Shown here: positions 1 to 39,579 of the stretch, one piece after another
Position numbering within the stretch: the stretch's first letter is position 1
Layout of the letters: each line of letters opens with the position of its first letter
UHGV virus genome: UHGV-0251828
Reading direction: 5' to 3' (one strand)
DNA from: a virus
Length of the DNA stretch: 39,579 nucleotides
The notes under the pieces: model-generated
Told to the model about the DNA's origin: nothing
What the model saw: the letters and a program-made list of their open reading frames with translations, nothing else
The model's database searches: none
Program-made: the position numbers and the translations under genes

Positions 1-134
1 ACGACGGGCACGACGTATCGGGCGCGGCGGCGGAGCTGACCACCATGTTCTGCTACATCGTCGGTGTGAGCAAATGCCTGCGTGATATCCAGACGCACGC
101 GGAGTACATCAACGACAAGGCAGGGTTCTTCTGA
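1..134 (+). CDS. 3' end of a CDS entering from the window edge; probably the C-terminus of the Bro-N antirepressor-like CDS at 39003..39579
   Basis: Open frame from position 3 to TGA at 132-134; the 577 nt of the terminal ORF leave 1 nt that completes a codon with positions 1-2; no stop in the joined frame. Confidence 0.45.
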   Translation, partial: DGHDVSGAAAELTTMFCYIVGVSKCLRDIQTHAEYINDKAGFF

Positions 135-142
135 CGGGCGGC

Positions 143-165
143 GGCACAGGGATGTGCCTTTAAAT
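143..165 (+). terminator. intrinsic terminator-like hairpin after the wrapped CDS
   Basis: GGCACA-GGGA-TGTGCC stem-loop followed by TTTAAATAATT. Confidence 0.4.
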
Positions 166-206
166 AATTCTGTACAGATTGCAGACTGTGGGTGAATAGC
201 GTACTA

Positions 207-221
207 TTACCTCAAGGGTAA
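207..221. promoter_or_regulatory. operator-family site TTACCTCAAGGGTAA overlapping a candidate promoter
   Basis: Perfect TTACC-N5-GGTAA; TTGCAG (179-184), 17-bp spacer, TACTAT (202-207) immediately upstream. Confidence 0.55.
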
Positions 222-281
222 ACGGATTGGTTTCATTTTTATTAATCCGTGTAATGAACTTATGAGATATGAGGTAATGTC

Positions 282-461
282 ATGCGAAACGAAAAATTGC
301 AGATGCGTAGAGCGCAAGCTGCCGCAAGACGTTCTTTCAATGGAAGCGTAGAGTGCGTAAAAGTTACTATGACAAAAGATCACGCAAGTCGCGTATCCCG
401 CGCTTTCTTTGATTCTCGTAACAATAAGGAAAATTATGAGTTCGTCTGCGTCGCAGAATGA
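282..461 (+). CDS. hypothetical 59-aa protein with Arg/Ala-rich N-terminus; overlaps next gene by 26 nt
   Basis: ATG with GAGGT Shine-Dalgarno 7 nt upstream; not in ORF track (<60 aa); hand-translated MRNEKLQMRRAQAAARRSF... Confidence 0.35.
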   Translation: MRNEKLQMRRAQAAARRSFNGSVECVKVTMTKDHASRVSRAFFDSRNNKENYEFVCVAE

Positions 462-981
462 TAAAAATCAAATTGTCAGATATAAGGGTCGAGTATTGCA
501 TACGCAAAATTTCTCGGCCCTTTGTGCATCTGATCTTGAGCTGAAGAAAGTATCTGATGCCTTTACCCAGTATTGGAAAACGGGATACCATCCATCTCTT
601 GGTAAAGATGCTGCATTTGCTCGTCCGACAGAAATGCTTAAACTAAATGTCAGGCATACTCATGTCGATAACCAAGACTATATTCCAGAAGATAGTGATA
701 AAAAACACACTGGTAAAAAATCATCTTGGGATGCATGGAAAAAAATAGCGTCTGTGCAAGTAAAATGCATACCAACAAGTAATTGCTTTTTAGTTTATTC
801 GGTAAATCACAATCGTGATGCGCTGGTTATGTTTTTTGTTGACGCAGATGCCCACAACATAACTGAGCAAGAAGAGTTTAAAGAGGCAGCAATCACTATC
901 AGTTATCAATTCTTTGAGAAAACAAAAACAGAACCAATGCCTTTAGAAGAAGATCTTTTTTCTGATAAATGGAAGGAATAA
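436..981 (+). CDS. AT-rich accessory protein, 181 aa; possible YafO-like toxin fold (from memory)
   Basis: ATG at 436 with AAGGA SD (track ORF 409..981 starts at an upstream TTG); motifs VRHTHVD and FLVYSV...DADAH; terminator directly downstream. Confidence 0.6.
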   Translation: MSSSASQNDKNQIVRYKGRVLHTQNFSALCASDLELKKVSDAFTQYWKTGYHPSLGKDAAFARPTEMLKLNVRHTHVDNQDYIPEDSDKKHTGKKSSWDAWKKIASVQVKCIPTSNCFLVYSVNHNRDALVMFFVDADAHNITEQEEFKEAAITISYQFFEKTKTEPMPLEEDLFSDKWKE

Positions 982-1003
982 GCCCGCGCCGCGGGCTTTT
1001 TTG
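981..1003 (+). terminator. intrinsic terminator
   Basis: GCCCG-CGC-CGGGC hairpin followed by TTTTTT. Confidence 0.7.
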
Positions 1004-1074
1004 TGGACGAAACAAAAGTCAGTGCTACACTCATTGACGCCACATTGAGGTGGATTATAGATGGAAATTTCACA

Positions 1075-1236
1075 ATGAAAAAAGCATTTGCTGCACTGTT
1101 CGTTTTGTTGTCTCTGGTAGCTTCAACTCAGGCCTTTGCCGGTCGTTGTCAGCACGACAGCGATACTGCCGCTGACGGCTCCCGCTGCGGTGGGCGTTCT
1201 GCGGATTCCCGCCCGGGTGGCGGTGGCATTCGTTAA
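1075..1236 (+). CDS. small secreted peptide (53 aa; predicted Sec signal peptide, ~31-aa mature part with 2 Cys)
   Basis: MKKAFAALFVLLSLVASTQAFA signal-peptide-like N-terminus within track ORF 1003..1236; TTGACG -35-like hexamer at 1034-1039; weak SD. Confidence 0.4.
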   Translation: MKKAFAALFVLLSLVASTQAFAGRCQHDSDTAADGSRCGGRSADSRPGGGGIR

Positions 1237-1259
1237 AAACAAGGCCGCGAAAGCGGCCT
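1235..1259 (-). terminator. intrinsic terminator ending the minus-strand virion operon
   Basis: GGCCGC-GAAA-GCGGCC hairpin; T-run on minus strand (A-run 1235-1241 on plus). Confidence 0.6.
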
Positions 1260-1271
1260 GTGACATGTCAC
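1260..1271. repeat. perfect 12-bp palindrome GTGACATGTCAC, copy 1 of 3
   Basis: Exact match; contains the stop codon of the 1268..1564 gene; abuts the terminator hairpin. Confidence 0.8.
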
Positions 1272-1564
1272 GTTCCTTTTCTGAATGATAGCCGTTCGAA
1301 AAATGATGACATTCCACCGCAGACAATAGCAAAGATGATCCCACCAAAGAAGAGAAGGCCAGCCTGCCACCACTCCCACCGCCATACATCCACAGCGCCA
1401 ATCATACCAACAATCGCTCCAACAAACGGAATATAACTCACGACAAAAGCAACGGGAGCTGCAATTACCCAGTGCAACCCCCACCATGATTCAAGCCCAG
1501 CCATAATTGCTGCCAACTGAAAAAGACCAACGACGATATAAACAATGAATCCTATAGCTTGCAT
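1268..1564 (-). CDS. small membrane protein (98 aa, about 3 predicted TM segments)
   Basis: Track ORF; ATG with AGGTGA SD; hydrophobic segments. Confidence 0.6.
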   Translation of the reverse strand: MQAIGFIVYIVVGLFQLAAIMAGLESWWGLHWVIAAPVAFVVSYIPFVGAIVGMIGAVDVWRWEWWQAGLLFFGGIIFAIVCGGMSSFFERLSFRKGT

Positions 1565-1576
1565 GTAGTCACCTAT

Positions 1577-1750
1577 TTACCCATTAAAAATCAGAGGCCT
1601 CCCCTCAATAAGGCTTGCAACAAGAACTACTCCCTGCACAACAAAGATGAACCAGCAAATAGCTTGAGTCTGAGGGTTAAGAAAATATTTGTAGCGGTCA
1701 ATAAATAACAATCCACCAGAAATTATCACACTCAAAATAATTAAAAACAC
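1577..1750 (-). CDS. small hydrophobic protein (~57 aa), GTG start
   Basis: Hand-translated; AGGAAG SD 5 nt before GTG; two hydrophobic stretches; below ORF-track size cut-off. Confidence 0.3.
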   Translation of the reverse strand: MFLIILSVIISGGLLFIDRYKYFLNPQTQAICWFIFVVQGVVLVASLIEGRPLIFNG

Positions 1751-1759
1751 AACACTTCC

Positions 1760-4234
1760 TTATTGCGGAGTGACATCCTGAGGTCGCCACCAGTATGTCT
1801 GGTTAAACTCTTTCTTCGAACGTTGCTCCATTTTACGCAAATAGCCTGGTGAAAAATACTCCTGCATCTGGTTAAAGATCATGTGATCGAGAGCCGCCTT
1901 CAAGTACCAGAGATTCGCACCAGGCATCAAACCTTTCCCCAGCTTCACCAGATCACCACCAGTCTGCTCACTCTTCCCTTCCACAGCATTTAACGGTATG
2001 CCCTGAGCAATCTTCACTACGTCATCAACCAGACCAGCTACCGGGCCAAGCATCGACGCCAGCGCGCCGCTTCCGTACCTAGTGTGATCTGACAATAAAA
2101 AGTCACCATAAAGGCCAAGACCACCACCTTTCAGTAGAGCACCAAGCCAGAATTTTGCGGCATCTTCTCCTGTCATCTCTCGAGGATTACGACCAGACGC
2201 AAGGTCGTTAAGTTGTTGCGACAAAGCGCCAAGAATGGTCGTACTGGCAATAAACGTCGCAATATATGCCGCACGCCCACCAGCAGACGGCATACCCATA
2301 GCGCGTGACCAGTGACGCATAACAACCGAGATAGGGAACGATTTAAACAGGAAAACACTTCTCGTTAATTCACCTTTCCATGTTCCACGCTGAATACCAG
2401 AACCGGTTATCAGTTGCTCACGTGCTCCCGGTGTAATAACAGCCATATCAACTTCTTCAGTTACGGCACCGAGCAGTTTACGCATTGCCTCAAATTTCAC
2501 GCGTTCAGGCTCACCAAGATGTTTAACTGCTGAATCAGGGATACGCATAATGCTTTCCGGTGTCAGCATCGTATTATTACCGTTCCCCCAGTCCTCCTGT
2601 TGCGCCAGCTTCCATACGCTCCAGTCTGTGTCAGTAATCCCTTTGCTTTTCAGGATACGAAAATCAGAGTCATCGAGGCTACGAAGGTCTGGTGTTCGTG
2701 ACACTACTTCTCCCAGGCTTCCCATCATGGTTACGCCATAGGCGCGCTTGTGCGCATCTGACCATGCTGTAAGCCCACTGGCACGCATTACCGCCGTTGC
2801 CGCCCAACGAGACACTGACGGCCCCATATTATCCATCGCCCAGCGGTTAACGCTGCCAAGTAGAGATTCCATCGCCAGACCAGCGCGGCGCGCCCGCGCA
2901 AGTTCTGTACGGTTCGTTGGGTCCATAGCTTCAAGCTGGTTGCGGAATAACTGGTTCATTGGAAGGTTGGTAACCTTCGCAGACAGATACATGGTTCCAA
3001 GATCAGAGAACGATGACAGCAACGCGGATCCGAGTCTGCTGGCAACCAGCCAGTTGCGGATATTGTCAGACCATCGCGCGATGTGCGGATTCGCTACAGG
3101 CTGTGTCTTTCCGGAAATAAAGTTGTACAGATTCTCTGTGTTGTTCGCCAGCCGCTCGACTTTACCGGTTTTACTCGGGTTAGCTGTTGCCGTTTCTGCC
3201 TTAACCTGATCAAGAAGGGAGCGGAAAACATGATCGGGGTTTGGACCATATGTTTCCACCAGTGCAATATCTTTACTGATACCTTCCAGGTGACCGACCA
3301 TGATTTCCCATAGAGAGCGATCGCCATAAAGTTGCTGATATTGCAGATAGGAATCTGCATCTTTGAAATGTATCTGTCGTGATGCATTACCACGGTTAGC
3401 ACGTGCGCCGGAAATTCGCATTCCGGTATCAGTAAGCTTATTCAGCCCACCAGTAGCGATCGTGTTATAAGCCTCTCCAAGAAATGCAGACAACTCGGCA
3501 TCGTTCATCAGTTGTCCATCGGCTCGGATATAATATTTGCGATCCAGCTTACCTATAACATCGCTAACCCACTTATCCTTTGATACCGCCCCAACCTTTT
3601 CCATAGAATGATGTTGAGGGATCCCCCAGTTTTCGAGATAGCCAATGTCCCCACCAGCATCATTAAACCTGCGGCGCAGTAGCTCTGTCACTTCTCTCCA
3701 CGCCTTAGCACCTTTTCTTGCTTTAGCATTGCCAGTATTTTGCCCCCGCATTTCATATACCAGGTCACGTACGCCCGCTTCATCTTCAAACAGACCAAAA
3801 AAGCGAGGATCAACTGCTTCGAATGCCTCCTGCAATTGACTCAATGCATAATCACGGGTGGCTTTTGTTCTGGATTCAACAGAGAGGAAATTCGATTTAC
3901 CGTCTGCATTAAAAGCAATAGTACGGTTAAGAGCGCCAAGTTTCCCATCAGCCCCTTGATAGCTATTGATAAATTTATCCAATCTCTGACGTGCGGCTAT
4001 AGTGAGGGCCACACGACGTTTCTTTAATGCCGCTTCTCGCTGTAATTCTTCAGATGCCAATTGTGCTGCACGATATAGCCGCTCTGATTCGGAAAGTTGT
4101 CTCCACGACATCGGGTCATCACGAGCAATGGAGCGCATATTTCGATAAATGCGGTCTTCAATGTTCTGTATTTCTCGCGCCGTTAACGTGCGCTGCGCCG
4201 CCTGCTGGACCGCTTGTATACATTCCTGTCTCAT
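1760..4234 (-). CDS. internal virion/ejection protein (T7 gp16-like position)
   Basis: 824-aa track ORF; GAGAGG SD; last large gene of the virion operon. Confidence 0.75.
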   Translation of the reverse strand: MRQECIQAVQQAAQRTLTAREIQNIEDRIYRNMRSIARDDPMSWRQLSESERLYRAAQLASEELQREAALKKRRVALTIAARQRLDKFINSYQGADGKLGALNRTIAFNADGKSNFLSVESRTKATRDYALSQLQEAFEAVDPRFFGLFEDEAGVRDLVYEMRGQNTGNAKARKGAKAWREVTELLRRRFNDAGGDIGYLENWGIPQHHSMEKVGAVSKDKWVSDVIGKLDRKYYIRADGQLMNDAELSAFLGEAYNTIATGGLNKLTDTGMRISGARANRGNASRQIHFKDADSYLQYQQLYGDRSLWEIMVGHLEGISKDIALVETYGPNPDHVFRSLLDQVKAETATANPSKTGKVERLANNTENLYNFISGKTQPVANPHIARWSDNIRNWLVASRLGSALLSSFSDLGTMYLSAKVTNLPMNQLFRNQLEAMDPTNRTELARARRAGLAMESLLGSVNRWAMDNMGPSVSRWAATAVMRASGLTAWSDAHKRAYGVTMMGSLGEVVSRTPDLRSLDDSDFRILKSKGITDTDWSVWKLAQQEDWGNGNNTMLTPESIMRIPDSAVKHLGEPERVKFEAMRKLLGAVTEEVDMAVITPGAREQLITGSGIQRGTWKGELTRSVFLFKSFPISVVMRHWSRAMGMPSAGGRAAYIATFIASTTILGALSQQLNDLASGRNPREMTGEDAAKFWLGALLKGGGLGLYGDFLLSDHTRYGSGALASMLGPVAGLVDDVVKIAQGIPLNAVEGKSEQTGGDLVKLGKGLMPGANLWYLKAALDHMIFNQMQEYFSPGYLRKMEQRSKKEFNQTYWWRPQDVTPQ

Positions 4235-4239
4235 TTAAT

Positions 4240-6042
4240 TTAACCTCTCAAGAAACACGCCACAGCGACATCAAACAGGCTGGAATCCTGTATTGCCTGC
4301 TCACTTTCCCTGTTCGCTTCATCCAGTACTTCACGCGCGCTGCGCGATTGTGGATTACCATCATCATCCAGCACGGTGATTATCATGTCCGGAGATTCAA
4401 GCAGCGAGTCTTCAGCTATACGCAGATCAATATCTCCTGCCGGATCTGCCATCATTTTTTGTTCTGTCTGTTGCAATATCTTACCGGGCTCAAAAGGAGC
4501 TACTTCGTCTGGCGTCCTGACCTCTGCTGTTTTATAGAATGAAACAGCCTGAGCATTAAGTTCACTTTCTGCCTGCTGTCGCCGTGCCAGTTCTGCTCGA
4601 GCTTCAAAAAACTGACCGCCAGGCTCATGCGGTGCCAACGCGTTACGGGAAAATTCCAGGCGTTCTTGTGCCTGCCGGATTCGTTGGTCAATATCGCGCA
4701 GTCTGGCCTGTTTATCTGATCGAGCACGAGATAAAGCCTTACCGCTACCGGTTGGCTCTTCTGCAAGAATTTGTGCGCGCTGTTCAGTGAGATTTTCAAT
4801 AATTCGTTGGCTATTAGCGATTTCAGACTGGTAAACCTGTCTATCGCCACGCGGCAAAAGCTGCGCGGCCTGTTCTTCAAGCAACCGATTTTCTATAGCG
4901 CGCGCCGTTACTCCATCATCTACAGATGACAGAGCCTCATTAACTGCCTGAGACAGCAGACTCTTGCGCCCAGGAATTTCACTGAAAGATGCAGACTCAA
5001 CAATGCTGGCAACGTCTACAGGCCTCCCCTGGCTAACATCAGACATGGCTTTTCGCAGAGCCTGAATGTGCGAATTACGCGAAAGCACGTTGATCGGAAC
5101 GCCGGGCGCAATATCAATTTCAGCATGATGAGCGGCATTCGCCGCCAGTGCAGCATCGATATCAACTGGTGAAAAATTTGGTGCGTTTGTAGACTCGCCG
5201 CGAGAGTTAATAAATCTGCCGACACCACCAAACGCCACCCCAAGAACAGCATCAATAGCAATTGCCTGTCGATCCAACACATCATACTGGTTAGCCATTT
5301 CGCTATAGCCACCATCACGAAGCGTTTTTGCAGTAAGCCCACGCTGTGCCATACCGAACGCAATATTTGTACCTGCGGCATAGGCAATATCTGGCGTTGC
5401 ACGTACTGCTGTTGCTGCGGCGCGTCGCACTGAACTCTCACCCGTCCGCGCAAGCTGAGCCGCCACACCTTCCGCCAGCGCACCACCAGCACGTAACCCG
5501 AGGCTCATAGGGATCAGTGTTCCGGCACCAGCAGTAATGCCCTGCACTAATCCCGCTTCCTGCGCCGTCCTGAAATCAACACCCTGTGCTGTCAGCCGTT
5601 CAAACTCAGAAAAACCCTGTAGCGAAGTTACCGCCGCTGCACCTCCGACAGGACCTCCGAGCGTTGTACCGACAACAGCCTGCCCGCCCATATCGAACAA
5701 CCCATAAAGAACCTGCCCGGCGGTTCCGGTTGTCGCGGCATCAGGCGTCAGCCGCTTAACCTGCTGCTCTGCTAGTTTTCTCTGCTCAGCAATGTATGAA
5801 ACTGAAGTGTCATTGAGCGAGGTGTTTTCGTTAACAAACTGAGCAATCGGGGATACGATTTTATCCATCCCTGCCCATAGCAACTGATCTGGCTTTGCCA
5901 CCAGCCCGGAGTACAAACCAGACAATGCCGCTCCTACAGCATTGTCGAAAAAACCAACATCGCTGTTAAAGCCAGCTGGATTTGATGCTGCTTCGTCAAG
6001 CTGCTGATTCTGGTTTACTGGATTAAGGCCAAAGTAACTCAT
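4240..6042 (-). CDS. internal virion/ejection protein
   Basis: 600-aa track ORF; ATGA overlap with upstream gene; Gly/Ala-rich. Confidence 0.75.
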   Translation of the reverse strand: MSYFGLNPVNQNQQLDEAASNPAGFNSDVGFFDNAVGAALSGLYSGLVAKPDQLLWAGMDKIVSPIAQFVNENTSLNDTSVSYIAEQRKLAEQQVKRLTPDAATTGTAGQVLYGLFDMGGQAVVGTTLGGPVGGAAAVTSLQGFSEFERLTAQGVDFRTAQEAGLVQGITAGAGTLIPMSLGLRAGGALAEGVAAQLARTGESSVRRAAATAVRATPDIAYAAGTNIAFGMAQRGLTAKTLRDGGYSEMANQYDVLDRQAIAIDAVLGVAFGGVGRFINSRGESTNAPNFSPVDIDAALAANAAHHAEIDIAPGVPINVLSRNSHIQALRKAMSDVSQGRPVDVASIVESASFSEIPGRKSLLSQAVNEALSSVDDGVTARAIENRLLEEQAAQLLPRGDRQVYQSEIANSQRIIENLTEQRAQILAEEPTGSGKALSRARSDKQARLRDIDQRIRQAQERLEFSRNALAPHEPGGQFFEARAELARRQQAESELNAQAVSFYKTAEVRTPDEVAPFEPGKILQQTEQKMMADPAGDIDLRIAEDSLLESPDMIITVLDDDGNPQSRSAREVLDEANRESEQAIQDSSLFDVAVACFLRG

Positions 6043-8552
6043 TGCGGAATATCTCCGGAGAATCTCTGACGCTTCTGTGTCAGATTAAGAACAACGGGAG
6101 AACCATCATCTTTCAGCAGATAACCAGTACCAAGTTTCACCAGGTACTGACTATCGCCGTAACTTTGCAAACCATACTGACCAGGCGGTGTTTTTATCCC
6201 GGAGCCGACAACTTGTTCATTCCAAGCCTGATTAACCTGCTTATCGAATTGCTCTGCAGACATTCCCCACGGCAAAAGGACATTCCCCATTCCGTTATAG
6301 TCATGCACGCCACCTGTAGCTACGTTAACAGCCTGTTTCCAGACATCATTGTCAATTTCGCCTGGTACCACGCCTTTTTTCGCCATCACACCAGCGTAAT
6401 AGTCCTTTGCGATCTCGTATGCCATTGATGCCCCCTGAGCATCACCAGCAAATGCATCCTTCACCATGTCAGAAAACTCAAGGCGAAGATCAGCATCTTT
6501 AGGCATCGGAATACCTTTCGCATCATCAGTACCTTTACGAGCAGCCGCGCCAGCAAGAATTGTCTGCGCAGCGGTTTCAGGAGACACGGAAACATCCGGA
6601 TTAAACCAGTTTTTTTCTGCCAAAATACCACTAGGCTTATCCATCAGTATCCCGGCAACGGCAGCAGATGGAGCGTTGGCACTGATCTGCTGTAGTGCTG
6701 ACATATACACCTGCCCACCACCAGTGCTTTGCCTGATGGTATCGAGATATGCTGCCTGTTGGGAAACTGGCGCATCACGAAAGAAAACACCGATTTGATT
6801 GGCCTCGTCTTTGGAAAAGAACGTCAGTGGAGTGCCATATGACTTGGCAAGATCACTAACCTGAGCGGCACGCAAGGCAACGCTCTGTCCAAAGTTATCC
6901 TTATTGCTCATGTCGATAGGCTTTGCCTGTCCGGCGGCAAGAGAGAACTGCACAGGATCCGATTGCCGCTGCTTTATCACCTGATTTGCAGCCGAAACAA
7001 CGTTGTCATAAAGAGCTGCGCGAGCCGCATAACCCTCCCCTGTCTCACCAGTATCTGGGCGCAATTGCTCAACATATGCTGTAATGCTGCTTGTCGGCAT
7101 GTTGCGGAAAGAGCCTATATACTGTCCGGCGATCTGCGTATTTCTGAACTCGGTATATCGCAGGTTTCCTTCTCTGACGCCATAAGCTGCAATAAAATCA
7201 TCCTCACCTGGTGGGTTAGGAAATTCAACGCCACGCATATACGCAGCCGTCGCATCGCGAACCCGGCTGTCGAGCATCGTTTTATATTCAGCCTGCTGTT
7301 GTCTGGCTAGTGCATCAGTCTGTCGCAACACGCTGGCCTGATCTGATTCACTTAAAGCATCGAACCAGGCTACACCGGTATAACGTTTATTTTTTGTCGG
7401 TAGCTGAGAAAGCCCCAGCGCGGCACTAACACCATCAGTTAACTGCTGATCACTGTATGGCTGGCTACCGTTTTCATGATGGATAATGGCTGCACAAAGC
7501 GCCTTCAGGGTATCAGGATTTGATGCATCGAGAGGCTCATCAGCAGAAACGCCAAGTTGTTCGCACACTGCTTTGATATACGACATAGTGTCATTTTTAT
7601 CAGTAGGCGGTGCCCAGCGATTAATTATCTCGCTGACGGTATCAATACCCTGCCGCTGATACGACATCAGGTTCCGCCCTAATGCACGAATACCGTGTTC
7701 AGGGGTTTCGAATTTGGCAAAGCGACCATCATCACCAGTCTGCCCAACCCACGGATTAGTTTTGCTGTATTCAAGATTGCCGGGGTTATTGTTGCGTATA
7801 CCGCGGGTACGATCGGAAGAGCCACTATCTGCTACAGCACGGCGAGATCCAACAGCAGTATCGCTTAACTCGCCGTTTTGCTGTCTTACCTGAAGATAGT
7901 TTGCTCCAATAGCATTTTGAGCAGTTGCTTTTGCTGTTGCTTCTTTAAACTCGATTTTCTTGGCCCGAATCTGCTCGTCGCTCCAGCCATGCGCAATGCC
8001 GTAATCCTCAATTTGCTGGAAAGTTTGCTTATTAGCCAATACGTATGCGGCGTTGTCGCCATACAATGCTGCGGCATTTTTACCATTGTTCAGCAGCGTA
8101 GCCTGAAACTGACCTTCTTCGTAGGCATTTATTTGCCCTATCTCGTGCCGCCCGGCCTGCGTAGTGAACTGAATACGCTGCTGCTGTGCCTGCTGCATGA
8201 AAGCATTACGAGCCTGTTCATCTTGCAGCGACATAGCCAGTTGTTCGACCTGAGCATCAAACTGCTGCGTATACTCCTGACCTTTTCCAATAGCATTTTT
8301 CCCTTTCAGGTTAAGCAAACCTGTTTCAGGGTTATTCAGCAGATCGCTGCTTATCTGACTGAGGTTAAGAGATGCCTCCTGTGCCAGAGCGATATTGGCA
8401 CGCTGTTTTGCCTGACCAAAAACATCAATTGCCTCTGTCCCTGCCCGAACAAAAGCATCACCAATACCTGGCTGAGAAAACGTCTGCAAGCCTGCTGACT
8501 GAACTCCACGACTCTCAACCTGACGTCCGGATACTGTTGGTACAACTGGCAT
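6039..8552 (-). CDS. internal virion protein (T7 gp15-like position), ~837 aa
   Basis: Track ORF 6039..8627 trimmed to ATG at 8552 (GGAGG SD, TAATG overlap with upstream stop). Confidence 0.75.
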   Translation of the reverse strand: MPVVPTVSGRQVESRGVQSAGLQTFSQPGIGDAFVRAGTEAIDVFGQAKQRANIALAQEASLNLSQISSDLLNNPETGLLNLKGKNAIGKGQEYTQQFDAQVEQLAMSLQDEQARNAFMQQAQQQRIQFTTQAGRHEIGQINAYEEGQFQATLLNNGKNAAALYGDNAAYVLANKQTFQQIEDYGIAHGWSDEQIRAKKIEFKEATAKATAQNAIGANYLQVRQQNGELSDTAVGSRRAVADSGSSDRTRGIRNNNPGNLEYSKTNPWVGQTGDDGRFAKFETPEHGIRALGRNLMSYQRQGIDTVSEIINRWAPPTDKNDTMSYIKAVCEQLGVSADEPLDASNPDTLKALCAAIIHHENGSQPYSDQQLTDGVSAALGLSQLPTKNKRYTGVAWFDALSESDQASVLRQTDALARQQQAEYKTMLDSRVRDATAAYMRGVEFPNPPGEDDFIAAYGVREGNLRYTEFRNTQIAGQYIGSFRNMPTSSITAYVEQLRPDTGETGEGYAARAALYDNVVSAANQVIKQRQSDPVQFSLAAGQAKPIDMSNKDNFGQSVALRAAQVSDLAKSYGTPLTFFSKDEANQIGVFFRDAPVSQQAAYLDTIRQSTGGGQVYMSALQQISANAPSAAVAGILMDKPSGILAEKNWFNPDVSVSPETAAQTILAGAAARKGTDDAKGIPMPKDADLRLEFSDMVKDAFAGDAQGASMAYEIAKDYYAGVMAKKGVVPGEIDNDVWKQAVNVATGGVHDYNGMGNVLLPWGMSAEQFDKQVNQAWNEQVVGSGIKTPPGQYGLQSYGDSQYLVKLGTGYLLKDDGSPVVLNLTQKRQRFSGDIPQ

Positions 8553-9097
8553 TATAATCCTCCGGGTAATCTGGTTCCTGCTGCTGCCCCGATTGGCGCA
8601 GGAGTGCTTTGAGTAAACGGACTCCACGTCCCACCAAACATCTGGTACGCACCGTATGCCTTCAGAGGCGCAGTGAGCAATGTTGTTGCTGCTCCCACAT
8701 TCACCTGTTTACGGGCTGAACTGGCTTCTGCTTTATAGTTGGCAGCCTGAACCTGATAACCGTAAGCCTCGCGTTGCGCGTTATTCACCGTCGTCAGAGA
8801 ATCAAGAGCGCCAAACTGGGCAGTGTCGCCAAATATATCCAGCGCGTTACCTGTAGATAAATCAGCGCCGGTAGCCCCCATTGTCGCCGCCTGTGTACCA
8901 AGCCGCTGTCGGGTCTCTCTGCGCCGTTGCTCAGCTTCAGCGTTACCTCTGTTTATTGCATCATTTGCCTGAGCTGTGGCTATATCTGCGTTCGCTTCTG
9001 CAACCTTCGAGGCATACTTTCCCTGTTGGTACTGGGTGTATGCCTGAATGCCACTCATGGCGAGCATTGCGCCACCAGCAATAACCGGATCGCACAT
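8552..9097 (-). CDS. internal virion protein B-like (181 aa)
   Basis: Track ORF; translationally coupled; Ala/Gln-rich with N-terminal hydrophobic segment. Confidence 0.65.
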   Translation of the reverse strand: MCDPVIAGGAMLAMSGIQAYTQYQQGKYASKVAEANADIATAQANDAINRGNAEAEQRRRETRQRLGTQAATMGATGADLSTGNALDIFGDTAQFGALDSLTTVNNAQREAYGYQVQAANYKAEASSARKQVNVGAATTLLTAPLKAYGAYQMFGGTWSPFTQSTPAPIGAAAGTRLPGGL

Positions 9098-9561
9098 TAT
9101 TTTCTCTCCATGTGAAATCTGTGGAAATTAAGACCAAGAGCACCATAAGGCGCGGCTTCTTCAAGCCTGAATCCAAGCCAGTGCAGCCATGCTTTGGCAA
9201 CATGGTTTCGCTCGTCGACGTAGTTTTCCAGGCGCGGATAAACTGCCAGCATCTGCTGCAATACCGGGCGGCAGTGGCGCAGAAATGTCTTCTGATATTT
9301 TTCAATACGGCTTGTCCCGACCAGCCATGGCGTACCATTGCCACCGATCATTGACGCCGGAGATACACCAAACATGGTTACCAGTTCTCCGTTCGCAAAT
9401 CCTGACCAGGCCATAGTCGCAGTGCGCAGACCAACACGCAGCGCATCTTCGGTAGTCATCAGCGATACCGCATACAGTTCGTCAATATCAGCCTGACGAA
9501 CATCCGGCAAAATCATCTGAAGATGCTCTTCGGTTGCGGGAATAATTTGAACATCGATCAT
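9097..9561 (-). CDS. internal virion protein A-like (154 aa)
   Basis: Track ORF; start overlaps upstream stop. Confidence 0.6.
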   Translation of the reverse strand: MIDVQIIPATEEHLQMILPDVRQADIDELYAVSLMTTEDALRVGLRTATMAWSGFANGELVTMFGVSPASMIGGNGTPWLVGTSRIEKYQKTFLRHCRPVLQQMLAVYPRLENYVDERNHVAKAWLHWLGFRLEEAAPYGALGLNFHRFHMERK

Positions 9562-12026
9562 CAGAATCCCCCAACAGTAAGGCGAGGAATAACGGCAAGA
9601 ACAGACAGCGGCAACGGATCAAGCTGACGGATTTTTACACGCCCGTTTTTGCCCCAGTTACTGTCCAGTTTCACTTCTACTTTTCCGGTAGCATCATCAA
9701 CAGGATCATCGTAGAACTCGAATTCACGCTGTGGATATTCGTACCATTTACCGCCGGGCGTAGTCGCCCAGATGCCGCGACTGGCATTCACAACCAGAGT
9801 AACGGAGGGGATCACCTGTTTTTTGTCCAGCAGCGTTTCCTGTCCGTTAATGTTGATATCCAGTGTTTCGAATTCAGCAGTTATTGGCAGGCCGATGTGC
9901 ACTACAGCCCCCGGAGATTCCAGCGTGACGGCACCTCCGGAAACCACTTTCTGTGGTTCCACGTTCGCATCAGAGAGAATGTTTACGGTCTGGCCTTCAA
10001 GATGAGACAGGCCTCCAAATGTCCGGCGCGCCATCTGCCAGTTCGTGGTGGCCACATTCCTGAGGGATGGCGGGACGTTCCTGTTAGCACGAACCACTAC
10101 AGCGGTATTACTGGTTACAGAAATAATGTCGCAACGTAATTCTTTTGACACCTCATCGCCAGTATCAGGTCCGGTATAAGGGAACTGTAGTTGCGCGCCG
10201 ACATCACTACTGGTGAAGTACGCACCACCAGAAACACTGATTGTATATTCCGCGCGGTAATCCCATTCGCCAGAACCACCAGTGATGATCATCGTTCTGT
10301 CAGACGTATTTCTTCCATCATAGCTAAGGCCAGAATCAACAAAGAAAGCATCTTCATCGCTGGTAAATAAACGGCTGGACAGTCGCTCGATGTATCTCAC
10401 TGTTTGCCCGTTAACGGTTCGGTTAACGACGAAATACACCGCATCTTCATTGCCTTCGCTGATACTGCATGTGCTTTCATATTTTCCGGTACTGGATTGT
10501 GGTGCCCATGCAAAAACCTGCTGATCACGCAAATAGGTCATCACCAGTAATTTACCGTCATCACGAATGCAGAAGGCACTGGAGTAAGGGACAATCGAGA
10601 AGCACCAGTCAACAATGCTGTGCTTCTGAAAAAGATGATTGGCAAGGATGGTCAGGTCGTTCCCCTGATAGCCGTCAACATCGAATGAGTAGGCCAGATC
10701 ACGGACAACGCTGCCTTTCTCCTGGACGAACAGAGCAATATTCGCCACGGCAATTGGCGGGACGTTGCTTGAGCCATTTGATCCCTGAGAGCTGAATGCA
10801 AATGATGATGGGGTTAACACTTTGTTCTGGTCGCCGGTGATGACGTACTCACCTCCGGAAGTCAGCGCCACCAGAGAACCAACATCAATCAGGTGGCGGA
10901 TCTCATTAACCTGACGTCCGGCATAGGTGTAGATAATTCTGTCGTCATCCTGCGTAGGATTGCTTTTGCCAAAATCCTTATAATCCCCGGTACGGCTGGC
11001 CCAGATAGTCTGAGGAAACGCAGTCGATGCGGCGAAGTAAAGACGTTGTTGATAATAAACAACAGTGCCAGGATAACCATTAACACTGTTCCAGGCATAT
11101 TTAGCCCATTTATAGCTGGCATTATCCTCGCCAACGACCTGCGAAGGGATATAGGAAATCACCTCGGCAGTTGCAGTAGTTCCATTTGCAGCAGTGATAC
11201 GGGCAATGCCAAAACCACTGTGCAGATATTCCCACTCAATGCCAGTATCATCATCACCGGATCCGCCCCAGCCATCCCATGATGTGCCTTCTGTATGCGA
11301 AGGGCGCAAAGTACCTGTTTTGCCTGCTGTAACGGCGCGATAGTAGTTACTGTCTGCACGGCGAATATCGCCAATCGACGTACTCTTACTGGTTTCCCAT
11401 ACCGGCACAGAATCCACTGCAGGCTGTTCCAGATAGAACAATTTGCCTACCTGCTCCGCGCCAAAAATAGAGGCGCTTGCCGTTAACGTAATTGTCCCGG
11501 TGCTGGCGCTGGCATAAACCGTCACTGACTCGTCAATATTGATATCTTCAAATGGCCCGTTCTTCGTTACCACATCAACCAGTTGCCAGTTGTCATGAGC
11601 ATATCGGCGCAACTCTTTCGGCGGGTATGCCGGGTGAACCAGCGTAAGCACGTCGGCGCTTTGCGTGAATTTAATTCGGAACAGATCGGCTTCAGTATAT
11701 GGCGTGGCAATTTCATAAATAACATTGCTGCTGTTCAGCACCAACGCACCATCTTTGATAACGCGCATGTACTGGTGTCCGAACTCCAGAGCATAGGTCT
11801 GAACCGTCGAGAACTGGAACGGGATCAGGCGGCATTTCCGATTTGGGTATTTGGCGGCACCGACAAAACGCGTACCAGGTCGATTCTCAACGCCGCCATA
11901 CTGCCGCACGATAAAGTTATCGCACTTGCGCAATGCCACCTGGTACTTCGCCATGTCAATACGCCCGTACAACGACGGTCCAATCTCACCACCGGCAAAG
12001 CTGGGCTGGATCCAACTGATAGCCAT
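9561..12026 (-). CDS. tail tubular protein B-like (821 aa)
   Basis: Track ORF; size and position after tubular A-like gene. Confidence 0.7.
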   Translation of the reverse strand: MAISWIQPSFAGGEIGPSLYGRIDMAKYQVALRKCDNFIVRQYGGVENRPGTRFVGAAKYPNRKCRLIPFQFSTVQTYALEFGHQYMRVIKDGALVLNSSNVIYEIATPYTEADLFRIKFTQSADVLTLVHPAYPPKELRRYAHDNWQLVDVVTKNGPFEDINIDESVTVYASASTGTITLTASASIFGAEQVGKLFYLEQPAVDSVPVWETSKSTSIGDIRRADSNYYRAVTAGKTGTLRPSHTEGTSWDGWGGSGDDDTGIEWEYLHSGFGIARITAANGTTATAEVISYIPSQVVGEDNASYKWAKYAWNSVNGYPGTVVYYQQRLYFAASTAFPQTIWASRTGDYKDFGKSNPTQDDDRIIYTYAGRQVNEIRHLIDVGSLVALTSGGEYVITGDQNKVLTPSSFAFSSQGSNGSSNVPPIAVANIALFVQEKGSVVRDLAYSFDVDGYQGNDLTILANHLFQKHSIVDWCFSIVPYSSAFCIRDDGKLLVMTYLRDQQVFAWAPQSSTGKYESTCSISEGNEDAVYFVVNRTVNGQTVRYIERLSSRLFTSDEDAFFVDSGLSYDGRNTSDRTMIITGGSGEWDYRAEYTISVSGGAYFTSSDVGAQLQFPYTGPDTGDEVSKELRCDIISVTSNTAVVVRANRNVPPSLRNVATTNWQMARRTFGGLSHLEGQTVNILSDANVEPQKVVSGGAVTLESPGAVVHIGLPITAEFETLDININGQETLLDKKQVIPSVTLVVNASRGIWATTPGGKWYEYPQREFEFYDDPVDDATGKVEVKLDSNWGKNGRVKIRQLDPLPLSVLAVIPRLTVGGF

Positions 12027-12631
12027 CAGGACAACCTCGCAATGGTAAACTCATCAACCGGTGGCTGTGGTTCCTGTGATTCATTCTGGCTATGCGAGCC
12101 AGCACTAAGAATCACGCGATTGTACATATTGAGGGCAAACGTACCGAGGTCTGCATTCCCAGTCAGCGCCATGTTAATAGCTGCCGCAAGACGCCAGGCC
12201 AACGCCTCCATAAAAATGGCATCAAACATGTTCACATCTGTAACGCGAGAGACATACTTGAGCCATGCCTGAGGCTGGTCTGTGTAGATCAACTTTCCTG
12301 TTCCGTTGGTGTCTGCACCAACTTCGCACTGAACGCGCATTGCTGCTGTTGGATTGCGTACACCAGGAAGCATAATTTCAGTAATGCGCAGACAATCTGA
12401 CGGGTACTGGTACGCATATTCCCAGTCAGGCGGTGGATTGCTCGTATCTGCAAGCGCCACGCGTTTGGTAGCAAAGTTCCAGTCAAAATCAGAAAGCACA
12501 GCATCACGGCAGGCCTCAAAGTGCAGCGAACATTCCCCCGCTTCCTTGCTGGCTTCCGTCAGGCTGTTAATGCTGCGGCTGTTGCCAATATTGGACAGCG
12601 CACGATTACAGATCTCTACTACAGAGGCCAT
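12026..12631 (-). CDS. tail tubular protein A-like (~201 aa)
   Basis: ATG at 12631 with GGAGG SD (track ORF starts at GTG 12634). Confidence 0.6.
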   Translation of the reverse strand: MASVVEICNRALSNIGNSRSINSLTEASKEAGECSLHFEACRDAVLSDFDWNFATKRVALADTSNPPPDWEYAYQYPSDCLRITEIMLPGVRNPTAAMRVQCEVGADTNGTGKLIYTDQPQAWLKYVSRVTDVNMFDAIFMEALAWRLAAAINMALTGNADLGTFALNMYNRVILSAGSHSQNESQEPQPPVDEFTIARLS

Positions 12632-12954
12632 CACTCACCTCCGTTACCGTACAGAGTTTCAGCCGCTGATTTTTCTACATCCCCGGAAACAGGAGCGATC
12701 GCCATATCAGTGATCTGCAGATCGGCGCTGCGATTAACACCATCGTCAGTTTCTCTGGCAGACAGGCCTCGAATAACAGCCTTTGCAGTTATCATCACTT
12801 CTGTTCCGACGCCCTGAGGTTGCGCCTTCAGCTTATTCAATGTGTCGTTATTAAGAGTGATGCACAGCCCCCACGGGTATTCATCGCGAGTTCTGGTTTC
12901 TCCGCTCTCATCCTGGTAGCTGTCAGTGCCGGTTTTGAGGTTTACGAGTTCCAT
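12631..12954 (-). CDS. hypothetical virion protein (~107 aa)
   Basis: ATG at 12954 with AGGAG SD (track ORF 12631..12960). Confidence 0.5.
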   Translation of the reverse strand: MELVNLKTGTDSYQDESGETRTRDEYPWGLCITLNNDTLNKLKAQPQGVGTEVMITAKAVIRGLSARETDDGVNRSADLQITDMAIAPVSGDVEKSAAETLYGNGGE

Positions 12955-12965
12955 ATACACTCCTG

Positions 12966-12986
12966 CAATAAAGGGGCCGAAGCCCC
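12966..12986 (-). terminator. intra-operon hairpin (possible attenuating terminator after capsid-proximal genes)
   Basis: GGGGC-CGAA-GCCCC stem-loop with short U-tract on minus strand. Confidence 0.35.
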
Positions 12987-13004
12987 TTGTCTGATCCGCG
13001 AGGC

Positions 13005-13340
13005 TTACACGCCCAGTTCTTTACGCTTATCTGCGATCTTCTCGCGGAGCGTTTCGGCTTTGGCGTTATGGTGTGGCTTCTCGTTAAAGAGCAATTCGTA
13101 CTCTTCACGGAGCTTATCCAGTTCACCATCATCTGACACATCGTTGATGATTTTGGTGCTGGTTGCTGCCATTGACACCTTTCCTGCAACTTTTGCTTTT
13201 GCCTGTCTGGCTGTATCGTTAACAGGTTCCAGTGCGCTACCAGGCTCACCTTCGTATTCGATTTCTGCCCCCTCCGGCCACAGAGTGTTATGGATATGAG
13301 AGAGGCGCAGAACGCGGTATCTTGGTTTCTCACCTGACAT
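13005..13340 (-). CDS. hypothetical virion protein (~111 aa)
   Basis: ATG at 13340 with AAGGTG SD (track ORF 13005..13349). Confidence 0.5.
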   Translation of the reverse strand: MSGEKPRYRVLRLSHIHNTLWPEGAEIEYEGEPGSALEPVNDTARQAKAKVAGKVSMAATSTKIINDVSDDGELDKLREEYELLFNEKPHHNAKAETLREKIADKRKELGV

Positions 13341-13350
13341 CGATATCACC

Positions 13351-13788
13351 TTAACCAGTTACTTTTGAGCGGATCGGATACGGCGTATTGGCATCAACAT
13401 CAAGACTGATACCAGCAGTGAATTCGCCAGCCGTTAGTGGGCCAGTTGCGACGGAGTAGTTAACACGCAGATATCGCTGAACACCGGCAGGCACCTTTGC
13501 AGAAACAACTCGTTTACCTGCTGTCAGGGCGGTCTTTGCCAGTGCGCCACTATCATAAATAGTGGTCCATGAGCTGTTATCCTCACTCGTCTGCAACTGG
13601 ATGTTTACAGTTGCATCACCGCTTGCCGCGGCGGCTGTGTTAACCAGCGCCCAAAACTCAAGCGGGTAACCCACGCCGATATCACGACGTTTTCCGTCAA
13701 TTGGACCGAGATCGATTACGTCAGTAGAAGCCGCGGTATTCGTAACCGCCTGAGCTTCGGAGAACATCAACAGTTTGTCGGTGATCAT
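13351..13788 (-). CDS. putative capsid decoration/structural protein (145 aa)
   Basis: Track ORF; GGAGA SD; directly downstream of major capsid gene. Confidence 0.5.
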   Translation of the reverse strand: MITDKLLMFSEAQAVTNTAASTDVIDLGPIDGKRRDIGVGYPLEFWALVNTAAAASGDATVNIQLQTSEDNSSWTTIYDSGALAKTALTAGKRVVSAKVPAGVQRYLRVNYSVATGPLTAGEFTAGISLDVDANTPYPIRSKVTG

Positions 13789-13839
13789 CTTCTTTCTCCA
13801 TTAGTGGGTCTGTTACGACCCACAGGTTAATAACAGGCG

Positions 13840-14832
13840 TTACACCACGCGGGCTTCTGTTTCCAGAAGCGCATCAGTTTCACGGATTGGTACACCACGG
13901 AATGAAGTCCACCACTCGCCTTCAGTCTCTTTTACGCTGATAGCCAGAGATGTTTTCTCCAGAGATTGCAGATCAAGAGCCTGGCCTACAGTGCGGTTCA
14001 TGTAGAACACCGGGCGGCCCATGCCACGGTTTGGAATGCGATGCAGTGCTTTAACCATCAACTTCGCAATATTTGCGGCAGAGGAAGGTTCTGAAAGATT
14101 GCTGACATCGATGTTTGCAATGCGAACAACATAACGCCAGTCACGCAGAGCAAGTCCGTTATCCCATTTATAATGGGTGCGATAGCCTTCGTACTTGCCG
14201 CCATTAGCATCTTCCAGTGTCACCTGGCCTTTATCTTCCATCTGGATGCCAGCCTTCTGCCCTTTCGGGAAGATGCCATGCACGGTGTTTTCGCCCCACA
14301 CCACTAACCAGATTGAGGTGTTATCTGTACCCGTGCCACCAGCATCAATGATGTTCTGAGCATTACCCGCAGACAGGCTGGAATAGCGGGAGGACAGTCC
14401 CATAAACTGCTGAGGGTTAACGCTGGAATCACCATAAAACAGCGTCTGCGCCATCTGCTGATTCATCGCTTCAATAAATGCGCGGTCTTCAGACAGGCGG
14501 AATTCGGCGGTATTGCCGTTCAGATCAGCCAGTGACTTATCGACTTCAGCATAGGTTTCCAGCATGCCCACGGAATCGGTTACCTGCACTGTGGTTGATT
14601 TGCTTGGCTGTACGCCATAGTTCAGCAAACGCCAGGTAGCTGAAGGTAAACCAGAACGAATGGTGGTTCGGTGTCCGGTAGGAAGGTTCCCTTCGACAAA
14701 AGGCATATCCTGAAGGATCGGGTTAGTTTGACCGAGAAGCTCGATAATCTTATCGACTTTCCCGTTTGGATCGACGCGCTTACCCCAGTCAGCCAGCGTT
14801 AGCGCAGTTAAGCCTTTAACAGCCATTGTCAT
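13840..14832 (-). CDS. major capsid protein (330 aa)
   Basis: Track ORF; position after scaffold; size typical of T7/epsilon15-type capsid. Confidence 0.8.
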   Translation of the reverse strand: MTMAVKGLTALTLADWGKRVDPNGKVDKIIELLGQTNPILQDMPFVEGNLPTGHRTTIRSGLPSATWRLLNYGVQPSKSTTVQVTDSVGMLETYAEVDKSLADLNGNTAEFRLSEDRAFIEAMNQQMAQTLFYGDSSVNPQQFMGLSSRYSSLSAGNAQNIIDAGGTGTDNTSIWLVVWGENTVHGIFPKGQKAGIQMEDKGQVTLEDANGGKYEGYRTHYKWDNGLALRDWRYVVRIANIDVSNLSEPSSAANIAKLMVKALHRIPNRGMGRPVFYMNRTVGQALDLQSLEKTSLAISVKETEGEWWTSFRGVPIRETDALLETEARVV

Positions 14833-14840
14833 TTCCTCTC

Positions 14841-15536
14841 TTATTTGCCATAGAGCACTTCGGCCGCACTACGCTGGCCTTCATTACCACCGGTGACCAT
14901 GCCATCTTCAGACATCGCCTTTCCGATTTTCACGAACGTTTTGACCAGATCAGGGTGATTACCCAGCCCGGTGGTGTTCAGATATTCTTTGAGTTCAGGT
15001 GTCCCGAACTGGTCAAGCGCATGCTGTGCGGCGCTAAGGTTAGAAATCAACTTGTCGCCACCGATTTCTTTGTCAGCTTTTACATCCGCAGCCCACTGCT
15101 CGGTTGTTTTCTGCCAGGCTTCTGCCTGGCGCTGCTGAACACCTGCCAGAATCTTCGGATAAGCATCAACCAGCTTTTGCGCTTGCTCGTTGGTCAGGTT
15201 AAGTTCTCGCGCCACCGGCTCGAATTCCTTCAACGCTTCTGTATCCAGCTCTACGCCTTCGGCAGCCTGAAACTCGTACTTCTCAGGCGCACCCTCTGGT
15301 TTATCGCCGTCCTTTTTTTCATCCTGCTTATCGTTTTCAGGCTTTTTGTCATCAGCAGGTTTATCGCCATCAGCAACAGGTTGTGGCTTATCACCTTCCT
15401 GTTGTGATGGATCACCAACTGGAGCAGGGTTATCACCTGCAGGCGCTGACGGTTCTGACGCAGCCGGAGCTGCTCCACCATCGACTGGTTGCTCATTGCA
15501 AAGACGGCTATACAGCAAACGCTCAAATAAATTCAT
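14841..15536 (-). CDS. scaffolding protein
   Basis: Acidic, low-complexity, Pro/Asp/Lys-rich; ATG at 15536 with AGGAG SD. Confidence 0.7.
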   Translation of the reverse strand: MNLFERLLYSRLCNEQPVDGGAAPAASEPSAPAGDNPAPVGDPSQQEGDKPQPVADGDKPADDKKPENDKQDEKKDGDKPEGAPEKYEFQAAEGVELDTEALKEFEPVARELNLTNEQAQKLVDAYPKILAGVQQRQAEAWQKTTEQWAADVKADKEIGGDKLISNLSAAQHALDQFGTPELKEYLNTTGLGNHPDLVKTFVKIGKAMSEDGMVTGGNEGQRSAAEVLYGK

Positions 15537-15538
15537 GA

Positions 15539-15835
15539 TCACTCCTGTTCACTGGCCTCTTTGGCCATCTTCAAATACTGTTCAGGGCAATGCGCCATAA
15601 CGCGCTGAAACAGTTCCAGCGCCAGATTGCGTTGCCCCTCATTAAATGCCATTGCCATAGCGTCCATCGGTGAGATAGCGGAAAACACACGGCCTTTCTC
15701 CAGCACCGACCAGACAACGCGACGCCCCTGTTCACTGCTCATGACAAAGCGAATGTCATCAATTTCACGCTGTGCCATGTCACGTTGCTTACGGGCGTTT
15801 TCTTCTTTCAGTTGATCGTCTTCGTAATCTGTCAT
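15539..15835 (-). CDS. hypothetical protein (98 aa) between portal and scaffold
   Basis: Track ORF, coupled to portal stop. Confidence 0.5.
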   Translation of the reverse strand: MTDYEDDQLKEENARKQRDMAQREIDDIRFVMSSEQGRRVVWSVLEKGRVFSAISPMDAMAMAFNEGQRNLALELFQRVMAHCPEQYLKMAKEASEQE

Positions 15836-17511
15836 TGTGATTGCCCACCCTGACCACTAACTGCATTCGCCATAGCTGACAAAACACTCGGATCCGAAGT
15901 TTTAGCTTCGCTTAGCGTCTTGGCACCCTGTGCCGCCGCCATCCCCATCGCCATCATTTGTTGCTGCTGTTGCTGCTGTGCCCGTTGCTGGCGAGCCTGC
16001 TCAACCTGTTCCTGCGGAACAATGACGGTTGGAGACACTCCGGACATATCAGCGAATGCATCGATCGCCTGATCAACGTTGAGTTTGTCGAGAGCTTCTG
16101 GTTTCGCTTGCGCAAGTTGACCAATGAAGTTAACCGTGGACGCCAGACTGGACAGGCCGATAGACTTCTGCGCCTGAGCCATGACGGAAATGTATTCGAC
16201 CTTCAGGGGCATGCCTTCCATCGCGTCAGGCGGTGGCGGCAGCATGTTTTTACGCACCATCATCGAGAAAGCGCGGTCAATGAGAGGATTAAGACATTCG
16301 TCGTTCAGACGCTCCAGAACCGGCCCCAACATCAGAAGTTTTTCTTCTTTCATTTCGATCACCGCTTCCACAGGCATCGAGCGGGTATTGATGTTCTGCA
16401 ACATCATGAACAGATCGACAAAGTAGGCGCTGTTAATGATTTGACGAGTGTCCTGAATGTCTGCCACCAGATCTGCTGTACTGGGGTTAACCAGATAAGC
16501 AGGCCTGAAACCATCCTGACCAGTAATCTGATCGATATACGTGATGTCGCCAGGAAGAAGGGAGGCGCGCTGATTCTTGAGGGAAGTCGGAGCAACCATC
16601 GGCGGATTGGTGGCTTTATCAATCAACTGCGACTTGCGCTTCTGAAGAAGCTGCAATGCCTTAACAGGTCCAAGCGCCAGCATACCCGGGCATGATGATC
16701 CATAAACATCTTCGCCGTTAACTTCCCAGCGCGGAGCCATAATTGGAAACTCATCGAATCCGGATTCACGTAACAACTTGTCGTTGTCGCCACCAACCTC
16801 GTAATAAACCGATTTGAATGGCTTGTTCTTGCTATCCAGCTTCGATGTATCGCGGTCAATGTTCGGGTAAACCGAATGCATCACTTCAATCCACTTCTCG
16901 TAGGTGCCGCTTTCCCACATGCTTTTTACGGATTCGCTGACGTTATTTAGTCCGAATTCCTGAACAAGCTGACGAACAGTCATAGAGAACTTGCGAAAAC
17001 AGGTGTCCACACTGCCACGAGGTGAGTTAGCCAGGTAGTAACTGCCTATCGGGAATGGCATTGTGCGAATGATGTCCTCGTCATCCTCCATCACTGCCAT
17101 TGCACCAGTGCTGTATGTGCCGAGGCTTCCGTATAACTGCGGCAGCGACTGATAGAGATTCGACTTATTGAACATATCGTTCATGCGGTTCTGCACCGCC
17201 TCAAGCCACAACTTAACAGGGCCATAATCCATCATTTCAGGATCTGGCGTAGCCAGGCGAAACCACGGACGCGCGGGGCTTGTGATGCCTGACATCATGC
17301 CGCTGGCGAGAGTGCGCGCCGCCATAGTCCCGGTCGAATCAATAATGCGTGTATTGCGTCGATCGTTACGGTTGACCTCAGAAGTCAGAAAGCGGGAACC
17401 ACGCGGGTTGATGTAATCACTCAACTCGCGCCAGTGCGGCTCGAACGACTGACGCTCGCTTTCAAGTTGTGCGAACTGTTTGTTCAATCGCTCTTTAGTT
17501 GTTTCCGCCAT
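15832..17511 (-). CDS. portal (head-to-tail connector) protein
   Basis: 559-aa track ORF downstream of terL; size and position. Confidence 0.85.
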   Translation of the reverse strand: MAETTKERLNKQFAQLESERQSFEPHWRELSDYINPRGSRFLTSEVNRNDRRNTRIIDSTGTMAARTLASGMMSGITSPARPWFRLATPDPEMMDYGPVKLWLEAVQNRMNDMFNKSNLYQSLPQLYGSLGTYSTGAMAVMEDDEDIIRTMPFPIGSYYLANSPRGSVDTCFRKFSMTVRQLVQEFGLNNVSESVKSMWESGTYEKWIEVMHSVYPNIDRDTSKLDSKNKPFKSVYYEVGGDNDKLLRESGFDEFPIMAPRWEVNGEDVYGSSCPGMLALGPVKALQLLQKRKSQLIDKATNPPMVAPTSLKNQRASLLPGDITYIDQITGQDGFRPAYLVNPSTADLVADIQDTRQIINSAYFVDLFMMLQNINTRSMPVEAVIEMKEEKLLMLGPVLERLNDECLNPLIDRAFSMMVRKNMLPPPPDAMEGMPLKVEYISVMAQAQKSIGLSSLASTVNFIGQLAQAKPEALDKLNVDQAIDAFADMSGVSPTVIVPQEQVEQARQQRAQQQQQQQMMAMGMAAAQGAKTLSEAKTSDPSVLSAMANAVSGQGGQSQ

Positions 17512-17525
17512 TTCAATGACTCCGG

Positions 17526-17732
17526 TTACTGACCAAGTAGCGTTTTACCGCTGGTATTAGCGGTTGATGTGTCGCCCTGAGAACCGGTAAGCAGCGTAGA
17601 ACTACGACCAGCAGCAGCGCGACGGCGACGAGTTTCTTCGTCGCGGGCATCAACAACGGCGGCATCCTGCTCCTGTGGTGCTGCCTGAACTTCTGGTGTT
17701 GCAGGCACTGATGGTGAGCTACCCATGCACAT
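17526..17732 (-). CDS. small hypothetical protein (68 aa)
   Basis: Track ORF; GGAG SD; the 12-nt initiation context CGGAGTCATTGA is duplicated before the portal start. Confidence 0.45.
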   Translation of the reverse strand: MCMGSSPSVPATPEVQAAPQEQDAAVVDARDEETRRRRAAAGRSSTLLTGSQGDTSTANTSGKTLLGQ

Positions 17733-17822
17733 ATCAATGACTCCGTACGCAATTAAATTATTACCAATTTAACCACATATGATTTATTTATCGTAGGCAG
17801 TTGACATTTAACGAACAAATTA

Positions 17823-17837
17823 TTACCTTTTAGGTAA
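17823..17837. promoter_or_regulatory. operator-family site TTACCTTTTAGGTAA (perfect 15-bp palindrome) at a plus-strand promoter
   Basis: TTGACA at 17801-17806 upstream; transcription would run toward the tRNA. Confidence 0.55.
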
Positions 17838-18159
17838 GTAAAGAATTCATTCCGGTTATTAACCTGACTGGCTTGTCGTTAAATTGAACAGGTGGGGTGA
17901 GCTTTTATTTTGAGCAGTACGGTGTATGGCACATGCGCCGATAGCGGTCTGGATACGTTTAAGGGGCACCCTCCCTTGCTCGGGCAAACGAACCAGGTAG
18001 CCGGAATGTGCAAGTCGAGCGGTTTTATTCCGCGCACGGGAATTCACCATCCCGGCGATTCGGTGTGACGCCTCGGAAGAGACGAGGGTACAACGCTGAG
18101 AGCATTTATGGAGCCGCGACAAAGTGTGGCGACTTAACAGGCTAAGTGCTCTCAGCGTT

Positions 18160-18236
18160 GTGGCATTAGCTCAGTTGGACAGAGCAACCGCCTTCTAAGC
18201 GGTTGGTCGCAGGTTCGAATCCTGCATGCCACGCCA
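18160..18236 (+). tRNA. tRNA-Arg (anticodon TCT)
   Basis: Hand-folded cloverleaf: 7-bp acceptor GTGGCAT/ATGCCAC, D-stem GCTC/GAGC, anticodon stem ACCGC/GCGGT with loop CTTCTAA, T-stem GCAGG/CCTGC, T-loop TTCGAAT, encoded CCA. Confidence 0.9.
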
Positions 18237-18279
18237 GAATCACGCTTAAGGACCGTGATGCCAGAAGTTCCAGGTGCTT

Positions 18280-18323
18280 GGCGGTGATGGTTTCCCTTGA
18301 AGGACTATCACCGCCCTTTTTAC
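18280..18323 (+). terminator. hairpin plus T-run downstream of tRNA
   Basis: GGCGGTGAT...ATCACCGCC stem with 18-nt loop followed by CTTTTTAC. Confidence 0.4.
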
Positions 18324-18399
18324 AGCAGGACGCCATTACGATGACTTCATGCTGTAAACCAGTACAGCCACGGAAGGCATAACTCATTGCTTCCAGTTC

Positions 18400-18424
18400 G
18401 CCCGGTTCGCCGGGCATTTTTTTA
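18400..18424 (+). terminator. intrinsic terminator-like hairpin abutting the next gene's SD
   Basis: GCCCGG-TTCG-CCGGGC hairpin followed by an 8-T run. Confidence 0.55.
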
Positions 18425-18434
18425 AGGTGAGATT

Positions 18435-18806
18435 ATGAACGACCAGCAAATCGAAAAAGAAATCGTTGAGAAAGGCAAAACTGCTCCGCGCGTTACGCCA
18501 GACCATATCGAAAGCATTATTGCTCAGGAGGCATATTTCACAGCAGAGGATGGTGCCTTTGGCAAAGCCATAAAAGCGAAACATACTGGCGGATATGTAA
18601 ACTACCAGCCGCACGAATCACTTTCTATGCTGACGTTCTGCGTCCTGGTGCTGCGCAACGGCTTCACCGTCACCGGAGAGAGCGCCTGTGCAAGCCCGGA
18701 AAACTTTGATGCAGAAATTGGTCGGAAGATTGCCCGGCAGAATGCTGTAAACAAAATCTGGATGCTTGAAGGTTACTTGCTGAAGCAGAAGTTAAGCGAG
18801 CAATAA
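18435..18806 (+). CDS. accessory protein of the phage Gp49/Sf6-gp66-like family (123 aa; from memory)
   Basis: Track ORF; AAGGTGA SD 6 nt upstream; opposite strand to flanking packaging genes. Confidence 0.65.
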   Translation: MNDQQIEKEIVEKGKTAPRVTPDHIESIIAQEAYFTAEDGAFGKAIKAKHTGGYVNYQPHESLSMLTFCVLVLRNGFTVTGESACASPENFDAEIGRKIARQNAVNKIWMLEGYLLKQKLSEQ

Positions 18807-18810
18807 CACC

Positions 18811-18822
18811 GTGACATGTCAC
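18811..18822. repeat. perfect 12-bp palindrome GTGACATGTCAC, copy 2 of 3
   Basis: Exact match, 5 nt after the Gp49-like stop and 4 nt before a terminator hairpin. Confidence 0.8.
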
Positions 18823-18826
18823 AAAC

Positions 18827-18854
18827 AGCCAGCCTATGAGCTGGCTTTGTTTTA
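18827..18854 (+). terminator. intrinsic terminator of the tRNA/Gp49-like island
   Basis: AGCCAGC-CTATGA-GCTGGCT hairpin followed by TTGTTTTA. Confidence 0.65.
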
Positions 18855-18896
18855 TCCTCACCAGAGGATATCAACGACATTATCCCCACCAGCGGA

Positions 18897-20372
18897 TTAA
18901 GCATAGGGATCGTAATCTGTAATGGCCTTTCCTTGCTGGTTCTGCTGACCTAGAATTCGCAGACGCTTCGACACAGGGAACGCAAACGTCAGCAGTAGCG
19001 CATCGCCTTTACCAGGAGAACGCCCAAGCCGCTCCTTGATATCTTCCTTCGGTTCGATAACGATTTTACCGTCCACTCGAACTTTGTACTCTGCCGCAGA
19101 CAGGTCGTCCGCTGTTTCCTGGTCATCCAGCATGCCGCCCAGCCTCAGCCATGTCTTGCATGAGTTGAACATCTCCCCACGCTTGTTGAGCATCTGCGGG
19201 TCAGTAGACGCGCCACCGAACGGAACAAGTTGCCATGTACGACCCCAGCCATCACCGATTGACTTCAGACCAGTTCCGTAACCGAAGTCGATGAACACTG
19301 CGTCAGCCTGGTACTGGTCTTCAAAGTCAGCGATACGCTTCGCCATAATCAGATCGTCAGTGGTCTTGTTGCCAGTCCACAGCACCTTACTGTGCAGCCC
19401 CTGCCGCAGGTATATCACAGCGTCATCAACGCCGGAGTATGCCGGGTCAACGCCGATTATCACCGGAGCATGTGCAACCTGCGCAGCGGTTACCACCCGT
19501 TTCATTGCCTCGTCAGTAAGGCCGGTAGGGATAAACTGCAATTCAGATGCATCAGGAAATATGCCGCGCACACGGATTTTAACGAAGTCGCTGTCTTCCC
19601 CGTAGTCATCAACCCATTTCTGCAACTGCTGTTTGTTAGTACCTTCCACCGTCCGGCTGTCAATCTGCGCAGTTTTCCAGCGGTGTTTGTATTTGCGGAA
19701 ACATTCGCGAAAACGCCCGGTATTACGTGTAGGGTTTCCGAACGCCACCCAGATAATCTCAGTGTCTTCGTCCGTTAGCGCACCCTCGGCAACTTCCCAC
19801 ACCAGATCCGCAATGTTCGACGCTTCATCGAATACCACAATGATGCGTTTGCGCTCGTTGTGTAGTCCGGCGAATGCCTCAGTGTTGTGCTCAGACCAGG
19901 GGATTGCGTCAGCTCGCCACCGCTTGTCGTGTCCAGGATCATTGCTGTACATCGCGGTAGCGGTACAGGTAAACCAGTCTTTCGTGATAGCAAGGTTCGA
20001 CCACTTGATAATTTCCGGCCAGGTCTTCGTTCGTAGCTGGTTGTCGGTGTTGGCGGTCACCACAACCTTACAATCCTCGCAAGTGGACATGCCCCAGTTG
20101 ATCAGCATTGAGATGAATGCGGATTTACCAATACCGTGACCCGAAGCACGTGCCAGCATAAGCGGCTGATAGCGAGTCTCTGGATTCTGCAGGTGATCAC
20201 GTATCTCTCGGAACGCATCAGCCTGCCACTGACGTGGACCGGTGGCATGTGCCAGTTCAGTCCCATCTTCCCCCCACGGGAACGCATAGAGGGCATAGCC
20301 AAGCGGATCGTGAGTGAACCCTGCAATATCCTCGATCAACTGCTCTTCAGGAGATAACGCTGCATCTGTCAC
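18897..20372 (-). CDS. terL: terminase large subunit
   Basis: 491-aa track ORF; GTG start overlapping terS stop (GTGA); AGGATGG SD. Confidence 0.85.
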   Translation of the reverse strand: MTDAALSPEEQLIEDIAGFTHDPLGYALYAFPWGEDGTELAHATGPRQWQADAFREIRDHLQNPETRYQPLMLARASGHGIGKSAFISMLINWGMSTCEDCKVVVTANTDNQLRTKTWPEIIKWSNLAITKDWFTCTATAMYSNDPGHDKRWRADAIPWSEHNTEAFAGLHNERKRIIVVFDEASNIADLVWEVAEGALTDEDTEIIWVAFGNPTRNTGRFRECFRKYKHRWKTAQIDSRTVEGTNKQQLQKWVDDYGEDSDFVKIRVRGIFPDASELQFIPTGLTDEAMKRVVTAAQVAHAPVIIGVDPAYSGVDDAVIYLRQGLHSKVLWTGNKTTDDLIMAKRIADFEDQYQADAVFIDFGYGTGLKSIGDGWGRTWQLVPFGGASTDPQMLNKRGEMFNSCKTWLRLGGMLDDQETADDLSAAEYKVRVDGKIVIEPKEDIKERLGRSPGKGDALLLTFAFPVSKRLRILGQQNQQGKAITDYDPYA

Positions 20373-20962
20373 TGATTGCCATCCTGACGTTCTTTCAGTC
20401 TCTTCCTGGCTGCCGCTATGCGATCAGCAATTGTCACATTCACATTAACATCCAGGCGTTCTTTGAATGCATTGACATCGACGTGCTTACCAATCAGCTC
20501 AAGGTTCTTCACCTTGTCAGGCCATTTAATTTTTTTGAGGATTGTCTCTATCGAATCCTCGTTCATGTTCATGATGGTCGATGACAGATCAAAGCCGCTA
20601 AGCGTAGTGCGCCAGATTTTCGGCCACTCGCGGATTGGCTTAAGGCCCCCATCATCGTTGAGGATATCAATCACGTCCATCTGGTCGATCTCCACCAGGC
20701 GCATGAGAACGTAATCAGCACTGACACGCATTCGTTTGTTGCGCTCTTCCATCAGCTCGGCAATCCGTTTTTGAATGCGTTCATCGCGCATCATGACACT
20801 GGCTTTAACTGCCGCTGTATTTGGGGAGAATCCTGCGTTAATCGCTGCCTGAGTCTGGTTTTCAGGCGTTTTGATGTATGACTGGCAATAAGCCTCCTGC
20901 ATTGCTGTTAGTGGCTTAAATTGCGTTGATTTACGTTTATAGGTTTTAGGTTCAGCAGGCAT
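20369..20962 (-). CDS. terS: terminase small subunit (~197 aa)
   Basis: Track ORF 20369..21043 trimmed to ATG 20962 (GGTGG SD); the TTG-start extension would cover the upstream terminator. Confidence 0.65.
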   Translation of the reverse strand: MPAEPKTYKRKSTQFKPLTAMQEAYCQSYIKTPENQTQAAINAGFSPNTAAVKASVMMRDERIQKRIAELMEERNKRMRVSADYVLMRLVEIDQMDVIDILNDDGGLKPIREWPKIWRTTLSGFDLSSTIMNMNEDSIETILKKIKWPDKVKNLELIGKHVDVNAFKERLDVNVNVTIADRIAAARKRLKERQDGNQ

Positions 20963-21008
20963 CGTAACCACCGTGGTAATAGTTACCGTTGTGGTAATAG
21001 TACCATGC

Positions 21009-21034
21009 AAAATAAAGCCGCCATAGTTGGCGGC
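21009..21034 (-). terminator. intrinsic terminator between early region and terS (tR'-like position)
   Basis: GCCGCC-ATAGTT-GGCGGC hairpin followed on minus strand by TTTATTTT. Confidence 0.6.
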
Positions 21035-21075
21035 AGTATTCAAAACACATCAAATTCATCATGCATAATCTACTC

Positions 21076-21087
21076 GTGACATGTCAC
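21076..21087. repeat. perfect 12-bp palindrome GTGACATGTCAC, copy 3 of 3
   Basis: Exact match; contains the stop codon of the 21084..21422 gene; ~40 nt 5' of the terminator on the transcribed strand. Confidence 0.8.
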
Positions 21088-21422
21088 ACTATTAATTTCG
21101 TTTCATGCCAGCCTTTGGTCACCCAACATTGCGAGTCACCATTGCACGGGCATGAATTAACTGGAACTCTCTCGCCGCACTTACCGCAACGTTTTCTGCT
21201 GATCGATTTTATACGCCCGCGCACGCGTACATCATCCTGGCGGATCAGTAACGCTATATACTCACCAAATTCGTAAGGCGCACGCCCGGGGCGACGCGCG
21301 GCACAGTTACGCTCAAGCATTTCAATTTCCTGAGCATCAAGCACAATCTCCAGCTTACGCACACCAGATGCAGCTTGTCTGGCTCTCTGAGCGGCTTTGC
21401 GCTCTGCTGCTGATTTAGCCAT
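21084..21422 (-). CDS. Arg-rich N-terminus plus Cys-rich C-terminus protein (112 aa); candidate late-gene regulator
   Basis: Track ORF; AGGAAA SD; N-term AAERKAAQRARQAASG, C-term CGKCGERVPVNSCPCNGDSQC; last gene before terminator and terS. Confidence 0.6.
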   Translation of the reverse strand: MAKSAAERKAAQRARQAASGVRKLEIVLDAQEIEMLERNCAARRPGRAPYEFGEYIALLIRQDDVRVRGRIKSISRKRCGKCGERVPVNSCPCNGDSQCWVTKGWHETKLIV

Positions 21423-21765
21423 TCTGATTTTCCTGCATCATGAGAAATACAATCATGGCGGCTCGGAGTGGATTATTCGCATGAAAGCAAATGTTCTCGG
21501 TATTAAAAACAGCTGACCACTCACCGCGAGATTGGTGGCAGGTTAGACTGATTTTATTATCAACAATAATAGGCCATGCATCCGATGGATTATTGCAGTA
21601 GTCAGGTAAAGGGTTTAATGGCTCAAAAGTTGTATCAGTATTTCCGTAATACCATTTGTTGGTGTTATTCCCTGATGTTTCCGGTTTACACGCCCAAAGG
21701 CCTTTAAAAATTATGTCTCCTACCATTCTGTTAATTTCAAAATCACTTAACTGTGAATAGTCCAT
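21415..21765 (-). CDS. hypothetical protein (~116 aa)
   Basis: Track ORF 21415..21912 trimmed to ATG at 21765 (TGATG overlap with upstream stop). Confidence 0.5.
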   Translation of the reverse strand: MDYSQLSDFEINRMVGDIIFKGLWACKPETSGNNTNKWYYGNTDTTFEPLNPLPDYCNNPSDAWPIIVDNKISLTCHQSRGEWSAVFNTENICFHANNPLRAAMIVFLMMQENQNG

Positions 21766-22706
21766 CACTTCACCTCCTGCAGCGGTTCGGGTAGCGGCAT
21801 CCAGAACAAGGCGTTCCCTAACCACGATAAAGTGCCGTCGCTCAACTCCACGTATTCCCCTTGTACCTGTCCTGCCATATACTCGCCGTGCTTTGAATAA
21901 ATTAAAATCCAATCATCTTGAGGGGGCATTCGCTCACTACAGCTTATCCAACCATCCGGAGTTACCGGAGAGTTGCCCGATAGTGCATTCTGCTCCAGTG
22001 ATGCTTTTACAAACCACGCTGCCTGAACTATAACGCCATGAATCCAGCGCAAATCAGCATCGCGATCTTTCTTTTTCATCTTTTCGCCACTTAAGGCCTT
22101 GCTTATGTGGCTGCGTACCAGGTCTTCATGTAATTCCTTCGCCTCCTCAATGGTGAAACCACCAGGCAGAAGAGCCGGAGTTACCGGAGAGCTGGTTGAC
22201 GCTTCCGGGATTTCCCGAAAATTATTGGTTGACGAATTCTTGCTTTCCCGAAAGTTTCCGGACTGAAGCATGGCGGTGCGGCAGGCGTTCCATATTTCGG
22301 CAGCAATATCGCGCTCGCTATCGGTTAATTTGTACGTGGAAACATAGCCAGAGAGCATTTCTACGTTTTCCGGAGTTGCTTCTTCCGGCACTACCGGCGC
22401 TGGCAAGGCAGCGTGATAGTAGAGTGGCATAGTTTTGTACAGTGGTTCGCCAGGACTTCTGTCAACCTGATTCCATTCTTCAACCCAGGCATCAACAACC
22501 GCTTTGCTGGTTGATACATGTTCTTCTGAATCTACATTTTGTCCTGATATACAGAACATAACTGCCTCTGCTTCCAGCGATGCCAGCGCGATACGAAACA
22601 CATTAGCAAGCAGGCTGTCTGAAGATTGGTTATCGTGCGCCGGGTCGCTCAGGAAGCCTGTGATGAATGATTTAATCTCCGCACGTTCTTTGGTAATAGT
22701 GGTCAT
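21765..22706 (-). CDS. hypothetical protein (313 aa) with DUF551-like C-terminus (from memory)
   Basis: Track ORF; GAGGA SD; ATGA overlap with upstream gene. Confidence 0.6.
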   Translation of the reverse strand: MTTITKERAEIKSFITGFLSDPAHDNQSSDSLLANVFRIALASLEAEAVMFCISGQNVDSEEHVSTSKAVVDAWVEEWNQVDRSPGEPLYKTMPLYYHAALPAPVVPEEATPENVEMLSGYVSTYKLTDSERDIAAEIWNACRTAMLQSGNFRESKNSSTNNFREIPEASTSSPVTPALLPGGFTIEEAKELHEDLVRSHISKALSGEKMKKKDRDADLRWIHGVIVQAAWFVKASLEQNALSGNSPVTPDGWISCSERMPPQDDWILIYSKHGEYMAGQVQGEYVELSDGTLSWLGNALFWMPLPEPLQEVK

Positions 22707-22912
22707 TTATTAATCCTCAAAACTTTATGCCCGGGCGCAAAAGCACGCGTTTTGTCTTTGCTTATTCGCCAGCCATCCTTGCGCGCCTCTTTTGCACAGC
22801 CAGCCCATGACGTACCGATATACTCACCGAAGTCTGGTGATTGATATTTACCATTTGTACACTGGCGACAATCACAGTAGAGATGCATGGTGTAACTTGC
22901 GGCAATAGCCAT
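22703..22912 (-). CDS. small Cys-rich hypothetical protein (~69 aa)
   Basis: ATG at 22912 with AAGGAG SD inside track ORF 22703..23020. Confidence 0.5.
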   Translation of the reverse strand: MAIAASYTMHLYCDCRQCTNGKYQSPDFGEYIGTSWAGCAKEARKDGWRISKDKTRAFAPGHKVLRINK

Positions 22913-22913
22913 A

Positions 22914-23105
22914 TCAGGCTCCTTTAGTGCGCAAGTGGTTTTTCCAGCGGTTTTGCGCCGCGCTGCGCTTATCTTTGATTCCCTCTCTGGCAATTCCAGA
23001 AAATGAAAACAACACCACACAGCGATTGCTAACTCTCAACCACTGGCTGGGATAGCAAAGTCTGTATACACGGGAGATAAGCATCTTAGCTTTACGGTTT
23101 TTCAT
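22914..23105 (-). CDS. small basic hypothetical protein (63 aa), N-terminus MKNRKAK
   Basis: Track ORF; start embedded in an exact 19-bp repeat; no SD (would need coupling). Confidence 0.3.
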   Translation of the reverse strand: MKNRKAKMLISRVYRLCYPSQWLRVSNRCVVLFSFSGIAREGIKDKRSAAQNRWKNHLRTKGA

Positions 23106-23278
23106 CGCACTGCGTACCCCTTCTCTCGTCTGTTACGCGACGCGGTGGGTTTATAGTTAAATGCGAATACCACCCTACCAAACATGCCGATCACCGCCCG
23201 TTTGTGATTGCTGATTGGTAGCTTCTCGTACCCCGTCGAACGCGATAAAAGAAGTAATTTTGCTTTACGGTTTTTCAT
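23102..23278 (-). CDS. small basic hypothetical protein (58 aa), paralogous N-terminus MKNRKAK
   Basis: Hand-translated; AGGAGA SD 8 nt upstream; ATGA overlap with next ORF. Confidence 0.3.
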   Translation of the reverse strand: MKNRKAKLLLLSRSTGYEKLPISNHKRAVIGMFGRVVFAFNYKPTASRNRREKGYAVR

Positions 23279-23450
23279 CGTTTTGCTCTCCTGCGTCTCT
23301 TTGCTGCTCGTCGTGCCGCTGCAATACCGGTATGGCGGCGCTTTGGTGCCGGGATGATGTTGTCAGTCATCAGGACATGTGGCTTTGCAATTAGCGCAGA
23401 AGCCCAAAAACGAGTCGGGTACGGTAACAAGCCGATACATGCCACACGCA

Positions 23451-23990
23451 CTACTCACCTCCGTTGATGCGAATGCCAGCGGCGCGTAATGCGTGTTCTA
23501 GGTCAATCAGGTAAAGCCAACTGCCATTTTCTTTAGGTATCATGACATGTCGCTCATCTGCATTTATCGGGTGTCCATATCGAAGGTCGTAGCGAGTCGG
23601 TAATTGAACTTCCCGTGCTTCCAGTTCTGCTATGCGCTTACTTCCATCCGCGATTACTCCCTCGTAATATTCACGCTGCTCGTTGAGTTTTGATTTTGCT
23701 GCTTCAAGCTCAACGCGCAGCTTCCCTACCGTTAGCGCAATATCCTCGTTCTCCTGGTCGCGGCGTTTGATGTATTGCTGGTTCCTTTCCCGTTCATCCA
23801 GTAGTGCCAGCACGGTTTCTGGTCCGGCCAGAAATTTGAAGGCGTTGAGCGCATCAATATCCACACCGTAATCTTTAAGTTCCTGTTCACTTAACAAATC
23901 ATCATCAGCTGGCAACATTAACAGGCGTTCCATTGCTGGAATTGCACGTTCCGCCGCCTCACGCAGTGCCTGATAGTCAATTTCGCTCAC
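23451..23990 (-). CDS. coiled-coil nin-region protein (Ead/Ea22-like by composition)
   Basis: 179-aa track ORF; GTG start in GTGA overlap with AGGAGG SD. Confidence 0.55.
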   Translation of the reverse strand: MSEIDYQALREAAERAIPAMERLLMLPADDDLLSEQELKDYGVDIDALNAFKFLAGPETVLALLDERERNQQYIKRRDQENEDIALTVGKLRVELEAAKSKLNEQREYYEGVIADGSKRIAELEAREVQLPTRYDLRYGHPINADERHVMIPKENGSWLYLIDLEHALRAAGIRINGGE

Positions 23991-24487
23991 TGTTTGCCTC
24001 CTTTGCGAAGCTGGCCGGCGAACAAACGTACACTAGACGCTTCACTGCGTAGAAACTTAACGGCATAATCAAAACCACCTCGTTCTGCGTCGTCTGCTGC
24101 GTTGTCGAGGTTATCTGCGTACATCTCCACGCCCTGCGCCCGTACTTCAGCCAGAAAAGCATCGGTGGCTGGGGTGTCAACACGGATGCTGTCGCGCAAG
24201 ATGAAAAATGCATTGAGCATTCCAGTCTCTGGCACTTCATCCTGATGCTTCTCATACGCATCAAGAGCCTTCATCATCTCATGTCCGAATGGTTGAGGGT
24301 GCGCAGCCTTCAGCCCCGCATTCTCCGCTGCCAGCGCATTAGCACGCACCAATTGCACTTCCAGTTGCGTTGCCAAATCGCTGATCAGCTTTGCCACACT
24401 GCGCATATCAACGGCACCACATTCTGCTTTCAGTTCCGAAGCCATCTCATGCCCGGCGGCAACTAACCCTTTGATATTACTTTCCAT
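23987..24487 (-). CDS. hypothetical protein (166 aa)
   Basis: Track ORF; GAGGG SD. Confidence 0.55.
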   Translation of the reverse strand: MESNIKGLVAAGHEMASELKAECGAVDMRSVAKLISDLATQLEVQLVRANALAAENAGLKAAHPQPFGHEMMKALDAYEKHQDEVPETGMLNAFFILRDSIRVDTPATDAFLAEVRAQGVEMYADNLDNAADDAERGGFDYAVKFLRSEASSVRLFAGQLRKGGKQ

Positions 24488-24548
24488 CTTTACCCTCGCT
24501 TATCCACATAACTTATTGATTACATTGATAACTAAAAAGATCGTCGAT

Positions 24549-24893
24549 TCAGAACTCTTCGATGTTCCAGCCACCACCTGCTTTCTTTGGTTTAACCGTT
24601 ACCCCGATGATTCGGAACGGATACTGATCTGCGGCGACTTTGGTTTTCACCCTGGCGTCGTCGCTCCAGAAACCTTTCACTTCGTGCAGTTCCATCTCGC
24701 CGGTGGCGAGCATCACAGCAAAATCGGGCGTATAGAACGTGTTGTCAGCTAACCGCAGCTTGATACCCTCAAATCGATACCAGACGATTTCTCCTGCACG
24801 TTTACGCAGCTCAAGGTGCTGGCAATACGCAGATTCTGTTTTGTTCATCTGGCCTGTTTTGAGTCGACCAAGAGCCTGTATCTGTTTTCTCAT
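24549..24893 (-). CDS. hypothetical nin-region protein (114 aa; DUF1064-like from memory)
   Basis: Track ORF; AAGGGG SD overlaps an operator-family site. Confidence 0.55.
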   Translation of the reverse strand: MRKQIQALGRLKTGQMNKTESAYCQHLELRKRAGEIVWYRFEGIKLRLADNTFYTPDFAVMLATGEMELHEVKGFWSDDARVKTKVAADQYPFRIIGVTVKPKKAGGGWNIEEF

Positions 24894-24896
24894 GAT

Positions 24897-24911
24897 TTAC
24901 CCCTTAGGTAA
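24897..24911. promoter_or_regulatory. operator-family site TTACCCCTTAGGTAA at an internal minus-strand promoter
   Basis: Perfect half-sites; minus-strand TTGATT-N17-TTTAAT promoter-like hexamers immediately upstream. Confidence 0.5.
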
Positions 24912-24958
24912 TTAAAAACCACATAAGACACGAAATCAATAGATTTTAGAATATTTTA

Positions 24959-24973
24959 TTACCTCAAAGGTAA
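24959..24973. promoter_or_regulatory. operator-family site TTACCTCAAAGGTAA
   Basis: Perfect 15-bp palindrome 62 bp from the 24897 site (same spacing as the 27978/28040 pair). Confidence 0.5.
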
Positions 24974-25010
24974 TTATCGAGACGTAAAAAAATGCGCTAT
25001 CGCGCTGGTA

Positions 25011-25811
25011 TTACTTGATAAATCCTGACGCCTTTCCCCGCCTGTATTCCTCCATCAGCCACTGCGCCGGTGTTATTCCCCCAAGGGTGGCGGCGTTAGG
25101 CATGCACCCGAAACTTCGCCCTGGTGGATGGTAAACGTCTCTCCCTGTGTCCGGAGGCGTACTCATGGGTTCTGGCTTTGCCTGTATGCTGATCACCGGA
25201 TCGGGTATCTGCTGTCCGGAAGCTACCTTTTTCGCCCAATCATCGAGCAGCCTGCGCGCGTGTTTCTCAACCTCAATCTCGCTAAGCTGGCGCTGATACA
25301 TTGCACGGCGGGTATCACATACGACCCAGTACATAACCGGATGTCGCCACGGGAATCTTTCGGGACCACCAGGATATAAACTTTTTTCCTTGCTGTACCG
25401 GTGAAACTCCGCCATCACATCGTCAATGGTGACGCCAAGAACCATCTTGCTGTCTTTGCACCACTTGATGAATTGCCCAGGCGACGGCCAGAACGGAGAT
25501 TCACTGGCGCGGGCGTGGCGCATACCTGCAGAAACCTGTTCACGGGTTCGGATCCCCCCTTCGGCAAACGCAGCAATCCACTGCTGTTTTGCAGCAACTT
25601 CCTGCTCTGGCGTCTTCAGGTTGGTTACCACTGCCGCCGGAAACAGTTGTTTCAGCTGTTTGAAAAGGGCATCAACAAGCCTCTCTGCTGACATGTTCAC
25701 CACGTTATCATTGTTGGTGTACTGATGCTCATAACCTGACATGCGAGAAAGGGCTTCTCCGTCACGGTTTTGTATCGCGGTAAAAACGTTGTTCACAAGA
25801 AATCCTCCCAT
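25011..25811 (-). CDS. replication protein P-like (helicase loader)
   Basis: Motif WIAAF..GIRTREQVSAGMRHAR..PFWPSPGQF matches the lambda P motif as recalled. Confidence 0.8.
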   Translation of the reverse strand: MGGFLVNNVFTAIQNRDGEALSRMSGYEHQYTNNDNVVNMSAERLVDALFKQLKQLFPAAVVTNLKTPEQEVAAKQQWIAAFAEGGIRTREQVSAGMRHARASESPFWPSPGQFIKWCKDSKMVLGVTIDDVMAEFHRYSKEKSLYPGGPERFPWRHPVMYWVVCDTRRAMYQRQLSEIEVEKHARRLLDDWAKKVASGQQIPDPVISIQAKPEPMSTPPDTGRDVYHPPGRSFGCMPNAATLGGITPAQWLMEEYRRGKASGFIK

Positions 25812-26584
25812 GCTTCAGGGCTGTTCCAGTGCGGAACGTTGTTATCAGGTAATGTTGATTGCTTCTGTCTGCTAATCTGCAGCCGCCTTGCCAGCTTCTG
25901 CTCCCACTGTGCCTGATGGTATGCCTTACCCTCAGCCATCCAGTAAATTCTGAACTCTGCAAGTTCCTGTGCCGTTGGCAGACTATCCAGGTAGATTCCC
26001 TGCAATGAGCTTTTCCGAAGAAAGTCATCTGATGGCTGCCATTGTTCATGCATGACAAATTTGCCTAATTGCCCTGGCCCACCAGGAGGAACAAAGTTAT
26101 TCATCACGGCGTTGTTTGCGCCGGGGTCATGAGGCACAGAACCTCGGGTTTTTGTCCTGCTCTCCCTCTCTTGGTTAAATGACTGGTTATATGACTGGTT
26201 CTGGATCCCGTTTTTGGGATCATTCAACATCCCGTTTTTGGGTATATTCCCGTTTTCGGTAACATTACCGTTTTCGGGTTCATTACCCCCTTCCCGGTTG
26301 CCTTTAATGTTCCCGTTTTTGGTTATATTAAGAGAGAAAACCCGCACTCTTTTCGTCGCTCCCTTTCTCTCTCCGGTATCTGAAATAAGCCCCATTTTCA
26401 TGAGCGATATAAGTCCGGCCTGCACGGTTTTTTTATTCAGGCAAGTGTCTTTAACGAGGCGTTCTATGCTGGGGTAGCAGAGGTTATATTCATCGGCTCT
26501 GTCAGCCATCGAGAGCAGTATGAGCTTTAATGATGAGCTACCTGGATCTGTCTCCCAGGCCCAATCTGTTGCATGTCTGCTCAT
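25793..26584 (-). CDS. replication initiator O-like protein with internal origin iterons
   Basis: Track ORF; GGAG SD; repeated Pro/Asn/Gly-rich block encoded by DNA iterons. Confidence 0.75.
   Translation of the reverse strand: MSRHATDWAWETDPGSSSLKLILLSMADRADEYNLCYPSIERLVKDTCLNKKTVQAGLISLMKMGLISDTGERKGATKRVRVFSLNITKNGNIKGNREGGNEPENGNVTENGNIPKNGMLNDPKNGIQNQSYNQSFNQERESRTKTRGSVPHDPGANNAVMNNFVPPGGPGQLGKFVMHEQWQPSDDFLRKSSLQGIYLDSLPTAQELAEFRIYWMAEGKAYHQAQWEQKLARRLQISRQKQSTLPDNNVPHWNSPEAWEDFL
26197..26317. other. candidate origin of replication: 5 iterons (consensus TCCCGTTTTTGGG) followed by AT-rich tract
   Basis: Iterons at about 26197, 26221, 26239, 26257 and 26302; TGACTGGTT direct repeat just upstream. 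Confidence 0.65.
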
Positions 26585-26599
26585 GATTAATCTCCGCTA

Positions 26600-26836
26600 T
26601 CAGCTTGAGTGTTGTGGGGAGGAATTAATCATGATCTGCTTAATCTCTGCCCTGATGCGACGGTTTGATTCCATGGTGCACTCAACACAGTGTCCGTTGT
26701 AAACCCAGCGTTCACTGTCATGTCCATGCTTACATGGTTTTCCGGTGTAGTAGCGTTTAAGTCCGCGCTTTGCGGCATCAATACGTGTAATGATTTCCAT
26801 GGTAAGCCCTGTTATTAGTATTGGGATTACGGTCAT
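26600..26836 (-). CDS. small Cys/His-rich protein (cII-position gene); start uncertain (26836 or 26800)
   Basis: Track ORF 26600..26863; motif CKHGHD...HCVEC. Confidence 0.4.
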   Translation of the reverse strand: MTVIPILITGLTMEIITRIDAAKRGLKRYYTGKPCKHGHDSERWVYNGHCVECTMESNRRIRAEIKQIMINSSPQHSS

Positions 26837-26880
26837 TTTGTGCTGACACAAAAAAAAGATCAACCAGATTTGGTTTTTTA

Positions 26881-26895
26881 TTACCTTTGAGGTAT
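26881..26895. promoter_or_regulatory. operator-family site TTACCTTTGAGGTAT (one mismatch)
   Basis: Between the Cro-like gene and the next early gene. Confidence 0.35.
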
Positions 26896-26904
26896 GAATA
26901 GATA

Positions 26905-26928
26905 TGAAAAGACCGCCGGGTGGCGGTC
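26905..26928 (-). terminator. tR1-like hairpin downstream of the Cro-like gene
   Basis: GACCGCC-GGGT-GGCGGTC stem-loop with 4-U tract on minus strand. Confidence 0.4.
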
Positions 26929-26950
26929 TACAGAGGGTTGTGGCTGGATA

Positions 26951-27181
26951 TCATGAGTAGAAGAAGTATGCCAGTTCTGCTTTTGAGCGCAGCCATTGTC
27001 TTGTTTTACAGGCTTTAAAAAGCCCATTCATCAATACCTTACCTGGCATTTTGCGCTTACCTGTTAAGTGAGTCTGGATATAGTGACTCGTCGTTCCGGC
27101 TTCCTGTGCGAAGGCTTCACGCTCATCCGGAGTAAGTGCAAGCCAGTGCTTTTTGAAATCGAAATGTCCGTTATCGCTCAT
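26951..27181 (-). CDS. Cro-like early regulator (76 aa)
   Basis: Divergent from the repressor gene across a three-operator region. Confidence 0.55.
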   Translation of the reverse strand: MSDNGHFDFKKHWLALTPDEREAFAQEAGTTSHYIQTHLTGKRKMPGKVLMNGLFKACKTRQWLRSKAELAYFFYS

Positions 27182-27217
27182 AGCTATTGCCTGATATTTA
27201 TTTCAGATAATAAATAT

Positions 27218-27280
27218 TCACCCATAAGGTAACAAAAATCAAGAATAGTTACCTATGAGGTGCATTTACCTGTTGGGTAA
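27218..27280. promoter_or_regulatory. right-operator region: three operator-family sites
   Basis: TCACCCATAAGGTAA (27218-27232), TTACCTATGAGGTGC (27249-27263), TTACCTGTTGGGTAA (27266-27280) between divergent Cro-like and repressor genes. Confidence 0.65.
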
Positions 27281-27335
27281 TATTGCTTTAAATTGAATCA
27301 TCTACTGATTCATATATGAGGCGATTTTCCAGAAA

Positions 27336-27920
27336 ATGAAAAGTATCCAGGACGTCCGCAGGCAAAATCTCAACGACTTGATCGACCGTGAATTCAATGG
27401 TGTTCAGACGCGGATGGCAGAAAAACTTGGAACTCAGGCAAATCTGGTAAACCGCTGGGCTCTTGGCAAGAAGGTTATCGGCGACCAGGTTGCGCGAAAA
27501 ATTGAAGCTGCCGCCAATAAACCCCGTAACTGGCTTGATATTGATCGTTCGCTTTCTCAGGAGGGTTTTCAGCCTGTCGGCCCGAGCGATATAGGTCAGC
27601 TGGCGGCTCACAACCTGGAACGCTGGATGAGCGAAAGCCGCGACCTTTCAACACAGGGAAAACTTCACCGCGCATCCGGCGTCGCCCAGGTGACAATCAG
27701 CCGTCTGTTAAACAATGAGGTCAGCGTTTCCATTTCCACCCTGGAGAATGTTGCATCCGCATTCGGGCGTCACGGATATGAATTACTGATTCACCCGCAC
27801 GACCCCGCGACTATCAACTATGACCGCTCGCGCTACGCATTGTTACCTGAAACAGAGAAGGCAAAGATCGAAAGTTACATTGAATTTGTCATCAACCAGA
27901 ACGAAAAAAGCAAACAATAA
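27336..27920 (+). CDS. prophage repressor with two XRE-type HTH-like segments and no recognisable S24 peptidase domain
   Basis: 194-aa track ORF; position divergent from cro; strong terminator downstream. Confidence 0.75.
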   Translation: MKSIQDVRRQNLNDLIDREFNGVQTRMAEKLGTQANLVNRWALGKKVIGDQVARKIEAAANKPRNWLDIDRSLSQEGFQPVGPSDIGQLAAHNLERWMSESRDLSTQGKLHRASGVAQVTISRLLNNEVSVSISTLENVASAFGRHGYELLIHPHDPATINYDRSRYALLPETEKAKIESYIEFVINQNEKSKQ

Positions 27921-27941
27921 AACTATAGTTTTCAGCAAGTA

Positions 27942-27967
27942 AGCCGCCTTCTGGCGGCTTTTTTATT
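27942..27967 (+). terminator. intrinsic terminator after repressor gene
   Basis: AGCCGCC-TTCT-GGCGGCT hairpin followed by TTTTTATT. Confidence 0.7.
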
Positions 27968-27977
27968 GCCAGACAGA

Positions 27978-27992
27978 TTACCTTATGGGTAA
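27978..27992. promoter_or_regulatory. left-operator site TTACCTTATGGGTAA
   Basis: Perfect half-sites, upstream of TTGACA at 28012-28017. Confidence 0.6.
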
Positions 27993-28039
27993 TTTTTTTA
28001 ACTCATATCTATTGACATCAAACCAGATACGCATAATTA

Positions 28040-28054
28040 TTACCTCAACGGTAA
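28040..28054. promoter_or_regulatory. left-operator site TTACCTCAACGGTAA overlapping the early-left promoter
   Basis: Perfect half-sites; TTGACA (28012-28017) with 17-bp spacer to an AATTAT -10-like element. Confidence 0.6.
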
Positions 28055-28073
28055 CAGACCGAGGTGACAAGTT

Positions 28074-28226
28074 ATGCAGTGGAAAATCATCAACGGTTGG
28101 TACTGCGTTACTGCATGCGGATTCATGAGCTGGAAGTTCCGCACCTTACAGGAAGGCATTAAGTGGGCTTTCGTCAGCAAAGAAGCTCGCGATGTGGCCA
28201 ACGATAACGAGATATGGGAGGGCTGA
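28074..28226 (+). CDS. first gene of early-left operon, 50-aa Trp-rich hypothetical protein
   Basis: Hand-translated; GAGGTG SD; below track size cut-off. Confidence 0.4.
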   Translation: MQWKIINGWYCVTACGFMSWKFRTLQEGIKWAFVSKEARDVANDNEIWEG

Positions 28227-28228
28227 TA

Positions 28229-28528
28229 ATGAACGTTAATCAGCAGAAAAATCTTCAAAAAATCATGCTGGCATTCGACAAGGACTACCGCCTGTCAGAA
28301 CAGCTATATGACCGACAAGTTGAACTGATTGAGAGTATCCGGCTTCATCAACTGGCCTCAACTTTCGATGTTGTAACAGGCAAAGGCGTTCGTCAGGAAG
28401 TGCTGGAGGCTGCTAAAGACAGCCCTGAGTTCGAAGAACTGATGGATGCCTACCGGCGCGAGGCAATGGCAATTATCGCCCGCTGGGATCTGGCGGATCA
28501 GCTTGATGGACAGAGGGACGCGGCATGA
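28229..28528 (+). CDS. hypothetical protein (~99 aa) directly upstream of exonuclease
   Basis: ATG at 28229 with GGGAGG SD (track ORF starts at 28214). Confidence 0.55.
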   Translation: MNVNQQKNLQKIMLAFDKDYRLSEQLYDRQVELIESIRLHQLASTFDVVTGKGVRQEVLEAAKDSPEFEELMDAYRREAMAIIARWDLADQLDGQRDAA

Positions 28529-29346
28529 ATCCGGGAATTTATTTCGATATCAGCAACGAAGACTACCACGCCGGTGACGGCGTGAGTAAGTCGCAACTGG
28601 ACATGGTTGCCAAGAATCCGGCGCTTCTTAAATGGGTTCAGGCAGCACCAGAAGACGAAGAGAAAAAGTCTGCACTGGATATGGGAACCGCATTGCACTG
28701 TCTGCTTCTGGAGCCTGGAGAGTTCGACAAACGCTTCATTGTTTCACCGAAATTCGATCGTCGGACGAAACAAGGTAAAGCTGACGAAGAGGCATTTCTT
28801 CGTGATGTGGCGGATATGGGGATTACGGTACTTGATGCCGAGCAGTGGCGGAAACTGGAGCTGATGCGTGATAGCGCAATGGCTCACCCGGCGGCACGCT
28901 GGATGCTGGAAGCACCTGGTTACTGCGAAGCATCAATGTACTGGAACGATGAAGAGACGGGTGAGTTGTGCCGAATTCGTCCAGACAAATGGCTAAACGA
29001 GCACAACGTGATCGTCGACGTGAAAAAGGTTGCAGATATGGACCGTTTTGCACGCCACATCGAGGAATTCCGCTACCACGTGCAGGACGCAATGTACCGC
29101 GAAGGCGCAATGAGGGTTACTGGTCAGCCACATGGTTTTTTCTTTCTTGCCGTGAGCGAAAGCATTGATTGTGGTCGGTATCCGGTACGCGTGTTCGGGC
29201 TGGATGCGCCAGATGTCGATGCCGGGCACGCTCTGTTCCGCCGGGATCTGAATACCTATCACGAATGCCGCATCAACGATGAATGGGGCGGAGTGGAAAT
29301 CATTAAACGCCCTGACTGGGCACGTAAACAGGATATGTACGTATGA
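28525..29346 (+). CDS. recombination exonuclease (YqaJ/lambda-Exo-like PD-(D/E)XK)
   Basis: 273-aa track ORF; ATGA coupling to RecT-like gene; motif IVDVKKV. Confidence 0.75.
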   Translation: MNPGIYFDISNEDYHAGDGVSKSQLDMVAKNPALLKWVQAAPEDEEKKSALDMGTALHCLLLEPGEFDKRFIVSPKFDRRTKQGKADEEAFLRDVADMGITVLDAEQWRKLELMRDSAMAHPAARWMLEAPGYCEASMYWNDEETGELCRIRPDKWLNEHNVIVDVKKVADMDRFARHIEEFRYHVQDAMYREGAMRVTGQPHGFFFLAVSESIDCGRYPVRVFGLDAPDVDAGHALFRRDLNTYHECRINDEWGGVEIIKRPDWARKQDMYV

Positions 29347-30224
29347 GCAATGATATCGCAATCACATCACAACCAGGCGCAACTGTAGGCACTGCTGCGG
29401 CAATCTTCAGCCCCGAGGGCATGAATCAACTGGTGCGTTTCGCGGAGTTGATGTCACAAAGCAAAGCGACTGTACCGAAACATCTTGAAGGCAAACCTGC
29501 CGATTGCCTGGCGGTGACCATGCAGGCGGCACAGTGGGGAATGAACCCGTTCGCCGTGGCGCAGAAAACGCATGTGGTAAACGGGACGTTAGGCTACGAA
29601 GCACAGTTGGTAAACGCGGTCGTATCCTCTTCCAGCCTGCTGGCGACACGCCTGAATTATCGCTGGAGCGGTGACTGGTCGAATGTTAACGGCAAAACAG
29701 ATAAATCACCGAATCTGACGGTAACTGTGTCAGCAGTTCTTAAAGGAGAAGCAGAACCCCGTGAGCTTACCATCAGTATGGCGCAAGCCGGAGTGCGTAA
29801 CTCTCCATTGTGGGAACAGGATCCGCGCCAGCAGCTTGCCTATCTTTGCACGAAACGATGGGCTCGCCTGCACGCTCCTGATGTACTTCTCGGTGTTTAC
29901 ACCCCTGACGAATTACAGGAAACGGCACCGCGCGTTGAGCGAGACATTACTCCGCAAACGACTACTGCTGCGGGAATGAACAGTCTGATCAACGCTAAAC
30001 CAGTGAAAAAGCCTGATGAGCAAACGCGTAAAGCGGATAGCCGTGAACCAGAAGAAATGCTGATGGCCTTTACCAGCGCAGCGATGAATTACAGCACTGT
30101 CTCCGAACTGGATAAGGCTTACAAATACATTGCACAAAAACTTTCAGATGATGACGAACTGCTGGCAAAAGCCACCGACGTTTACAGCGTTCGTCGGGAA
30201 GAATTAAACGAAACATCTATGTAA
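29343..30224 (+). CDS. recT: RecT-family single-strand annealing protein
   Basis: 293-aa track ORF paired with exonuclease. Confidence 0.75.
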   Translation: MSNDIAITSQPGATVGTAAAIFSPEGMNQLVRFAELMSQSKATVPKHLEGKPADCLAVTMQAAQWGMNPFAVAQKTHVVNGTLGYEAQLVNAVVSSSSLLATRLNYRWSGDWSNVNGKTDKSPNLTVTVSAVLKGEAEPRELTISMAQAGVRNSPLWEQDPRQQLAYLCTKRWARLHAPDVLLGVYTPDELQETAPRVERDITPQTTTAAGMNSLINAKPVKKPDEQTRKADSREPEEMLMAFTSAAMNYSTVSELDKAYKYIAQKLSDDDELLAKATDVYSVRREELNETSM

Positions 30225-30273
30225 CCACCACCGCGGCGCCACGTGTGCCGCACTGCAACCAAGAGAGGTATTT

Positions 30274-30522
30274 ATGAAAGGTGCATTAGATAAGAAGAAA
30301 CTCCTGGCGGTGGTGCCACTGTCATGGAGCACTATCGACCGTATGGAGCGCGCAGGGGAATTTCCTAAACGCTGGTATATCACTGACAAACGCTGCGCAT
30401 GGAACCGTGACGAAGTTGAGCGTTGGCTTGATGAACGTCAGGCAGCAAGCCCGGCAGAGTTCCAGGGTAAAAAGCCTCCTGTTCAGCAACGTGTATATCG
30501 TCCTGTGAGCAACGCTGCATGA
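30274..30522 (+). CDS. AlpA-family HTH DNA-binding protein (possible excisionase/regulator)
   Basis: 82-aa track ORF; GAGAGG SD. Confidence 0.6.
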   Translation: MKGALDKKKLLAVVPLSWSTIDRMERAGEFPKRWYITDKRCAWNRDEVERWLDERQAASPAEFQGKKPPVQQRVYRPVSNAA

Positions 30523-30631
30523 GTGTGCTTCTAAGGCACTGGAGCAAATGGTCAGGATGGTACTTATTCCTGGCCTCTGTTTCAGCATGGCTTTATCTGC
30601 TGGCATTAATTTTCAGAGAGGGTTGGATTAA

Positions 30632-30931
30632 GTGAGAAAGTTAAGCCGACTTGAAAAATATCACATGAACAAGGTTTCAATGCGCAGTCCGTCAAAGATT
30701 GTCGCCGTTACTCCTGCGGCGATAGAGATCGAAAAACGCGCGATTGAAAGAGAGAAAAAAGGGCAGTTCCGCATTGCCGCTCACCTTTGGCTTCAGTGTA
30801 TGGATGTTGCTTCTGGTGATGTTGAACGTGCAAGGATCGCGGTTCGCAGGGACCAATGTATCACAAAAGGTAACGGCCTTCGCCGTGGCGACTATAGCGG
30901 CATAGGATGTTGCGGGGTGGTTTATGACTAA
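30632..30931 (+). CDS. PerC-like putative transcriptional activator (tentative); start uncertain
   Basis: Track ORF with GTG start; alternative ATG at 30665; motif KGQFRIAAHLW. Confidence 0.4.
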   Translation: MRKLSRLEKYHMNKVSMRSPSKIVAVTPAAIEIEKRAIEREKKGQFRIAAHLWLQCMDVASGDVERARIAVRRDQCITKGNGLRRGDYSGIGCCGVVYD

Positions 30932-31574
30932 GAAATACACGCTAATCTATGCAGATCCACCATGGGTATACCGGGACAAAGCCGCAGATGGTAATCGCGG
31001 TGCCGGTTTTAAATATCCAGTTATGAGTGTGCTGGATATCTGCCGCCTTCCTGTGTGGGATTTGGCCGCTGAAAACTGTCTGTTGGCCATGTGGTGGGTG
31101 CCAACACAACCACTCGAAGCACTAAAAGTTGTTGAAGCCTGGGGATTTCGTCTTATGACCATGAAGGGCTTCACGTGGATAAAATGTGGTAGTCGACAAC
31201 CAGATAAACTGGTTATGGGTATGGGACACATGACTCGCGCCAATAGTGAAGATTGCCTGTTTGCGGTAAAGGGAAAACTACCTCCGCGCATTAATGCAGG
31301 GATCGTTCAGTCATTTACCGCACCGCGGCTTGAGCACTCAAGAAAACCAGATGTCGTTCGTGAAAAACTTGTGCAATTGTTAGGCGATGTTTCTCGCATT
31401 GAACTGTTCGCCCGCCAGTCGTCTCATGGCTTCGATGTTTGGGGTAATCAGTGTGAAGACCCGGCAGTGCAACTACACCCTGGATACGCGTTGGATATTG
31501 CCAGATTAACAAATGCATTCAGCAATGCTCCGCTGTCACCAACAGACAACCAGGGGCGGGAGCGTGCAGCATGA
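30924..31574 (+). CDS. MT-A70-family N6-adenine DNA methyltransferase (orphan)
   Basis: N-terminal IYADPPW motif; 216-aa track ORF; no adjacent restriction gene. Confidence 0.8.
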   Translation: MTKKYTLIYADPPWVYRDKAADGNRGAGFKYPVMSVLDICRLPVWDLAAENCLLAMWWVPTQPLEALKVVEAWGFRLMTMKGFTWIKCGSRQPDKLVMGMGHMTRANSEDCLFAVKGKLPPRINAGIVQSFTAPRLEHSRKPDVVREKLVQLLGDVSRIELFARQSSHGFDVWGNQCEDPAVQLHPGYALDIARLTNAFSNAPLSPTDNQGRERAA

Positions 31575-31765
31575 ACAGGGCATCACCAGCAGATTTAAGG
31601 AAATGCCTTGAAACTGCAAACATGCTTGCACACAGCGGGATCAGGTTTGTTCCAATTCCCGCTGCCACTGATGCTGAATTTGCAACACTGTCAGCAATAT
31701 TCGCAGATAAAATTGAATCACTGGCAGCAGAAGCCGAGATGGAAGAAAATCAGCAGAATAATTAA
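31571..31765 (+). CDS. hypothetical acidic protein (64 aa)
   Basis: Track ORF, ATGA coupling. Confidence 0.45.
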   Translation: MNRASPADLRKCLETANMLAHSGIRFVPIPAATDAEFATLSAIFADKIESLAAEAEMEENQQNN

Positions 31766-31768
31766 ACG

Positions 31769-33019
31769 TTATTCCCCCGCCATCCACTTCTCAAACTTCG
31801 ACGGGGAGAACGGAATCAGATCCGTATGCTCCCCGTTAATCCAGGAATCAATCATATCGGCCCACTGCTGCAACATGTAGGCGCGCTGTCTGGCGTATTC
31901 CGCTTTGTTATATACGGCGCGCACACCTTTCTGCTCATGTGCCAGAGCCTTTTCAATCCAGTCTGAAGGATAACCAGCCTCATGCAACAACGTACTGGCT
32001 GTACGGCGCATATCATGTACAGTGAAGTCCTGAATATGCTCACCATCTTCATTTATTATATTCACCGTTCTGTCGATCAGAGAGTTCAGCGCGGCATTAG
32101 ATAATGGCTTCCGGAAATTGTAACGACCAGGAACCAGATATTCACTTCCACCAGCGCACATCTGCAACCCGACCAATATATCCTGAGCCTGTTTAGGCAG
32201 GTAAATAACGTGCGCCCGGCTTCCCTTCATGCGGTCTGAAGGAATTGTCCATGTCCATTTTTTAAAATCTATTTCATCCCACGTTGCATTGGTGAATTCG
32301 CCTTTACGAACCATAGTGATAAGCACCAGCTTTAAAGCCATTTTCATAGTGCCCATAGCACCAATGGCATCCAGCGTGCGGAAGAACAGGCCAATTTCTT
32401 CTGGTGTCAGTGTTCGCTCTCGTGGTTTAAATATGGCGATAGACGAAGGTTTAATGTCAGCCGCAGGATTAAACAAACCATGACCACGGTCATTGGCGTA
32501 ACGGTATACGCTGCTGATTATTTCCCTGGCCTGTACTGCTGTTGCCCGACCACCGCGTTCGACAATCCGGTCACACAAATCACGAACCATCGATGTGGTA
32601 ATTTCAGCCATCATTTTGTTGCCAAGAACCGGAAGTATGTCACGGTCGATCACTGCCTGCTTCATTGCGCGGGTACTTTCAGCCAGGATGACGTGTTTCA
32701 TATAACTGTCGGTATGTACCGCAAACGTTTCGGCACCACGAATCTTTTTGATACCGTCACGTTTAGCCGCAGCCGGTGACTGGCCTGCTTTAAGCAGCTT
32801 CTTTGCAGCAATCAGTTCTTCTCGCGCTTCTGCCAGGCTGACACCGTCACGCCCATACTGCCCGATTACCAGTGTTTCGCGGCGACCGTTGATACGGTAG
32901 TCATAGCGAAACGAGACCGTACCTGACGTAAGCACAGCTACATACAGCCCGTCACGATCGGAGACCTTGTACAGTTTTTCCTGCGGCTTGAGGTTTTTTA
33001 ATTTTGTATCGGTAAGCAC
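31769..33019 (-). CDS. int: tyrosine integrase (P4-type)
   Basis: 416-aa track ORF with GTG start; size and composition typical of P4-family integrases. Confidence 0.85.
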   Translation of the reverse strand: MLTDTKLKNLKPQEKLYKVSDRDGLYVAVLTSGTVSFRYDYRINGRRETLVIGQYGRDGVSLAEAREELIAAKKLLKAGQSPAAAKRDGIKKIRGAETFAVHTDSYMKHVILAESTRAMKQAVIDRDILPVLGNKMMAEITTSMVRDLCDRIVERGGRATAVQAREIISSVYRYANDRGHGLFNPAADIKPSSIAIFKPRERTLTPEEIGLFFRTLDAIGAMGTMKMALKLVLITMVRKGEFTNATWDEIDFKKWTWTIPSDRMKGSRAHVIYLPKQAQDILVGLQMCAGGSEYLVPGRYNFRKPLSNAALNSLIDRTVNIINEDGEHIQDFTVHDMRRTASTLLHEAGYPSDWIEKALAHEQKGVRAVYNKAEYARQRAYMLQQWADMIDSWINGEHTDLIPFSPSKFEKWMAGE

Positions 33020-33061
33020 AATTCACCCGTATAGAAACCATTTTCATGACGGTATGAGAGT

Positions 33062-33076
33062 ATACCTTTAAGGTAA
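33062..33076. promoter_or_regulatory. operator-like site ATACCTTTAAGGTAA upstream of int
   Basis: One mismatch to TTACC-N5-GGTAA. Confidence 0.35.
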
Positions 33077-33130
33077 TACCGTCACCTGTACCGCCGAAAA
33101 ATATGGTGTAGAGTGAATAGAAATGAATAC

Positions 33131-33163
33131 ATAAAAACAAAAACCCTCTGTAAAAACAGAGGG
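33131..33163 (-). terminator. strong intrinsic terminator ending the lysis operon
   Basis: CCCTCTG-TAAAAA-CAGAGGG hairpin followed on minus strand by TTTTTGTTTTT. Confidence 0.75.
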
Positions 33164-33313
33164 TTGAGTTAGTATCTGAATAGGAATGATTTGCTATGAG
33201 TTAGCTGTTAATCATTCCCACTCAATTATTTACGACATGCATAATTAATTGACTGATAACAACTTTCTGCAACATGATTTTCACCGTACCGTTTTATATA
33301 CCGTCACCGAAAA

Positions 33314-33811
33314 TCAGTACCACGATTTTTGCTTCTTCAGTGAATCGTATTGCTGTTCGCAGGATTCTCCTGCAATCCGATACTTTTCAGCCTCAGCTGC
33401 TGTTGCGTTGTAAACTCGGTTGCTTTCTTCAAGCATGTCGGCGAGCACACCGATGACCTTGCTGGCTGGCGTGCCAGTGGGGAAAGATCCGGTATAGTGT
33501 TCGGCGAGTCGCTTGGTTTTGTCAAGCTCGGCGCGCAGGCTGTCAGCAGCGGCATTAGCATGCTCAGCATCAACACGCGCCACATCGATACGGGATTGTG
33601 TTTCACGTTCAATTTGTGTTTTCTCCTGATCACGTTGTGACCTGGCCTTATCATCAGCCTGTTTCTGATCTTCCTGTGCCTGCGCATACCCGGCGTCGTA
33701 CTGACGACTGCCGTGTGCATTCCAGGCTACAACTCCTGATATGACCAGAACAGCAAGCATCGCCATGATAACCAACTGTTTCCAGTATGCTTTTGCGAAT
33801 GCCCAGATCAT
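33314..33811 (-). CDS. Rz-like i-spanin
   Basis: 165 aa; N-terminal TM segment then charged coiled-coil; start overlaps endolysin stop. Confidence 0.65.
33337..33585 (-). CDS. Rz1-like o-spanin lipoprotein embedded in the Rz frame; start uncertain
   Basis: Alternate frame inside Rz; signal peptide with lipobox LTAC and Pro-rich mature part. Confidence 0.45.
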   Translation of the reverse strand: MWRVLMLSMLMPLLTACAPSLTKPSDSPNTIPDLSPLARQPARSSVCSPTCLKKATEFTTQQQLRLKSIGLQENPANSNTIH

Positions 33812-34437
33812 ACCGCCAGCACCTTACTGGCAGTGATGTATCGCGCGCGCCGGTCATCAATGCCGTTCCGGCCACCATTGATAAGCAGAGTTACACGTGC
33901 AATATCTCCGGTATACTTCATGCAGCCTTTGCTGGAGAAGAACCACGCCGCGCTACGAGCCGCGTATTCGTCCTGCGCCAACAGTTCAGGATTCTCCAGC
34001 AGGTCCACTTTCAGGCCGTTTCCGCAATCACGATAGTTATTCAAACCGGTAATCTGGATAAGTCCGCGACCTCGGTAATTCCAGCCATCGCCGGGGGCAT
34101 TGTTCCCCATGCGTTTGCTGTACACCAGATTTGCGATCGCACGCTGGCGCTCGAGTGGTAATGGCGGTTCACCAGCACGGCGACCCAGTGCGTTGGCCTG
34201 TCCCTGAGTGAGACGACCGGCACGAACGAAGTTAGCCAGTCCGGTGACGCTGTAATTGAAATTCTCCTGCAACCTGGTGAAGCCTCCAGACTCATGCCCG
34301 ACCTGAGCAATAAACATAGCCTGATCTTCTGGTTTGCTGATACCAAACTCTCTCATCGCAGAAGTTATATACGAGAACCAGCGTGCAGCCAGCGCCTCGC
34401 TGATACCAGCAGCTCGCTGGAATTGTTTAATCTCCAT
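33808..34437 (-). CDS. endolysin (GH19-type by motif, from memory)
   Basis: Track ORF 33808..34602 trimmed to ATG 34437 (GAGGT SD); motif QVGHESGG...GRGLIQITG. Confidence 0.75.
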
Positions 34438-34735
34438 GTTTAGACCTCGATACTTTGAAAATTTGAACGACGTTACCGCGCGTTTTAATAACCGCAGCGA
34501 GCATGACAGCGTTGATAATGACCTCAGATAAATCCACAGCCATTGGCGTGCGGAACCAGATTGCATAGGCAACACGAATCGGAATACTGGCCGCAGCAAC
34601 AATCAGGAAATAAGCAAGCCACCCCCCCCATCTTCGATGTTGAGATCCGTTACGCCGGAATGTGACAACGCGAATTGCTATGCCAGTACAAATAACTGCA
34701 TTGGTGATAAGCAAAAAAAACTCATGCGTTACCAT
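34427..34735 (-). CDS. small membrane protein (holin or antiholin-like, 102 aa)
   Basis: Track ORF; GGGAG SD; two hydrophobic segments; overlaps endolysin start. Confidence 0.5.
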
Positions 34736-35126
34736 CGTCTTTTCTCCCCGGAATTAACTCGCGTGGATTATCGGAACGGTGGTAGAGCCATATACCAATA
34801 CGCACAGCAACAATTGCTGACACGAATGCGCCAGCAGAGAAAACAATCCCTTTTTCAAAAGAGTCCTGCGTGATAGTAGGGATCAGGCTGGCTATGCCGA
34901 TAAGAATTGATGCTGCTGGTTTATAAAAAAGAAGGCCGCAGAGAAAGCTAAGCATCGATAAGAGTACGCGACGATGAATTGGGTACTCTACCGCAGAGGT
35001 AACAAAAATTACCGCACCAGCCAAAGACCCTAAAGCAACCTCAGGAGGAACTCCTGCTATAACCGCAGCAAGAGAACTCATGCTAAGCCATTGATTTAAA
35101 GATTCACTGGTTAGTTGAGCTGACAT
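34722..35126 (-). CDS. holin-like membrane protein (~134 aa); start uncertain
   Basis: Track ORF 34722..35159; ATG candidates at 35126 and 35138; 3-4 hydrophobic segments and charged C-terminus. Confidence 0.5.
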   Translation of the reverse strand: MSAQLTSESLNQWLSMSSLAAVIAGVPPEVALGSLAGAVIFVTSAVEYPIHRRVLLSMLSFLCGLLFYKPAASILIGIASLIPTITQDSFEKGIVFSAGAFVSAIVAVRIGIWLYHRSDNPRELIPGRKDDGNA

Positions 35127-35383
35127 AATGTGCACCATATTTTGTATATACAGATCCACTTAAACTGTCAGCTAATTATACACAACAAACCATATAAGAA
35201 TAATTATTACTCAATATTATTCTTGATTATTCGTATTTATCCGGTGCGCCGTAAAAACCAGTTCTTCTTGGCGTAGAGGATGTCAAGAGAATTAAATGAT
35301 AATTACATTGTTGATAAGTGGCGTCCTTGCCGTGGTAATTACTAAACTTATGATTTCTCCGCCATGCCTGATATGGAAAATAA

Positions 35384-38233
35384 TTACTTATTTTTTTCCA
35401 TTGGTTCAGCCTTATTGAGTTGTTCCTTAAGCTTATTCCATGCTGAATCCTCAGGCATCTGTACTCGCACAGAAACGAACTGATTAGCAGGAATGTCGAT
35501 CGGGTCACCGTTCGAAACACCAGGGATGTCGTTACGTGCAAAAACTGGCGAGTTATCATGAGTGCGGTGAAACGTTTTCACCAACACAGAGCCATCTTGG
35601 TTAACAACATAATCCAGCCAGATGAGCGGCTGCTTGTTTCGGTCCTGCGGTATTTCAAATCCACCATCAATCCCCCCCCATGAAGCATCTGCATTCAGAC
35701 CTACGCAACCCTCAATCAGATATTCCCCCAATGCCAGCCGTGTGACGGTTACCCCATCTGATTCGCGATTTGTTTCACTACTACCGTCTGAGAAAATCTT
35801 CACAACCGGAGAGGCTTTTTTGATGAAACCACTTGAATCGACGGTCGTGTTCAGCGACGACCATGCCTCAGCCCAGCCTGTGTTACCTGCGCGAATAGCA
35901 TCGTCTGCGTAGCGGAAGAACAGTTTTGATGTTGTGGACATGAATATCTGCAACACACGGTTTTTTGCATATCCTGACTCCCATAATGCTCCGTTACCTG
36001 TTCCTTCTGGCTGCCAGTTTGTCACCCCACCTGCAGCTCCTACACTTACACCAGTAGACCAGTCTCCAGCAAATTCTGGAAGATTTAGTGAGTTAGGTGA
36101 GCGAATTGATACATCAACCAGACCAGGGGATCCGAGAATCGACATGCTGCGGGAGGACACCTTAGTAAAAGAGTTGTACCCGCCGTTTTTGGAAATCCTT
36201 CCTGTATAATTATTAGCCCTGTTAGTTCCATTAACTGTAATTTCCCAGGTATCGCCGTTGATGAAGTCGATCTGCAATAGGCAGAATGCTGGCAGCGTCA
36301 TCTGTCCTGGCGCAGATGGCCCACCTTCAAACAGTGGCATATCCTGTTCAAGATATGTCACATATCTACCTGCATCTGTATTCCGCAAATAGTCACAAAT
36401 AGCCTGTGCCGATGTAAATAGCGCAATACCATCAGCCGGGTTTACAGGGTGACGGCCAGCGTTAATCACCCTTCCGCGAGGGTTAAATAACTGTGATGAG
36501 GCATTGGATAGCGGAGTCATGTCTACTGTTCCAGGTTCATTAGATGGACAGTTAGCGCGAATGATGTTTAAAGTCCTATAATTTGATCCGCCCCCATTGT
36601 CATAGCGAATAGACTGTAGAAGATACAATTCCTCAGAGCCAGAAATATCACAAGACTGCACCCCCTCATTTTCAGTGGAGTAAACACTCTTCCCTGAATA
36701 ACTATCCCAGTATGTTTTGAAATCTGCAGGTGACAGCAGGTACTGACCTAATTCTGAACCATTAAGGCTGTACTCAATATAACCCTGCAACCCTGCGAAA
36801 GTATTTCCAGATCCCGCCGTGGTAGATGCACCAATACCAGCAAATATCCGTTGAGAACCAAGAGCGACACCCTGCCGTTTTGGTTTACCGGCTCCGCGAC
36901 CTCCAACATTTGCATCAACCGTAATAGTCCCCATTGGACTGTAAGATCCTTCTATAAGGCTGTTAATATCCAGTGTGTTAAAGATATTGGATACACCTGT
37001 CTCAACATCAAAAATTTTCGGCCAACCCATATCCGCATTTTCGTATATCAGGGTATTACCAAAGCCACTAAACTGATATCGCACTCCAAGGCGTGTTGAT
37101 TCAGTGAAGTTTGTAATCTGCGTTTTATCAACCAGCGTACGCGGATCTTCGATAGGGTAAATTCTGATAGTGCGAGATGGGCTGTACGGCAGCAGGATGT
37201 AACGCTGTCCTGCCACTCGGTAAACGTGGATGCCTTCTGGTGCACCAACGTTATTCGGAAAATGAAGACGTGTTACCAATGCTCCTGTTACCCAGTCATG
37301 CACCGTAACCCATACCGATGCGGGGTCTAGCGTCTGCCAGCCGATGTATACCATTCCATCATTGCTGTCTATGTAAATCCCCTGAAATCCCATGGTCGTG
37401 TAACCATACTGATCTTTAAGATCTGCGGTAATCTCATCGTCTATGATGCTGAATTCTAATTTCCAGTTCAGCGGCCTACGCGTACCACTGACATGCCTGG
37501 AAATATGAGACAGGTAGCTTTTTTTCCCTCCGGCCAAAATGTAACGCGAGGTTATTTCTGTCACTATGCCGACTGCAGCAGGAGTAACACGATAAACAGC
37601 CCCATTAATCCTGACAAAGTTTGAAATGGTTTTTATCTCATACCCGACAGACATGTCCAAGCGAGAGCTGTCATATTTGCCATTAGCGAGATCTGTAACA
37701 TACATTGCGTTGTCGATGTTATCAGGCCTAACTACCCCACTATATAAGTCTTGCACATATTTTTTTGTTACAGCATCCTGAGAGTTCTTCGGATCGGCCA
37801 AATTGGAAATTCTGTTTTGCTTTGCATCGTAATATTTTGCAAGCAAAGATGGTTTCATCAATGCACGTCTGAACCACCCAAAACATCGCTGGATCAGCAT
37901 CGTCAGGTAGTCAAATGCATCTTCATGAACTTCGGGGAAAAATTTTCCCTGATTGCGAAGATCAGTCTCCTGCACCACATCAAGCACACGCTCTATCGTG
38001 ATTCGCCAGCCAGCAGCAAGCGGCGACGGAAGAACCACTGCACCGCCACTATAAGTTCCCGCCCCTGTTACTGTATAACCAGCATCCAGCACTAGTTCTG
38101 TTACGTTACCGTTAAGGTCAGACACCTGAACAACCAGGTCGGATTTTTTGAAAATACGGAAGGTATACGGAAATGATGTCGTAACGCCGTTACCTGTGTA
38201 TTCGTTGTGGTCAACTTCGGTTGAGACCGTCAT
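35384..38233 (-). CDS. tailspike protein
   Basis: 949-aa track ORF; GGAG SD; Ser/Gly/Asn-rich central region. Confidence 0.85.
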   Translation of the reverse strand: MTVSTEVDHNEYTGNGVTTSFPYTFRIFKKSDLVVQVSDLNGNVTELVLDAGYTVTGAGTYSGGAVVLPSPLAAGWRITIERVLDVVQETDLRNQGKFFPEVHEDAFDYLTMLIQRCFGWFRRALMKPSLLAKYYDAKQNRISNLADPKNSQDAVTKKYVQDLYSGVVRPDNIDNAMYVTDLANGKYDSSRLDMSVGYEIKTISNFVRINGAVYRVTPAAVGIVTEITSRYILAGGKKSYLSHISRHVSGTRRPLNWKLEFSIIDDEITADLKDQYGYTTMGFQGIYIDSNDGMVYIGWQTLDPASVWVTVHDWVTGALVTRLHFPNNVGAPEGIHVYRVAGQRYILLPYSPSRTIRIYPIEDPRTLVDKTQITNFTESTRLGVRYQFSGFGNTLIYENADMGWPKIFDVETGVSNIFNTLDINSLIEGSYSPMGTITVDANVGGRGAGKPKRQGVALGSQRIFAGIGASTTAGSGNTFAGLQGYIEYSLNGSELGQYLLSPADFKTYWDSYSGKSVYSTENEGVQSCDISGSEELYLLQSIRYDNGGGSNYRTLNIIRANCPSNEPGTVDMTPLSNASSQLFNPRGRVINAGRHPVNPADGIALFTSAQAICDYLRNTDAGRYVTYLEQDMPLFEGGPSAPGQMTLPAFCLLQIDFINGDTWEITVNGTNRANNYTGRISKNGGYNSFTKVSSRSMSILGSPGLVDVSIRSPNSLNLPEFAGDWSTGVSVGAAGGVTNWQPEGTGNGALWESGYAKNRVLQIFMSTTSKLFFRYADDAIRAGNTGWAEAWSSLNTTVDSSGFIKKASPVVKIFSDGSSETNRESDGVTVTRLALGEYLIEGCVGLNADASWGGIDGGFEIPQDRNKQPLIWLDYVVNQDGSVLVKTFHRTHDNSPVFARNDIPGVSNGDPIDIPANQFVSVRVQMPEDSAWNKLKEQLNKAEPMEKNK

Positions 38234-38318
38234 GTTAAATCTCCAGATAGTCGCAGCACCCGTTGCGCCGCATATCTGGTTATTCTATTACCTGAAAAAC
38301 CACATATGGATAGAAAGA

Positions 38319-38334
38319 CTGTGAATATGAACAG
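38319..38334. promoter_or_regulatory. LexA (SOS) box-like CTGTGAATATGAACAG
   Basis: Fits CTGT-N8-ACAG with AT-rich centre. Confidence 0.55.
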
Positions 38335-38337
38335 ATA

Positions 38338-38352
38338 TTACCTTTCGGGTAA
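38338..38352. promoter_or_regulatory. operator-family site TTACCTTTCGGGTAA between two LexA boxes
   Basis: Perfect half-sites. Confidence 0.55.
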
Positions 38353-38391
38353 TTTGCAAAACGTGCTGGATAGCAAACAAATTATTTGATA

Positions 38392-38407
38392 CTGTATAAA
38401 TATACAG
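38392..38407. promoter_or_regulatory. LexA (SOS) box CTGTATAAATATACAG
   Basis: Near-consensus CTGT-N8-ACAG palindrome 23 bp upstream of the 38415 ATG; TTGATA just 5'. Confidence 0.7.
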
Positions 38408-38429
38408 TTATTGCATGGAGAAGATTAAG

Positions 38430-38687
38430 ATGCAGCAGTATCACTATCCACTGGAAGACGGATTTACCGAAAGGATTCACACGCCGGGAGGCGTCAGGTC
38501 ACTGGTGGAAGGATCGCACTTGATGAAATTACTCCGGGATCTCGATAAGGATGGATTTAATGTCGATGGCCCACTTGCCGAACTGACTGCACTGATTAAC
38601 TACGTCACCAGCTCACAGATGTCTATGCGGGATCTGCAAACACATCTCGACTATTGTGCCGAACAATTACGAAAACAAACCAGATAA
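38430..38687 (+). CDS. SOS-regulated small protein (~85 aa), candidate small antirepressor
   Basis: ATG at 38430 with GGAG SD (track ORF starts at 38415). Confidence 0.5.
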   Translation: MQQYHYPLEDGFTERIHTPGGVRSLVEGSHLMKLLRDLDKDGFNVDGPLAELTALINYVTSSQMSMRDLQTHLDYCAEQLRKQTR

Positions 38688-38718
38688 GGTTTGCAATTAC
38701 CAAGTGGAGTGCTTATAT

Positions 38719-38733
38719 TTACCTTTGCGGTAA
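38719..38733. promoter_or_regulatory. operator-family site TTACCTTTGCGGTAA
   Basis: Perfect half-sites between the small SOS gene and the Bro-N gene. Confidence 0.55.
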
Positions 38734-38823
38734 ATTTACATAGCACTCCTCTTGTGCCATAGTAATCGGGCACTGGCAAAATCCAGTGCCGGGATTGGCG
38801 TCCCGAGTTACTAAGTGGCGCAT

Positions 38824-38847
38824 ACCACGCCAGACGTGGTTTTTTTA
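38824..38847 (+). terminator. intrinsic terminator-like hairpin in the leader of the Bro-N gene
   Basis: CCACG-CCAGA-CGTGG hairpin followed by TTTTTTT. Confidence 0.5.
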
Positions 38848-39002
38848 TGCGTTAAGCACAGCTATATCCGAATTATGGTGGGCTGGGCAGGGGTCCGAAA
38901 GGACGCCGGTACCACTTAGGCCGGTACGCCAACCTTGTCCAGTTCACCACCAGTAATTGGCGTTGCGGTGGTGATTAAAATCACTAAGTGGAGATAACCA
39001 CC

Positions 39003-39579
39003 ATGGCTAATGCTCAAACTGCCATCTTCAAATTTGAATCTGTTAACCCTATCCGTTCCATCATTATCGATGGCCAACCATGGTTTGTAGCCCAAGACGT
39101 TTGTAGTGCGCTGCGTATCCAAAACGTCACCCAAGCACTTGAAAAACTGGATGATGATGAAAGGTCTATGTTCAACATAGGGCATGAACATCGTGCAATT
39201 TTTGACAGCCGAGTAAAAGAGATCAACATCATCTCCGAGTCAGGCCTCTACACACTGATCCTCCGCTGCCGCGACGCAGTGACACCAGGCACTATCCCAT
39301 ACCGCTTTCGTAAATGGGTTACAGGTGAGGTTCTTCCTCAGATCCGCCGCACCGGAAGTTACATTAAAAACTCGCTCCCGCAGGAAGAGCGCATAAAGAT
39401 GGTTGCCGACCAGGTAGCCAACGCCACAGCATCAGCAGTGATGCAGGCGATGAAGATAGAGAACAAAACCTACAGTGCCCCACTGAAGCCCGGCTACCGC
39501 AGCCTGATTCATTCGCCGTCTGGTGTTCTCGGCCTGACGGAGAACTCACTGCTGATGAATCTGCTGAACCAGTTACAGG
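39003..39579 (+). CDS. Bro-N/KilA-type antirepressor-like protein, 3'-truncated by the window edge
   Basis: 192 codons without stop; GGAG SD; motif NPIRSIIIDGQPWFVAQDVCSAL. Confidence 0.7.
   Translation, partial: MANAQTAIFKFESVNPIRSIIIDGQPWFVAQDVCSALRIQNVTQALEKLDDDERSMFNIGHEHRAIFDSRVKEINIISESGLYTLILRCRDAVTPGTIPYRFRKWVTGEVLPQIRRTGSYIKNSLPQEERIKMVADQVANATASAVMQAMKIENKTYSAPLKPGYRSLIHSPSGVLGLTENSLLMNLLNQLQ

What the first reader, a model, noticed from the sequence alone, without database searches (positions are those of the whole stretch)
143..1003. AT-rich island with a possible YafO-like toxin gene under an operator-overlapped promoter
Visibly AT-rich plus-strand insert opposite to the virion operon. 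It has promoter-like hexamers (179-184, 202-207), a perfect operator site (207-221), a 59-aa Arg/Ala-rich ORF overlapping by 26 nt a 181-aa ORF, then a terminator. The 181-aa protein has motif spacing I recall for YafO-family mRNA interferases (not searched). Operator control implies it is silent in the lysogen and expressed on derepression, so it may be a host-shutoff or exclusion factor.
Basis: partly seen in the sequence, partly recalled or inferred. Interest (0 to 1): 0.75.

Follow-up and report, generated by a model that had tools for sequence, protein, structure and literature searches.

The report
Repressor-gated YafO-like toxin pair in prophage
A temperate E. coli phage carries a swappable two-gene cargo, a small unnamed protein plus a distant relative of the YafO/RelE RNA-cutting toxins, placed behind a promoter that the phage's own repressor probably keeps shut; it is a modest variation on a well-known kind of module.

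Summary
All the sequence features are at the stated coordinates. The window is a complete, circularly permuted phiV10/epsilon15-like (Uetakevirus) genome.

- **Partner.** The overlapping 59-aa ORF (282-461) is a real gene under purifying selection. It travels with the toxin through four phage backgrounds. It has no name or domain anywhere, and it is unrelated to YafN. It is the likely neutralising partner, but it is unusually basic.
- **Slot.** The promoter, operator and terminator belong to the phage backbone, not to the insert. Only about 222-981 is swappable cargo.
- **Operator.** TTACC-N5-GGTAA is a genome-wide motif, with 16 sites against 0.5 expected. Three copies cluster between the cI and cro-like genes.

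Transcription limited to derepressed cells is therefore a reasonable inference, but it is untested. Toxicity, neutralisation and physiological role are also untested.

Verdict: a new variant of a known kind, of moderate interest.

The parts
179..184 (+). -35-like hexamer TTGCAG of the slot promoter (phage backbone)
   Evidence: Read directly from the sequence. The TTGCAx-17-TAnTAT layout is conserved in the Citrobacter and Klebsiella prophage cassettes despite different spacers; the Hafnia copy has a weaker -35. The stretch is shared with phiv142-3, which carries other cargo. The first ~80 nt of the region occur in 321 of 5426 E. coli genomes. The generic promoter scan did not call it.
202..207 (+). 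-10-like hexamer TACTAT, 17 nt after the -35; its last T is the first base of the operator
   Evidence: The same junction of -10 and operator is seen at 38719 (promoter of the antirepressor operon) and at 28040 (early rightward promoter).
207..221 (.). One copy of the phage-wide operator TTACC-N5-GGTAA (TTACCTCAAGGGTAA), covering about -8 to +8 of the promoter
   Evidence: 16 sites against 0.48 expected in the window. 14 sites against 0.55 expected in phiV10, which lacks the cassette. Three sites lie between the cro-like gene and cI. The site fits the consensus aTTACCTnwnAGGTAAt. The binding protein is inferred, not shown.
222..281 (+). Cargo-specific 5' leader with the Shine-Dalgarno GAGG at 271-274; the left recombination junction lies at about 222-226
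   Evidence: phiv142-3 is identical up to the operator and then diverges. E. coli genomes without the cassette match only query positions 1-~84, that is window 143-226. The last ~40 nt of the leader are conserved among cassette homologs. The inverted repeat 219-228/244-253 is not conserved.
282..461 (+). 59-aa basic protein (pI 9.9), the putative neutralising partner (antitoxin) of an unnamed family
   Evidence: phrog_6685, function unknown. 41 protein clusters, all named 'hypothetical', none with a Pfam domain. dN/dS is 0.12-0.51 (mostly 0.2-0.35) in the part that does not overlap the toxin gene. A small ORF always lies directly upstream of the toxin gene, overlapping it by 8-26 nt or, in one locus, ending 2 nt before it, in the epsilon15-like, siphovirus-like and HK97-head prophages and in a chromosomal island. 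Not related to YafN. pI.
436..981 (+). 181-aa long-form YafO-family protein with a RelE/HigB (BECR) fold, the putative endoribonuclease toxin; Shine-Dalgarno AAGGA at 426-430 lies inside the upstream ORF
980..1003 (+). Intrinsic terminator of the slot (phage backbone): AAGCCCGCGCCGCGGGCTT plus a T-run
   Evidence: Terminator scan. The same hairpin follows the unrelated cargoes of phiv142-3 and EC.W1-9.

Best explanation
Positions 222-981 are a mobile two-gene cargo plugged into a fixed expression slot of a phiV10-like temperate phage. The slot lies at the far end of the antirepressor region. It consists of a weak sigma-70 promoter, whose -10/+1 is covered by one copy of the phage's CI/Cro operator, and an intrinsic terminator.

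The cargo encodes two proteins whose translation is probably coupled through a 26-nt overlap. The first is a 59-aa basic protein. The second is a 181-aa long-form YafO-family protein with the RelE/HigB fold.

The most likely mechanism is as follows. The large protein is an mRNA endoribonuclease that blocks translation. The small protein binds and neutralises it. The small protein has no recognisable DNA-binding domain, and the operon has no conserved operator of its own. In this phage, transcriptional control is therefore delegated to the prophage repressor: the operon is off, or nearly off, in an established lysogen. It is transcribed with the early genes after infection, induction or antirepressor action.

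Shown here: the anatomy, the family and fold of the large protein, the reality and co-inheritance of the small gene, the genome-wide operator motif, and the modular slot.

Inferred: RNase activity, toxicity, neutralisation, CI binding at 207-221, and the physiological role. My leaning for the role is an early-phase brake on host or competitor translation, or a penalty for losing the repressor, rather than a classical addiction module.
For: **Family and fold of the large protein.**
- Pfam YafO_toxin, E=6.6e-5.
- A profile of the 24 close homologs, searched against 1.8 billion representatives, found 70 proteins at E<=0.001. The 130-150-aa tail of that list is hit directly by E. coli K-12 YafO at 37-57 bits.
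- 39 of 66 members of the extended family match PF13957, the best at 1e-39.
- hhalign of the extended family against YafO gives 97.8% probability over the whole of YafO.
- The shared motifs are F..YW/K, FG[KR]D, RP, [R]HxH, TSD..L.Y and AH. All are intact in this protein.
- AlphaFold gives pLDDT 93.2 and pTM 0.87.
- YafO is listed as one of the Pfam BECR-fold families of the RelE/ParE superfamily, with antitoxin-toxin gene order (PMC11980606).

**The partner.**
- A small ORF lies directly upstream of the toxin gene, overlapping it or ending 2 nt before it, in every context examined.
- It is under purifying selection.
- The partners of remote toxins are distantly related to it.
- The disordered but invariant toxin N-terminus MSSSASQ is dual-coded with the partner's C-terminus YEFVCVAE.
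- The pair is maintained behind strong, operator-less promoters in other prophages. It is also maintained in a Kosakonia prophage whose 20.5 kb examined hold only 2 motif sites, a count reached by 7 of 100 shuffles. This implies that the pair is tolerated when expressed.

**Regulation.**
- The motif statistics are strong.
- Three sites cluster between cro-like and cI, and sites flank or overlap a consensus early promoter.
- The promoter-operator layout is conserved across genera.
- The operator is also present in front of other cargoes in the same slot.
- The repressor is 99% identical to that of phiV10. The paper states that phiV10's repressor has the same sequence as the ZX5 repressor, whose overexpression cut lysis-gene transcripts by more than 99.9% (PMC9782041).
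Against: - No experiment bears on toxicity, RNase activity, neutralisation, CI binding or expression timing.
- The Pfam score is below the gathering threshold. NCBIfam and PADLOC give nothing.
- Foldseek against the PDB is not significant, with a best E of 0.32.
- The profile of close homologs alone aligns only weakly to E. coli YafO, so the link depends on intermediate sequences.
- The charge pattern is the reverse of most type II pairs. The small protein is basic (pI 9.9, Arg-rich N-terminus) and the large one is slightly acidic (pI 6.4). The small protein could therefore bind nucleic acid rather than, or as well as, the toxin.
- The promoter is weak by consensus and the generic scan did not call it.
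- No convincing terminator separates the antirepressor gene from the slot. The hairpin at 143-158 has a z-score of -1.4. Read-through from the upstream operon is possible, although that operon is also operator-controlled.
- A co-expressed neutraliser makes a simple host-shutoff role hard to reconcile.
Confidence: 0.55

Rival explanations
1. This is an ordinary type II toxin-antitoxin or abortive-infection cargo that acts in the lysogen. Under this reading the single operator only damps a promoter that still leaks. The complex is present in lysogens, and the toxin is freed when a superinfecting phage or stress stops synthesis of a labile small protein. The benefit would be defence or prophage stabilisation, not an early lytic function.
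For: - The same pair sits behind strong promoters without the operator in siphovirus-like prophages and in a chromosomal island beside type I restriction-modification genes.
- The operator looks orphaned in the Kosakonia prophage.
- There is only one operator copy at the slot, with no nearby partner site for cooperative binding.
- RelE-superfamily toxins are reviewed as defence toxins (PMC11980606).
Against: - The operator covers the -10/+1 exactly as it does at the antirepressor promoter, which must be shut in a lysogen.
- There is no match to any PADLOC defence model.
- The layout of promoter plus operator is conserved across genera, which argues that the control matters.
Confidence: 0.25
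2. The large protein is a phage-serving RNase rather than a toxin, comparable to T4 RegB. It would be an early enzyme that trims host or phage early mRNAs to reshape gene expression. The basic small protein would be an RNA-binding specificity or activity cofactor, not an antidote.
For: - The gene sits in an early, repressor-controlled transcription unit.
- The Arg-rich basic N-terminus of the small protein, and the reversed charge pattern of the pair, suit nucleic-acid binding.
- E. coli YafO behaves unlike the core ribosome-dependent RelE toxins in transcriptome-wide cleavage maps (PMC8546651).
- From my own knowledge, not checked here: T4 RegB has a RelE/YoeB-like fold and no antitoxin.
Against: - The upstream-small, downstream-large overlapping arrangement and its strict co-inheritance are the signature of toxin-antitoxin pairs.
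- The cassette is optional. It is present in 61 of the 321 E. coli genomes that have the slot, so it is not part of the core phage programme.
Confidence: 0.12
3. The large protein is a decayed or repurposed RelE-fold protein with no nuclease activity, carried as neutral cargo.
For: About 75 of the 181 residues lie outside the RelE core: the N-terminal segment, the insertion at about 78-112 and the C-terminal tail. The Pfam score is below threshold.
Against: - Purifying selection is strong, with dN/dS of 0.08-0.18.
- The family-wide invariant residues (G56, H76, and the near-invariant F43, P64, S115, Y121, H140) are all present.
- The extra segments are themselves conserved and modelled with high confidence.
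Confidence: 0.06

Closest known systems
YafN-YafO of E. coli K-12 (type II toxin-antitoxin; YafO_toxin, PF13957)
   Same: Same toxin family, by a chain of profile matches and by shared motifs (FG[KR]D, HxH, L.Y, [AP]H). Same superfamily fold. The antitoxin-first gene order and closely packed genes are also shared (PMC11980606).
   Different: The protein has 181 residues against 132, with an insertion at about 78-112 and a conserved C-terminal tail MPLEEDLFSDKW. The partner is not YafN or Phd/YefM-like (hhalign probability 0.1%) and belongs to no named family. The module lies in a phage cargo slot rather than the dinB-yafNOP operon. Its promoter carries the phage's operator.
HigB2 of Vibrio cholerae (HigBA2) and HigB1 of M. 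tuberculosis
   Different: Sequence identity is 8-9%. The gene order is toxin-first (PMC11980606). The small protein here is 59 aa with no recognisable domain. From my own knowledge, not checked here: HigA2 carries a helix-turn-helix DNA-binding domain.
PaaR2-PaaA2-ParE2 of E. coli O157:H7 prophages (three-component toxin-antitoxin system; from my own knowledge, only the structure reference was seen)
   Same: A short antitoxin (63 aa) without a DNA-binding domain. Transcription is controlled by a separate phage-repressor-like regulator. The toxin belongs to the RelE/ParE superfamily, and the system is prophage-borne.
   Different: The regulator is encoded within the module itself, whereas here the control would come from the prophage's master repressor. 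ParE2 is not an RNase. The antitoxins share no sequence similarity.
Growth inhibitors under prophage-repressor control: P1 immI operon (c4-icd-ant), lambda kil, Rac kilR, Qin dicB (from my own knowledge)
   Same: A harmful gene placed in a repressor-controlled early or antirepressor operon. This window even has a C4-type antisense RNA and an isrK-like RNA in front of its antirepressor gene, directly upstream of the slot.
   Different: Those are cell-division inhibitors without a dedicated antidote gene. They are unrelated in sequence and fold.
T4 RegB (from my own knowledge)
   Same: A phage early endoribonuclease with a RelE/YoeB-like fold.
   Different: It has no partner gene, comes from a lytic phage, and is sequence-specific (GGAG). 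No relationship was detected here.

Membership tests
YafO toxin family (Pfam PF13957) | Score at or above the Pfam gathering threshold | tested here: not met
   23.4 bits against a cut-off of 25, E=6.6e-5, covering profile positions 3-88 of 101. A 98%-identical protein and several homologs do carry a precomputed PF13957 hit. 39 of 66 extended-family members match at E<=0.001.
YafO toxin family (Pfam PF13957) | Demonstrable homology to E. coli K-12 YafO | tested here: met
   The profile of close homologs finds P0090, P0097, P0102, P0107 and P0108 at library-wide E of 6e-6 to 9e-4. E. coli YafO hits those same proteins at 37-57 bits. hhalign of the extended family against YafO gives 97.8% probability and E=8e-13 over YafO residues 2-130 (partly circular, because the alignment contains canonical members). 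The direct comparison of close homologs with YafO is weak.
YafO toxin family (Pfam PF13957) | Conserved family residues present | tested here: met
   F43, G56 (in the motif [FL]G[KR]D), P64, H74-x-H76, S115, Y121 and H140 are invariant or nearly so across 65 sequences, and all are present here. Which of them are catalytic is not known.
YafO toxin family (Pfam PF13957) | Cognate antitoxin of the YafN (Phd/YefM) type | tested here: not met
   hhalign of the small-protein family against YafN gives 0.1% probability. The small protein has no significant Pfam, NCBIfam or PDB match.
RelE/ParE (BECR-fold) toxin superfamily | RelE-like alpha/beta fold | tested here: met
RelE/ParE (BECR-fold) toxin superfamily | mRNA endonuclease activity or translation inhibition | not testable with these tools
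   This needs expression, in vitro cleavage or 5'-end RNA-seq. For E. coli YafO itself, ribosome dependence is disputed (PMC8546651; PMC7180214).
Type II toxin-antitoxin system | Two-gene operon with a small protein gene next to the toxin gene | tested here: met
   The 26-nt overlap, the single promoter and the single terminator are all present. The arrangement is kept in 10 further loci from at least four genomic backgrounds.
Type II toxin-antitoxin system | The antitoxin binds and neutralises the toxin, and is more labile than the toxin | not testable with these tools
Indirect support: the pair persists behind strong, unregulated-looking promoters elsewhere. Against: the charge pattern is reversed.
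Type II toxin-antitoxin system | Autoregulation through an operator bound by the antitoxin or the complex | tested here: inconclusive
   The only conserved palindrome upstream of the close cassettes is the phage-wide operator. The inverted repeat in the leader at 219-253 is not conserved. The small protein has no detectable DNA-binding domain, but its basic N-terminus leaves DNA binding possible.
CI/Cro operator regulon of phiV10-like phages | The site matches the over-represented genome-wide palindrome and overlaps a promoter | tested here: met
   It is an exact match to TTACC-N5-GGTAA and fits the extended consensus. It covers the -10/+1, as at 28040 and 38719. The motif is equally over-represented in phiV10, which lacks the cassette.
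CI/Cro operator regulon of phiV10-like phages | Bound by the repressor, with transcription off in the lysogen | not testable with these tools
   This is inferred from three sites between the cro-like gene and cI and from repressor overexpression data for a phage whose repressor is reported to have the same sequence as phiV10's (PMC9782041). No operator has been mapped experimentally in any paper I could read. The epsilon15 genome paper is not held.

The most novel reading that the evidence does not exclude
The antirepressor-distal slot of epsilon15/phiV10-like phages is a plug-and-play expression site, made of a fixed repressor-controlled promoter and a fixed terminator. Cargoes are swapped in and out of it. 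In this phage the slot turns a self-contained toxin-antitoxin pair into a repressor-gated RNase switch.

The antidote would belong to a previously unrecognised family of small basic proteins that lack their own operator. The toxin is made only when the prophage repressor fails. It would then act as a commitment or dead-man device, or as a brake on competitors during early lytic growth.
Probability: 0.3. Interest if true: 0.6.

Novelty: new variant of a known kind. Interest (0 to 1): 0.42.

Why it matters
- **A new partner family.** If the small protein is the antidote, it defines an unnamed antitoxin family of 41 protein clusters, all annotated as hypothetical. It pairs with a long-form branch of the little-studied YafO family, for which no structure has been solved.
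- **Delegated control.** The arrangement would be a clear natural case of a toxin-antitoxin pair whose transcription is handed to a prophage master repressor rather than to the antitoxin. This bears on the open question of what such modules do for phages.
- **Annotation.** PGAP names the toxin but omits the 59-aa gene in E. coli genomes, so these toxins appear as orphans.
- **A cargo slot.** The fixed promoter-operator-terminator slot, present in 321 of 5426 complete E. coli genomes, is a convenient place to look for further phage cargo genes.

Tried and rejected
**Searches that gave nothing useful**
- The scan of species-representative genomes for relatives found none. Contexts were obtained through exact-protein look-ups instead.
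- The first AlphaFold run, using only the 24 close homologs, gave an unusable model with pLDDT 52. Adding the remote relatives fixed this.
- The AlphaFold-database library was not available, so I could not compare directly with a YafO model.
- Foldseek against the PDB and BFVD gave no significant match.
- Sequence searches of the PDB found nothing for the toxin family, for E. coli YafO or for the small protein. No YafO structure has been solved.
- NCBIfam and PADLOC gave no hit.

**Ideas considered and dropped**
- A cassette-specific operator, the inverted repeat 219-228/244-253. Rejected because it is absent from homologous leaders.
- The small protein itself binding TTACC-N5-GGTAA. Rejected because the motif is equally abundant in phiV10, which lacks the cassette.
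- The downstream 53-aa signal-peptide ORF (1075-1236) as a third component. Rejected because it is backbone, shared with phages that carry other cargo.
- The TTG start at 409 (190 aa). Rejected in favour of ATG 436, because homologs begin with MSSSASQ and a Shine-Dalgarno sequence precedes 436.

**Not available**
- The epsilon15 genome paper, which I recall describing a similar 17-bp palindrome, is not held. That recollection is unverified.
Full report
**1.

Region 143-1003 is the most AT-rich stretch of the window. It has 39.5% G+C against 49.2% overall, and only 3 of 775 sliding 861-nt windows are as low or lower. It lies on the plus strand, whereas the virion genes from 1268 onward are on the minus strand.

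- TTGCAG (179-184), 17 nt, TACTAT (202-207).
- The palindrome TTACCTCAAGGGTAA (207-221).
- A 59-aa ORF (282-461, GAGG at 271-274).
- A 181-aa ORF (436-981, AAGGA at 426-430), overlapping the first by 26 nt.
- A GC-rich hairpin with a T-run at 980-1003.

The promoter is weak by consensus, and the generic scan missed it.

**2. What the window is, and where the cassette sits**

The window is a complete phiV10/epsilon15-like (Uetakevirus) temperate podophage genome. It is an exact circular permutation. The Bro-N antirepressor gene starts at 39003, runs over the end of the window, and stops at 132-134.

Only phage TL-2011b holds the whole region in the phage collection, at 98.7% identity. Other relatives match only the flanks.

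The alignments define a slot:
- phiv142-3 is identical through the promoter and operator and diverges at about 222 into other small ORFs.
- The terminator hairpin is shared by phiv142-3 and EC.W1-9, which carry unrelated cargo.
- ZX5 and EC.W1-9 carry a different overlapping pair, 108 aa plus a 167-aa DUF2335 membrane protein. It too is preceded by TTACCCGATTGGTAA.
- phiV10 has almost nothing in the slot.

Among 5426 complete E. coli genomes, 321 have the first ~80 nt (promoter and operator). Only 61 have the whole cassette.

The promoter, operator and terminator are therefore phage backbone. The mobile cargo is about 222-981.

**3. The 181-aa protein**

Sequence evidence:
- Pfam gives YafO_toxin at E=6.6e-5, at 23.4 bits against a cut-off of 25.
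- NCBIfam and PADLOC give nothing.
- PHROGs places it in phrog_1651, of unknown function.
- The big protein collection holds 27 clusters of close relatives, all from Enterobacterales.
- A profile of these relatives, searched against 1.8 billion representatives, found 70 proteins at E<=0.001. The list grades from 170-195-aa proteins down to 130-150-aa proteins.
- E. coli K-12 YafO hits those short proteins directly at 37-57 bits.
- 39 of 66 members of this extended family match PF13957, the best at 1e-39.
- The family profile aligns with YafO over its whole length at 97.8% probability. This test is partly circular. The direct comparison of close homologs with YafO is weak.

The alignment shows shared motifs: F..YW/K, FG[KR]D, RP, [R]HxH, TSD..L.Y and AH. 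It also shows that this branch has an insertion at about 78-112 and a conserved C-terminal tail.

Structural evidence:
- No YafO structure has been solved.
- With the deeper alignment, AlphaFold gave pLDDT 93.2 and pTM 0.87. The shallow alignment had given only 52.
- Foldseek also ranks HigB2 first, but without significance (E=0.32).

The literature lists YafO among the Pfam BECR-fold families of the RelE/ParE superfamily, with antitoxin-toxin gene order (PMC11980606). Its ribosome dependence is disputed (PMC8546651; PMC7180214).

RefSeq already names this protein a 'type II toxin-antitoxin system YafO family toxin'.

dN/dS is 0.08-0.18, and all family-invariant residues are present. It is therefore not a decayed copy.

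**4. The 59-aa protein**

It is a real gene. In the part that does not overlap the toxin gene, dN/dS is 0.12-0.51, mostly 0.2-0.35.

A small ORF of 53-84 aa lies directly upstream of the toxin gene, overlapping it or ending 2 nt before it, in every context I could read:
- The same slot of epsilon15-like prophages of Serratia, Citrobacter, Hafnia and Klebsiella.
- The tail-gene region of siphovirus-like phages.
- Between the lysis genes and the HNH/terminase genes of a Kosakonia prophage with an HK97-type head and a contractile tail.
- An Arsenophonus prophage.
- A chromosomal island beside type I restriction-modification genes.

The partners of remote toxins are distantly related to it. hhalign gives 69% probability for the Arsenophonus partner, with a shared pattern RRxQAA...VT.T....S.

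A profile search found 41 clusters, every one 'hypothetical' and none with a Pfam domain. It is unrelated to YafN and to anything in the PDB by sequence. PGAP does not annotate it in E. coli genomes.

The toxin's first seven residues are modelled as disordered, yet they are almost invariant. They are dual-coded with the partner's conserved C-terminus YEFVCVAE. This points to a constrained, functional C-terminus in the small protein.

One feature is atypical. The small protein is basic (pI 9.9, Arg-rich N-terminus), and the large one is slightly acidic (pI 6.4).

**5. Regulation**

TTACC-N5-GGTAA occurs 16 times with at most 1 mismatch, against 0.48 expected. It occurs 14 times against 0.55 expected in phiV10, which lacks the cassette. 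It is therefore a phage-wide signal that does not depend on the cargo.

Where the sites lie:
- Three copies lie between the cro-like gene (26951-27181, minus strand) and the two-HTH repressor gene (27336-27920).
- Two copies flank or overlap a consensus early promoter at 28012.
- One copy overlaps the -10 of the promoter in front of the antirepressor operon at 38719.

The site at 207 has the same register: the last T of the -10 is the first T of the operator. It also fits the extended consensus.

All close cassette homologs have an exact site 53-75 nt upstream of the small ORF. Those in Citrobacter and Klebsiella keep the TTGCAx-17-TAATAT layout despite different spacers. The Hafnia copy keeps the -10/operator junction with a weaker -35.

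The repressor here is 99% identical to that of phiV10. The ZX5 paper states that phiV10 and ZX5 have the same repressor sequence, and overexpression of the ZX5 repressor cut lysis-gene transcripts by more than 99.9% (PMC9782041).

No operator has been mapped in any paper I could read. The epsilon15 genome paper is not held.

In the Kosakonia prophage, the promoter and operator travelled with the cassette. Only two motif sites occur in the 20.5 kb examined, a count reached by 7 of 100 shuffles. There the site looks orphaned.

Remote cassettes have strong promoters and no such motif. Gating by the repressor is thus a property of the epsilon15-type slot. The persistence of the pair behind unregulated promoters argues that it is self-neutralising.

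**6. Mechanism**

Most likely (confidence 0.55) this is a translationally coupled pair. A YafO/RelE-fold mRNA endonuclease is held in check by a small partner that lacks an operator of its own. The pair is transcribed from a promoter that the prophage repressor occludes. It would therefore be off in lysogens and on early after infection, induction or antirepressor action.

Rivals:
- A leaky classical toxin-antitoxin or abortive-infection module acting in the lysogen (0.25).
- A RegB-like phage RNase with a basic RNA-binding cofactor (0.12).
- An inactive relic (0.06).

The physiological role cannot be decided with these tools. A plain host-shutoff role fits poorly with a co-expressed neutraliser.

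**7. Comparison and novelty**

The toxin is a divergent member of a known family, and RefSeq already labels it so. Three things differ from YafNO and other described systems:
- The long-form toxin branch.
- The unnamed partner family.
- The apparent delegation of control to the prophage repressor, within a fixed, reusable expression slot.

The nearest analogies are PaaR2-PaaA2-ParE2 (a short antitoxin with a separate phage-type regulator) and growth inhibitors in repressor-controlled operons, such as P1 icd in immI. Both analogies come from my own knowledge.

Prophage-borne toxin-antitoxin pairs and partner swapping are commonplace. I therefore rate this a new variant of a known kind, with interest 0.42.

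**8. Dead ends**

These are listed under 'tried and rejected'.

Noticed in passing
window 38770-38846 and 38871-38954 (+), upstream of the antirepressor gene 39003-39579 + 1-134: Full-length Rfam matches to the isrK Hfq-binding RNA (67 bits) and the C4 antisense RNA (66 bits) lie between an operator-overlapped promoter (operator at 38719-38733) and the Bro-N antirepressor gene. This is a P1/Gifsy-1-style RNA-controlled antirepressor operon, directly upstream of the cargo slot.
   Followed up: partly
window 207, 17823, 20965, 20983, 24897, 24959, 26881, 27218, 27249, 27266, 27978, 28040, 33062, 34988, 38106, 38338, 38719: The palindrome TTACC-N5-GGTAA occurs genome-wide, with 16 sites against 0.5 expected. 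A three-site cluster lies between the cro-like and repressor genes; its middle site at 27249 has 2 mismatches and is not among the 16. All 10 exact sites lie outside the long ORFs, several next to promoter-like hexamers. phiV10 has 14 sites at matching places. The repressor (27336-27920) has two helix-turn-helix regions in one 194-aa chain.
   Followed up: partly
L009 1754-2555 and L010 1754-2555 (phages EC.W1-9 and vB_EcoP_ZX5): The same slot holds a different overlapping gene pair: 108 aa of unknown function plus a 167-aa DUF2335 membrane protein. It too follows a TTACC-N5-GGTAA site. phiv142-3 has two tiny ORFs there, and phiV10 almost nothing.
   Followed up: partly
window 1075-1236 (+): A 53-aa ORF with a signal-peptide-like N-terminus and a Gly/Arg/Asp-rich tail (phrog_14503, 'membrane associated protein'). 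It lies just after the slot terminator and is conserved in relatives whatever their cargo.
   Followed up: no
window 18160-18236 (+): A tRNA-Arg (anticodon TCT) on the strand opposite to the surrounding packaging and head genes.
   Followed up: no
L015 5085-5681 (Arsenophonus nasoniae prophage): An OspG-type protein kinase gene (a type III effector family) lies next to a remote copy of the small-ORF + YafO-like pair and a Bro-N gene in an epsilon15-like prophage.
   Followed up: no
L012-L014: A remote family member (172 aa, with a 53-aa upstream ORF) sits in a bacterial chromosome beside type I restriction-modification genes (N6_Mtase and Methylase_S). This is a defence-island-like setting, behind a near-consensus TTGACA/TATAAT-type promoter.
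   Followed up: no
window 34600-35650: The second most AT-rich stretch of the genome, at about 41% G+C. It lies in the region where relatives carry O-antigen-modifying genes.
   Followed up: no
window 381-403 (- strand): A terminator-like hairpin with a T-run on the minus strand, inside the 59-aa ORF. I did not test whether an antisense transcript ends there.
   Followed up: no

Follow-up and report, generated by a model that had tools for sequence, protein, structure and literature searches.

A dispersed family of palindromic sites as probable operators of the prophage repressor in a phiV10-like Uetakevirus genome

Which protein reads the palindrome TTACC-N5-GGTAA, which flanks the repressor gene of a temperate phage and recurs at many distant intergenic places, and is it used beyond the immunity region? 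Here we report an analysis of the window, i.e. the whole stretch of 39,579 bp (UHGV virus genome UHGV-0251828), which is a complete, circularly permuted and phiV10-like Uetakevirus genome with approximately 97% identity to phiV10. A preliminary description had listed nine perfect and four imperfect intergenic copies of the motif and had read them as repressor operators. The features discussed are collected in Table 1.

The motif occurs in 10 perfect copies, compared with 0.01 expected from dinucleotide shuffles of the whole window and 0.0025 expected from shuffled intergenic segments alone. With five imperfect copies the family comprises 15 sites, all of which (15/15) are located in the non-coding DNA that makes up 2,876 nt (7.3%) of the genome in the curated gene map; the intergenic location reported earlier is thus borne out. 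The remaining matches with one mismatch (two) and two mismatches (24) are mostly coding and agree with the numbers given by an order-3 Markov background (1.7 and 19, respectively), and such degenerate coding matches, including 34988, 38106 and 27057, were dropped as operators because they are at chance level.

Table 1. Positions of the motif family and of associated features in the window (operators in order of position).
Feature	Position	Strand	Description
Accessory-cassette operator	207..221	.	perfect; begins at last -10 base of predicted promoter TTGCAG-17-TACTAT (179-207)
Accessory cassette behind 207			orf59 282..461; YafO-like protein to 981; small signal-peptide protein 1003..1236
gp3/p03 operator	17823..17837	.	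perfect; divergent region, gp3 (head/tail operon) leftward, p03/tRNA-Arg rightward
Weak terS neighbour	20965..20979	.	one mismatch; 18 bp from 20983, overlaps terS ribosome-binding site (GGTGG)
terS operator	20983..20997	.	perfect; between terminator of p55 regulator gene and terS ATG 20962
p55/gp49 'transcriptional regulator'	21084..21422		gene before terminator upstream of terS
nin-type proximal operator	24897..24911	.	perfect; exactly 62 bp from distal operator 24959
nin-type distal operator	24959..24973	.	perfect; after terminator, 19 nt upstream of -35 TTGATT (24939-24934)
Replication operator	26881..26895	.	one mismatch; after cro terminator (26929-26910)
Cro-like early regulator	26951..27181	-	phiV10 p41 homologue, divergent from rep; phrog_35 'transcriptional repressor', E 5.6e-13
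OR-a TCACCCATAAGGTAA	27218..27232	.	one mismatch; occupies spacer of leftward cro promoter
OR-b TTACCTATGAGGTGC	27249..27263	.	two mismatches; 31 bp from OR-a, 17 bp from OR-c
OR-c TTACCTGTTGGGTAA	27266..27280	.	perfect; right end is -10-like TAATAT (27277-27282) facing rep
Rep, prophage repressor	27336..27920	+	N-terminal HTH DNA-binding domain, C-terminal HTH-like tetramerisation/Ant-binding domain
OL-distal	27978..27992	.	perfect; 17 nt past rep terminator (27941-27960)
OL-proximal	28040..28054	.	perfect; exactly 62 bp from OL-distal
Operator-like site	33062..33076	.	one mismatch, GGTAT on int strand; 42 nt upstream of int
Operator in tail-fibre gene/ant gap	38338..38352	.	perfect; intergenic
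LexA box CTGTATAAATATACAG	38392..38407	+	overlaps predicted ant promoter -10 (TACTGT)
Ant, small antirepressor for Rep	38415..38687	+	PDB 5D50_E 'Anti-repressor protein', E 1.6e-46
Operator of Bro-N module	38719..38733	.	perfect; begins at last -10 base of predicted promoter TTGCAA-17-TATATT (38691-38719)
isrK	38770-38846		Rfam, 67 bits
C4 antisense RNA	38871-38954		Rfam C4, 66 bits (gathering threshold 45)
Bro-N antirepressor gene	39003 to 134		across window junction

The nine perfect copies listed previously are all real, but the count is ten, since the operator 20983 upstream of terS had been overlooked together with its weak neighbour 20965; the four imperfect copies of that list are also present (26881, 27218 and 33062 with one mismatch, 27249 with two). 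The start of terS was placed at ATG 20962, correcting the longer phiV10 annotation, because a terminator lies inside the annotated long 'N-terminus' of phiV10 terS, because an in-frame stop follows the intervening ATG, and because short terS starts are annotated in epsilon15 and ZX5. Both overlooked sites are therefore intergenic, and would be genic only under the long terS of phiV10.

The consensus TTACCT-N3-AGGTAA given earlier held for TTACC and GGTAA, which are invariant, and only weakly for the bases between them. Position 6 is T in 18 of the 30 half-sites, and the central five bases vary between genomes. A flanking A/T, which yields the 17-bp form ATTACC-N5-GGTAAT of epsilon15, is about as strong as the T at position 6. 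The sites are symmetric, with conserved bases that form perfect palindromes. The epsilon15 genome paper is said to give the consensus ATTACCWDWWNGGTAAT; literature text searches for the motif returned nothing relevant.

The repressor encoded in the window matches the SPC32H Repressor over its full length (residues 1-190; PDB 5D50_A, E 3.5e-42) and 5D4Z over residues 89-190 (E 3.6e-20). Pfam detected only HTH families in Rep, including HTH_3, and no peptidase (S24, self-cleavage) domain. According to secondary sources, SPC32H Rep acts on palindromic DNA sites as a tetramer, and Ant inactivates it. Overexpression of the Rep of ZX5, which is 99.5% identical to that of the window, lowered the transcripts for endolysin and holin by over 99.9% (PMC9782041). 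The recognition helix (N-L/V-V/I-N/S-R-W) is kept in 19 homologues, down to 42% overall identity, with N36, R40 and W41 invariant.

The same palindrome is annotated in a relative. The epsilon15 record (AY150271.2) contains seven 'protein_bind: repressor' features with the sequence ATTACC-N5-GGTAAT, of which two have the shorter 16-bp form TTACC-N5-GGTAAT. They are located at terS, gp3, the ant/tailspike gap, OL (three) and the nin promoter, and their homologues in the window are 20983, 17823, 38338, 27978/28040 and 24959. The database records of phiV10-type phages list terminators only and contain no operator annotation.

Perfect copies number 8-11 per genome in eight related genomes and 5-7 in each of four prophage fragments from other Enterobacteriaceae and Serratia. 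Half-sites, site positions and a promoter-bracketing 62-bp pair are invariant in the relatives from E. coli, Salmonella, Enterobacter, Klebsiella and Serratia; the alignments also show an invariant -35, and a free central N5. Half-sites, positions and spacing are the same across genomes whose Reps are only 43-53% identical but have a common recognition helix, and no relative found departs in any essential way from this motif or helix. Among proteins related to the N-terminal domain of Rep, only one, from Paraburkholderia, has a different helix; its C-terminal domain also differs, and the motif is absent, which we count as weak evidence. Judged from full-length homology to SPC32H Rep and from the epsilon15 annotation, TTACC-N5-GGTAA is almost certainly the binding site of Rep, the main repressor, as the preliminary description had proposed.

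Around rep, the Cro-like gene sits opposite the repressor gene across a three-operator region. The predicted cro promoter (-35 TTGATT, 27242-27237; -10 GAATAT, 27219-27214) harbors OR-a, whose half-sites are invariant in six genomes together with AATCAA, the -35 on the other strand. A candidate rep promoter has a weak -35 region that OR-b overlaps; the TTACC...GGT of OR-b and its spacing are invariant in six genomes, as is GGTAATATT at OR-c in the six-genome alignment. On the other side of rep is the predicted early-left promoter. OL-distal precedes its -35 (TTGACA) by 19 nt, and OL-proximal begins at the last base of its -10 (AATTAT, 28035-28040), which places the transcription start within this operator. 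This promoter serves the operon p39-recE-recT-alpA-perC-dam; its 62-bp spacing, the TATTGAC and both operators are invariant in six genomes.

Ten sites of the family lie outside the flanks of rep. The nin-type pair has the same spacing as OL, and its half-sites and spacing are likewise invariant in six genomes; the proximal operator overlaps the -10 (TTTAAT, 24916-24911), includes the ribosome-binding site and stops 3 nt short of the ATG of the DUF1064 gene (24893). The replication operator is located 17 nt upstream of the -35 (TTGATC, 26863-26858) of the predicted p42-dnaT-P promoter, which has a lone TTACC-type half-site beyond its -10; the genome alignment shows ACC-N5-GGTAAT, GGTTGATCTTTT and AAAAT to be invariant. 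A -10-like TACTAT abuts the terS operator 20983, whose epsilon15 homologue (12..27) is annotated as repressor-binding. The status of 20965 as an operator is doubtful; its left half is not conserved in epsilon15 and SPC32H.

Two perfect sites lie off the core of the late-type promoters downstream of each. Site 17823 is located 16 nt downstream of a rightward -35 (TTGACA, 17801-17806) and 42 nt upstream of a leftward late-type box. Its epsilon15 counterpart (2931..2947) carries the repressor-binding annotation although that phage lacks the tRNA; the site previously assigned to a 'tRNA island' is real, but it is kept genus-wide with or without a tRNA. Site 38338 (epsilon15 counterpart 19895..19911, also annotated as repressor-binding) lies 30 nt upstream of a leftward late-type box of the tail-fibre gene, which the ant gene adjoins, and approximately 15 nt upstream of the -35 of the predicted ant promoter. 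Going by consensus hexamers, the LexA box, which is conserved in six genomes, would overlap this ant promoter. The predicted promoter at 38719 drives isrK, the C4 RNA and the Bro-N antirepressor gene; homologues of this operator were found in phiV10 (20497), Tyrion (21393), Klebsiella (17377) and ZX5 (2043).

Altogether, of the roughly 14 transcription units that were inferred, about 11 have one or more of the 15 sites. The claim that the motif is used beyond the immunity region finds support in the conservation of the dispersed positions and in the location of sites on core promoter elements, which were assigned by consensus; hits of a genome promoter scan were not above those in shuffles, and several promoters are consensus guesses. 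The statement that all accessory promoters carry operators was too strong, since the late-type promoter of the lysis cassette in the window has no site of the family. In phiV10 and epsilon15, a divergent O-antigen gene is inserted and the lysis cassette that it separates is preceded by an extra site; the window lacks both. In a Serratia prophage, an inserted ParB-like gene is preceded by extra sites. The sites track transcription-unit structure.

The least secure member of the family is 33062, whose role as a Rep operator is doubtful because the site abuts GTGACGGTAT, an integrase arm-type sequence with an inverted copy that also adjoins, and because it carries a conserved mismatch. GTGACGGTAT is annotated four times as an integrase site in the epsilon15 record, and the annotation at the equivalent of 33062 is 'integrase' binding rather than repressor binding. 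The operator previously assigned to int is thus present as a site but questionable as a target of Rep. One reading of the whole family, to which we give slightly less than an even chance, is that the sites flanking rep and those of the nin-type, replication and accessory units are Rep operators, and that 33062 is instead part of an attP arm for integrase or excisionase and 20965 part of the terS ribosome-binding region. The adjoining copies of GTGACGGTAT, the GGTAT mismatch that is invariant in six genomes and the unconserved left half of 20965 favor such a mixture. Nevertheless, every genome compared has TTACC and the N5 spacing at 33062, the weight-matrix score of the site is near those of accepted sites, and an operator controlling int beside attP would be biologically sensible.

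Conservation alone cannot tell Rep from other genus-wide proteins, and the sites might be read mainly by the Cro-like protein or another conserved regulator (e.g. p55/gp49), in which case they would serve lytic timing and not prophage silencing. The Cro-like protein belongs to a family of transcriptional repressors and faces rep across the three-site region, and in classical switches the operators are common to Cro and repressor. We nevertheless regard this reading as improbable: the epsilon15 annotation names the repressor, homologues of Rep are documented to bind palindromic sites, and a palindrome placed before the -35, within the spacer or over the transcription start is a layout typical of repression. 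Moreover, if the Cro-like protein shared the sites, the Rep model would be extended and not replaced. Far less probable still is a host factor, with the antitoxin MqsA as the leading candidate, which would couple the prophage promoters to host stress. The MqsA palindrome is AACCT-N3-AGGTT (PMC4894380), and ACCT-N3-AGGT is present in five of the 15 sites (17823, 24959, 26881, 27249, 33062). MqsA was rejected as the reader because the invariant bases are TTACC/GGTAA and not AACCT/AGGTT, and because the motif is not tied to one host: phages that infect Salmonella, Klebsiella, Enterobacter and Serratia conserve it just as well. None of the sites has the A/T that flanks the MqsA palindrome. The incomplete preference for T at position 6 and the free centre across genomes also speak against MqsA, and the 3+2 grouping of sites next to rep indicates a reader encoded by the phage.

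Returning to Rep as the reader, we consider it very probable that the tetrameric protein reads the motif, silences nearly every transcription unit and is released by Ant. The phage would be cut into many short, terminator-insulated transcription units, nearly all of which restart at a promoter with one operator or an operator pair. Rep, an SPC32H-type repressor predicted to lack autocleavage, would act as a tetramer whose N-terminal HTH domains pair to read palindromes. The early-left and nin-type promoters would be bracketed by the 62-bp pair (about six helical turns), with one operator 19 nt upstream of the -35 and the other starting from the last -10 base; the replication promoter would have the same layout with only a half-site in the proximal position. 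In the cro promoter it is the spacer that the operator would fill, and at the Bro-N, accessory-cassette and terS sites the operator would abut a -10-like hexamer.

In the lysogenic state, Rep would directly block access of RNA polymerase to the early-left, cro, replication, nin-type and terS units, and also to the p03/tRNA unit, the accessory cassette and the isrK-C4-Bro-N antirepressor module; rep itself would be autoregulated at the three-site OR. DNA damage would take LexA off the ant promoter, Ant would disassemble Rep, and all units would be freed together, including the second (Bro-N) antirepressor, which would lock in the decision. The analysis shows the sites, their excess over chance, their placement relative to consensus promoter elements, their conservation and the homology of Rep and Ant. 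Rep binding at every site, the reality of the predicted promoters and tetramer bridging of the 62-bp pairs are what we infer from the sequence; bridging of sites 62 bp apart by a single tetramer would need sharp DNA bending.

The operator design itself is already known, because the same sites are annotated in epsilon15. The window has the Rep and Ant homologues and the LexA box on the predicted ant promoter in common with the Rep-Ant-LexA switch of epsilon15/SPC32H, as well as the same palindrome at the same genomic positions, seven of which are annotated as repressor-binding in epsilon15. Overall identity to the Rep of that switch is only 43%. The window differs from epsilon15 by additional operators at promoters that epsilon15 lacks, 38719 (isrK-C4-Bro-N) and 207 (accessory cassette), and by the lack of a site before the lysis cassette.

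As in lambda, the divergent rep and cro-like genes are separated by three operators, with more beyond rep, and paired sites in helical phase suggest cooperative binding as for CI. Unlike CI, Rep is without a RecA-dependent self-cleavage domain, OL consists of two sites, one on either side of the promoter at a distance of 62 bp, operators are found at about ten further places and are not confined to OL/OR, and no N/Q-type antitermination genes were noted in the window. Phage P1 has one primary repressor, C1, which controls many separate operons through scattered operators that are asymmetric 17-mers, and its immI module comprises the c4 antisense RNA, icd and ant. The window resembles P1 in its many dispersed operators, each at a separate operon, but its sites are palindromic and predicted to be read by an HTH_3 tetramer, an unrelated protein; family searches revealed no homology of Rep to C1. 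The window also resembles immI in that a C4-family RNA is followed by an antirepressor (Bro-N) gene, with operator 38719 on the -10 and probable control by Rep. The stoperators of mycobacteriophage L5, which are bound by gp71, number dozens across the whole prophage, are asymmetric and in one orientation, lie in transcribed regions and block elongation. The sites in the window are likewise spread beyond the immunity region, but each is symmetric and intergenic and either overlaps or adjoins promoter elements.

A more far-reaching reading, which we put forward tentatively and consider rather unlikely to hold in full, is that Rep is a whole-genome silencer and not a switch of the immunity region. 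It would clamp each insulated unit, among them the accessory-gene promoters, the packaging operon and a second antirepressor, via single operators or via a fixed, promoter-bracketing 62-bp pair read by one tetramer, and accessory cassettes would acquire operator-bearing promoters as they insert. If whole-genome silencing is true and not yet shown experimentally, Uetakevirus would provide a compact model of how a prophage can be controlled without antitermination, and the functions of the accessory genes would belong to the lytic phase rather than to lysogenic conversion. The YafO-like cassette, the tRNA/p03 unit and Bro-N are predicted to be silent in lysogens and to be switched on only after Ant inactivates Rep. 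The invariant 62-bp pair likewise yields a testable prediction of how the unusual SPC32H-type tetramer engages DNA. The sites in Table 1 represent a near-complete operator map for the phiV10-type phages of E. coli O157, which is relevant for engineering such phages as reporters and for judging the value of accessory genes for the host.

The accessory cassette behind site 207 had been called toxin-like; this label is tentative because the match of 409..981 to the Pfam YafO toxin family (23.2 bits) is below the curated cut-off of 25 bits. ZX5 has an analogous operator (978) ahead of different cargo. The gene just upstream of site 207, across the window junction, is the Bro-N antirepressor gene.

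The window of 39,579 bp represents the entire genome, in circular permutation, of a temperate podophage of phiV10 type (genus Uetakevirus), with 97-98% identity to phiV10, HEMP4, ZX5, PAS61 and the E. coli O157 typing phages 9 and 10; the plus strand of phiV10 corresponds to the minus strand of the window. The TL-2011b alignment runs straight across the junction of window end and start, and the Bro-N antirepressor gene crosses that junction as well, so the window is a circular permutation of the whole genome. ORF lists blind to the junction miss this gene.

The genome contains 10 perfect copies of TTACC-N5-GGTAA, each named here by its start position, against an expectation of 0.01, or of 0.0025 when only intergenic DNA is shuffled. 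The nine perfect copies reported in the preliminary description are all present, and a tenth, at 20983, had been overlooked; the four imperfect copies (26881, 27218, 27249 and 33062) were all recovered in a mismatch search, which also gave another copy with one mismatch, at 20965. The intergenic placement noted earlier holds for all 15 sites, which fall within the 2,876 nt of non-coding DNA in the curated gene map (7.3% of the genome). The leftover degenerate matches (2 with one mismatch, 24 with two) agree with the 1.7 and 19 predicted by an order-3 Markov background. When six intergenic regions of six genomes were aligned, the half-sites, the -35 (TATTGA) and the spacing were invariant and the N5 was free. 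The proposed extended consensus TTACCT-N3-AGGTAA is weak; the central bases differ freely from genome to genome.

The product of 27336..27920, the candidate prophage repressor Rep, aligned end to end with the SPC32H repressor (Salmonella phage; PDB 5D50_A, E 3.5e-42), and the C-terminal half of the product matched 5D4Z, a crystal structure of the domain for tetramerisation and Ant binding; a domain search of the product found HTH domains and no peptidase domain. As described in open-access papers, SPC32H Rep binds palindromic sites as a tetramer and is inactivated by the small antirepressor Ant. The Rep of ZX5 is 99.5% identical to that of the window, and its overexpression abolished transcription of endolysin and holin (PMC9782041). 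Rep is indicated most directly as the probable reader of the motif by the epsilon15 record (AY150271.2), which contains seven 'protein_bind: repressor' features with the sequences ATTACC-N5-GGTAAT, located before terS, before gp3, in the ant/tailspike interval, beside rep (three) and at the nin-type promoter. The preliminary observation is confirmed, and taking the motif for the repressor operator was very probably right in essence. The operator family is already annotated in epsilon15, tied to a structurally characterised repressor, and is rediscovered here in a phiV10-type genome. What may be new is the invariant 62-bp bracket, the layout of nearly one operator per unit and the operators at accessory and second-antirepressor promoters, all of which we infer from sequence.

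Eight relatives from E. coli, Salmonella, Enterobacter and Klebsiella carry 8-11 perfect copies each, and prophage fragments of Superficieibacter, Pseudescherichia, Pseudocitrobacter and Serratia carry 5-7 each. Rep identity across homologues falls to 42-53%; the recognition-helix residues N36, R40 and W41 are invariant in 19 homologues, which would explain why the motif is unchanged. The sites track predicted transcription-unit structure. In phiV10 and epsilon15 a divergent O-antigen gene is inserted between tail-fibre and lysis genes together with an extra site, both absent from the window; in a Serratia prophage extra sites precede an inserted ParB-like gene, and in ZX5 an operator precedes a different accessory cassette.

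Promoters are consensus predictions throughout. Four units, after rep, cro (the Cro-like early regulator gene opposite rep), the replication genes and p55 (21084..21422, the gene of the putative p55/gp49 regulator), show the order terminator, operator, promoter. The early-left and nin-type promoters are each bracketed by two operators exactly 62 bp apart, the distal one 19 nt upstream of the -35 and the proximal one beginning at the final base of the -10; the replication promoter has the same layout with a proximal half-site only. The cro-rep interval holds three sites with spacings of 31 and 17 bp, of which the first occupies the predicted cro promoter's spacer and the third has at its end a -10-like TAATAT oriented towards rep. 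The same -35-to-operator distance, 22 nt, recurs at 207 and 38719. Rather than sitting on a second conserved element, sites 17823 and 38338 are 42 and 30 nt upstream of it.

Features of the UHGV-0251828 genome
Feature	Position	Strand	Remarks
Accessory cassette	282..1236	+	shared with TL-2011b; converges on late operon end
orf59	in 282..1236	+	phrog_6685
YafO-like protein, 190 aa	in 282..1236	+	Pfam YafO_toxin, just below cut-off
Signal-peptide protein, 77 aa	in 282..1236	+	phrog_14503, membrane-associated moron
TATRTGGTT	17771-17779, 24917-24925, 35188-35196, 38298-38306	all -	all intergenic
tRNA-Arg (anticodon TCT)	18160-18236	+	downstream of predicted rightward promoter 17801-17837 with operator
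recE-like exonuclease and recT	28525..30224	+	separate genes, as in epsilon15 and ZX5
LexA box before ant	38392-38407	+	conserved across genus
Ant, cognate small antirepressor	38415..38687	+	5D50_E, E 1.6e-46
isrK Hfq-binding RNA	38770-38846	+	Rfam, 67 bits
C4 antisense RNA	38871-38954	+	Rfam, 66 bits
Bro-N antirepressor gene	39003..39579 joined to 1..134	+	236 aa; ORF spans window junction

Operator 207 would control orf59, the YafO-like protein and the small exported protein. The isrK and C4 RNAs lie in tandem between an operator-bearing predicted promoter and the Bro-N gene, and operator 38719 would control all three; the arrangement resembles P1 immI, so that the phage appears to have two antirepressor systems. 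The tRNA-Arg occurs in some relatives (SPC32H, typing phage 9) and is absent from epsilon15. A second LexA-box-like sequence, CTGTGAATATGAACAG at 38319-38334 (+), directly upstream of operator 38338, is present in the window and absent from phiV10 and the other aligned genomes.

Sites 20983 and 20965 lie within terS as annotated in phiV10, where the start is upstream of a rho-independent terminator and both operator copies (region 20962-21043 of the window, 41-106 of the phiV10 record). The true start is probably the ATG at 20962, giving a protein of 197 aa like those of epsilon15 and ZX5, and with this short start both sites are intergenic; site 20965 probably represents the ribosome-binding region of terS. 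The int-proximal, operator-like site 33062 adjoins GTGACGGTAT, annotated as an integrase arm site in the epsilon15 record (26651, 26873, 27108, 27198), copies of which flank 33062 as an inverted pair (window 33040-33100). The arm repeat and the operator half-site have GGTA in common. Given the adjoining arm site and the conserved mismatch of 33062, this site may belong to attP.

The motif TATRTGGTT occurs four times (0.58 expected), always on the strand of rightward/late transcription, and is invariant in phiV10, Tyrion, Klebsiella, epsilon15 and SPC32H. Three of the four copies, before gp3 (head/tail operon), the lysis cassette and the tail-fibre gene, are followed after 7 nt by a -10-like hexamer. 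These copies are candidates for late promoters, which may depend on the p55/gp49 regulator.

The interval from the tail-fibre gene to the lysis genes (35127-35383) is without the O-antigen acetylase/conversion gene found there in phiV10 (oac), epsilon15, SPC32H and Tyrion, and the adjacent Rep operator is missing too. A single fused RecE-RecT gene is annotated in phiV10 (29722-31482 of its record), in contrast to the two genes of the window.

Follow-up and report, generated by a model that had tools for sequence, protein, structure and literature searches.

Does the segment at positions 1034-1259 of the virus genome UHGV-0251828 hold a genuine gene for a small exported peptide and, if so, what could such a product do? 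The window, that is, the whole 39,579-nt stretch of DNA that was analysed, had been read before from its letters, and this preliminary description proposed a stand-alone gene for a small secreted Cys-containing peptide, possibly a periplasmic effector. The reality of the gene, its transcription signals, the predicted export of its product, its relatives and the competing explanations of its function were analysed computationally. The features of the locus are listed in Table 1.

Table 1. Features of the mini-protein locus, with positions numbered from the first letter of the window.
Feature	Position	Strand	Description
Intrinsic terminator	980..998	+	AAGCCCGCGCCGCGGGCTT then TTTTG; 8-bp stem with 6 GC pairs, T-run; left cassette edge
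Candidate weak sigma-70 promoter	1004..1031	+	TGGACG, 16-nt spacer, TG-c-TACACT extended -10; putative start ~1037-1039
TTGACG hexamer	1034..1039	+	-35 candidate of the preliminary description
Stem-loop	1040..1053	+	CCAC-ATTGAG-GTGG; probable mRNA 5′ end
Weak Shine-Dalgarno (SD), GGAA	1063..1066	+	Followed by an A/U-rich spacer; anti-SD duplex only -3.3 kcal/mol
CDS	1075..1236	+	ATG 1075 to TAA 1236, 53 codons plus TAA; precursor of the predicted secreted mini-protein
Predicted signal peptide, 22 aa	1075..1140	+	MKK, then AFAALFVLLSLVA, then STQAFA; predicted SPase I site between A22 and G23, as read from the sequence
Mature peptide, 31 aa	1141..1233	+	GRCQHDSDTAADGSRCGGRSADSRPGGGGIR; conserved two-Cys domain; Cys at C25 and C38 of the precursor
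GC hairpin	1242..1259	.	AGGCCGCGAAAGCGGCCT; T-run on the - strand; scored as a - strand terminator
Palindrome	1260..1271	.	GTGACATGTCAC; perfect, 12 bp; right cassette edge; conserved in the E. coli and Cronobacter copies

The gene and its family

Translation of the window sequence gives a precursor composed of MKKAFAALFVLLSLVASTQAFA followed by GRCQHDSDTAADGSRCGGRSADSRPGGGGIR, 53 aa in total. This protein belongs to an already catalogued family, PHROG 14503, which it matches over its full length (E 2.3e-40, residues 1-53 on profile positions 1-53 of 53); a second match was phrog_3117, the 77-aa version. The open reading frame (ORF) is genuine: its start, stop and frame are kept across genera and the nucleotide changes are almost all synonymous, far beyond what chance would leave. 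The claim of a stand-alone small-peptide gene at this place was borne out by the family match, the constraint across genera, the flanking terminators and the homology breakpoints described below. The SD sequences of the remaining enterobacterial phage copies are comparably weak, with anti-SD duplexes of -2.8 to -4.2 kcal/mol. A mini-ORF directly upstream, ATGGAAATTTCACAATGA (1061-1078, encoding MEISQ and a stop), shows a strong SD-like sequence, GAGGTGG, and overlaps the start of the 53-aa gene by ATGA. It was rejected as a chance occurrence, being present in the E. coli copies only and absent from Klebsiella, Cronobacter and Pectobacterium.

PHROG 14503 is labelled ‘membrane associated protein’ and placed in the moron category, and RefSeq names its members ‘transmembrane anchored protein’ or ‘hypothetical protein’. 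These names are guesses from the hydrophobic N-terminus. Examples of the family are Escherichia phage TL-2011b gp43 (YP_007001994.1), whose CDS is equal in size, and WP_000708858.1; annotations of the identical protein exist for E. coli PCN033 (ExPEC) and ETEC H10407. The gene is carried by 498 of 5,426 complete E. coli genomes (~9%) and was found on 344 IMG/VR contigs. Homologues occur in prophages of many Enterobacterales, Pseudomonas and Microvirga, and they formed 57 clusters in the first search and 946 in the second. A lack of conservation in related phages had been named beforehand as an observation that would speak against the gene; the ORF is conserved in both related and unrelated phages, and that objection consequently fails. 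No relevant account of the family or its function turned up in literature searches by name, accession or motif, and two papers on small proteins (PMC11323111, PMC11188072) do not mention it. The PADLOC-DB collection contained no match for the peptide or for its five small neighbour proteins.

Organization of the cassette

We read the locus as a self-contained moron cassette of ~300 bp, made up of a terminator, a weak candidate promoter, the gene and a second terminator. The left terminator ends the upstream immI/YafO-like transcription unit. The hairpin on the right is a terminator common to converging transcripts: its equivalents in Klebsiella and Pectobacterium are scored as + strand terminators, and in phiV10, where the 53-aa gene is absent, the same stretch is annotated ‘terminator’. 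Homology breaks at 950-999 in 60 of 80 IMG/VR loci and at 1260-1289 in 58 of the 80, and the identical protein or cassette was seen in 10 contexts on the left and 8 on the right. In Pseudomonas prophages the gene and the virion genes share one strand and terminators were not detected, a layout that suggests that the description ‘prophage-expressed moron’ may not hold everywhere.

The preliminary description had assigned the gene its own -35-like hexamer. The TTGACG hexamer is indeed present, but no acceptable -10 is found 16-18 nt away from it; the near misses downstream are TATAGA, which lacks the final T, and ATAGAT, which lacks A2. The promoter scan made no call on the + strand near 1034-1039 or elsewhere upstream of the gene. 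The hexamer is probably not the promoter and is located near the likely transcription start. The weak extended -10 candidate listed in Table 1 would fit the Cronobacter homologue better than TTGACG. This candidate matches at 8 of 12 positions, with the scan threshold at 9 of 12, and its -10-like block, CTAnaCT, is conserved across genera. In Cronobacter the scan calls an equivalent promoter, TTGTGA-16-TAAAAT, directly before the hairpin equivalent to the one at the probable mRNA 5′ end. Hairpins of different sequence occupy that place in Klebsiella, Cronobacter and Pectobacterium.

The base composition of the region agrees with the earlier statement that the 3′ half of the gene is GC-rich and unlike its neighbours. 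The part that codes for the mature peptide is 67% GC and positions 150-1000 are 39%, while 100-nt windows across 1101-1250 range from 60 to 66% and the signal-peptide-coding part is 44%. The contrast of the mature-coding part is partly a codon effect of its Gly/Arg/Ala-rich sequence.

Predicted export and cleavage

The Sec signal peptide proposed earlier stands as a prediction: an n-region (MKK), a 13-residue h-region (AFAALFVLLSLVA) and a polar c-region (STQAFA) precede the putative cleavage site. A20 at -3 and A22 at -1 of the 53-aa precursor agree with the AXA rule. Among 143 stand-alone homologues, the residue at -3 is A, S or V in 132, that at -1 is A, S, G or T in 130, and the residue at +1 is Gly in 132; the (-3, -1) SPase I motif is retained in ~92% of them, though the h-region varies. 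An n-region of the form M..K/R starts 17-32 aa upstream of the cleavage site in 125 of the 143. The signal-peptide region as a whole is variable between genera (pN 0.09-0.26). Retention of the -3, -1 and +1 positions amid the drift of the segment is the pattern expected of a cleavage site and not of an anchor. Export by the Sec pathway with cleavage after AFA22 is what these features predict.

Processing as a lipoprotein by SPase II was rejected, as a lipobox of the form [LVI][ASTVI][GAS]C with Cys at +1 is absent and the sequence ...QAFAGRC has an Arg between the Gly and the Cys. The Cronobacter variant (AYAAC) is the only one that approaches a lipobox. Of the longer family members, 22 of 146 have two hydrophobic segments before the module; taken at face value, such an arrangement would put the module in the cytoplasm, at odds with a universal periplasmic disulfide.

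The mature peptide

The expectation of a Gly/Arg/Asp/Ser-rich mature peptide of ~31 aa with two Cys was confirmed. It has 31 residues (G8 R5 D4 S4 A3 C2), a computed mass of ~3.06 kDa and a computed pI of ~8.1. When the E. coli, Klebsiella, Cronobacter and Pectobacterium copies were compared, pN in the core of 25 codons was 0.04-0.09 versus a pS of 0.62-0.72, values indicative of strong purifying selection on the mature part between genera. The identity of the mature part between the E. coli and Pseudomonas phage copies is ~78%, as counted by hand from the translation, and that of the adjacent virion protein in the same comparison is only 28%.

Both Cys residues are invariant in all 95 of the 95 sequences compared, and 16 of the 31 mature columns are invariant among the close homologues. 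These share the core C-x4-D-x-A-x-DGSRCG-x-RSA-x-SRPGG after an N-terminal hydrophobic segment, for a total of ~50 aa. The two Cys most likely form a C25-C38 disulfide that closes a 12-residue loop. The AF2 model of the peptide, which is of moderate confidence (pLDDT 74), has almost no regular secondary structure. A sequence-profile search of the PDB with the peptide produced no match, and a Foldseek comparison of the model against the PDB gave nothing better than E=5.8.

A wider domain of about 28 residues

By its sequence, the mature peptide corresponds to a widespread ~28-aa module, GNCx4DxAxDGSRCGxR[SA]AxxRPGG, reduced to its minimal stand-alone form. The module is found in Proteobacteria, cyanobacteria and other diderms. 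A profile search recovered 187 cluster representatives at E<=1e-3, in which the module is usually located at the extreme C-terminus or straight after a signal peptide. Stand-alone genes of <=80 aa accounted for 45 of 56 species-level matches, distributed among Rhizobiales, Vibrio, cyanobacteria and others. The domains that co-occur with the module, SH3_3, PG_binding_1/2, T2SS-T3SS_pil_N and NucA/NucB, are periplasmic or wall-associated. Pfam searches found nothing at E<=1 with the whole protein and nothing at E<=10 with 20 mature peptides, and no NCBIfam model or PDB entry matches the domain, whose range extends from Rhizobiales to cyanobacteria. Chromosomal copies of the module exist outside phages. 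Clustering of the neighbouring ORFs over 64 loci detected phage synteny only and no conserved chromosomal partner.

Proposed explanation and its alternatives

We propose that a temperate E. coli phage of the Uetakevirus type (epsilon15/phiV10-like) carries the cassette in an accessory region between an immI-like antirepressor/toxin unit and a converging virion-gene operon. The 53-aa product would leave the cytoplasm through Sec, and cleavage after AFA22 by signal peptidase I would release a 31-residue Gly/Arg/Asp/Ser-rich mini-protein into the periplasm. Its two invariant Cys would then form the 12-residue disulfide loop, presumably in a step that depends on DsbA. In the periplasm, whether of a lysogen or of a cell under infection, the peptide could act by stoichiometric binding to a highly conserved, probably peptidoglycan-associated, component of the envelope. 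The likely benefit would be a protected or converted envelope, with superinfection exclusion and wall protection as examples. This explanation taken whole, a moron cassette for an exported two-Cys peptide of 31 aa with an envelope-binding role, is in our judgment probable, and we hold it with moderate confidence. Its parts differ in strength. Expression from the prophage is what we infer, and our best guess is that the peptide serves the lysogen as a binding or protective factor in the periplasm. The label ‘periplasmic effector’ stays a plausible guess, as the analysis pointed to no target, partner or phenotype.

Other explanations start from the gene itself or from the fate of its hydrophobic N-terminus. 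The DNA could encode no functional protein and act between mosaic modules as a terminator and recombination linker; alternatively, the true product could be a 77-aa ORF that begins at GTG 1003 (PHROG 3117). The cassette lies exactly between the mosaic breakpoints, its SD and promoter are weak, and some gene callers lengthen the ORF to 66-93 aa. However, synonymous changes have reached saturation in comparisons between genera while the peptide is kept, and an Rfam search of positions 1-3000 (E<=1) gave no match within 1034-1259, its sole match being a chance-level snoRNA at 1616-1675. The 77-aa ORF was rejected because it crosses the T-tract of the terminator and has no SD, and because the N-terminal extensions are non-homologous between genera and closed by nearby stops (in Klebsiella, Pectobacterium and Cronobacter these lie 2-13 codons before the ATG). 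We consider either version extremely improbable. A different reading accepts the 53-aa protein and takes its N-terminus as an uncleaved signal anchor, a single inner-membrane helix that tethers the 31-aa module at the periplasmic face. The uncharged stretch A4-A22 has 19 residues, many longer family members have a membrane tether or lipoprotein anchor, then a Gly/Ser linker, ahead of the module, and the RefSeq and PHROG names cited above point in the same direction. Against this, the hydrophobic core has just 13 residues, polar STQ and a canonical AFA/G site come directly after it, and the small residues at -3 and -1 with Gly at +1 are held in ~92% of the 143 homologues while the rest drifts. 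An anchored product is in our opinion unlikely. The protein analysed here has no structural difference from the one that RefSeq calls transmembrane anchored; the analysis favours a cleaved signal over an anchor.

The remaining alternatives concern what the exported peptide does. T4 Spackle and Ivy are small proteins that inhibit peptidoglycan hydrolases in the periplasm, and Ivy acts via a disulfide-closed, His-containing loop, CKPHDC. The peptide could be an exclusion or wall-protection factor of this kind, with its disulfide loop (CQHD...) plugging a peptidoglycan-degrading enzyme; the lytic transglycosylase domain of incoming ejection proteins, a T6SS amidase and lysozyme are candidates. 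It resembles these inhibitors in its predicted Sec signal peptide, in being, as predicted, a small periplasmic protein and in a Cys loop that opens with C-Q-H-D. In epsilon15-like prophages the gene always adjoins the ejection-protein genes (E. coli, Klebsiella, Cronobacter, Pantoea, Kluyvera, Buttiauxella and Pseudomonas), and a virion protein with an SLT domain is encoded nearby in Klebsiella, Cronobacter and Microvirga. Other cargo at the same hot spot includes a homologue of the T6SS-immunity protein Rap1a, and the module co-occurs with SH3_3 and PG_binding domains. Nevertheless, no similarity to Ivy, PliC/MliC or Spackle was detected with Pfam, PHROG, PDB sequences or Foldseek, and the peptide is three to five times smaller than Spackle and Ivy. 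The His is conserved in the enterobacterial subgroup only, a fixed site of moron insertion also explains the proximity to ejection genes, and non-phage chromosomal copies exist. We assign a low probability to a Spackle/Ivy-like activity. It appears very unlikely that the peptide is a cation-binding mini-domain with a distant likeness to Excalibur (DxDxDGxxCE) that buffers or senses periplasmic Ca2+ or another metal. The spacing D-x-A-x-D-G-x-x-C-G equals D-x-D-x-D-G-x-x-C-E, hhalign aligns exactly those columns, and both domains are small, extracytoplasmic, two-Cys and sometimes fused to nucleases. Yet the hhalign probability against an Excalibur alignment built for this comparison was 1.5%, PF05901 gave no match even at E<=10, the central Asp is replaced by a nearly invariant Ala (D-T-A-A-D-G-S-R-C-G in the peptide), and the Cys are 13 residues apart in the module versus ~35 in Excalibur. 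The motif DxDxDGxxCE is absent, and homology to Excalibur was rejected. A broader and rather doubtful idea is that an ancient diderm mini-domain recognising one universal envelope target was captured by unrelated temperate phages as a portable periplasmic effector. A single universal target would explain why the peptide is more tightly conserved than its virion neighbour between E. coli and Pseudomonas phages. Under this mini-domain reading, the capturing lineages would be phages of Enterobacterales, Pseudomonas, Pectobacterium and Microvirga, and the peptide might block either a peptidoglycan enzyme or the route by which competing phages enter.

The near-frozen sequence of the mature peptide amid surroundings that recombine points to an exact molecular target in the cell envelope. 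Chemical synthesis of so short a peptide is feasible, and it could be used directly in ligand, exclusion and wall-protection assays. If it were only a generic small envelope protein, it would be an ordinary, already-annotated phage ‘hypothetical’.

Comparison with known phage systems

The proposed moron can be compared with known small phage genes directed at the envelope. Very small hydrophobic membrane peptides are known as inhibitors of O-antigen polymerase, namely Iap of phage D3 and those of epsilon15. The predicted peptide is likewise very small and encoded near the tailspike/conversion region of O-antigen-specific temperate phages (for context, see PMC4815439), and such inhibitors act, as would the peptide, at the inner-membrane or periplasmic face. 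It differs from them in that its mature form is hydrophilic and occurs with many tailspikes and hosts. Classical morons such as lambda bor and lom and those of the HK97 type (concept in PMC3594210 and PMC3573123) are similarly small, autonomous and flanked by terminators. They share with the cassette an insertion between operons near tail or ejection genes on the strand opposite to the flanking virion genes, a divergent composition, a presence/absence pattern among close relatives and an envelope-targeted product, here a predicted one. The differences are that there is no sequence relationship, that the promoter here is a candidate and that the product is much smaller, with a mature form of 31 aa.

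Identification of the peptide gene

The small peptide with two Cys residues and signal-peptide features that the preliminary description had proposed is encoded by an open reading frame of the window (see table). The precursor consists of a signal part, MKKAFAALFVLLSLVASTQAFA, and a mature part, GRCQHDSDTAADGSRCGGRSADSRPGGGGIR. It begins with a basic n-region (MKK), followed by a hydrophobic core of 13 residues, a polar c-region and an AFA/G site. The mature part has 31 residues (3.06 kDa, pI ~8.1; G8 R5 D4 S4 A3 C2), with a 13-residue spacing between the two Cys. The GC-rich 3′ half noticed earlier was also found: the GC content is 67% in the mature-coding DNA, compared to 44% in the signal-peptide DNA and 39% in the upstream accessory region. 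The product matches PHROG 14503 over its full length ('membrane associated protein', moron category; E 2.3e-40), and the same 162-nt coding sequence appears in RefSeq/GenBank as 'putative transmembrane anchored protein' (TL-2011b gp43) or 'hypothetical protein' (WP_000708858.1). The gene is already annotated and uncharacterised, and belongs to a known kind, that of phage morons (autonomous accessory transcription units) encoding small envelope-targeted proteins. The present analysis adds its cassette structure, evidence that favors cleavage over anchoring, and its link to a broad domain, without a Pfam, NCBIfam or PDB match, of which the peptide is the free form.

Longer versions of the gene were rejected. 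The 77-aa reading frame from GTG 1003 adds an N-terminal extension, and in other genera nearby stops close such extensions; those called by some gene finders share no homology between genera. A five-codon mini-ORF (MEISQ*), preceded by GAGGTGG, overlaps the ATG of the gene through ATGA. It is probably fortuitous because it is confined to E. coli copies.

Features of the window discussed in the text
Feature	Position	Strand	Remarks
59-aa ORF	282-461	+	phrog_6685; overlaps YafO-like toxin gene
YafO-like toxin gene	436-981	+	Pfam YafO_toxin E 6.6e-5 (just under gathering score); phrog_1651 E 1.9e-50
Intrinsic terminator	980-998		upstream of peptide gene
Candidate promoter	1004-1031		TGGACG, 16-nt spacer, TG-c-TACACT
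TTGACG hexamer	1034-1039	
Small hairpin	1040-1053	
Mini-ORF	1061-1078	+	MEISQ*
Peptide gene	ATG 1075 to TAA 1236	+	53 aa
GC hairpin	1242-1259		downstream of peptide gene
Perfect 12-bp palindrome GTGACATGTCAC	1260-1271		directly after the shared terminator
Small hydrophobic ORF, 98 aa	1268-1564	-	phrog_3075; end of virion operon
Small hydrophobic ORF, 57 aa	1577-1750	-	end of virion operon
181-aa ORF	8552-9097	-	T7 gp14 internal virion protein family, E 7.6e-8
tRNA-Arg gene	18160-18236	+	anticodon TCT; within phage genome
IsrK Hfq-binding sRNA	38770-38846	+	Rfam gathering-level match, 67.2 bits
C4 antisense RNA	38871-38954	+	Rfam gathering-level match, 66 bits
Bro-N domain ORF	39004-39579 then 1-134	+	crosses window end into window start

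Conservation and domain family

Conservation in related phages, one point on which the preliminary description had let its proposal depend, was clear. Homologues were found across many genera, both enteric (E. coli, Shigella, Citrobacter, Klebsiella, Raoultella, Enterobacter, Pantoea, Cronobacter, Salmonella, Pectobacterium and Dickeya) and other (Pseudomonas, Mesorhizobium, Microvirga and Methylobacterium). Their alignment shows a nearly invariant mature part and a variable signal peptide. In between-genus comparisons, pN is only 0.04-0.09 in a 25-codon core, against a pS of 0.62-0.72, and 0.09-0.26 in the signal peptide. When E. coli is compared with a Pseudomonas epsilon15-like prophage, the peptide core is ~78% identical (hand count) and the adjoining virion protein 28%.

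Among 1.84 billion cluster representatives, a profile built from the mature part retrieved 187 proteins at E≤1e-3; a word-indexed search gave 946 clusters. The core, GNCx4DxAxDGSRCGxR[SA]AxxRPGG, is a modular domain of ~28 residues; its two Cys and one of its Arg do not vary in a 95-sequence alignment. The domain ends at most five residues from the C-terminus in 94 of 146 representatives. Often a Gly/Ser-rich linker joins it to an anchor of the membrane or lipoprotein type; sometimes it stands directly after a signal peptide, and occasionally it is duplicated. There is also a four-Cys subtype (GNCPCPYD...RSAYSRPGGxSPxCY). The domains that accompany it in longer proteins, T2SS-T3SS_pil_N (4), SH3_3 (3), PG_binding_1, PG_binding_2 and NucA/NucB, are without exception extracytoplasmic, and several of them are cell-wall binders. 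In one-genome-per-species data it occurs in 56 species, including Rhizobiales, Vibrio, Tolumonas, Rhodoferax, Bacteriovorax, Polyangiaceae and several cyanobacteria; 45 of the 56 are stand-alone genes of at most 80 aa. Some stand-alone copies outside phages lie among housekeeping genes (between bacA and ffh, and between greA and carB), and others belong to prophages of a different type, in Pectobacterium, Microvirga and Pseudomonas. The mature part is a widespread two-Cys domain that no Pfam or NCBIfam model covers.

Signal peptide or membrane anchor

Von Heijne features were scored by position in 143 stand-alone homologues. Position -3 is A, S or V in 132 of them, position -1 is A, S, G or T in 130, position +1 is Gly in 132, and an M..K/R n-region is found at the correct distance in 125. 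The precursor sequence contains no lipobox. In sequence, the product has every feature of a Sec/SPase I substrate. Because the cleavage motif is so well kept although the hydrophobic core drifts, the predicted processing by SPase I is favored over the 'transmembrane anchor' of the database name; a peptide that stays tethered to the membrane is unlikely.

Two hydrophobic segments precede the domain in 22 of the 146 representatives (longer members, e.g., P0060, P0062, P0064 and P0072). In these, a signal or lipoprotein signal and a short domain come first; a second hydrophobic segment, rich in Ala/Val/Gly, follows, and a Gly-rich linker then leads to the two-Cys domain. If this topology is read literally, the domain would be cytoplasmic in these proteins, in conflict with the secreted stand-alone forms.

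Genomic setting and mobility of the cassette

The window is the genome of a temperate podovirus of the Uetakevirus type (epsilon15/phiV10-like). Since the Bro-N ORF spans the window ends, this genome is circularly permuted, or circular. Its identity to Escherichia phage phiv142-3 is 96.7%, and to TL-2011b 98.1% around the peptide gene; a 233-bp query across the gene (1030-1262) matches a prophage of E. coli PCN033 at 100% identity. The gene is the last on the + strand in an accessory region that has the tailspike gene on one side and, on the other, the converging genes for internal-virion (ejection) proteins. In this region an 85-aa ORF is followed in turn by IsrK-like and C4 antisense RNAs, the Bro-N antirepressor gene, the 59-aa ORF with the YafO-like toxin gene, a terminator and the peptide gene. 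The match of the 181-aa ORF to T7 gp14 fits the assignment of the large ORFs next to it as putative ejection (internal core) proteins. With the Bro-N antirepressor-like ORF directly 3′ of them, the two RNAs make up an immI (c4/ant) module of the P1/P7 type, here in the accessory region of a podovirus. The 59-aa ORF and the YafO-like gene resemble a type II toxin-antitoxin pair carried by the prophage, one among at least 10 alternative cargos at that position.

A relative of the peptide is encoded by 344 IMG/VR contigs, and the best 80 of the 344 encode the identical protein. When these best 80 were aligned to the window, homology ended on the left at 950-999 in 60 and on the right at 1260-1289 in 58. 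These breakpoints are the positions of the two terminators, and the flanks beyond them fall into 10 contexts on the left and 8 on the right. Beside identical cassettes, the right-hand cargo includes different small ORFs, secreted, lipoprotein(-like) or membrane, or Ant/Arc, and in one Klebsiella prophage a homologue of the T6SS-immunity protein Rap1a. Envelope-targeted cargo thus has a second hot spot on this right side (1268-1750 in the window). Phage phiV10 keeps the terminator and lacks the gene, and the accessory region of Cronobacter prophages has shrunk to the 85-aa gene and the peptide gene. Among 5,426 complete E. coli genomes, the cassette is present in 498. The Pseudomonas epsilon15-like prophage has the gene at the same place, with the 855-aa ejection protein on one side and the tailspike on the other, but on the strand of the virion genes. 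The cassette behaves as a moron because its homology breaks are edged by terminators, its contexts are many, and it is present or absent among relatives. The gene is real and strongly constrained, and it lies on a mobile, terminator-bounded cassette. Together, the conserved gene, the SPase I motif and this cassette support the reading of a stand-alone gene for a small, probably secreted peptide.

The promoter is the weak point of the cassette case. The -35-like hexamer of the preliminary description, TTGACG, is present, but no usable -10 lies 3′ of it and the promoter scan calls none on the + strand there; it is probably not a -35 element. An mRNA from the best candidate promoter would begin at the small hairpin. 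A hairpin is found at the equivalent place in all four lineages examined, and in Cronobacter the equivalent promoter, called by the scan (TTGTGA-16-TAAAAT), lies right before it. The Shine-Dalgarno interaction is weak (-3.3 kcal/mol). Both the E. coli and the Cronobacter cassettes keep the palindrome, which falls on the right-hand breakpoint of homology and might serve as a site of protein binding or recombination.

Possible function

We infer export and cleavage, releasing the peptide into the periplasm, and oxidation to a disulfide loop (C25-C38, made by DsbA); the action of the peptide would rest on its binding to a conserved component of the envelope. Our tentative best guess is a function in protection or exclusion at the level of the peptidoglycan or periplasm, because the gene lies with lysogenic-conversion cargo and the domain has wall-binding partners. 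The most concrete version of this guess, a hydrolase inhibitor like Spackle or Ivy, is in itself rather improbable. A sequence-profile search of the PDB with the peptide gave no match. The AF2 model from the 95-sequence alignment (pLDDT 74) has one beta-bridge and a three-residue helical turn, and its best Foldseek match in the PDB reached only E=5.8. PADLOC returned no matches, no neighboring gene is conserved besides phage synteny, and literature searches yielded nothing relevant on this peptide family.

A cation-binding role is weaker still and quite unlikely. The peptide motif resembles the Ca-binding loop of Excalibur, DxDxDGxxCE, and when 35 PF05901 proteins were collected and compared with the domain by hhalign, exactly the expected columns were aligned. 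Homology is nonetheless unsupported because the hhalign probability was 1.5% and the central Asp of Excalibur is replaced by an invariant Ala in the peptide family.

In a Pectobacterium polaris contig (L008), a gene with ferredoxin and colicin-M domains (pectocin M-like) at 1-397 lies ~5.6 kb from a copy of the peptide gene. This closeness is probably coincidental because the gene for a 1,366-aa MuF_C-domain protein separates the two.

Follow-up and report, generated by a model that had tools for sequence, protein, structure and literature searches.

The 12-bp perfect palindrome GTGACATGTCAC is very probably the double-stranded DNA operator of a cognate 112-amino-acid protein, as the joint distribution of gene and site among phage genomes suggests. 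The protein, which we propose as the binder of the palindrome, is encoded by the gp49-like gene (21084..21422, minus strand) and belongs to the eps15 gp49/N15 gp46 family (phrog_536). As the best explanation overall, we favor a cognate operator–protein pair acting as an elongation roadblock or boundary, with a probability of roughly 0.45. If the pairing is right, it provides a DNA target and a testable role for a widespread phage family that includes epsilon15 gp49 and N15 gp46, whose members have so far been annotated merely as "transcriptional regulator" or "hypothetical". The design would be unusual: an operator fused to the stop codon of its own regulator and passed on together with the gene in unrelated phages. 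No description of such a gene-plus-site module was found in the literature.

The window, that is, the whole 39,579-nucleotide stretch of viral DNA analyzed here, belongs to an epsilon15/phiV10-like phage (Uetakevirus). As an earlier note on this DNA had claimed, it holds three exact copies of GTGACATGTCAC, at 1260-1271, 18811-18822, and 21076-21087; no exact match arose in 100 dinucleotide-preserving shuffles of the window, and the pattern of copies is far beyond chance. Site A (21076..21087) overlaps the TGA (21086-21084) of the gp49-like gene and is the "own-gene" site that forms the hallmark of the family. Site B (18811..18822) lies between the convergent terL gene (18897..20372, minus strand) and a tRNA-Arg/PF13876 cassette (18160..18806, plus strand), and the TAA of ORF 18435..18806 (plus strand) ends 4 nt ahead of the palindrome. 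Site C (1260..1271) is located at the 3′ end of the structural (late) operon and overlaps the TGA (1270-1268) of ORF 1268..1564 (minus strand). Read on the minus strand, both TGA codons occupy palindrome bases 2–4, which confirms that two copies contain a stop codon in the same register.

The terminators reported 3′ of each copy were likewise found as T-tract hairpins where they had been placed; the hairpin follows the palindrome directly at site C (0 nt), after 4 nt at site B, and after 41 nt at site A. The stems and tails were taken from a consensus scan. The terminator at 1235..1259 (minus strand; stem 1259-1242, tail TGTTTTTA) adjoins site C at the end of the structural operon. The terminator at 18827..18854 (plus strand; stem 18827-18846, tail TTGTTTTA) is common to the convergent PF13876 cassette and terL, its strong T-tract being confined to the plus strand, and both of these terminators are annotated in phiV10. 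The third (21009..21034, minus strand; stem 21034-21017, tail TTTATTTT) ends the early-right operon 41 nt 3′ of site A and corresponds to the stem_loop feature that closes the epsilon15 record. The adjoining region 20964..21005 (minus strand) contains a conserved extended -10 element (TGGTACTAT, 21005-20997), as read from the sequence, followed by TTACC-N5-GGTAA repeats of a type annotated as repressor sites in epsilon15; this region is probably terS's own promoter, the terS ATG being at 20962.

Seven complete relatives were compared with the window: epsilon15, SPN1S, ZX5, HEMP4, phiV10, TL-2011b, and phiv142-3. The exact 12-mer occupied the same syntenic places with three exceptions: TL-2011b lacks site B, phiv142-3 carries site B with one mismatch, and the phiV10 record breaks off inside site A. 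Across these genomes the 12-mer is constant, while the terminator stems have changed through compensatory substitutions and the flanks on the gene side are unrelated to one another. Site C is exact in 7/7 complete relatives despite at least five unrelated gene-side flanks. Site B is a cassette junction with at least eight unrelated flanks; a 1-mismatch version occurs in 7/56 relatives, and the site is dispensable, being absent from TL-2011b though kept in most relatives. This invariance at syntenic sites bears out the proposal of a dedicated element, in the sense of a strongly selected one. A recombination boundary had also been suggested, and the sites do lie at mosaic junctions: phage homology stops exactly at the palindrome for sites B and C and partly for site A. 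These junctions are better read as a consequence of conservation than as a function, because a conserved block flanked by variable cassettes would give them anyway. Sites B and C are nevertheless natural cassette-exchange points that could be useful to genome engineers.

The pairing of site and gene extends well beyond this genus. The 157 homologues span podo-, myo-, and siphoviruses, N15-like phage-plasmids, and Pseudomonas, Vibrio, and Paraglaciecola contigs, and GTGAC-NN-GTCAC occurred within 500 nt downstream of the gene in 145 of them, against a chance expectation of about 0.08 by our own arithmetic. The gene's own TGA was overlapped in one fixed register in about 120/157, and the site lay 2–10 nt past the TGA in ~15 more; in some distant members the closest site was 28–416 nt past the gene. 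An own-gene site (TGA overlap, or 6–10 nt downstream) was present in 78/78 epsilon15-type IMG/VR relatives with sequence extending past the gene and at 49/49 N15-type loci. N15 itself (35% identity) has three GTGAC-(TG/CA)-GTCAC sites, one overlapping the gene 46 stop, and the myovirus ZF40 (homologue 67% identical) has exactly three copies, one of them 3 nt past the gene. The same stop-codon overlap was seen for Paraglaciecola, Pseudomonas, and unknown-host homologues (about 30–40% identity). No stray sites were found in the DNA flanking these loci, and lambda and P22, both without the gene, contain zero sites. The earlier note's suggestion to test the palindrome with the 21084..21422 protein is apt, because comparative genomics singles out that protein family as the probable partner of the site.

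The gp49-like family comprises 208 clusters at 50% identity. Structural modelling of the protein predicts a basic N-terminal helix, a ribbon-helix-helix core, which would assign it to that fold, and a four-cysteine C-terminal domain. Residues R8 and R13 of the N-terminal helix are nearly invariant or invariant, paralleling the invariant half-site; clean covariation of ribbon residues with the central dinucleotide was not seen among the homologues. In SPN1S-type phages the 5′ end of the gene is replaced and the basic helix is lost, yet all three sites are still exact, and this counts against cognate pairing.

We considered whether the palindrome is recognized as DNA or as RNA. An RNA-level element, such as a hairpin for RNA processing (e.g. 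by RNase III), for translational control of the next gene, or for an antiterminator structure, has very little probability in our estimate. All three copies are transcribed directly ahead of terminators, a terminating ribosome would cover the palindrome since the stop codon lies within it, and in N15-type and lambdoid-prophage relatives the site adjoins the next gene's Shine-Dalgarno sequence. However, as RNA the palindrome forms merely a 4-bp stem with a 4-nt loop, the folds showed no alternative pairing with the terminators, fold z-scores for the site C and site B (plus strand) contexts were unremarkable, and Rfam gave zero matches at the sites; the recognition hairpin or RNA-processing signal envisaged earlier was not borne out. 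Variants with an asymmetric centre occur in both orientations relative to transcription, and the modelled fold of the predicted partner is of a double-stranded-DNA-binding type. Conserved sites also lie inside genes (N15 repA, 49 loci; the ZF40 cII-like gene), and outside Uetakevirus the sites are often within coding sequence. A terminator was found 0–39 nt downstream on one strand at 21/22 sites in complete Uetakevirus genomes and beside 89/111 sites at Uetakevirus IMG/VR loci, but beside only 4/136 sites outside the genus (0/14, 4/105, and 0/17 in the three sets). The claimed terminator pairing thus holds in Uetakevirus and not elsewhere: the terminator link is limited to this genus, whereas the gene-plus-site pair is wider. 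Recognition as double-stranded DNA is favored because of the weak RNA structure, the in-gene sites, the mixed orientation, and the rarity of terminators outside the genus.

In the proposed mechanism, a protein dimer would recognize both invariant GTGAC half-sites, probably via the conserved basic N-terminal helix and the ribbon of the ribbon-helix-helix, in a manner resembling MatP on matS. Gene and site would constitute a single heritable module, with the primary operator over the gene's own stop codon in the register xxG-TGA-C and another one to three operators elsewhere in each genome. Once bound, the protein would be a roadblock or boundary to RNA polymerase during elongation. In Uetakevirus the sites mark the 3′ ends of three units, namely the early-right operon, the terL/moron junction, and the structural operon. 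At site A, polymerase would be stalled before the gene's own stop codon is transcribed, yielding non-stop transcripts and thereby negative autoregulation; the packaging genes downstream, apparently under a repressor-controlled promoter of their own, would be insulated. At sites B and C, operon ends would be reinforced. A roadblock or boundary with autoregulation as the sign of its action has, in our judgment, a somewhat less than even chance of being correct.

There is precedent for such an arrangement. LacI autoregulates by roadblock at O3, an operator located where lacI ends (PMC3711431), and DNA-bound proteins can stop RNA polymerase ahead of a stop codon, the ribosome being rescued by trans-translation (PMC13584721). 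The phage sites share with O3 their position at or over the coding end of the regulator (about 120/157 overlap the TGA), from which a bound protein could halt polymerase early and block downstream genes (PMC3711431, PMC13584721). The phage case differs in that the protein is a predicted ribbon-helix-helix protein and not a member of LacI/GalR, the gene lies within phage operons, the stop-codon overlap is in a fixed register conserved across the whole family, and the roadblock is something that we infer. To our knowledge, ribbon-helix-helix proteins are nearly all repressors; Arc, Mnt, CopG, AmrZ, and the ParD/TacA antitoxins belong to this class. Their operators overlap the regulated promoter, whereas the phage sites fall on stop codons, within genes, or in 3′ untranslated regions; promoter-like matches found there were at chance level only, and no operator-over-promoter arrangement emerged. 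The predicted extra N-terminal basic helix and C-terminal four-cysteine domain further set the phage protein apart from these repressors. Mycobacteriophage L5 stoperators, P1 C1 operators, and RK2 KorA/KorB sites are dispersed operator sets, which the phage sites resemble in that several short identical sites serve one regulator, some of them away from promoters (stoperators act on elongation). However, the phage sites number only 1–4 copies and are palindromic rather than oriented, the gp49-like regulator is not the prophage repressor, and the hallmark copy lies over its own stop codon. Several observations count against the roadblock. Beside good terminators it looks redundant; it would leave the conserved four-cysteine domain superfluous, which hints at another partner, e.g. 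RNA polymerase; and sites 28–416 nt past the gene in distant members could not yield non-stop transcripts.

The earlier note had raised antitermination, which is possible but unlikely, the terminator pairing failing outside the genus (4/136 sites). The palindrome-bound protein might contact RNA polymerase at the terminator and allow read-through, which would make it a DNA-based late-gene switch resembling lambda Q or Pseudomonas aeruginosa AlpA, each at its binding element. At site A, read-through might gate early transcription into terS and terL, and at site C late transcription might continue through the inverted antirepressor cassette to reach the genes for tail fibre and lysis, neither of which we think likely. 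The terminators at 21/22 sites in complete Uetakevirus genomes favor this reading, and by our own estimate the centres of sites B and C trail the expected release point by about 32 nt, a Q-like geometry. The gp49-like gene closes the early genes ahead of terS, no Q-like proteins were found in the early-right operon, and the extra cysteine-rich domain could reach RNA polymerase. Relatives in Pseudomonas, Paraglaciecola, and Vibrio show the order gene, site, promoter, short leader, strong terminator(s), and holin; the order of regulator gene followed by promoter, terminator, and late genes was seen at five loci (L156, L158, L159, L148, and K233), is compressed in the window, and is absent in N15, ZF40, the lambdoid early-left subgroup, and the P2-like phage. 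As with lambda Q/tR′ and AlpA, a small DNA-binding regulator is encoded just 5′ of the site, with an intrinsic terminator plus late or lysis genes beyond it, and action near the gene's own DNA is plausible. AlpA also provides a precedent for a small DNA-binding antiterminator unrelated to Q (PMC7969949). On the other hand, N15 (gene 40), ZF40 (gp25), and, weakly, L159 carry their own Q-like protein, sites outside the genus lie away from terminators, and many family copies are inside genes. The Q and AlpA elements are located inside the promoter beside a sigma-dependent pause, whereas the phage sites lie 50–110 nt upstream of promoters or lack a convincing one. The site-to-promoter distance varies from about -30 to -138, and in the other lineages the site centre is at about -52 to -138 relative to candidate start sites. 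The gp49-like protein has no Q-family similarity (zero matches to Q families). If the site B terminator were read through from the cassette side, the only product would be antisense terL RNA, site B is dispensable while its terminator stays, and terS seems to have a repressor-controlled promoter 3′ of terminator A. We know of no ribbon-helix-helix antiterminators, nor of an explanation for late-gene control in epsilon15/phiV10-like phages, which are relevant to O157 and Salmonella typing, biocontrol, and serotype conversion; the gp49-like module is a concrete candidate for part of that control. A bolder version, for which the odds are again poor, holds that gp49/gp46-like proteins are unrecognized elongation regulators loaded at a DNA site, MatP-like readers of a "matS-minus-one" that, in Q-less phages such as the present one, dock directly ahead of intrinsic terminators and switch them off; if true, this would be a new kind of ribbon-helix-helix antiterminator with its loading site built into its own stop codon.

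A different set of explanations starts from the host. The palindrome equals the Escherichia coli matS consensus, GTGACATTGTCAC (PMC8669397; PMC3603311), less one central base, and this near-identity raises the question of how a one-base change in spacer separates the phage system from a host chromosome organizer. A MatP-like architectural role, in which the protein bridges dispersed sites or acts on SMC complexes to organize or protect phage DNA, is quite improbable. MatP, the organizer of the Ter macrodomain, reads matS by helix α4 and strand β1, the phage model suggests the same layout of basic helix plus ribbon, and MatP is a weak structural match to the gp49-like model. The 1–4 sites per genome lie kilobases apart, and a Yersinia homologue adjoins an SMC-like gene. 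However, no sequence homology to MatP was detectable (hhalign probability 0.15; zero Pfam MatP matches), and the phage protein lacks the four-helix bundle and coiled-coil tail of MatP, having a four-cysteine domain instead. The phage copies are all 12-bp GTGAC-NN-GTCAC and not the 13-bp GTGAC-RNY-GTCAC of matS; among the loci checked for 13-bp forms, only one match was found, in the Vibrio locus K233. In contrast to MatP, the protein is phage-encoded, has its primary site over its own stop codon, a fixed overlap that an architectural role leaves unexplained, and is present in hosts without MatP: the family reaches Pseudomonas, which lacks MatP and MukBEF. That the protein mimics MatP to evict SMC complexes from phage DNA is barely probable. 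Finally, the palindrome might be a site for a host factor (MatP or another) or, with no protein involved, a recombination linker or mosaic boundary; its association with the gene would then reflect only genetic hitch-hiking. The matS resemblance, the homology breaks (exact for sites B and C, partial for A), and the SPN1S sites kept despite an altered protein agree with this account, which we nonetheless regard as very unlikely. The site tracks the gene through Escherichia, Pectobacterium, Vibrio, Paraglaciecola, Pseudomonas, and unrelated phage types, while lambda and P22, from the same hosts, have no site, and a bare linker would not remain invariant inside coding sequence (N15 repA, 49 loci). 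Avoidance of true matS, as reported for prophages (PMC3603311), also argues against it.

Besides the three exact copies, the window contains two inexact ones. A 2-mismatch copy lies at 23542, and a 1-mismatch copy, GTGCCATGTCAC (15772..15783), lies inside ORF 15539..15835 (minus strand). The latter is kept in relatives within coding sequence, always with the identical mismatch, and is probably outside the palindrome system.

The window was 95-98% identical to epsilon15/phiV10-like temperate podoviruses (genus Uetakevirus), with ZX5, HEMP4, and phiV10 as its closest relatives, and its genes lie mostly on the minus strand. An exact search located the 12-mer palindrome GTGACATGTCAC at 1260-1271 (site C), 18811-18822 (site B), and 21076-21087 (site A) and nowhere else in the window; the 12-mer appeared in 0/100 dinucleotide-preserving shuffles. 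When mismatches were tolerated, one single-mismatch copy (15772, within a coding region) and one two-mismatch copy (23542) were added. A consensus scan revealed a terminator-like hairpin with a T-tract beside each copy, with stems at 1259-1242 (minus strand, site C), 18827-18846 (plus strand, site B), and 21034-21017 (minus strand, site A), lying 0, 4, and 41 nt from the palindrome, respectively. At two copies, a TGA within the palindrome serves in the same register as the stop codon, namely that of ORF 21084..21422(-) at site A and that of ORF 1268..1564(-) at site C. The three exact copies, their terminators, and the two embedded stop codons reported in an earlier note were thus all recovered, and the palindrome is real rather than an artefact.

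Read in the direction of late transcription, site A comes after the final early-right operon gene and is followed by its terminator, repeats of the epsilon15 repressor-site type, and terS. Site B is located between terL and a convergent cassette consisting of tRNA-Arg and a PF13876 gene, and site C ends the structural operon, opposite the convergently transcribed antirepressor operon. In the GenBank records of epsilon15 and phiV10, the terminators are annotated and the palindrome is unannotated. On the terS side of terminator A (20964-21005, minus strand), a conserved extended -10 element, TGGTACTAT (TGTTACTAT in epsilon15), comes directly after the terminator and is followed or overlapped by TTACC-N5-GGTAA repeats, which are of the repressor-site type according to the epsilon15 record. 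This arrangement suggests that terS is driven by its own repressor-controlled promoter.

The ORF that terminates within site A, 21084..21422(-), matched phrog_536 ("transcriptional regulator", E 5e-54), the family of epsilon15 gp49 and N15 gp46. Its 112-aa product, hereafter the gp49-like protein, had no significant match in Pfam or NCBIfam (best YbfE-like, E 0.045) and no relevant match in a PDB sequence search. Using tblastn, homologues were found in 152 phage records from widely differing kinds of phage. The Pectobacterium myovirus ZF40 (homologue 67% identical) contains exactly three copies of GTGACATGTCAC, one 3 nt past the homologue and two within other genes. N15 (homologue 35% identical) contains three GTGAC-(TG/CA)-GTCAC sites, placed over the stop codon of gene 46, within repA, and just upstream of the promoter of the IsrK/C4 and antirepressor operon. 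Three 12-bp variants with other centres are present in a Vibrio siphovirus carrying a homologue, and one exact GTGACATGTCAC in a P2-like Yersinia phage carrying another. In the latter (vB_YenM_42.18, 8073-11719), the homologue lies in an accessory region and adjoins an SMC-like gene, and the sole exact GTGACATGTCAC of the genome is found about 470 nt past that SMC-like gene.

A palindrome copy at or just past the stop codon of the gp49-like gene was present in 78/78 epsilon15-type IMG/VR loci with sequence beyond the gene and in 49/49 N15-type loci, and the flanking DNA of these loci held no stray GTGAC-NN-GTCAC. Family members with about 30-40% identity occurred in a Paraglaciecola genome, on Pseudomonas contigs, and in unknown hosts; in these, the palindrome either overlapped the stop codon in the same xxG-TGA-C register or lay a few tens of nucleotides past it. 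Among all 157 homologues in the fetched DNA, 145 had an exact site no further than 500 nt downstream of the gene, against a chance expectation that we calculated as about 0.08. Lambda and P22 infect hosts in common with these phages but do not carry the gene, and they contained no site; these two controls make up the reverse check of whether site carriers always carry the gene. The principal finding is that gene and site form one module, and the palindrome is best described as the putative operator of a portable regulator-plus-operator module. It would be a dyad operator of a predicted ribbon-helix-helix protein, occurring in dispersed copies and unusual in its fusion to a stop codon. The finding is of moderate-to-high interest in that a phage protein family that is widespread but uncharacterised gains a concrete and easily tested, if putative, target.

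Within Uetakevirus, we compared seven complete relatives (epsilon15, SPN1S, ZX5, phiV10, TL-2011b, HEMP4, and phiv142-3). The exact 12-mer occupied the same three places, apart from three exceptions: TL-2011b has no site B, site B of phiv142-3 carries one mismatch, and the phiV10 record breaks off within site A. The 12-mer was invariant in the alignments, while compensatory changes distinguished the terminator loops and stems of the E. coli phages from those of the Salmonella phages. The gene-side flanks at site C were of at least five unrelated kinds, all joined exactly at the palindrome, and at site B of the IMG/VR relatives at least eight unrelated cassettes began 0-8 nt past it. Site B had decayed by one mismatch in 7/56 IMG/VR relatives, with the terminator kept, and at this position TL-2011b carries a bidirectional terminator of another kind, with no palindrome. 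The invariance of the 12-mer amid changing flanks, together with the decay of site B, indicates strong selection on sites A and C and weaker selection on B. The alignments further indicate that the palindrome marks mosaic junctions, site B being a hotspot of cassette exchange. In SPN1S-type phages (SPN1S locus, 38200-38660), the gp49-like gene has a replaced 5' end and no longer encodes the basic N-terminal helix, yet all three palindromes are exact; either the swap is recent, or the remaining ribbon alone is enough, or another protein binds. The upstream ORF in SPN1S contains an apparent ParB-like DGHHNYAAAKLAG motif.

The link to terminators was measured by counting the sites with a terminator-like hairpin that began, on either strand, no more than 80 nt downstream. 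Such a hairpin was found at 21/22 sites in complete Uetakevirus genomes and at 89/111 sites in IMG/VR Uetakevirus loci, but at 0/14 sites in the lambdoid-prophage subgroup, 4/105 N15-type sites, and 0/17 sites in all other groups. N15-type and lambdoid sites lie directly against the Shine-Dalgarno sequence of the following gene instead. Terminator adjacency is therefore a feature of Uetakevirus. The earlier interpretation of a dedicated, terminator-coupled element stands in part: the element is under selection, and its pairing with terminators is common inside the genus and rare outside it.

That interpretation had also proposed a recognition hairpin or RNA-processing signal. RNA folding gave only a 4-bp stem, which did not compete with the terminators, and Rfam identified no known RNA family at the sites; its only hits (tRNA-Arg, IsrK, and C4) lie elsewhere. 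Conserved copies also occur within coding sequences, and variants with an asymmetric centre point either way with respect to local transcription. Taken with the double-stranded DNA-binding fold predicted for the partner protein, these observations led us to conclude that the palindrome is probably recognised as DNA; readings based on RNA, on a host factor, or on a linker are jointly quite improbable. Several further roles were considered. A promoter with GTGACA as its -35 element was rejected, as the promoter-like sequence scored 9 of 12 matches, occurred at chance frequency, and was not well conserved. A prophage-repressor operator was rejected because the repressor sites in the epsilon15 record follow another motif, TTACC-N5-GGTAA. 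A pac or packaging site is unlikely, as sites are also present in cos phage N15 and ZF40 early regions. A full-text literature search for the 12-mer and its variants returned nothing relevant from a set that excludes the epsilon15 and phiV10 genome papers, where a mention is possible.

To characterise the protein, 1.84 billion representatives were searched, which yielded a diverse family of 208 clusters. An AlphaFold model built from an 80-sequence alignment (pLDDT 89.1) comprises a basic helix (residues 5-18), an extended segment (19-29), helices 30-42 and 52-74, and a last helix, with a knuckle of Cys79, Cys82, Cys91, and Cys99 between helix 52-74 and the last helix. Fold-match scores were modest. 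Among basic residues, R8 and R13 of the N-terminal helix were the most conserved in the alignment, in keeping with the invariant GTGAC half-site; covariation of ribbon residues with the central dinucleotide gave no clean rule. The site resembles matS, GTGAC[AG]N[TC]GTCAC (PMC3603311), and the window 12-mer equals the E. coli matS consensus, GTGACATTGTCAC, minus one central base. MatP reads matS with helix alpha4 and strand beta1 (PMC8669397), and the phage protein likewise has a helix-plus-ribbon layout. However, no sequence homology to MatP was detected (hhalign probability 0.15; MatP sequence verified against 4D8J), and the gp49-like family extends to Pseudomonas. We take MatP to be the nearest analogue in how DNA is read and not a relative; an architectural, MatP-like role seems improbable.

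We consider it possible, with a probability of about 0.4, that the bound protein acts as a roadblock or boundary. By occupying an operator over its own stop codon, it would halt polymerase short of the gene's end, and the resulting non-stop transcripts would make the gp49-like gene autoregulated; downstream genes would be blocked as well. Roadblocking agrees with how ribbon-helix-helix proteins usually behave, and it would explain the fixed overlap register, the intragenic copies (N15 repA and the ZF40 cII-like gene), and the variable distance to downstream promoters. LacI at O3 forms the same kind of 3'-end roadblock (PMC3711431), and trans-translation is documented for the case in which a DNA-bound protein halts polymerase ahead of a stop codon (PMC13584721). 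The weak points of the roadblock are that the neighbouring terminators look redundant and that the cysteine-rich domain is left without explanation.

Conversely, protein bound at the palindrome might let polymerase read through the terminator, which would agree with the Uetakevirus sites lying just upstream of terminators, with the gp49-like gene being the last early gene, and with the early-right operon of the window, in which no Q-like protein was detectable. Several other lineages also present the gene, site, promoter, short leader, strong terminator or terminators, and holin in that order. Five such loci (L156, 6035-6340; L158, 10387-10671; L159, 5917-6155; L148, 10354-10760; L014, 33227-33514), from Pseudomonas, Paraglaciecola, Vibrio, and unknown hosts, combine a near-consensus promoter, one or two strong terminators, and holin/lysis genes, and resemble the PR'/tR' layout of lambda. 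Moreover, the example of AlpA shows that DNA binders other than Q can be antiterminators (PMC7969949). However, carrier phages such as N15 and ZF40 often have their own Q-like protein, and L159 has a weak one about 3 kb upstream, which weakens the argument that a protein in the place of Q is an antiterminator. The site is never within a promoter, there is little reason for read-through at site B, and terS apparently has its own promoter, whose extended -10 is conserved in epsilon15 and overlapped by the repressor-type repeats. Read-through therefore appears unlikely. A TAGCGTGGTGA motif at the leader start is common to two Pseudomonas contigs, and a variant occurs in L159.

Other features of the window were also recorded. 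The tRNA-Arg(tct) gene (18160-18236, plus strand) is encoded on the other strand from the late genes and overlaps ORF 18166-18417 (-), annotated as p04 in phiV10, which may be spurious; with the PF13876 gene (18435-18806) it forms a reverse-oriented cassette ending at site B. A second strong hairpin, TATCCTC-N5-GAGGATA (18855-18880, minus strand), is located between the terL stop codon and terminator B, and the whole 71-nt stretch folds far better than shuffles (z = -5.0). Rfam placed IsrK at 38770-38846 and the C4 antisense RNA at 38871-38954, both on the plus strand. N15 shares this pair, and one of its GTGAC-sites lies 23 nt upstream of the pair's promoter. The Bro-N antirepressor ORF after the pair crosses the window end (39004-39579, on into the window start), so the window looks like a circularly permuted complete phage genome. 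Finally, ORF 30274-30522 (+) belongs to the Phage_AlpA family (PF05930), and the DNA-loaded antiterminator of P. aeruginosa bears the name AlpA; if the two are related, this ORF would be a further candidate late regulator.

Follow-up and report, generated by a model that had tools for sequence, protein, structure and literature searches.

A hypervariable slot for envelope-directed cargo, a feature newly described here, opens 9 nt beyond the last ejection-protein gene in an epsilon15/phiV10-like Escherichia coli prophage, and in the genome analyzed two tiny inner-membrane protein genes, ORF57 and ORF98, occupy this slot and end the DNA-ejection-protein operon. The window is the whole 39,579-nucleotide genome of this temperate podophage (Uetakevirus). 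ORF57 and ORF98 are non-structural accessory genes encoding very small inner-membrane proteins, and from their position, their predicted localization and the variability of the slot we infer a function in superinfection exclusion. The more specific reading, that they block incoming phage DNA at the inner membrane by analogy with P22 SieA, to which they are unrelated in sequence, is one we hold tentatively, at a likelihood somewhat short of even.

The slot is preceded by a minus-strand gene (1760..4234) that belongs to the context and not to the cargo; it is the last of the large ejection-operon genes and encodes an 824-aa gp17-like internal virion (ejection) protein. It matches phrog_684 'virion structural protein' over its full length (E = 0), shares 28% identity with epsilon15 gp17 (E 1e-95) and is 98% identical at the nucleotide level to phiV10 gp20. 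ORF57 (1577..1750, minus strand; 57 aa, GTG start) follows after 9 nt and ORF98 (1268..1564, minus strand; 98 aa, ATG start) after a further 12 nt, with a Shine-Dalgarno site in each gap. The TAA stop codon of the 824-aa gene (1762..1760) overlaps the ORF57 Shine-Dalgarno site, as read from the sequence (1755..1762, minus strand), while the intergenic ATAGGTGACTAC (1565..1576, minus strand) contains the ORF98 Shine-Dalgarno AGGTGA. The ORF98 stop codon is overlapped by a perfect 12-bp palindrome, GTGACATGTCAC, also read from the sequence (1260..1271, assigned to no strand). Directly beyond it lies the rho-independent terminator of the ejection/virion operon (1232..1259, minus strand), composed of a 7-bp GC-rich stem, a 4-nt loop and a T-run on the same strand as the ORFs; the stem-loop at 1259..1242 reads AGGCCGC-TTTC-GCGGCCT and is followed by TGTTTTTAAC. 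The RNA fold of the terminator has a free energy of -16.5 kcal/mol (z = -2.5), the palindrome adds a small hairpin of its own to the fold, and a terminator is annotated at the equivalent place in phiV10 and epsilon15. The original prediction of two small membrane protein genes between the last internal-virion gene and the operon terminator thus holds for both coordinates and arrangement. In circular order the pair lies between the gp17-like gene and the Bro-N/tail-fiber region, and its GC content is 36.8% for ORF57 and 46.8% for ORF98, compared with 49.2% for the genome.

On sequence evidence, ORF57 and ORF98 are genuine genes under purifying selection, with strong ribosome-binding sites and conserved homologues. 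Selection was measured by comparison with Klebsiella phage BUCT711, which differs by 18 synonymous and 17 non-synonymous changes in ORF57 (omega 0.20) and by 46 synonymous and 13 non-synonymous changes in ORF98 (omega 0.03). The two other frames gave omega values above 1, and the overlapping ORFs at 1123..1401, 1233..1487 and 1260..1436 were for this reason rejected as spurious. Conservation was a point on which the original prediction hinged, and families of homologues were found for both ORFs. Those of ORF57 form 13 clusters of 56-58 aa, and in both of the two contexts fetched a gap of about 10 nt separates the homologue from the gp17-like gene before it. The ORF57 start is preceded by TAAGGAAG, with AAGGAAG at 1761..1755, and a TAAGG(A/G)(A/G)G context precedes all 75 homologues, whose start codon is GTG in 53, TTG in 22 and no other codon in any. 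ORF57 has no PGAP annotation, and because of the GTG/TTG start and the small size current RefSeq overlooks this conserved and selected gene. Scans of both ORFs against Pfam, NCBIfam and PADLOC returned nothing above threshold, and neither has a match in PDB or BFVD (for ORF98, by Foldseek of its model). A review of ejection proteins (PMC8954989) and the Uetakevirus papers make no mention of either.

Topology prediction upheld the expectation of a three-helix and a hydrophobic membrane protein. Hydropathy gives ORF57 two transmembrane (TM) segments in a hairpin; the sequence joining the helices, DRYKY, is basic, from which a cytoplasmic loop and periplasmic termini are predicted. Three TM segments are found in ORF98, for which the AlphaFold2 model (pLDDT 88) contains helices at residues 2-28, 32-43/46-59 and 65-97; the middle segment is Gly/Ala-rich and kinked at Pro46, the interface loops ESWWG and DVWRWEWWQ are Trp-rich, and the basic C-terminal tail is predicted to be cytoplasmic. 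These features recall class I and class II holins, and a role in lysis timing, with ORF98 as a class I-like holin and ORF57 as a two-TM holin or pinholin that together tune permeabilization, would also suit the late-operon position and apparent late expression, the size, TM count and charged C terminus of both proteins, and an ORF98 Pfam match to Phage_holin_5_2 (PF16079, E 0.012). That match, however, scores 16.3 bits against a family cut-off of 29.2 and recurs in 3 of 20 family members, in a scan whose hits were inconsistent noise (DUF4134 in four); ORF57 matches no holin family, and both proteins fall below every holin family threshold. The phage moreover already carries a complete two-holin lysis cassette at 33314-35159, directly after the tail-fiber gene (PF16931 holin, PF05449 holin, GH19 endolysin and DUF2514 spanin), which is several kb away in circular order, so that neither ORF adjoins the endolysin, unlike a typical holin. 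The slot can also hold lipoproteins and secreted proteins, and we regard a lysis-timing function as distinctly improbable.

ORF98 matches phrog_3075, a family with no assigned function, from end to end (E 8.4e-53; residues 1-98 aligned with all 98 profile positions). It has 43 homologues, the family alignment contains 20 invariant columns, and the gene is carried by 205 of 5426 complete E. coli genomes (~4%). The domain is also widespread outside the phage slot, with 675 clusters at 50% identity, and its basic activity may be generic. It occurs fused to DUF805, RDD and MORN, partners that were set aside as a functional lead, being themselves uncharacterized, and as three to four tandem copies in P0066, which suggests homo-oligomers. 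Alphaproteobacterial homologues lie in prophage-like but heterogeneous contexts, which were left out of the synteny comparison. One could read the family as a generic small membrane channel or oligomeric module that alters host membrane physiology (ion leak, stress tolerance) and does not act on phage entry specifically. The size of the family, its fusions with uncharacterized membrane domains and with MORN repeats, and the tandem copies would fit, as would the helix pair kinked at Pro46, which in the model may resemble a re-entrant element. The top Foldseek matches were indeed K+-channel pores, but they were rejected as scoring at random level (E > 2, TM-score 0.25-0.37); the search of the confident ORF98 model against BFVD and PDB yielded nothing at E <= 0.001, and no selectivity-filter-like motif is present. 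A generic channel would also leave unexplained the strict placement of ORF98 behind ejection genes in enterobacterial phages, and we consider this reading very unlikely.

The variability of the slot was evident in a survey of 80 IMG/VR loci whose ejection protein is at least 94% identical. ORF57 with ORF98 occupies 36 of these loci, a gp21-type protein 25 and a 43/54-aa two-TM protein 7, while the remaining 12 have other occupants, in most cases a 137-aa lipoprotein and in one case a lipoprotein of 126 aa. ORF98 is found with further partners, namely a 103-aa two-TM protein and secreted proteins (123 and 175 aa). At least 10 unrelated envelope proteins (two-TM hairpins, lipoproteins and secreted proteins) occupy the slot on nearly identical backbones. 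In phiV10, with its 98%-identical ejection gene, ORF98 is missing and an unrelated 46-aa two-TM protein replaces ORF57. ORF57 is accordingly one of several unrelated alleles located 9 nt after the gp17-like gene, and small two-TM ORFs stand at the slot in the isolated Uetakeviruses as well (epsilon15 gp18, phiV10 gp21, SPN1S_0020 and Tyrion gp19). An obligate pairing of ORF57 with ORF98 was rejected, since Salmonella Muenchen and K. oxytoca prophages carry ORF57 without ORF98 and ORF98 is also found with other partners or none. All of the occupants are envelope-targeted, as is typical of exclusion proteins.

ORF98 itself is, by comparison of its flanks, a self-contained promoter-less unit that moves horizontally and runs from the ribosome-binding site through the ORF and the palindrome to the terminator. 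The intergenic 12-mer that forms its 5' boundary is identical upstream of ORF98 homologues behind different upstream genes (loci L070 and L102), and a one-base variant, ATAGGTGACCAC, takes its place in L078; similarity ends 5' of this element, with nothing in common upstream beyond the Shine-Dalgarno site. The palindrome travels with the cassette and is conserved in L070, L078, L089 and L102. In prophages of Salmonella (36-nt gap) and Kosakonia (L013, 1-nt gap), homologues with 51-88% identity to ORF98 come directly after the final ejection gene, a Yersinia prophage has one 465 nt downstream of that gene, and a second lineage from E. coli/Klebsiella is arranged likewise, giving at least four lineages in which ORF98 stands behind the last ejection gene. 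The ejection proteins beside these homologues are only 21-27% identical to one another or barely alignable, and ORF98 is thus far more conserved than its neighbors.

Several searches bear on the timing of expression. A consensus scan upstream of ORF57 and ORF98 detected no sigma-70-like promoter. For a promoter embedded in the ejection gene, a sliding synonymous-site window gave 0.37 at the 3' end compared with 0.42 overall, indicating no unusual conservation, and comparison of the sequences upstream of ORF98 cassettes revealed no shared element. Both ORFs run in the direction of the late ejection genes, lie tightly packed against them and appear to be co-transcribed with them. Since no promoter of their own and no shared upstream sequence was found and the ORFs run with the late genes, expression is probably late-lytic and not from the prophage. 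Such expression would be a poor fit to classical lysogen-expressed exclusion and is not expected of a lysogenic-conversion gene. The qRT-PCR study of phiv142-3 (PMC7724020) lists only up-regulated genes, and the absence of orf12, the ORF98 homologue, from that list is uninformative.

The tight coupling to ejection genes (gaps of 9-12 nt here and 1 nt in Kosakonia), the failure to find a separate promoter, the recurrence of ORF98 in this position across lineages and the small two-TM ORFs of the isolated Uetakeviruses would likewise suit proteins that assist the ejection machinery, either by shielding the inner membrane of the producing cell from the ejection proteins or by keeping those proteins assembly-competent before packaging. 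Against this, backbones whose ejection genes reach at least 94% identity also carry unrelated proteins or lipoproteins in place of ORF98, and therefore no specific partner is required; the conservation of ORF98 relative to the neighboring ejection proteins further argues against co-evolution. We judge a helper function unlikely, though less so than a role in lysis or as a generic channel.

The original prediction had also reasoned that, with no large polytopic O-antigen polymerase or acetyltransferase present, any surface conversion would fall to small inhibitors such as these. Its premise is borne out, as no ORF of at least 40 aa in the window has more than three hydrophobic segments and polytopic Wzy, Oac and Gtr proteins are absent from it; the suggestion itself finds no backing, as nothing ties ORF57 or ORF98 to conversion. 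Epsilon15 gp22 and Pseudomonas D3 Iap are small inhibitors of the host O-antigen alpha-polymerase, and ORF57 or ORF98 might by that precedent inhibit host O-antigen synthesis and convert the lysogen surface. Such small hydrophobic Wzy inhibitors do occur in epsilon15, a member of the same genus, and gp22 (66 aa, two TM segments) is similar to ORF57 in size and in having two hydrophobic helices. The ORF57 family is nevertheless unrelated to gp22 in sequence (hhalign probability 0.15%), and the locus is the wrong one: conversion genes lie downstream of the tail fiber in epsilon15, phiV10 and SPN1S, and in epsilon15 gp22 adjoins the phage wzy there in a prophage-expressed unit, whereas ORF57 is in the late ejection operon, outside the conversion locus, of a phage with no replacement polymerase, and no prophage-type promoter was found for it. 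Both phiV10 and SPN1S carry Oac together with a slot protein (gp21), and the slot is thus no substitute for conversion genes. Polytopic membrane proteins of the O-antigen-modifying type are rarer in phages with ORF98 (5 of 29) than in those without it (15 of 31). The association (Fisher p = 0.014, with no correction for relatedness) is confounded by tail-fiber-module linkage and shared ancestry; it counts as weak support for the exclusion model and, like the lack of Oac, Wzy and Gtr, would also suit O-antigen inhibition. O-antigen inhibition is in our estimate the least probable of the functions considered, and by a wide measure improbable.

Exclusion of incoming phage DNA remains the reading we favor, and its closest counterpart is P22 SieA, a sporadically occurring inner-membrane protein with three TM segments that blocks DNA injection and is escaped by mutations in the ejection proteins gp16 and gp20 (Leavitt et al. 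2024, PMC10883804). Both sieA and the slot genes are accessory to temperate podophages and occur sporadically, and in P22 the stretch that separates the last ejection-protein gene from the antirepressor/tailspike region, equivalent to the slot, is where sieA is found. Three membrane-spanning segments are predicted for SieA, and hydropathy gives ORF98 as many; the SieA family is in addition strongly diverse in sequence. SieA differs in being longer (162-164 aa, within a family, types A-C, of ~160-200 aa and 3-4 TM segments), compared with the 98 aa of ORF98, which has no sizeable soluble loops, and in its expression in the lysogen from a promoter of its own, with the gene on the opposite strand, whereas ORF57 and ORF98 are co-directional with and coupled to the late operon. 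Alignment of the ORF98 family profile with P22 SieA by hhalign gave a probability of 0.3% over 9 columns, the conserved cytoplasmic SieA motif FxRYPxEAxxFNK is absent from the ORF98 family alignment, and PADLOC found no known defense or exclusion match for either ORF. The expectation that this position serves exclusion or envelope-modifying genes therefore stands insofar as it is an accessory envelope-cargo slot with variable occupants on near-identical backbones and P22 places sieA there (PMC10883804), and is weakened by the failure to find a prophage-type promoter.

ORF57 and ORF98 can also be set beside smaller exclusion proteins and beside morons. T4 Imm, an early lytic gene product with two TM segments, and HK97 gp15 are very small proteins of the inner membrane that prevent phage DNA from entering; gp15 depends on host PtsG and is encoded by a promoter-bearing moron in the tail-gene region, adjoining the injection machinery that it affects. 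The likeness lies in size, in the predicted membrane localization and in the DNA-entry step proposed for ORF57 and ORF98, and no sequence relation is known. Morons, in the sense of Juhala and Hendrix, are extra genes between conserved virion genes (reviewed in PMC3594210). ORF57 and ORF98 resemble them in being inserted between virion genes, in varying among close relatives, in ending in a terminator and, for ORF57, in the deviant GC content, but classical morons have their own promoter, whereas the ORF98 cassette begins at the ribosome-binding site with none detectable.

Exclusion by ORF98 would be expected to take place within the membrane. The protein is predicted to lie nearly entirely within the bilayer, with loops of no more than 8 residues and a basic tail, and its site of action would therefore most likely be the interior of the inner membrane, with the protein probably oligomeric. 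It may bind either a conserved component of the host inner membrane or, on incoming ejection proteins, the end that inserts into the membrane; in either case the trans-envelope DNA conduit of the superinfecting phage could not open, and exclusion would occur at the DNA-entry step, as for P22 SieA, T4 Imm and HK97 gp15. ORF57 and the other slot occupants may be alternative or additional exclusion factors at the envelope level. A bolder proposal, for which we see a lesser chance than for exclusion as such, is that the ORF98 family constitutes a new, sequence-unrelated class of intramembrane gatekeeper, carried as a promoter-less cassette with the ejection operons of diverse enterobacterial podophages and controlling whether phage DNA or ejection proteins cross the inner membrane; four copies with re-entrant helices might form a homo-tetramer that acts on a conserved host factor. 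The slot, with its at least 10 families, would then be a dedicated hot spot for anti-phage envelope proteins and a source in which to look for further exclusion mechanisms.

Should ORF98, ORF57 or other slot occupants block DNA entry, several uncharacterized families would join the short list of inner-membrane exclusion factors, and a recognizable hot spot for more such factors would be located right after the last ejection gene in epsilon15-like and related podophages. About 4% of the complete E. coli genomes carry the ORF98 cassette, which could therefore influence the range of hosts open to therapeutic or typing phages; phiV10-type phages are in use against O157. If the proteins instead act during lytic growth, the handling of ejection proteins would seem to include an unrecognized membrane step.

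The first 5 kb of the window matches phiv142-3, HEMP4 and phiV10 at ~98% identity by megablast, and these relatives are epsilon15/phiV10-like temperate podophages of the genus Uetakevirus. The 39.6-kb window contains a complete phage gene set, with a minus-strand structural operon, integrase, tail fibre and lysis cassette. Three large internal-virion (ejection) genes encode proteins of 862, 600 and 824 aa, the last of which (1760-4234, minus strand; phrog_684, 'virion structural protein') is a homologue of epsilon15 gp17 (28% identity, E 1e-95). Two small hydrophobic ORFs, ORF57 (1577..1750, minus strand; 57 aa, GTG start) and ORF98 (1268..1564, minus strand; 98 aa, ATG start), lie between this gene and the operon terminator, and the original prediction described the locus correctly in every point. 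The ORF57/ORF98 region has exact matches (100% identity) in a prophage of E. coli S1-CAM-04-C and in an IMG/VR contig of 39.7 kb.

The sequence between the stop codon of the 824-aa gene and the ORF57 GTG is GGAAGTGTT, so that TAAGGAAG acts as the ORF57 Shine-Dalgarno sequence, and ATAGGTGACTAC separates the ORF57 stop from the ORF98 ATG. The terminator, a 7-bp GC-rich hairpin positioned 8 bases past the ORF98 stop and followed by TGTTTTTAAC on the same strand, has an RNA fold of -16.5 kcal/mol (z -2.5), and a terminator is annotated at the equivalent place in phiV10 and epsilon15. Just upstream of its stem, a 12-bp perfect palindrome, GTGACATGTCAC (1260..1271), shares bases with the ORF98 stop codon and folds in the RNA into a further small hairpin; every ORF98 cassette with this terminator has conserved it, and it could be a protein-binding site or a terminator component. 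A gene convergent with ORF98 (1075..1236, plus strand) also ends at the terminator hairpin and encodes a Gly-rich protein of 53 aa that has a signal peptide (phrog_14503, 'membrane associated protein', moron category); it accompanies the ORF98 cassette at many loci but not all. Beyond it, a toxin-like gene of 37% GC (436..981, plus strand) has a slightly sub-threshold match to the YafO family (Pfam PF13957, E 6.6e-5), the name PGAP gives to the identical prophage gene. It is overlapped from upstream by a 59-aa ORF (282..461, plus strand; phrog_6685) that could be its antitoxin, and the pair (282..981) looks like a toxin-antitoxin moron within the antirepressor region.

ORF57 and ORF98 are genes. 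Both are under purifying selection: relative to Klebsiella phage BUCT711 (~75% nucleotide identity), ORF57 differs at 18 synonymous and 17 non-synonymous positions (omega 0.20) and ORF98 at 46 and 13 (omega 0.03), against omega values of 1.4 to 9.5 in the two alternative frames. Both also have conserved homologues. ORF98 is a full-length match to phrog_3075 (unknown function; E 8e-53), with 43 homologues, all from Enterobacterales, in a collection of 5.8 billion proteins. In an alignment of 20 ORF98 homologues, 20 columns are invariant and the motifs GLESWWG, YIPLVGSIVGMVGA and WxWEWWQAGLLFFGG are common to all. Homologues of ORF57 form 13 clusters of 56-58 aa. Its start codon is GTG in 53 and TTG in 22 of the 75 copies examined, and all 75 are preceded by a Shine-Dalgarno sequence (a strong one in the window) overlapping the upstream stop codon. 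The start codons and this overlap are probably why ORF57 is missing from the PGAP annotation of RefSeq E. coli genomes and from the GenBank entries for phiv142-3 and BUCT711. The phiv142-3 homologue of ORF98 is annotated as 118 aa, extended owing to a 1-nt insertion. Of 5426 complete E. coli genomes, 205 carry the cassette at a coverage of at least 80%.

Topology prediction bore out the proposed membrane character of both proteins. ORF57 consists of two helices (residues 1-19 and 30-48) in a hairpin whose basic loop, DRYKY, is predicted by the positive-inside rule to be cytoplasmic, with both ends periplasmic. ORF98 has three hydrophobic segments joined by Trp-rich loops of only 6-8 residues, and a basic C-tail conserved throughout the family. 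Its AlphaFold2 model, a confident one (pLDDT 88), is composed of helices 2-28, 32-43 plus 46-59, and 65-97, the middle one kinked at the invariant Pro46. Neither protein has a significant match in Pfam, NCBIfam or PADLOC, nor does the ORF98 model in PDB or BFVD. An exhaustive profile search (E <= 1e-3) found the three-segment domain of ORF98 to be widespread (675 clusters at 50% identity); it has no Pfam model and looks like an undescribed membrane domain family. Among the proteins retrieved (P0066, P0089, P0093, P0104, P0112 and P0156), the domain is fused to DUF805, RDD or MORN repeats, and one 427-aa protein has it three to four times in tandem. Such repetition suggests that single-domain proteins form homo-oligomers; the MORN fusion, which puts a cytoplasmic module at the N-terminus, suggests that both ends are cytoplasmic (N-in/C-in) and that the middle element is re-entrant. 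That ORF57 and ORF98 are a generic oligomeric membrane or channel module is very unlikely in our estimate.

The surroundings of the two genes tell more than the proteins themselves. A small hydrophobic ORF directly follows the gp17-like gene in each of epsilon15, phiV10, SPN1S, 66FD and Tyrion, and the occupants of this slot in isolated Uetakeviruses belong to unrelated families, including epsilon15 gp18 (64 aa, phrog_29212), phiV10 gp21 and SPN1S_0020 (46 aa, phrog_7892) and Tyrion gp19 (103 aa). Among 80 IMG/VR loci with an ejection protein at least 94% identical to that of the window, the slot holds ORF57 plus ORF98 in 36, the gp21 type in 25, a 43/54-aa 2-TM protein in 7 and others in 12, mainly a 137-aa lipoprotein (phrog_8691) with one 126-aa lipoprotein (phrog_3716). 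Occupants typically begin 9 nt past the ejection-gene stop codon. In the same slot, near-identical backbones (loci L175, L191, L017, L078, L098, L070, L089 and L121) carry lipoproteins of 137 aa (phrog_8691) or 126-128 aa (phrog_3716), secreted 123-/175-aa proteins, or 2-TM proteins of 103 aa (phrog_21905) or 43/54 aa. In other phages, ORF57 is replaced upstream of ORF98 by a 103-aa 2-TM protein or a 123-/175-aa secreted protein, and Salmonella Muenchen and Klebsiella oxytoca prophages carry ORF57 without ORF98. These varied partners and separate occurrences indicate that ORF57 and ORF98 are independent modules in an accessory slot, the common feature of whose occupants is that every one is a predicted envelope protein.

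ORF98 homologues directly follow the last ejection gene in Salmonella (36-nt gap) and Kosakonia (1-nt gap) prophages, at 51-66% identity, and in a Yersinia prophage one lies 465 nt downstream of it. In a second E. coli/Klebsiella lineage, ORF98 is 88.5% identical but the ejection protein before it only 24% identical to that of the window. The ejection proteins neighbouring ORF98 homologues are 21-27% identical to one another or barely alignable, and comparison of these identities shows no co-divergence with ORF98, which thus moves horizontally yet stays at the end of the ejection operon. Among cassettes with different upstream partners, similarity begins at the ribosome-binding site (ATAGGTGACTAC), with no common sequence upstream of it, and extends through the ORF, the palindrome and the terminator hairpin. 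A homologue also occurs in a P4-like integrative element (L010 / L011, 7641..8312) with a DUF927 primase, AlpA, an integrase and neighbouring Abi_2 or SocA_Panacea genes, where its neighbour is an SLT-domain protein of 872 aa; immediately upstream lies a non-coding remnant that matches the Kosakonia prophage ejection gene at its 3' end.

It is well supported, and very probable, that ORF57 and ORF98 are genuine inner-membrane proteins, accessory rather than structural, encoded in a variable cargo slot. For their function, the favoured but tentative reading is superinfection exclusion at the DNA-entry step. It draws on the hypervariability of the slot and its restriction to envelope proteins, and on the P22 exclusion protein SieA, a sporadic protein with three TM segments whose gene occupies the same interval after the last ejection gene, and which targets the ejection-protein conduit (PMC10883804). 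ORF98 is almost wholly intramembrane and highly conserved across hosts, which fits a target that is either a conserved inner-membrane component or the portion of incoming ejection proteins that inserts into the membrane. Surface-modifying polytopic enzymes are also rarer in ORF98-positive phages, which weakly favours exclusion: a polytopic membrane gene lies at the position after the tail-fibre gene in 5/29 ORF98-positive and 15/31 ORF98-negative relatives (p = 0.014, with relatedness ignored and linkage to the tail-fibre module as a confounder).

Two points argue against exclusion: the genes appear to be expressed late, and neither a PADLOC scan nor a profile comparison of ORF98 with SieA gave any homology to a known exclusion protein. 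A consensus scan of the minus strand found no sigma-70-like site upstream of ORF57 or ORF98, nor are synonymous sites unusually conserved over the final 60 codons of the ejection gene (0.37 versus 0.42 overall), as they might be over an embedded promoter; from the sequence, the two appear to lie at the distal end of the late ejection/virion transcript. P22 sieA differs chiefly in this respect: it is oriented convergently to gene 16, carries a promoter of its own and is expressed in lysogens (PMC10883804). The one expression study of a close relative, phiv142-3, reports up-regulated genes only, and the absence of the ORF98 homologue from them is uninformative (PMC7724020). An unlikely alternative is that the two proteins help the ejection proteins late in the lytic cycle or protect the producer cell from them. 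Holin- or antiholin-like modulation of lysis is distinctly unlikely, since holin family matches are sub-threshold and the phage has a complete lysis cassette elsewhere (PF16931 holin, PF05449 holin, GH19 endolysin and DUF2514 spanin; 33314..38233 with the tail fibre, minus strand).

As originally predicted, no large polytopic O-antigen enzyme is present: hydropathy of ORFs across the window found none with more than three hydrophobic segments. Because, in addition, the tail-fibre gene (35384-38233, minus strand) is directly followed by the lysis genes, the phage lacks a Wzy-, Oac- or Gtr-type enzyme, in contrast to phiV10, SPN1S and epsilon15, where this junction holds a gene for an O-antigen acetylase or polymerase. 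The accompanying proposal, surface conversion by small LPS inhibitors such as ORF57 and ORF98, is highly improbable, since ORF57 is unrelated to gp22, the epsilon15 O-antigen alpha-polymerase inhibitor, the locus is wrong for conversion genes, and phiV10 and SPN1S carry Oac as well as a slot protein.

Accessory membrane proteins between virion genes are of a known kind (morons, sie genes), and to a specialist the exclusion idea would be plausible rather than surprising. ORF57 and ORF98 belong to uncharacterised families, and one of the two is unannotated. Mildly new are the precise 9-nt spacing by which the slot can be recognised, an ORF98 cassette with no promoter detectable in its sequence, and the persistence of ORF98 behind strongly diverged ejection operons. 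The exclusion hypothesis can be tested directly, and new exclusion factors may be sought in the slot.

Follow-up and report, generated by a model that had tools for sequence, protein, structure and literature searches.

The window analysed here is the whole 39,579-nucleotide stretch of the virus genome UHGV-0251828, in which the portal gene (15832-17511) and terL (18897-20372), both encoded on the (-) strand, flank a unit encoded on the (+) strand. This arrangement, a unit placed between terL and portal on the opposite strand, had been recognized in an initial annotation, and every one of the features listed there was recovered to within 1-2 nt. The unit is preceded by a sigma-70-type promoter (17801-17829, (+) strand) with a -35 box TTGACA (17801-17806), a 17-nt spacer and a weak -10 box TACCTT (17824-17829), which was read from the sequence by eye; the consensus scanner gave no call, missing it because of the weak -10. 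The perfect palindrome TTACCTTTTAGGTAA (17823-17837), which resembles an operator, overlaps the -10 and the start site, in agreement with the operator-overlapped promoter proposed before. Sites related to this palindrome number 20 in the window compared to 0.78 expected from shuffles and are clustered in regulatory regions, and on account of this excess it is interpreted as a genome-wide operator; an identical promoter-operator arrangement is present in the relatives L066, L073, L122, L175 and L242. The 5′ leader that follows (about 84 nt, 17836-17919, (+) strand) is kept among Uetakevirus copies only, as judged from alignments, which also evidence that PAT1, Tyrion, L011 and L042 have GTCGTTAAAT..GGTGGAGTG..GCTTT in common within it. 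The stretch TTGAAC-16-TATTTT at about 17885-17912 is a possible candidate promoter closer to the conserved RNA core located downstream.

The non-coding part of the unit had been described as GC-rich. This was not confirmed, as its GC content (0.55-0.56) is not above that of the flanking genes, and its distinctive composition feature is a G-over-C skew of about +0.1. Conversely, the statement that the leader has no convincing ORF was upheld: among 31 relatives, a given frame is open in 11 at most. A protein-coding leader was rejected on the grounds that no frame is conserved and that the lengths vary in all classes modulo 3 among these 31 relatives.

The central feature of the unit is a conserved RNA core with two domains (17920-18087, (+) strand), which is detected by the covariation model R1 with 130.6 bits (E of about 1e-45) as its sole match in the window and has a fold energy of -103.4 kcal/mol (z=-3.6). 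In an alignment of 31 representatives, 96.6% of the cells pair and 11 pairs are compensatory, with 0 of 500 shuffles as good. When 93 distinct sequences were considered, 96.1% of the cells pair and 16 of the 23 pairs are compensatory (230 cells); 0 of 500 shuffles attain any of these measures and slid controls pair at 33-40%. Many of the conserved pairs are G.U, which work on one strand only, and for this reason (+) was assigned as the RNA strand. It is almost certain that 17920-18087 is a member of a real, conserved family of structured RNAs. The proposal of a structured non-coding leader, possibly a processed or non-coding RNA, is thereby sustained by the compensatory pairs and the lack of a conserved ORF, and the contrary outcome, a leader devoid of conserved structure, disagrees with a covariation that none of the 500 shuffles matches.

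According to the model, the core consists of a P1-P2 domain followed by a domain containing P3, P4 with a pseudoknot, and P5, all on the (+) strand. Hairpin P1 (17920-17940; stem 17920-17925/17935-17940) exposes an invariant GGCACAU in its loop; pair 5-17 is G-C in 41 sequences and A-U in 41, and pairs 3-19 and 4-18 covary too. An alternative pairing given by RNAalifold (2-4/99-101 and 19-21/87-89) shows no covariation and was discarded in favor of the P1 stem. Helix P2 (17944-18001; arms 17944-17952 and 17993-18001) carries a variable distal insert and has at its base a conserved G.A and two G.U pairs, this base being replaced in the L170 group, while its distal pairs covary (C-G in 53 and U-A in 31 sequences, and also G-C with A-U). 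The segment AUGUGC (18006-18011) is invariant in alignment A2 and complementary to the P1 loop, with which it may form a pseudoknot (PK1). Compensation of PK1 was sought in the rare variants and none was seen, the partners being invariant in most sequences; since the rare variants are uncompensated, PK1 is considered a candidate pairing only. Hairpin P3 (18017-18035) varies in length and sequence in A2, and its local GCGG/CCGC pairing was assigned by eye. P4 and the pseudoknot PK2 together span 18039-18065: the P4 stem (18039-18042/18050-18053) closes the loop UUCACCA, from which CACC (18045-18048) is modelled to pair with GGUG (18062-18065) as PK2. The four pairs of P4 all covary, the window copy having an A.C mismatch at 18041/18051, and pair 137-157 of PK2 occurs as C-G (28 sequences) and as A-U (3 sequences). 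Hairpin P5, CCUCG-GAAGAGA-CGAGG (18071-18087), in which 4 of 5 pairs covary, is the most widely kept block of the core and was also found with other 5′ halves.

A search with the 4227 models of Rfam 15, including GOLLD, ROOL, C4, riboswitches and ribozymes, produced no match at E<=10 for 17920-18159 (+), and the RNA modules of 15 other loci gave none at the gathering score. No description of the RNA family was found in a full-text literature search and the region is unmentioned in the vB_EcoP_ZX5 paper; the family is undescribed in the databases and literature searched. The Rfam matches in the scans corresponded to tRNA and, elsewhere, to C4, isrK and int-alpA. A named sRNA of E. coli K-12 was ruled out, as the RNA has disappeared from the homologous CPS-53 region. 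An antisense regulator of phage genes was also rejected, given that no complementarity of at least 13 nt was detected and that four 12-mers were present vs about three expected.

Downstream of the core, the long hairpin P6 (18090-18161, (+) strand) has 19-nt arms (18090-18108 and 18143-18161, 95% complementary) that are conserved with compensatory changes, and interiors that are unrelated even between near-identical relatives. This is the element previously reported as a 14-bp inverted repeat bracketing the leader; the repeat exists, with the longer arms given above, but it folds locally into a hairpin of 72 nt, at the 3′ end of the non-coding stretch, and does not bracket the leader. The 3′ arm reads UGCUCUUU in some members, and a boxA-like interpretation of it was dismissed because the segment is base-paired and covaries. 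P6 is followed, after GTTG, by a slot (P7) that contains tRNA-Arg in 25 of the 81 parsed loci and elsewhere modules closed by GUGG...CCAC, a stem that adjoins a T-arm-like hairpin; tRNA-like sequences were observed within P6 or the P7 slot in L102, L191, L011 and L158.

The P7 slot of the window is occupied by a tRNA-Arg(UCU) with an encoded CCA (18160-18236, (+) strand), identified by ARAGORN and passing the Rfam model RF00005 with 73.3 bits vs a cut-off of 29, with cloverleaf, 7-bp acceptor stem and T-loop. Both scans agree with the canonical tRNA-Arg(TCT) called initially, and the locus is annotated as tRNA-Arg in the GenBank and RefSeq relatives. The predicted ArgRS identity elements A20, C35, U36 and G73 and the CCA end are present, and the tRNA looks functional as far as its sequence tells. 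It had been noted to resemble argU in its core and to differ in the acceptor stem, which is correct: 64 of 77 positions (83.1%) are identical to K-12 argU, the anticodon loop and T-arm are the same, the D-arm is kept save one D-loop base, and the acceptor and anticodon stems differ solely by five compensatory pair changes. In E. coli K-12, AGA and AGG account for roughly 2 and roughly 1 per 1000 codons, respectively, compared to 4.9 and 4.1 in the 33 ORFs of the window, so the suggested supply of AGA decoding is plausible but modest. Resistance to tRNA-targeting nucleases, the other role suggested for this tRNA, is unsupported, as its anticodon loop (CUUCUAA) and A20, C35, U36 and G73 are those of argU. 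Known phage-borne rare-codon tRNAs include argU-like tRNA-Arg(UCU), the ileX-like tRNA-Ile2 of P1 and ileZ-argN-argO of Stx phages; the window tRNA is distinguished by its compensatorily altered acceptor and anticodon stems and by being a module within a larger conserved RNA unit.

The unit continues with the hairpin P8, AUCACG-CUUAAGGAC-CGUGAU (18239-18259, (+) strand), which is part of the common 3′ tail of the family and also follows non-tRNA modules in L122, L014, L108 and BUCT709. The end of the RNA unit is marked by the predicted intrinsic terminator T1 (18280-18321; 14 pairs and a T run), an equivalent of which is found after most family members. An imperfect hairpin (18319-18358; 18-nt arms, 83% complementary) lies between T1 and a second predicted intrinsic terminator, T2 (18400-18423), separated by 12 nt from the downstream ribosome-binding site of the Gp49-like gene, and T3 (18827-18852) faces the 3′ end of the convergent terL. 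These (+)-strand terminators were called by pattern (GC-rich hairpin followed by a T run), with hairpins at 18280-18315, 18400-18415 and 18827-18846, and include the two hairpin/T-run elements already reported. Downstream of family members, terminator-like hairpins average 1.30 vs 0.54 in control regions. The Gp49-like ORF itself (18435-18806, (+) strand, 123 aa) belongs to Pfam Phage_gp49_66 (PF13876; E=2.2e-35, 121.4 bits vs a cut-off of 27, full profile covered) and PHROG 322, which substantiates its earlier assignment, and a promoter scan detected none directly for it. The tRNA, the Gp49-like ORF and the terminators are ordinary.

Of 5426 complete E. coli genomes, 1830 contain the core, which is annotated in none of them, and it was also detected in 17 Enterobacterales species other than E. 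coli; the family is present in 83 phage records, and each of two different anchors retrieved more than 120 IMG/VR contigs. Four phage contexts were distinguished: the pL leader of N-less lambdoids, the region upstream of ban in phage P1, the portal-terL interval of Uetakevirus, and Klebsiella phages. Carriers include epsilon15-like phages and Stx-converting and cdt-converting lambdoids. Horizontal spread of the RNA among temperate enterobacterial phages is the best explanation. The element and the genes downstream of it invariably have the same orientation, and no conserved protein partner was found among the neighboring genes, which fits a conserved host target; the Gp49-like protein or another ORF as such a partner was rejected, since the downstream ORFs differ between contexts.

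A tRNA directly abuts the core unit in 44 of the 129 collected loci, comprising tRNA-Arg after the core in 26 and tRNA-Ile2 before it in 18 P1-type loci. The initial annotation considered the region a leader of the tRNA of this phage, and a closely related explanation is that the core is the 5′ leader of a tRNA precursor, or a processing/stabilizing scaffold that serves tRNA expression only. These 44 loci, as well as the 2-nt overlap of the tRNA 5′ end with the conserved GUUGUGG, are consistent with it. Nevertheless, about two thirds of the loci have no tRNA nearby, the core is 3′ of the tRNA in phage P1 and 5′ of it elsewhere, and conservation extends far beyond the needs of a processing leader, all of which makes this explanation improbable. 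The region is instead an autonomous RNA family and, as only 26 of 129 loci have tRNA-Arg after the core, the tRNA is more aptly regarded as part of the cargo of the RNA unit, a module that can be exchanged for others.

The exchange of modules raises the question of whether the element acts as DNA, with the junctions CAAC/GTTG and GTGG/CCAC serving as sites of cassette recombination, or as a single-strand initiation/packaging signal. Module interiors are swapped between near-identical copies, the junctions superficially resemble attC core sites, and in Uetakevirus the element adjoins the terminase genes. A DNA-level function is very improbable, though, considering that the conserved G.U pairs function on one strand only, that the element always has the orientation of transcription with no recombinase consistently nearby, and that the lambdoid and phage P1 contexts are unrelated to packaging.

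The organization of the lambdoid carriers is informative in relation to function. In cdtI the order is cI stop, terminator, pL (an 11/12 promoter with a palindromic operator), core, modules, terminator and first early-left gene, with no promoter between the core and this gene; Stx2a_1447 and mEp460 show the same order, with two hairpin/T-run terminators recognized by eye for which the scanner gave no call. The first genes after the RNA in lambdoid carriers are not N-like. Phages P1 and P7 contain the core only, in a C1-controlled operon about 100 nt before ban and without a terminator of its own, and in L172 the core is directly the 5′ leader of an early gene. Cis action is supported both by the lambdoid placement (pL, core, terminator and early-left genes without an intervening promoter) and by the window, where the operator promoter, T1 and T2 precede a gene for which no promoter was detected. 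Based on this evidence, it can be hypothesized, as a tentative but preferred reading whose chances are put somewhat under even, that the core is a cis-acting processive antitermination/anti-polarity element, analogous in function to HK022 put, Bacillus EAR and the rrn/nut leaders. The core would be transcribed from a repressor-controlled early promoter, followed by P6, the tRNA-shaped slot, P8 and one or two terminators, and the nascent core would act in cis on the transcribing host RNA polymerase. In the window, the polymerase would then cross about 400 nt of untranslated folded RNA together with T1 and T2 and reach the Gp49-like gene; read-through would reach the whole early-left operon in lambdoid carriers and ban in phage P1. 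Core, tRNA and tail would then be separated by RNase P, cutting at the 5′ end of the tRNA, and probably also by RNase III, cutting in P6, and the released tRNA would decode AGA.

The putL and putR elements of HK022/HK639 are cis-acting RNA-only processive antiterminators (PMC9378689), whose defining trait is a cis read-through dependent on the zinc-binding domain of the RNA polymerase beta-prime subunit. The core resembles put in its placement in the lambdoid carriers, which lack N: it comes after the repressor gene and a short way past a pL under repressor control. The put-type position was found in cdtI, mEp460 and Stx2a_1447, as it is in the window with its operator promoter and two terminators before the ORF. 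The absence of a protein partner, the enterobacterial hosts and a two-stem 5′ part are additional likenesses. Hairpin P1 and put stem I have ACGGCG...CAUGCGUCG in common, which by a rough estimate is borderline above chance and is taken as a lead only. Membership in the put family was rejected by reciprocal covariation-model searches. The put consensus tested comprises two stems, GAACGGCGCG..AAACCAUGCGUCGG..GGCGGGYUCAGGAWGARCGGCAAU, and the corresponding model R2 scored putL with 92-97 bits and the untrained putR with 37.7 bits; R2 gave no match at E<=10 with filters off to the core in 9 loci and the window, and R1 gave none to HK022 and HK639. Compared to put (about 70 nt), the core has double the length (about 150-170 nt). 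Unlike put, it has a second, pseudoknotted domain and 3′ cargo modules, occurs also outside lambdoids (phage P1, Uetakevirus) in one copy per genome with no putR equivalent, and is commoner (83 phage records vs 21). The EAR element of Bacillales eps operons, a structured, pseudoknot-containing RNA of about 120 nt located within the operon, also promotes processive antitermination; the phage P1 copy shares its mid-operon placement, in a different phylum.

Several observations argue against antitermination. In L066 and L102 (Uetakevirus) the convergent terL comes directly after the RNA unit, so that there is no gene downstream that the unit could serve; many copies have the appearance of self-contained RNA genes, with a strong terminator and with a promoter located only 5-8 nt upstream; L025 contains two core copies in tandem; PK1 is without covariation support and the family is unrelated to put. 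In the window, moreover, a terminator-resistant polymerase would pass T3 into terL antisense.

The main rival explanation, possible without being probable, is that the core, with or without the modules, is the product itself, a discrete and stable RNA acting in trans. It would bind or mimic some conserved component of the host, for instance RNA polymerase, the ribosome, an RNase or a tRNA-handling enzyme, or else take part in a larger RNA assembly. Such a product would be comparable to the phage-associated, tRNA-adjacent GOLLD and ROOL RNAs, or to species 1 and 2, the stable RNAs from the tRNA cluster of phage T4, and RNase P would release the tRNA and the tRNA-like modules as co-products or decoys. 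Copies with their own promoter at this short distance (L006, L014, L035, L172 and L191), strong terminators after most units and the RNA-only loci of Uetakevirus point in this direction, and so do a position conserved across a whole phage genus, unpaired segments extremely conserved in sequence, the tRNA or tRNA-like cargo and the tandem copies. On the other hand, the copies of phages P1, P7 and L172 run into a coding gene without a 3′ end signal, and in P1 and P7 the core cannot be a discrete terminated sRNA because it stands alone without its own terminator. In lambdoids, the unit is placed between pL and every early-left gene, so that efficient termination would silence the early-left operon. 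The lack of similarity to GOLLD, ROOL or other Rfam families and of an antisense target in the phage also weighs against a trans-acting product.

GOLLD contains an embedded tRNA. The present family shares with GOLLD and ROOL a modular, ornate architecture, the prophage location and the adjacent or embedded tRNA (44/129 loci), a functional grouping and not homology, and differs from them in being smaller (a unit of about 400 nt with a core of 150-170 nt), in having no Rfam match and in being distributed in Enterobacterales instead of Lactobacillales, rumen or lake samples. GOLLD and ROOL are large phage-associated RNAs, prophage-borne, ornate and modular (PMC12286853). With regard to the modules, the GUGG...CCAC stem and T-arm-like hairpin of the P7 slot and the location in the untranslated leader of an early operon recall P4 CI RNA and P1/P7 C4 RNA. 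The latter are RNase P substrates by virtue of a tRNA-like acceptor/T-arm shape. The family differs from both, since real C4 and isrK matches lie elsewhere in carriers and no target complementary to it was detected in the phage.

A ligand- or factor-sensing leader (riboswitch/attenuator) that sets early transcription past T1/T2, tying lysis-lysogeny to a host signal, would be in line with the compactness of the fold (about 150 nt, pseudoknotted), its many unpaired but invariant nucleotides and its location in 5′ leaders upstream of terminators. It is unlikely, in view of the fact that the terminators are 150-600 nt away behind exchangeable modules and have sequences unrelated between members, that no conserved alternative core-terminator pairing was detected (a riboswitch-style pairing was rejected), that phage P1 and L172 have no terminator, and that no known aptamer in Rfam matches.

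In a broader interpretation, which is possible though doubtful, the core represents a new RNA class that, with no phage protein involved, reprograms a conserved machine of the host, RNA polymerase being the likeliest, and acts as a horizontally shared cassette chassis. Its carriers would comprise no fewer than four unrelated groups of temperate enterobacterial phages, among them P1 and the Stx-converting lambdoids, and recombination would drop tRNA or tRNA-like cassettes into the chassis, tRNA-Arg being one cargo and not a stand-alone gene.

Altogether, about one third of complete E. coli genomes, other Enterobacterales, Stx- and cdt-converting lambdoids and phage P1 carry a strongly conserved folded RNA that is left unannotated. 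If it is an antiterminator, it would add a third structural class to the RNA-only processive antiterminators, put and EAR being the other two, would explain early-left expression past two terminators in many N-less lambdoids and may provide a compact part for synthetic biology. If it acts in trans, it would be an enterobacterial counterpart of the tRNA-associated GOLLD/ROOL RNAs in a tractable host. Either way, some phage tRNAs would have to be regarded as modules of a larger RNA unit, and annotation pipelines would require a new model.

The window belongs to a podophage of the phiV10/epsilon15 type (97.7% identity to phiV10 over 17733-18434) and carries a plus-strand transcription unit between the genes for portal (15832-17511) and terL (18897-20372), both on the minus strand. 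All the features listed in the initial annotation were found, and the observation was confirmed with two corrections. The inverted repeat is real (18090-18108 / 18143-18161) but forms a local hairpin instead of bracketing the leader, and the leader, described as GC-rich, has a GC content no higher than its neighbours. The promoter combines a perfect -35 TTGACA (17801-17806) with a weak -10 TACCTT (17824-17829), the latter overlapped by the operator palindrome TTACCTTTTAGGTAA (17823-17837), for which 20 relatives occur in the window vs 0.78 expected, evidencing a phage-wide operator. These matches to TTACC-N5-GGTAA, with up to three mismatches, are located at 207-221, 24897-24973, 26881-27280, 27978-28054, 33062-33076 and 38106-38733, and resemble a repressor regulon spread over the genome, similar to that of P1. 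The promoter is followed by about 320 nt without a conserved ORF, tRNA-Arg(TCT) (18160-18236), the terminator-like hairpins T1 (18280-18315) and T2 (18400-18415), a 123-aa ORF that is Gp49-like as proposed (Pfam Phage_gp49_66, E=2.2e-35) and a third terminator, T3 (18827-18846), all on the plus strand. T1 is followed by an imperfect hairpin (18319-18358) and then by a short segment that runs into T2 and has a weak, non-significant match to RyhB (E=2.8); the interval 18316-18423 could contain a small RNA of its own or act as another attenuator. Directly upstream of the portal gene, an Ala-, Gln- and Arg-rich 68-aa ORF (17526-17732, minus strand; PHROG 831) is kept across Uetakevirus.

The core of the leader (17920-18087) is a structured RNA encoded on the plus strand, an orientation fixed by several conserved G.U pairs that would be A.C on the opposite strand. 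Alignments display invariant blocks with variable hairpins between them, and the structure model comprises P1 (17920-17940), P2 (17944-18001, with a variable insert), the variable hairpin P3, P4 (18039-18053, loop UUCACCA), P5 (18071-18087) and a pseudoknot between CACC 18045-18048 and GGUG 18062-18065. Among 31 representatives 96.6% of cells are paired and 11 pairs show compensatory changes, values reached by none of 500 shuffles; in a model-based alignment of 93 distinct sequences the figures are 96.1% and 16 of 23 pairs (230 cells), no shuffle attains any of these measures, and pairing in slid controls amounts to 33-40%. An element acting at the DNA level appears highly improbable. The window sequence folds with -103.4 kcal/mol (z=-3.6), and its core scores 130.6 bits with the covariation model, which detected no second copy in the window. 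The suggestion that the leader has no convincing ORF was borne out, as each reading frame is open in at most 11 of the 31 representatives and lengths vary over all classes modulo 3. The P1 loop GGCACAU, invariant in most members, is complementary to AUGUGC (18006-18011), although compensation is absent in the few variants, and this remains an unproven candidate pairing. The window has an A.C mismatch in P4 (18041/18051) where 30 of 31 representatives have G-C.

The suggestion that the leader may be a noncoding RNA was supported, and its core belongs to a widespread family that is specific neither to this phage nor to the tRNA. The leader alone matched 83 phage records by BLAST, including phiV10 relatives, the lambdoids cdtI, mEp460, Stx2a/Stx2c converting phages, 2H10 and Ayreon, P1, P7, D6, SJ46 and RCS47, Salmonella PAT1 and SPN1S, Enterobacter Tyrion, Klebsiella SopranoGao and a phage recorded on Stenotrophomonas. 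The invariant 18-mer GTAGCCGGAATGTGCAAG (17997-18014) occurs in more than 120 IMG/VR contigs and in 23 loci of 17 Enterobacterales species, and the 168-nt core is present in 1830 of 5426 complete E. coli genomes (at 1908 chromosomal and 550 plasmid sites, with a maximum of four in one genome); none of the matches listed carries an annotation. A full-scoring core (150 bits) on a 1.7-kb contig binned as a Bacillota MAG (L151) probably reflects a misbinned enterobacterial phage fragment; the element is absent at four other 18-mer matches, which come from Bacteroidales, Oscillospiraceae and Azonexus genomes. Among 100 sources searched, only one viral contig (L025) carries tandem cores, about 650 nt apart on the same strand (4807-4957 and 4000-4152, minus).

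In most members P5 is followed by the long hairpin P6, whose arms (CAACGnUGAGAGCA / UGCUCUCAGCGUUG) are conserved and whose interior is swapped wholesale even where cores are nearly identical; in the window, P6 has a C-G pair (18095/18156) where the closest relatives have A.G. Next comes a slot that opens with GUGG, closes with CCAC and adjoins a T-arm-like hairpin, then, in most members, the hairpin P8 (AUCACG...CGUGAU) and one or two intrinsic terminators. Of 81 parsed loci, 25 have tRNA-Arg(UCU) in the slot, and the others carry there any of several unrelated modules, about 70-110 nt long. Tract L191 has there a tRNA-like sequence with a large insertion and a full acceptor stem, and L102, L011 and L158 (3190-3285) contain tRNA-like or T-arm-like pieces within the P6 interior; the tRNA-like modules, with T-arms such as GGTTCGATTCC, are not called by ARAGORN. 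Given this use of the slot, and since P8 (18239-18259) and T1 of the window match the 3' tail common to the family, the transcription unit is that of the family, with the tRNA as cargo, rather than a tRNA gene preceded by a leader of its own. Although a tRNA does follow the leader here, it is very doubtful that the RNA is a mere tRNA leader: tRNA-Arg lies 3' of the core in only 26 of 129 loci, tRNA-Ile2 precedes it by 96 nt in 18 P1-type loci, and the remaining loci have no tRNA nearby. The halves of the core are separable domains, because P3-P5 with the pseudoknot occur behind a different, shorter 5' half (L172, L206, L229) and the 3' half occurs alone, directly after a promoter (L191, L174, L219); PAT1-type phages bear a different 3' extension.

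The tRNA-Arg itself, already annotated in GenBank and RefSeq relatives, is an ordinary tRNA. Its resemblance to argU was substantiated (83.1% identity to the E. coli K-12 gene): anticodon loop and T-arm are identical, one D-loop base differs, A20, C35, U36 and G73 are retained, the CCA end is encoded and every stem difference is a compensatory pair change. The 33 window ORFs contain 4.9 AGA and 4.1 AGG per 1000 codons, concentrated in tail and some early genes and about two- to threefold the frequencies in E. coli K-12, which makes the suggested supply of AGA decoding plausible; nothing was found in support of resistance to tRNA-targeting nucleases.

With regard to function, we tentatively favour a cis-acting element of processive antitermination or anti-polarity, analogous to put of HK022, each step of which we infer. 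The element is always co-oriented with the downstream genes and lies at or close to the point where early transcripts under repressor control begin. In the lambdoids cdtI, mEp460 and Stx2a_1447 the repressor gene and a terminator are followed by the strong, operator-bearing pL and, about 50 nt further on, by the core, P6, the slot module, the tail and the terminators (one or two hairpin/T-run elements read by eye and uncalled by the scanner), before the first early-left gene; no promoter was found between the core and that gene. The core thus sits precisely at the nutL-N or putL position, in front of two terminators expected to shut down the operon if unopposed. P1 and P7 retain the core alone, as a 5' untranslated region in a C1-controlled operon between trnI and ban, where it continues into the ban ribosome-binding site with no intervening terminator; a sensing attenuator, for which terminators after the core in most members would be suitable, seems improbable. 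In genomes of the BUCT709 type the element heads an operon and is preceded by a small helix-turn-helix gene. No constant protein neighbour was found across contexts, which makes a conserved host machine the probable partner. In lambdoids the first genes after the RNA (yfdP-like and others) bear no likeness to N. In the window, polymerase would pass T1 and T2 and thereby express the promoter-less Gp49-like gene; the tRNA would be freed by RNase P and probably also by RNase III cleavage of the 19-bp P6.

The counter-evidence is real and keeps the antitermination reading tentative. In Uetakevirus the unit is always found at the same position, between portal and terL, and is controlled by the phage operator; it is followed by a variable small ORF or, in L066 and L102, by nothing before the convergent terL. 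Such RNA-only loci, the promoter-plus-terminator units resembling ordinary RNA genes, the tandem duplication in L025 and the implied antisense read-through into terL all speak against antitermination. A stable RNA that acts in trans as a discrete product (GOLLD/ROOL-like, or a decoy for a host factor) is somewhat unlikely though a serious rival; no antisense target of the core was found in the phage. RNA-carrying lambdoids also contain, on the pR side adjoining the antirepressor gene, Rfam-level matches to C4 antisense RNA and isrK (L001 777-965, L003 706-894, L158 708-896, minus strand of the loci), and an int-alpA RNA match lies 3' of the unit in Tyrion (L007 3598-3662).

Put elements, whose biology as a cis-acting comparison system is described in PMC9378689, occupy the same slot after the repressor gene as the lambdoid cores. 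Identity with put RNA was rejected, as covariation models were negative in both directions: a model built from six putL sequences scored these at 92-97 bits and the untrained HK022 putR at 37.7 bits with no match in nine loci of the core family or in the window, and the core model had no match in HK022 or HK639 (in the latter, an 'M3-like RNA' is annotated after cII, L161 12911-12970). The sole likeness is an ACGGCG...CAUGCGUCG stem, estimated as borderline above chance; fold, size, cargo-carrying architecture and distribution are all different. A scan of Rfam 15 (4227 families) recovered the tRNA and no match for the leader or its core, and full-text literature searches yielded no description of the RNA family. 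E. coli K-12 CPS-53 keeps the yfdP-yfdT operon, which lies 3' of the RNA in cdtI-type lambdoids, and has lost the RNA, replaced by an iteron-like repeat region upstream of yfdP (L160 9247-9605); this loss may be why it escaped study. The tRNA, the terminators and the Gp49-like gene all fall into established classes; the leader represents an RNA family that is very common, well supported and apparently undescribed, and for which put would be the best functional analogue.
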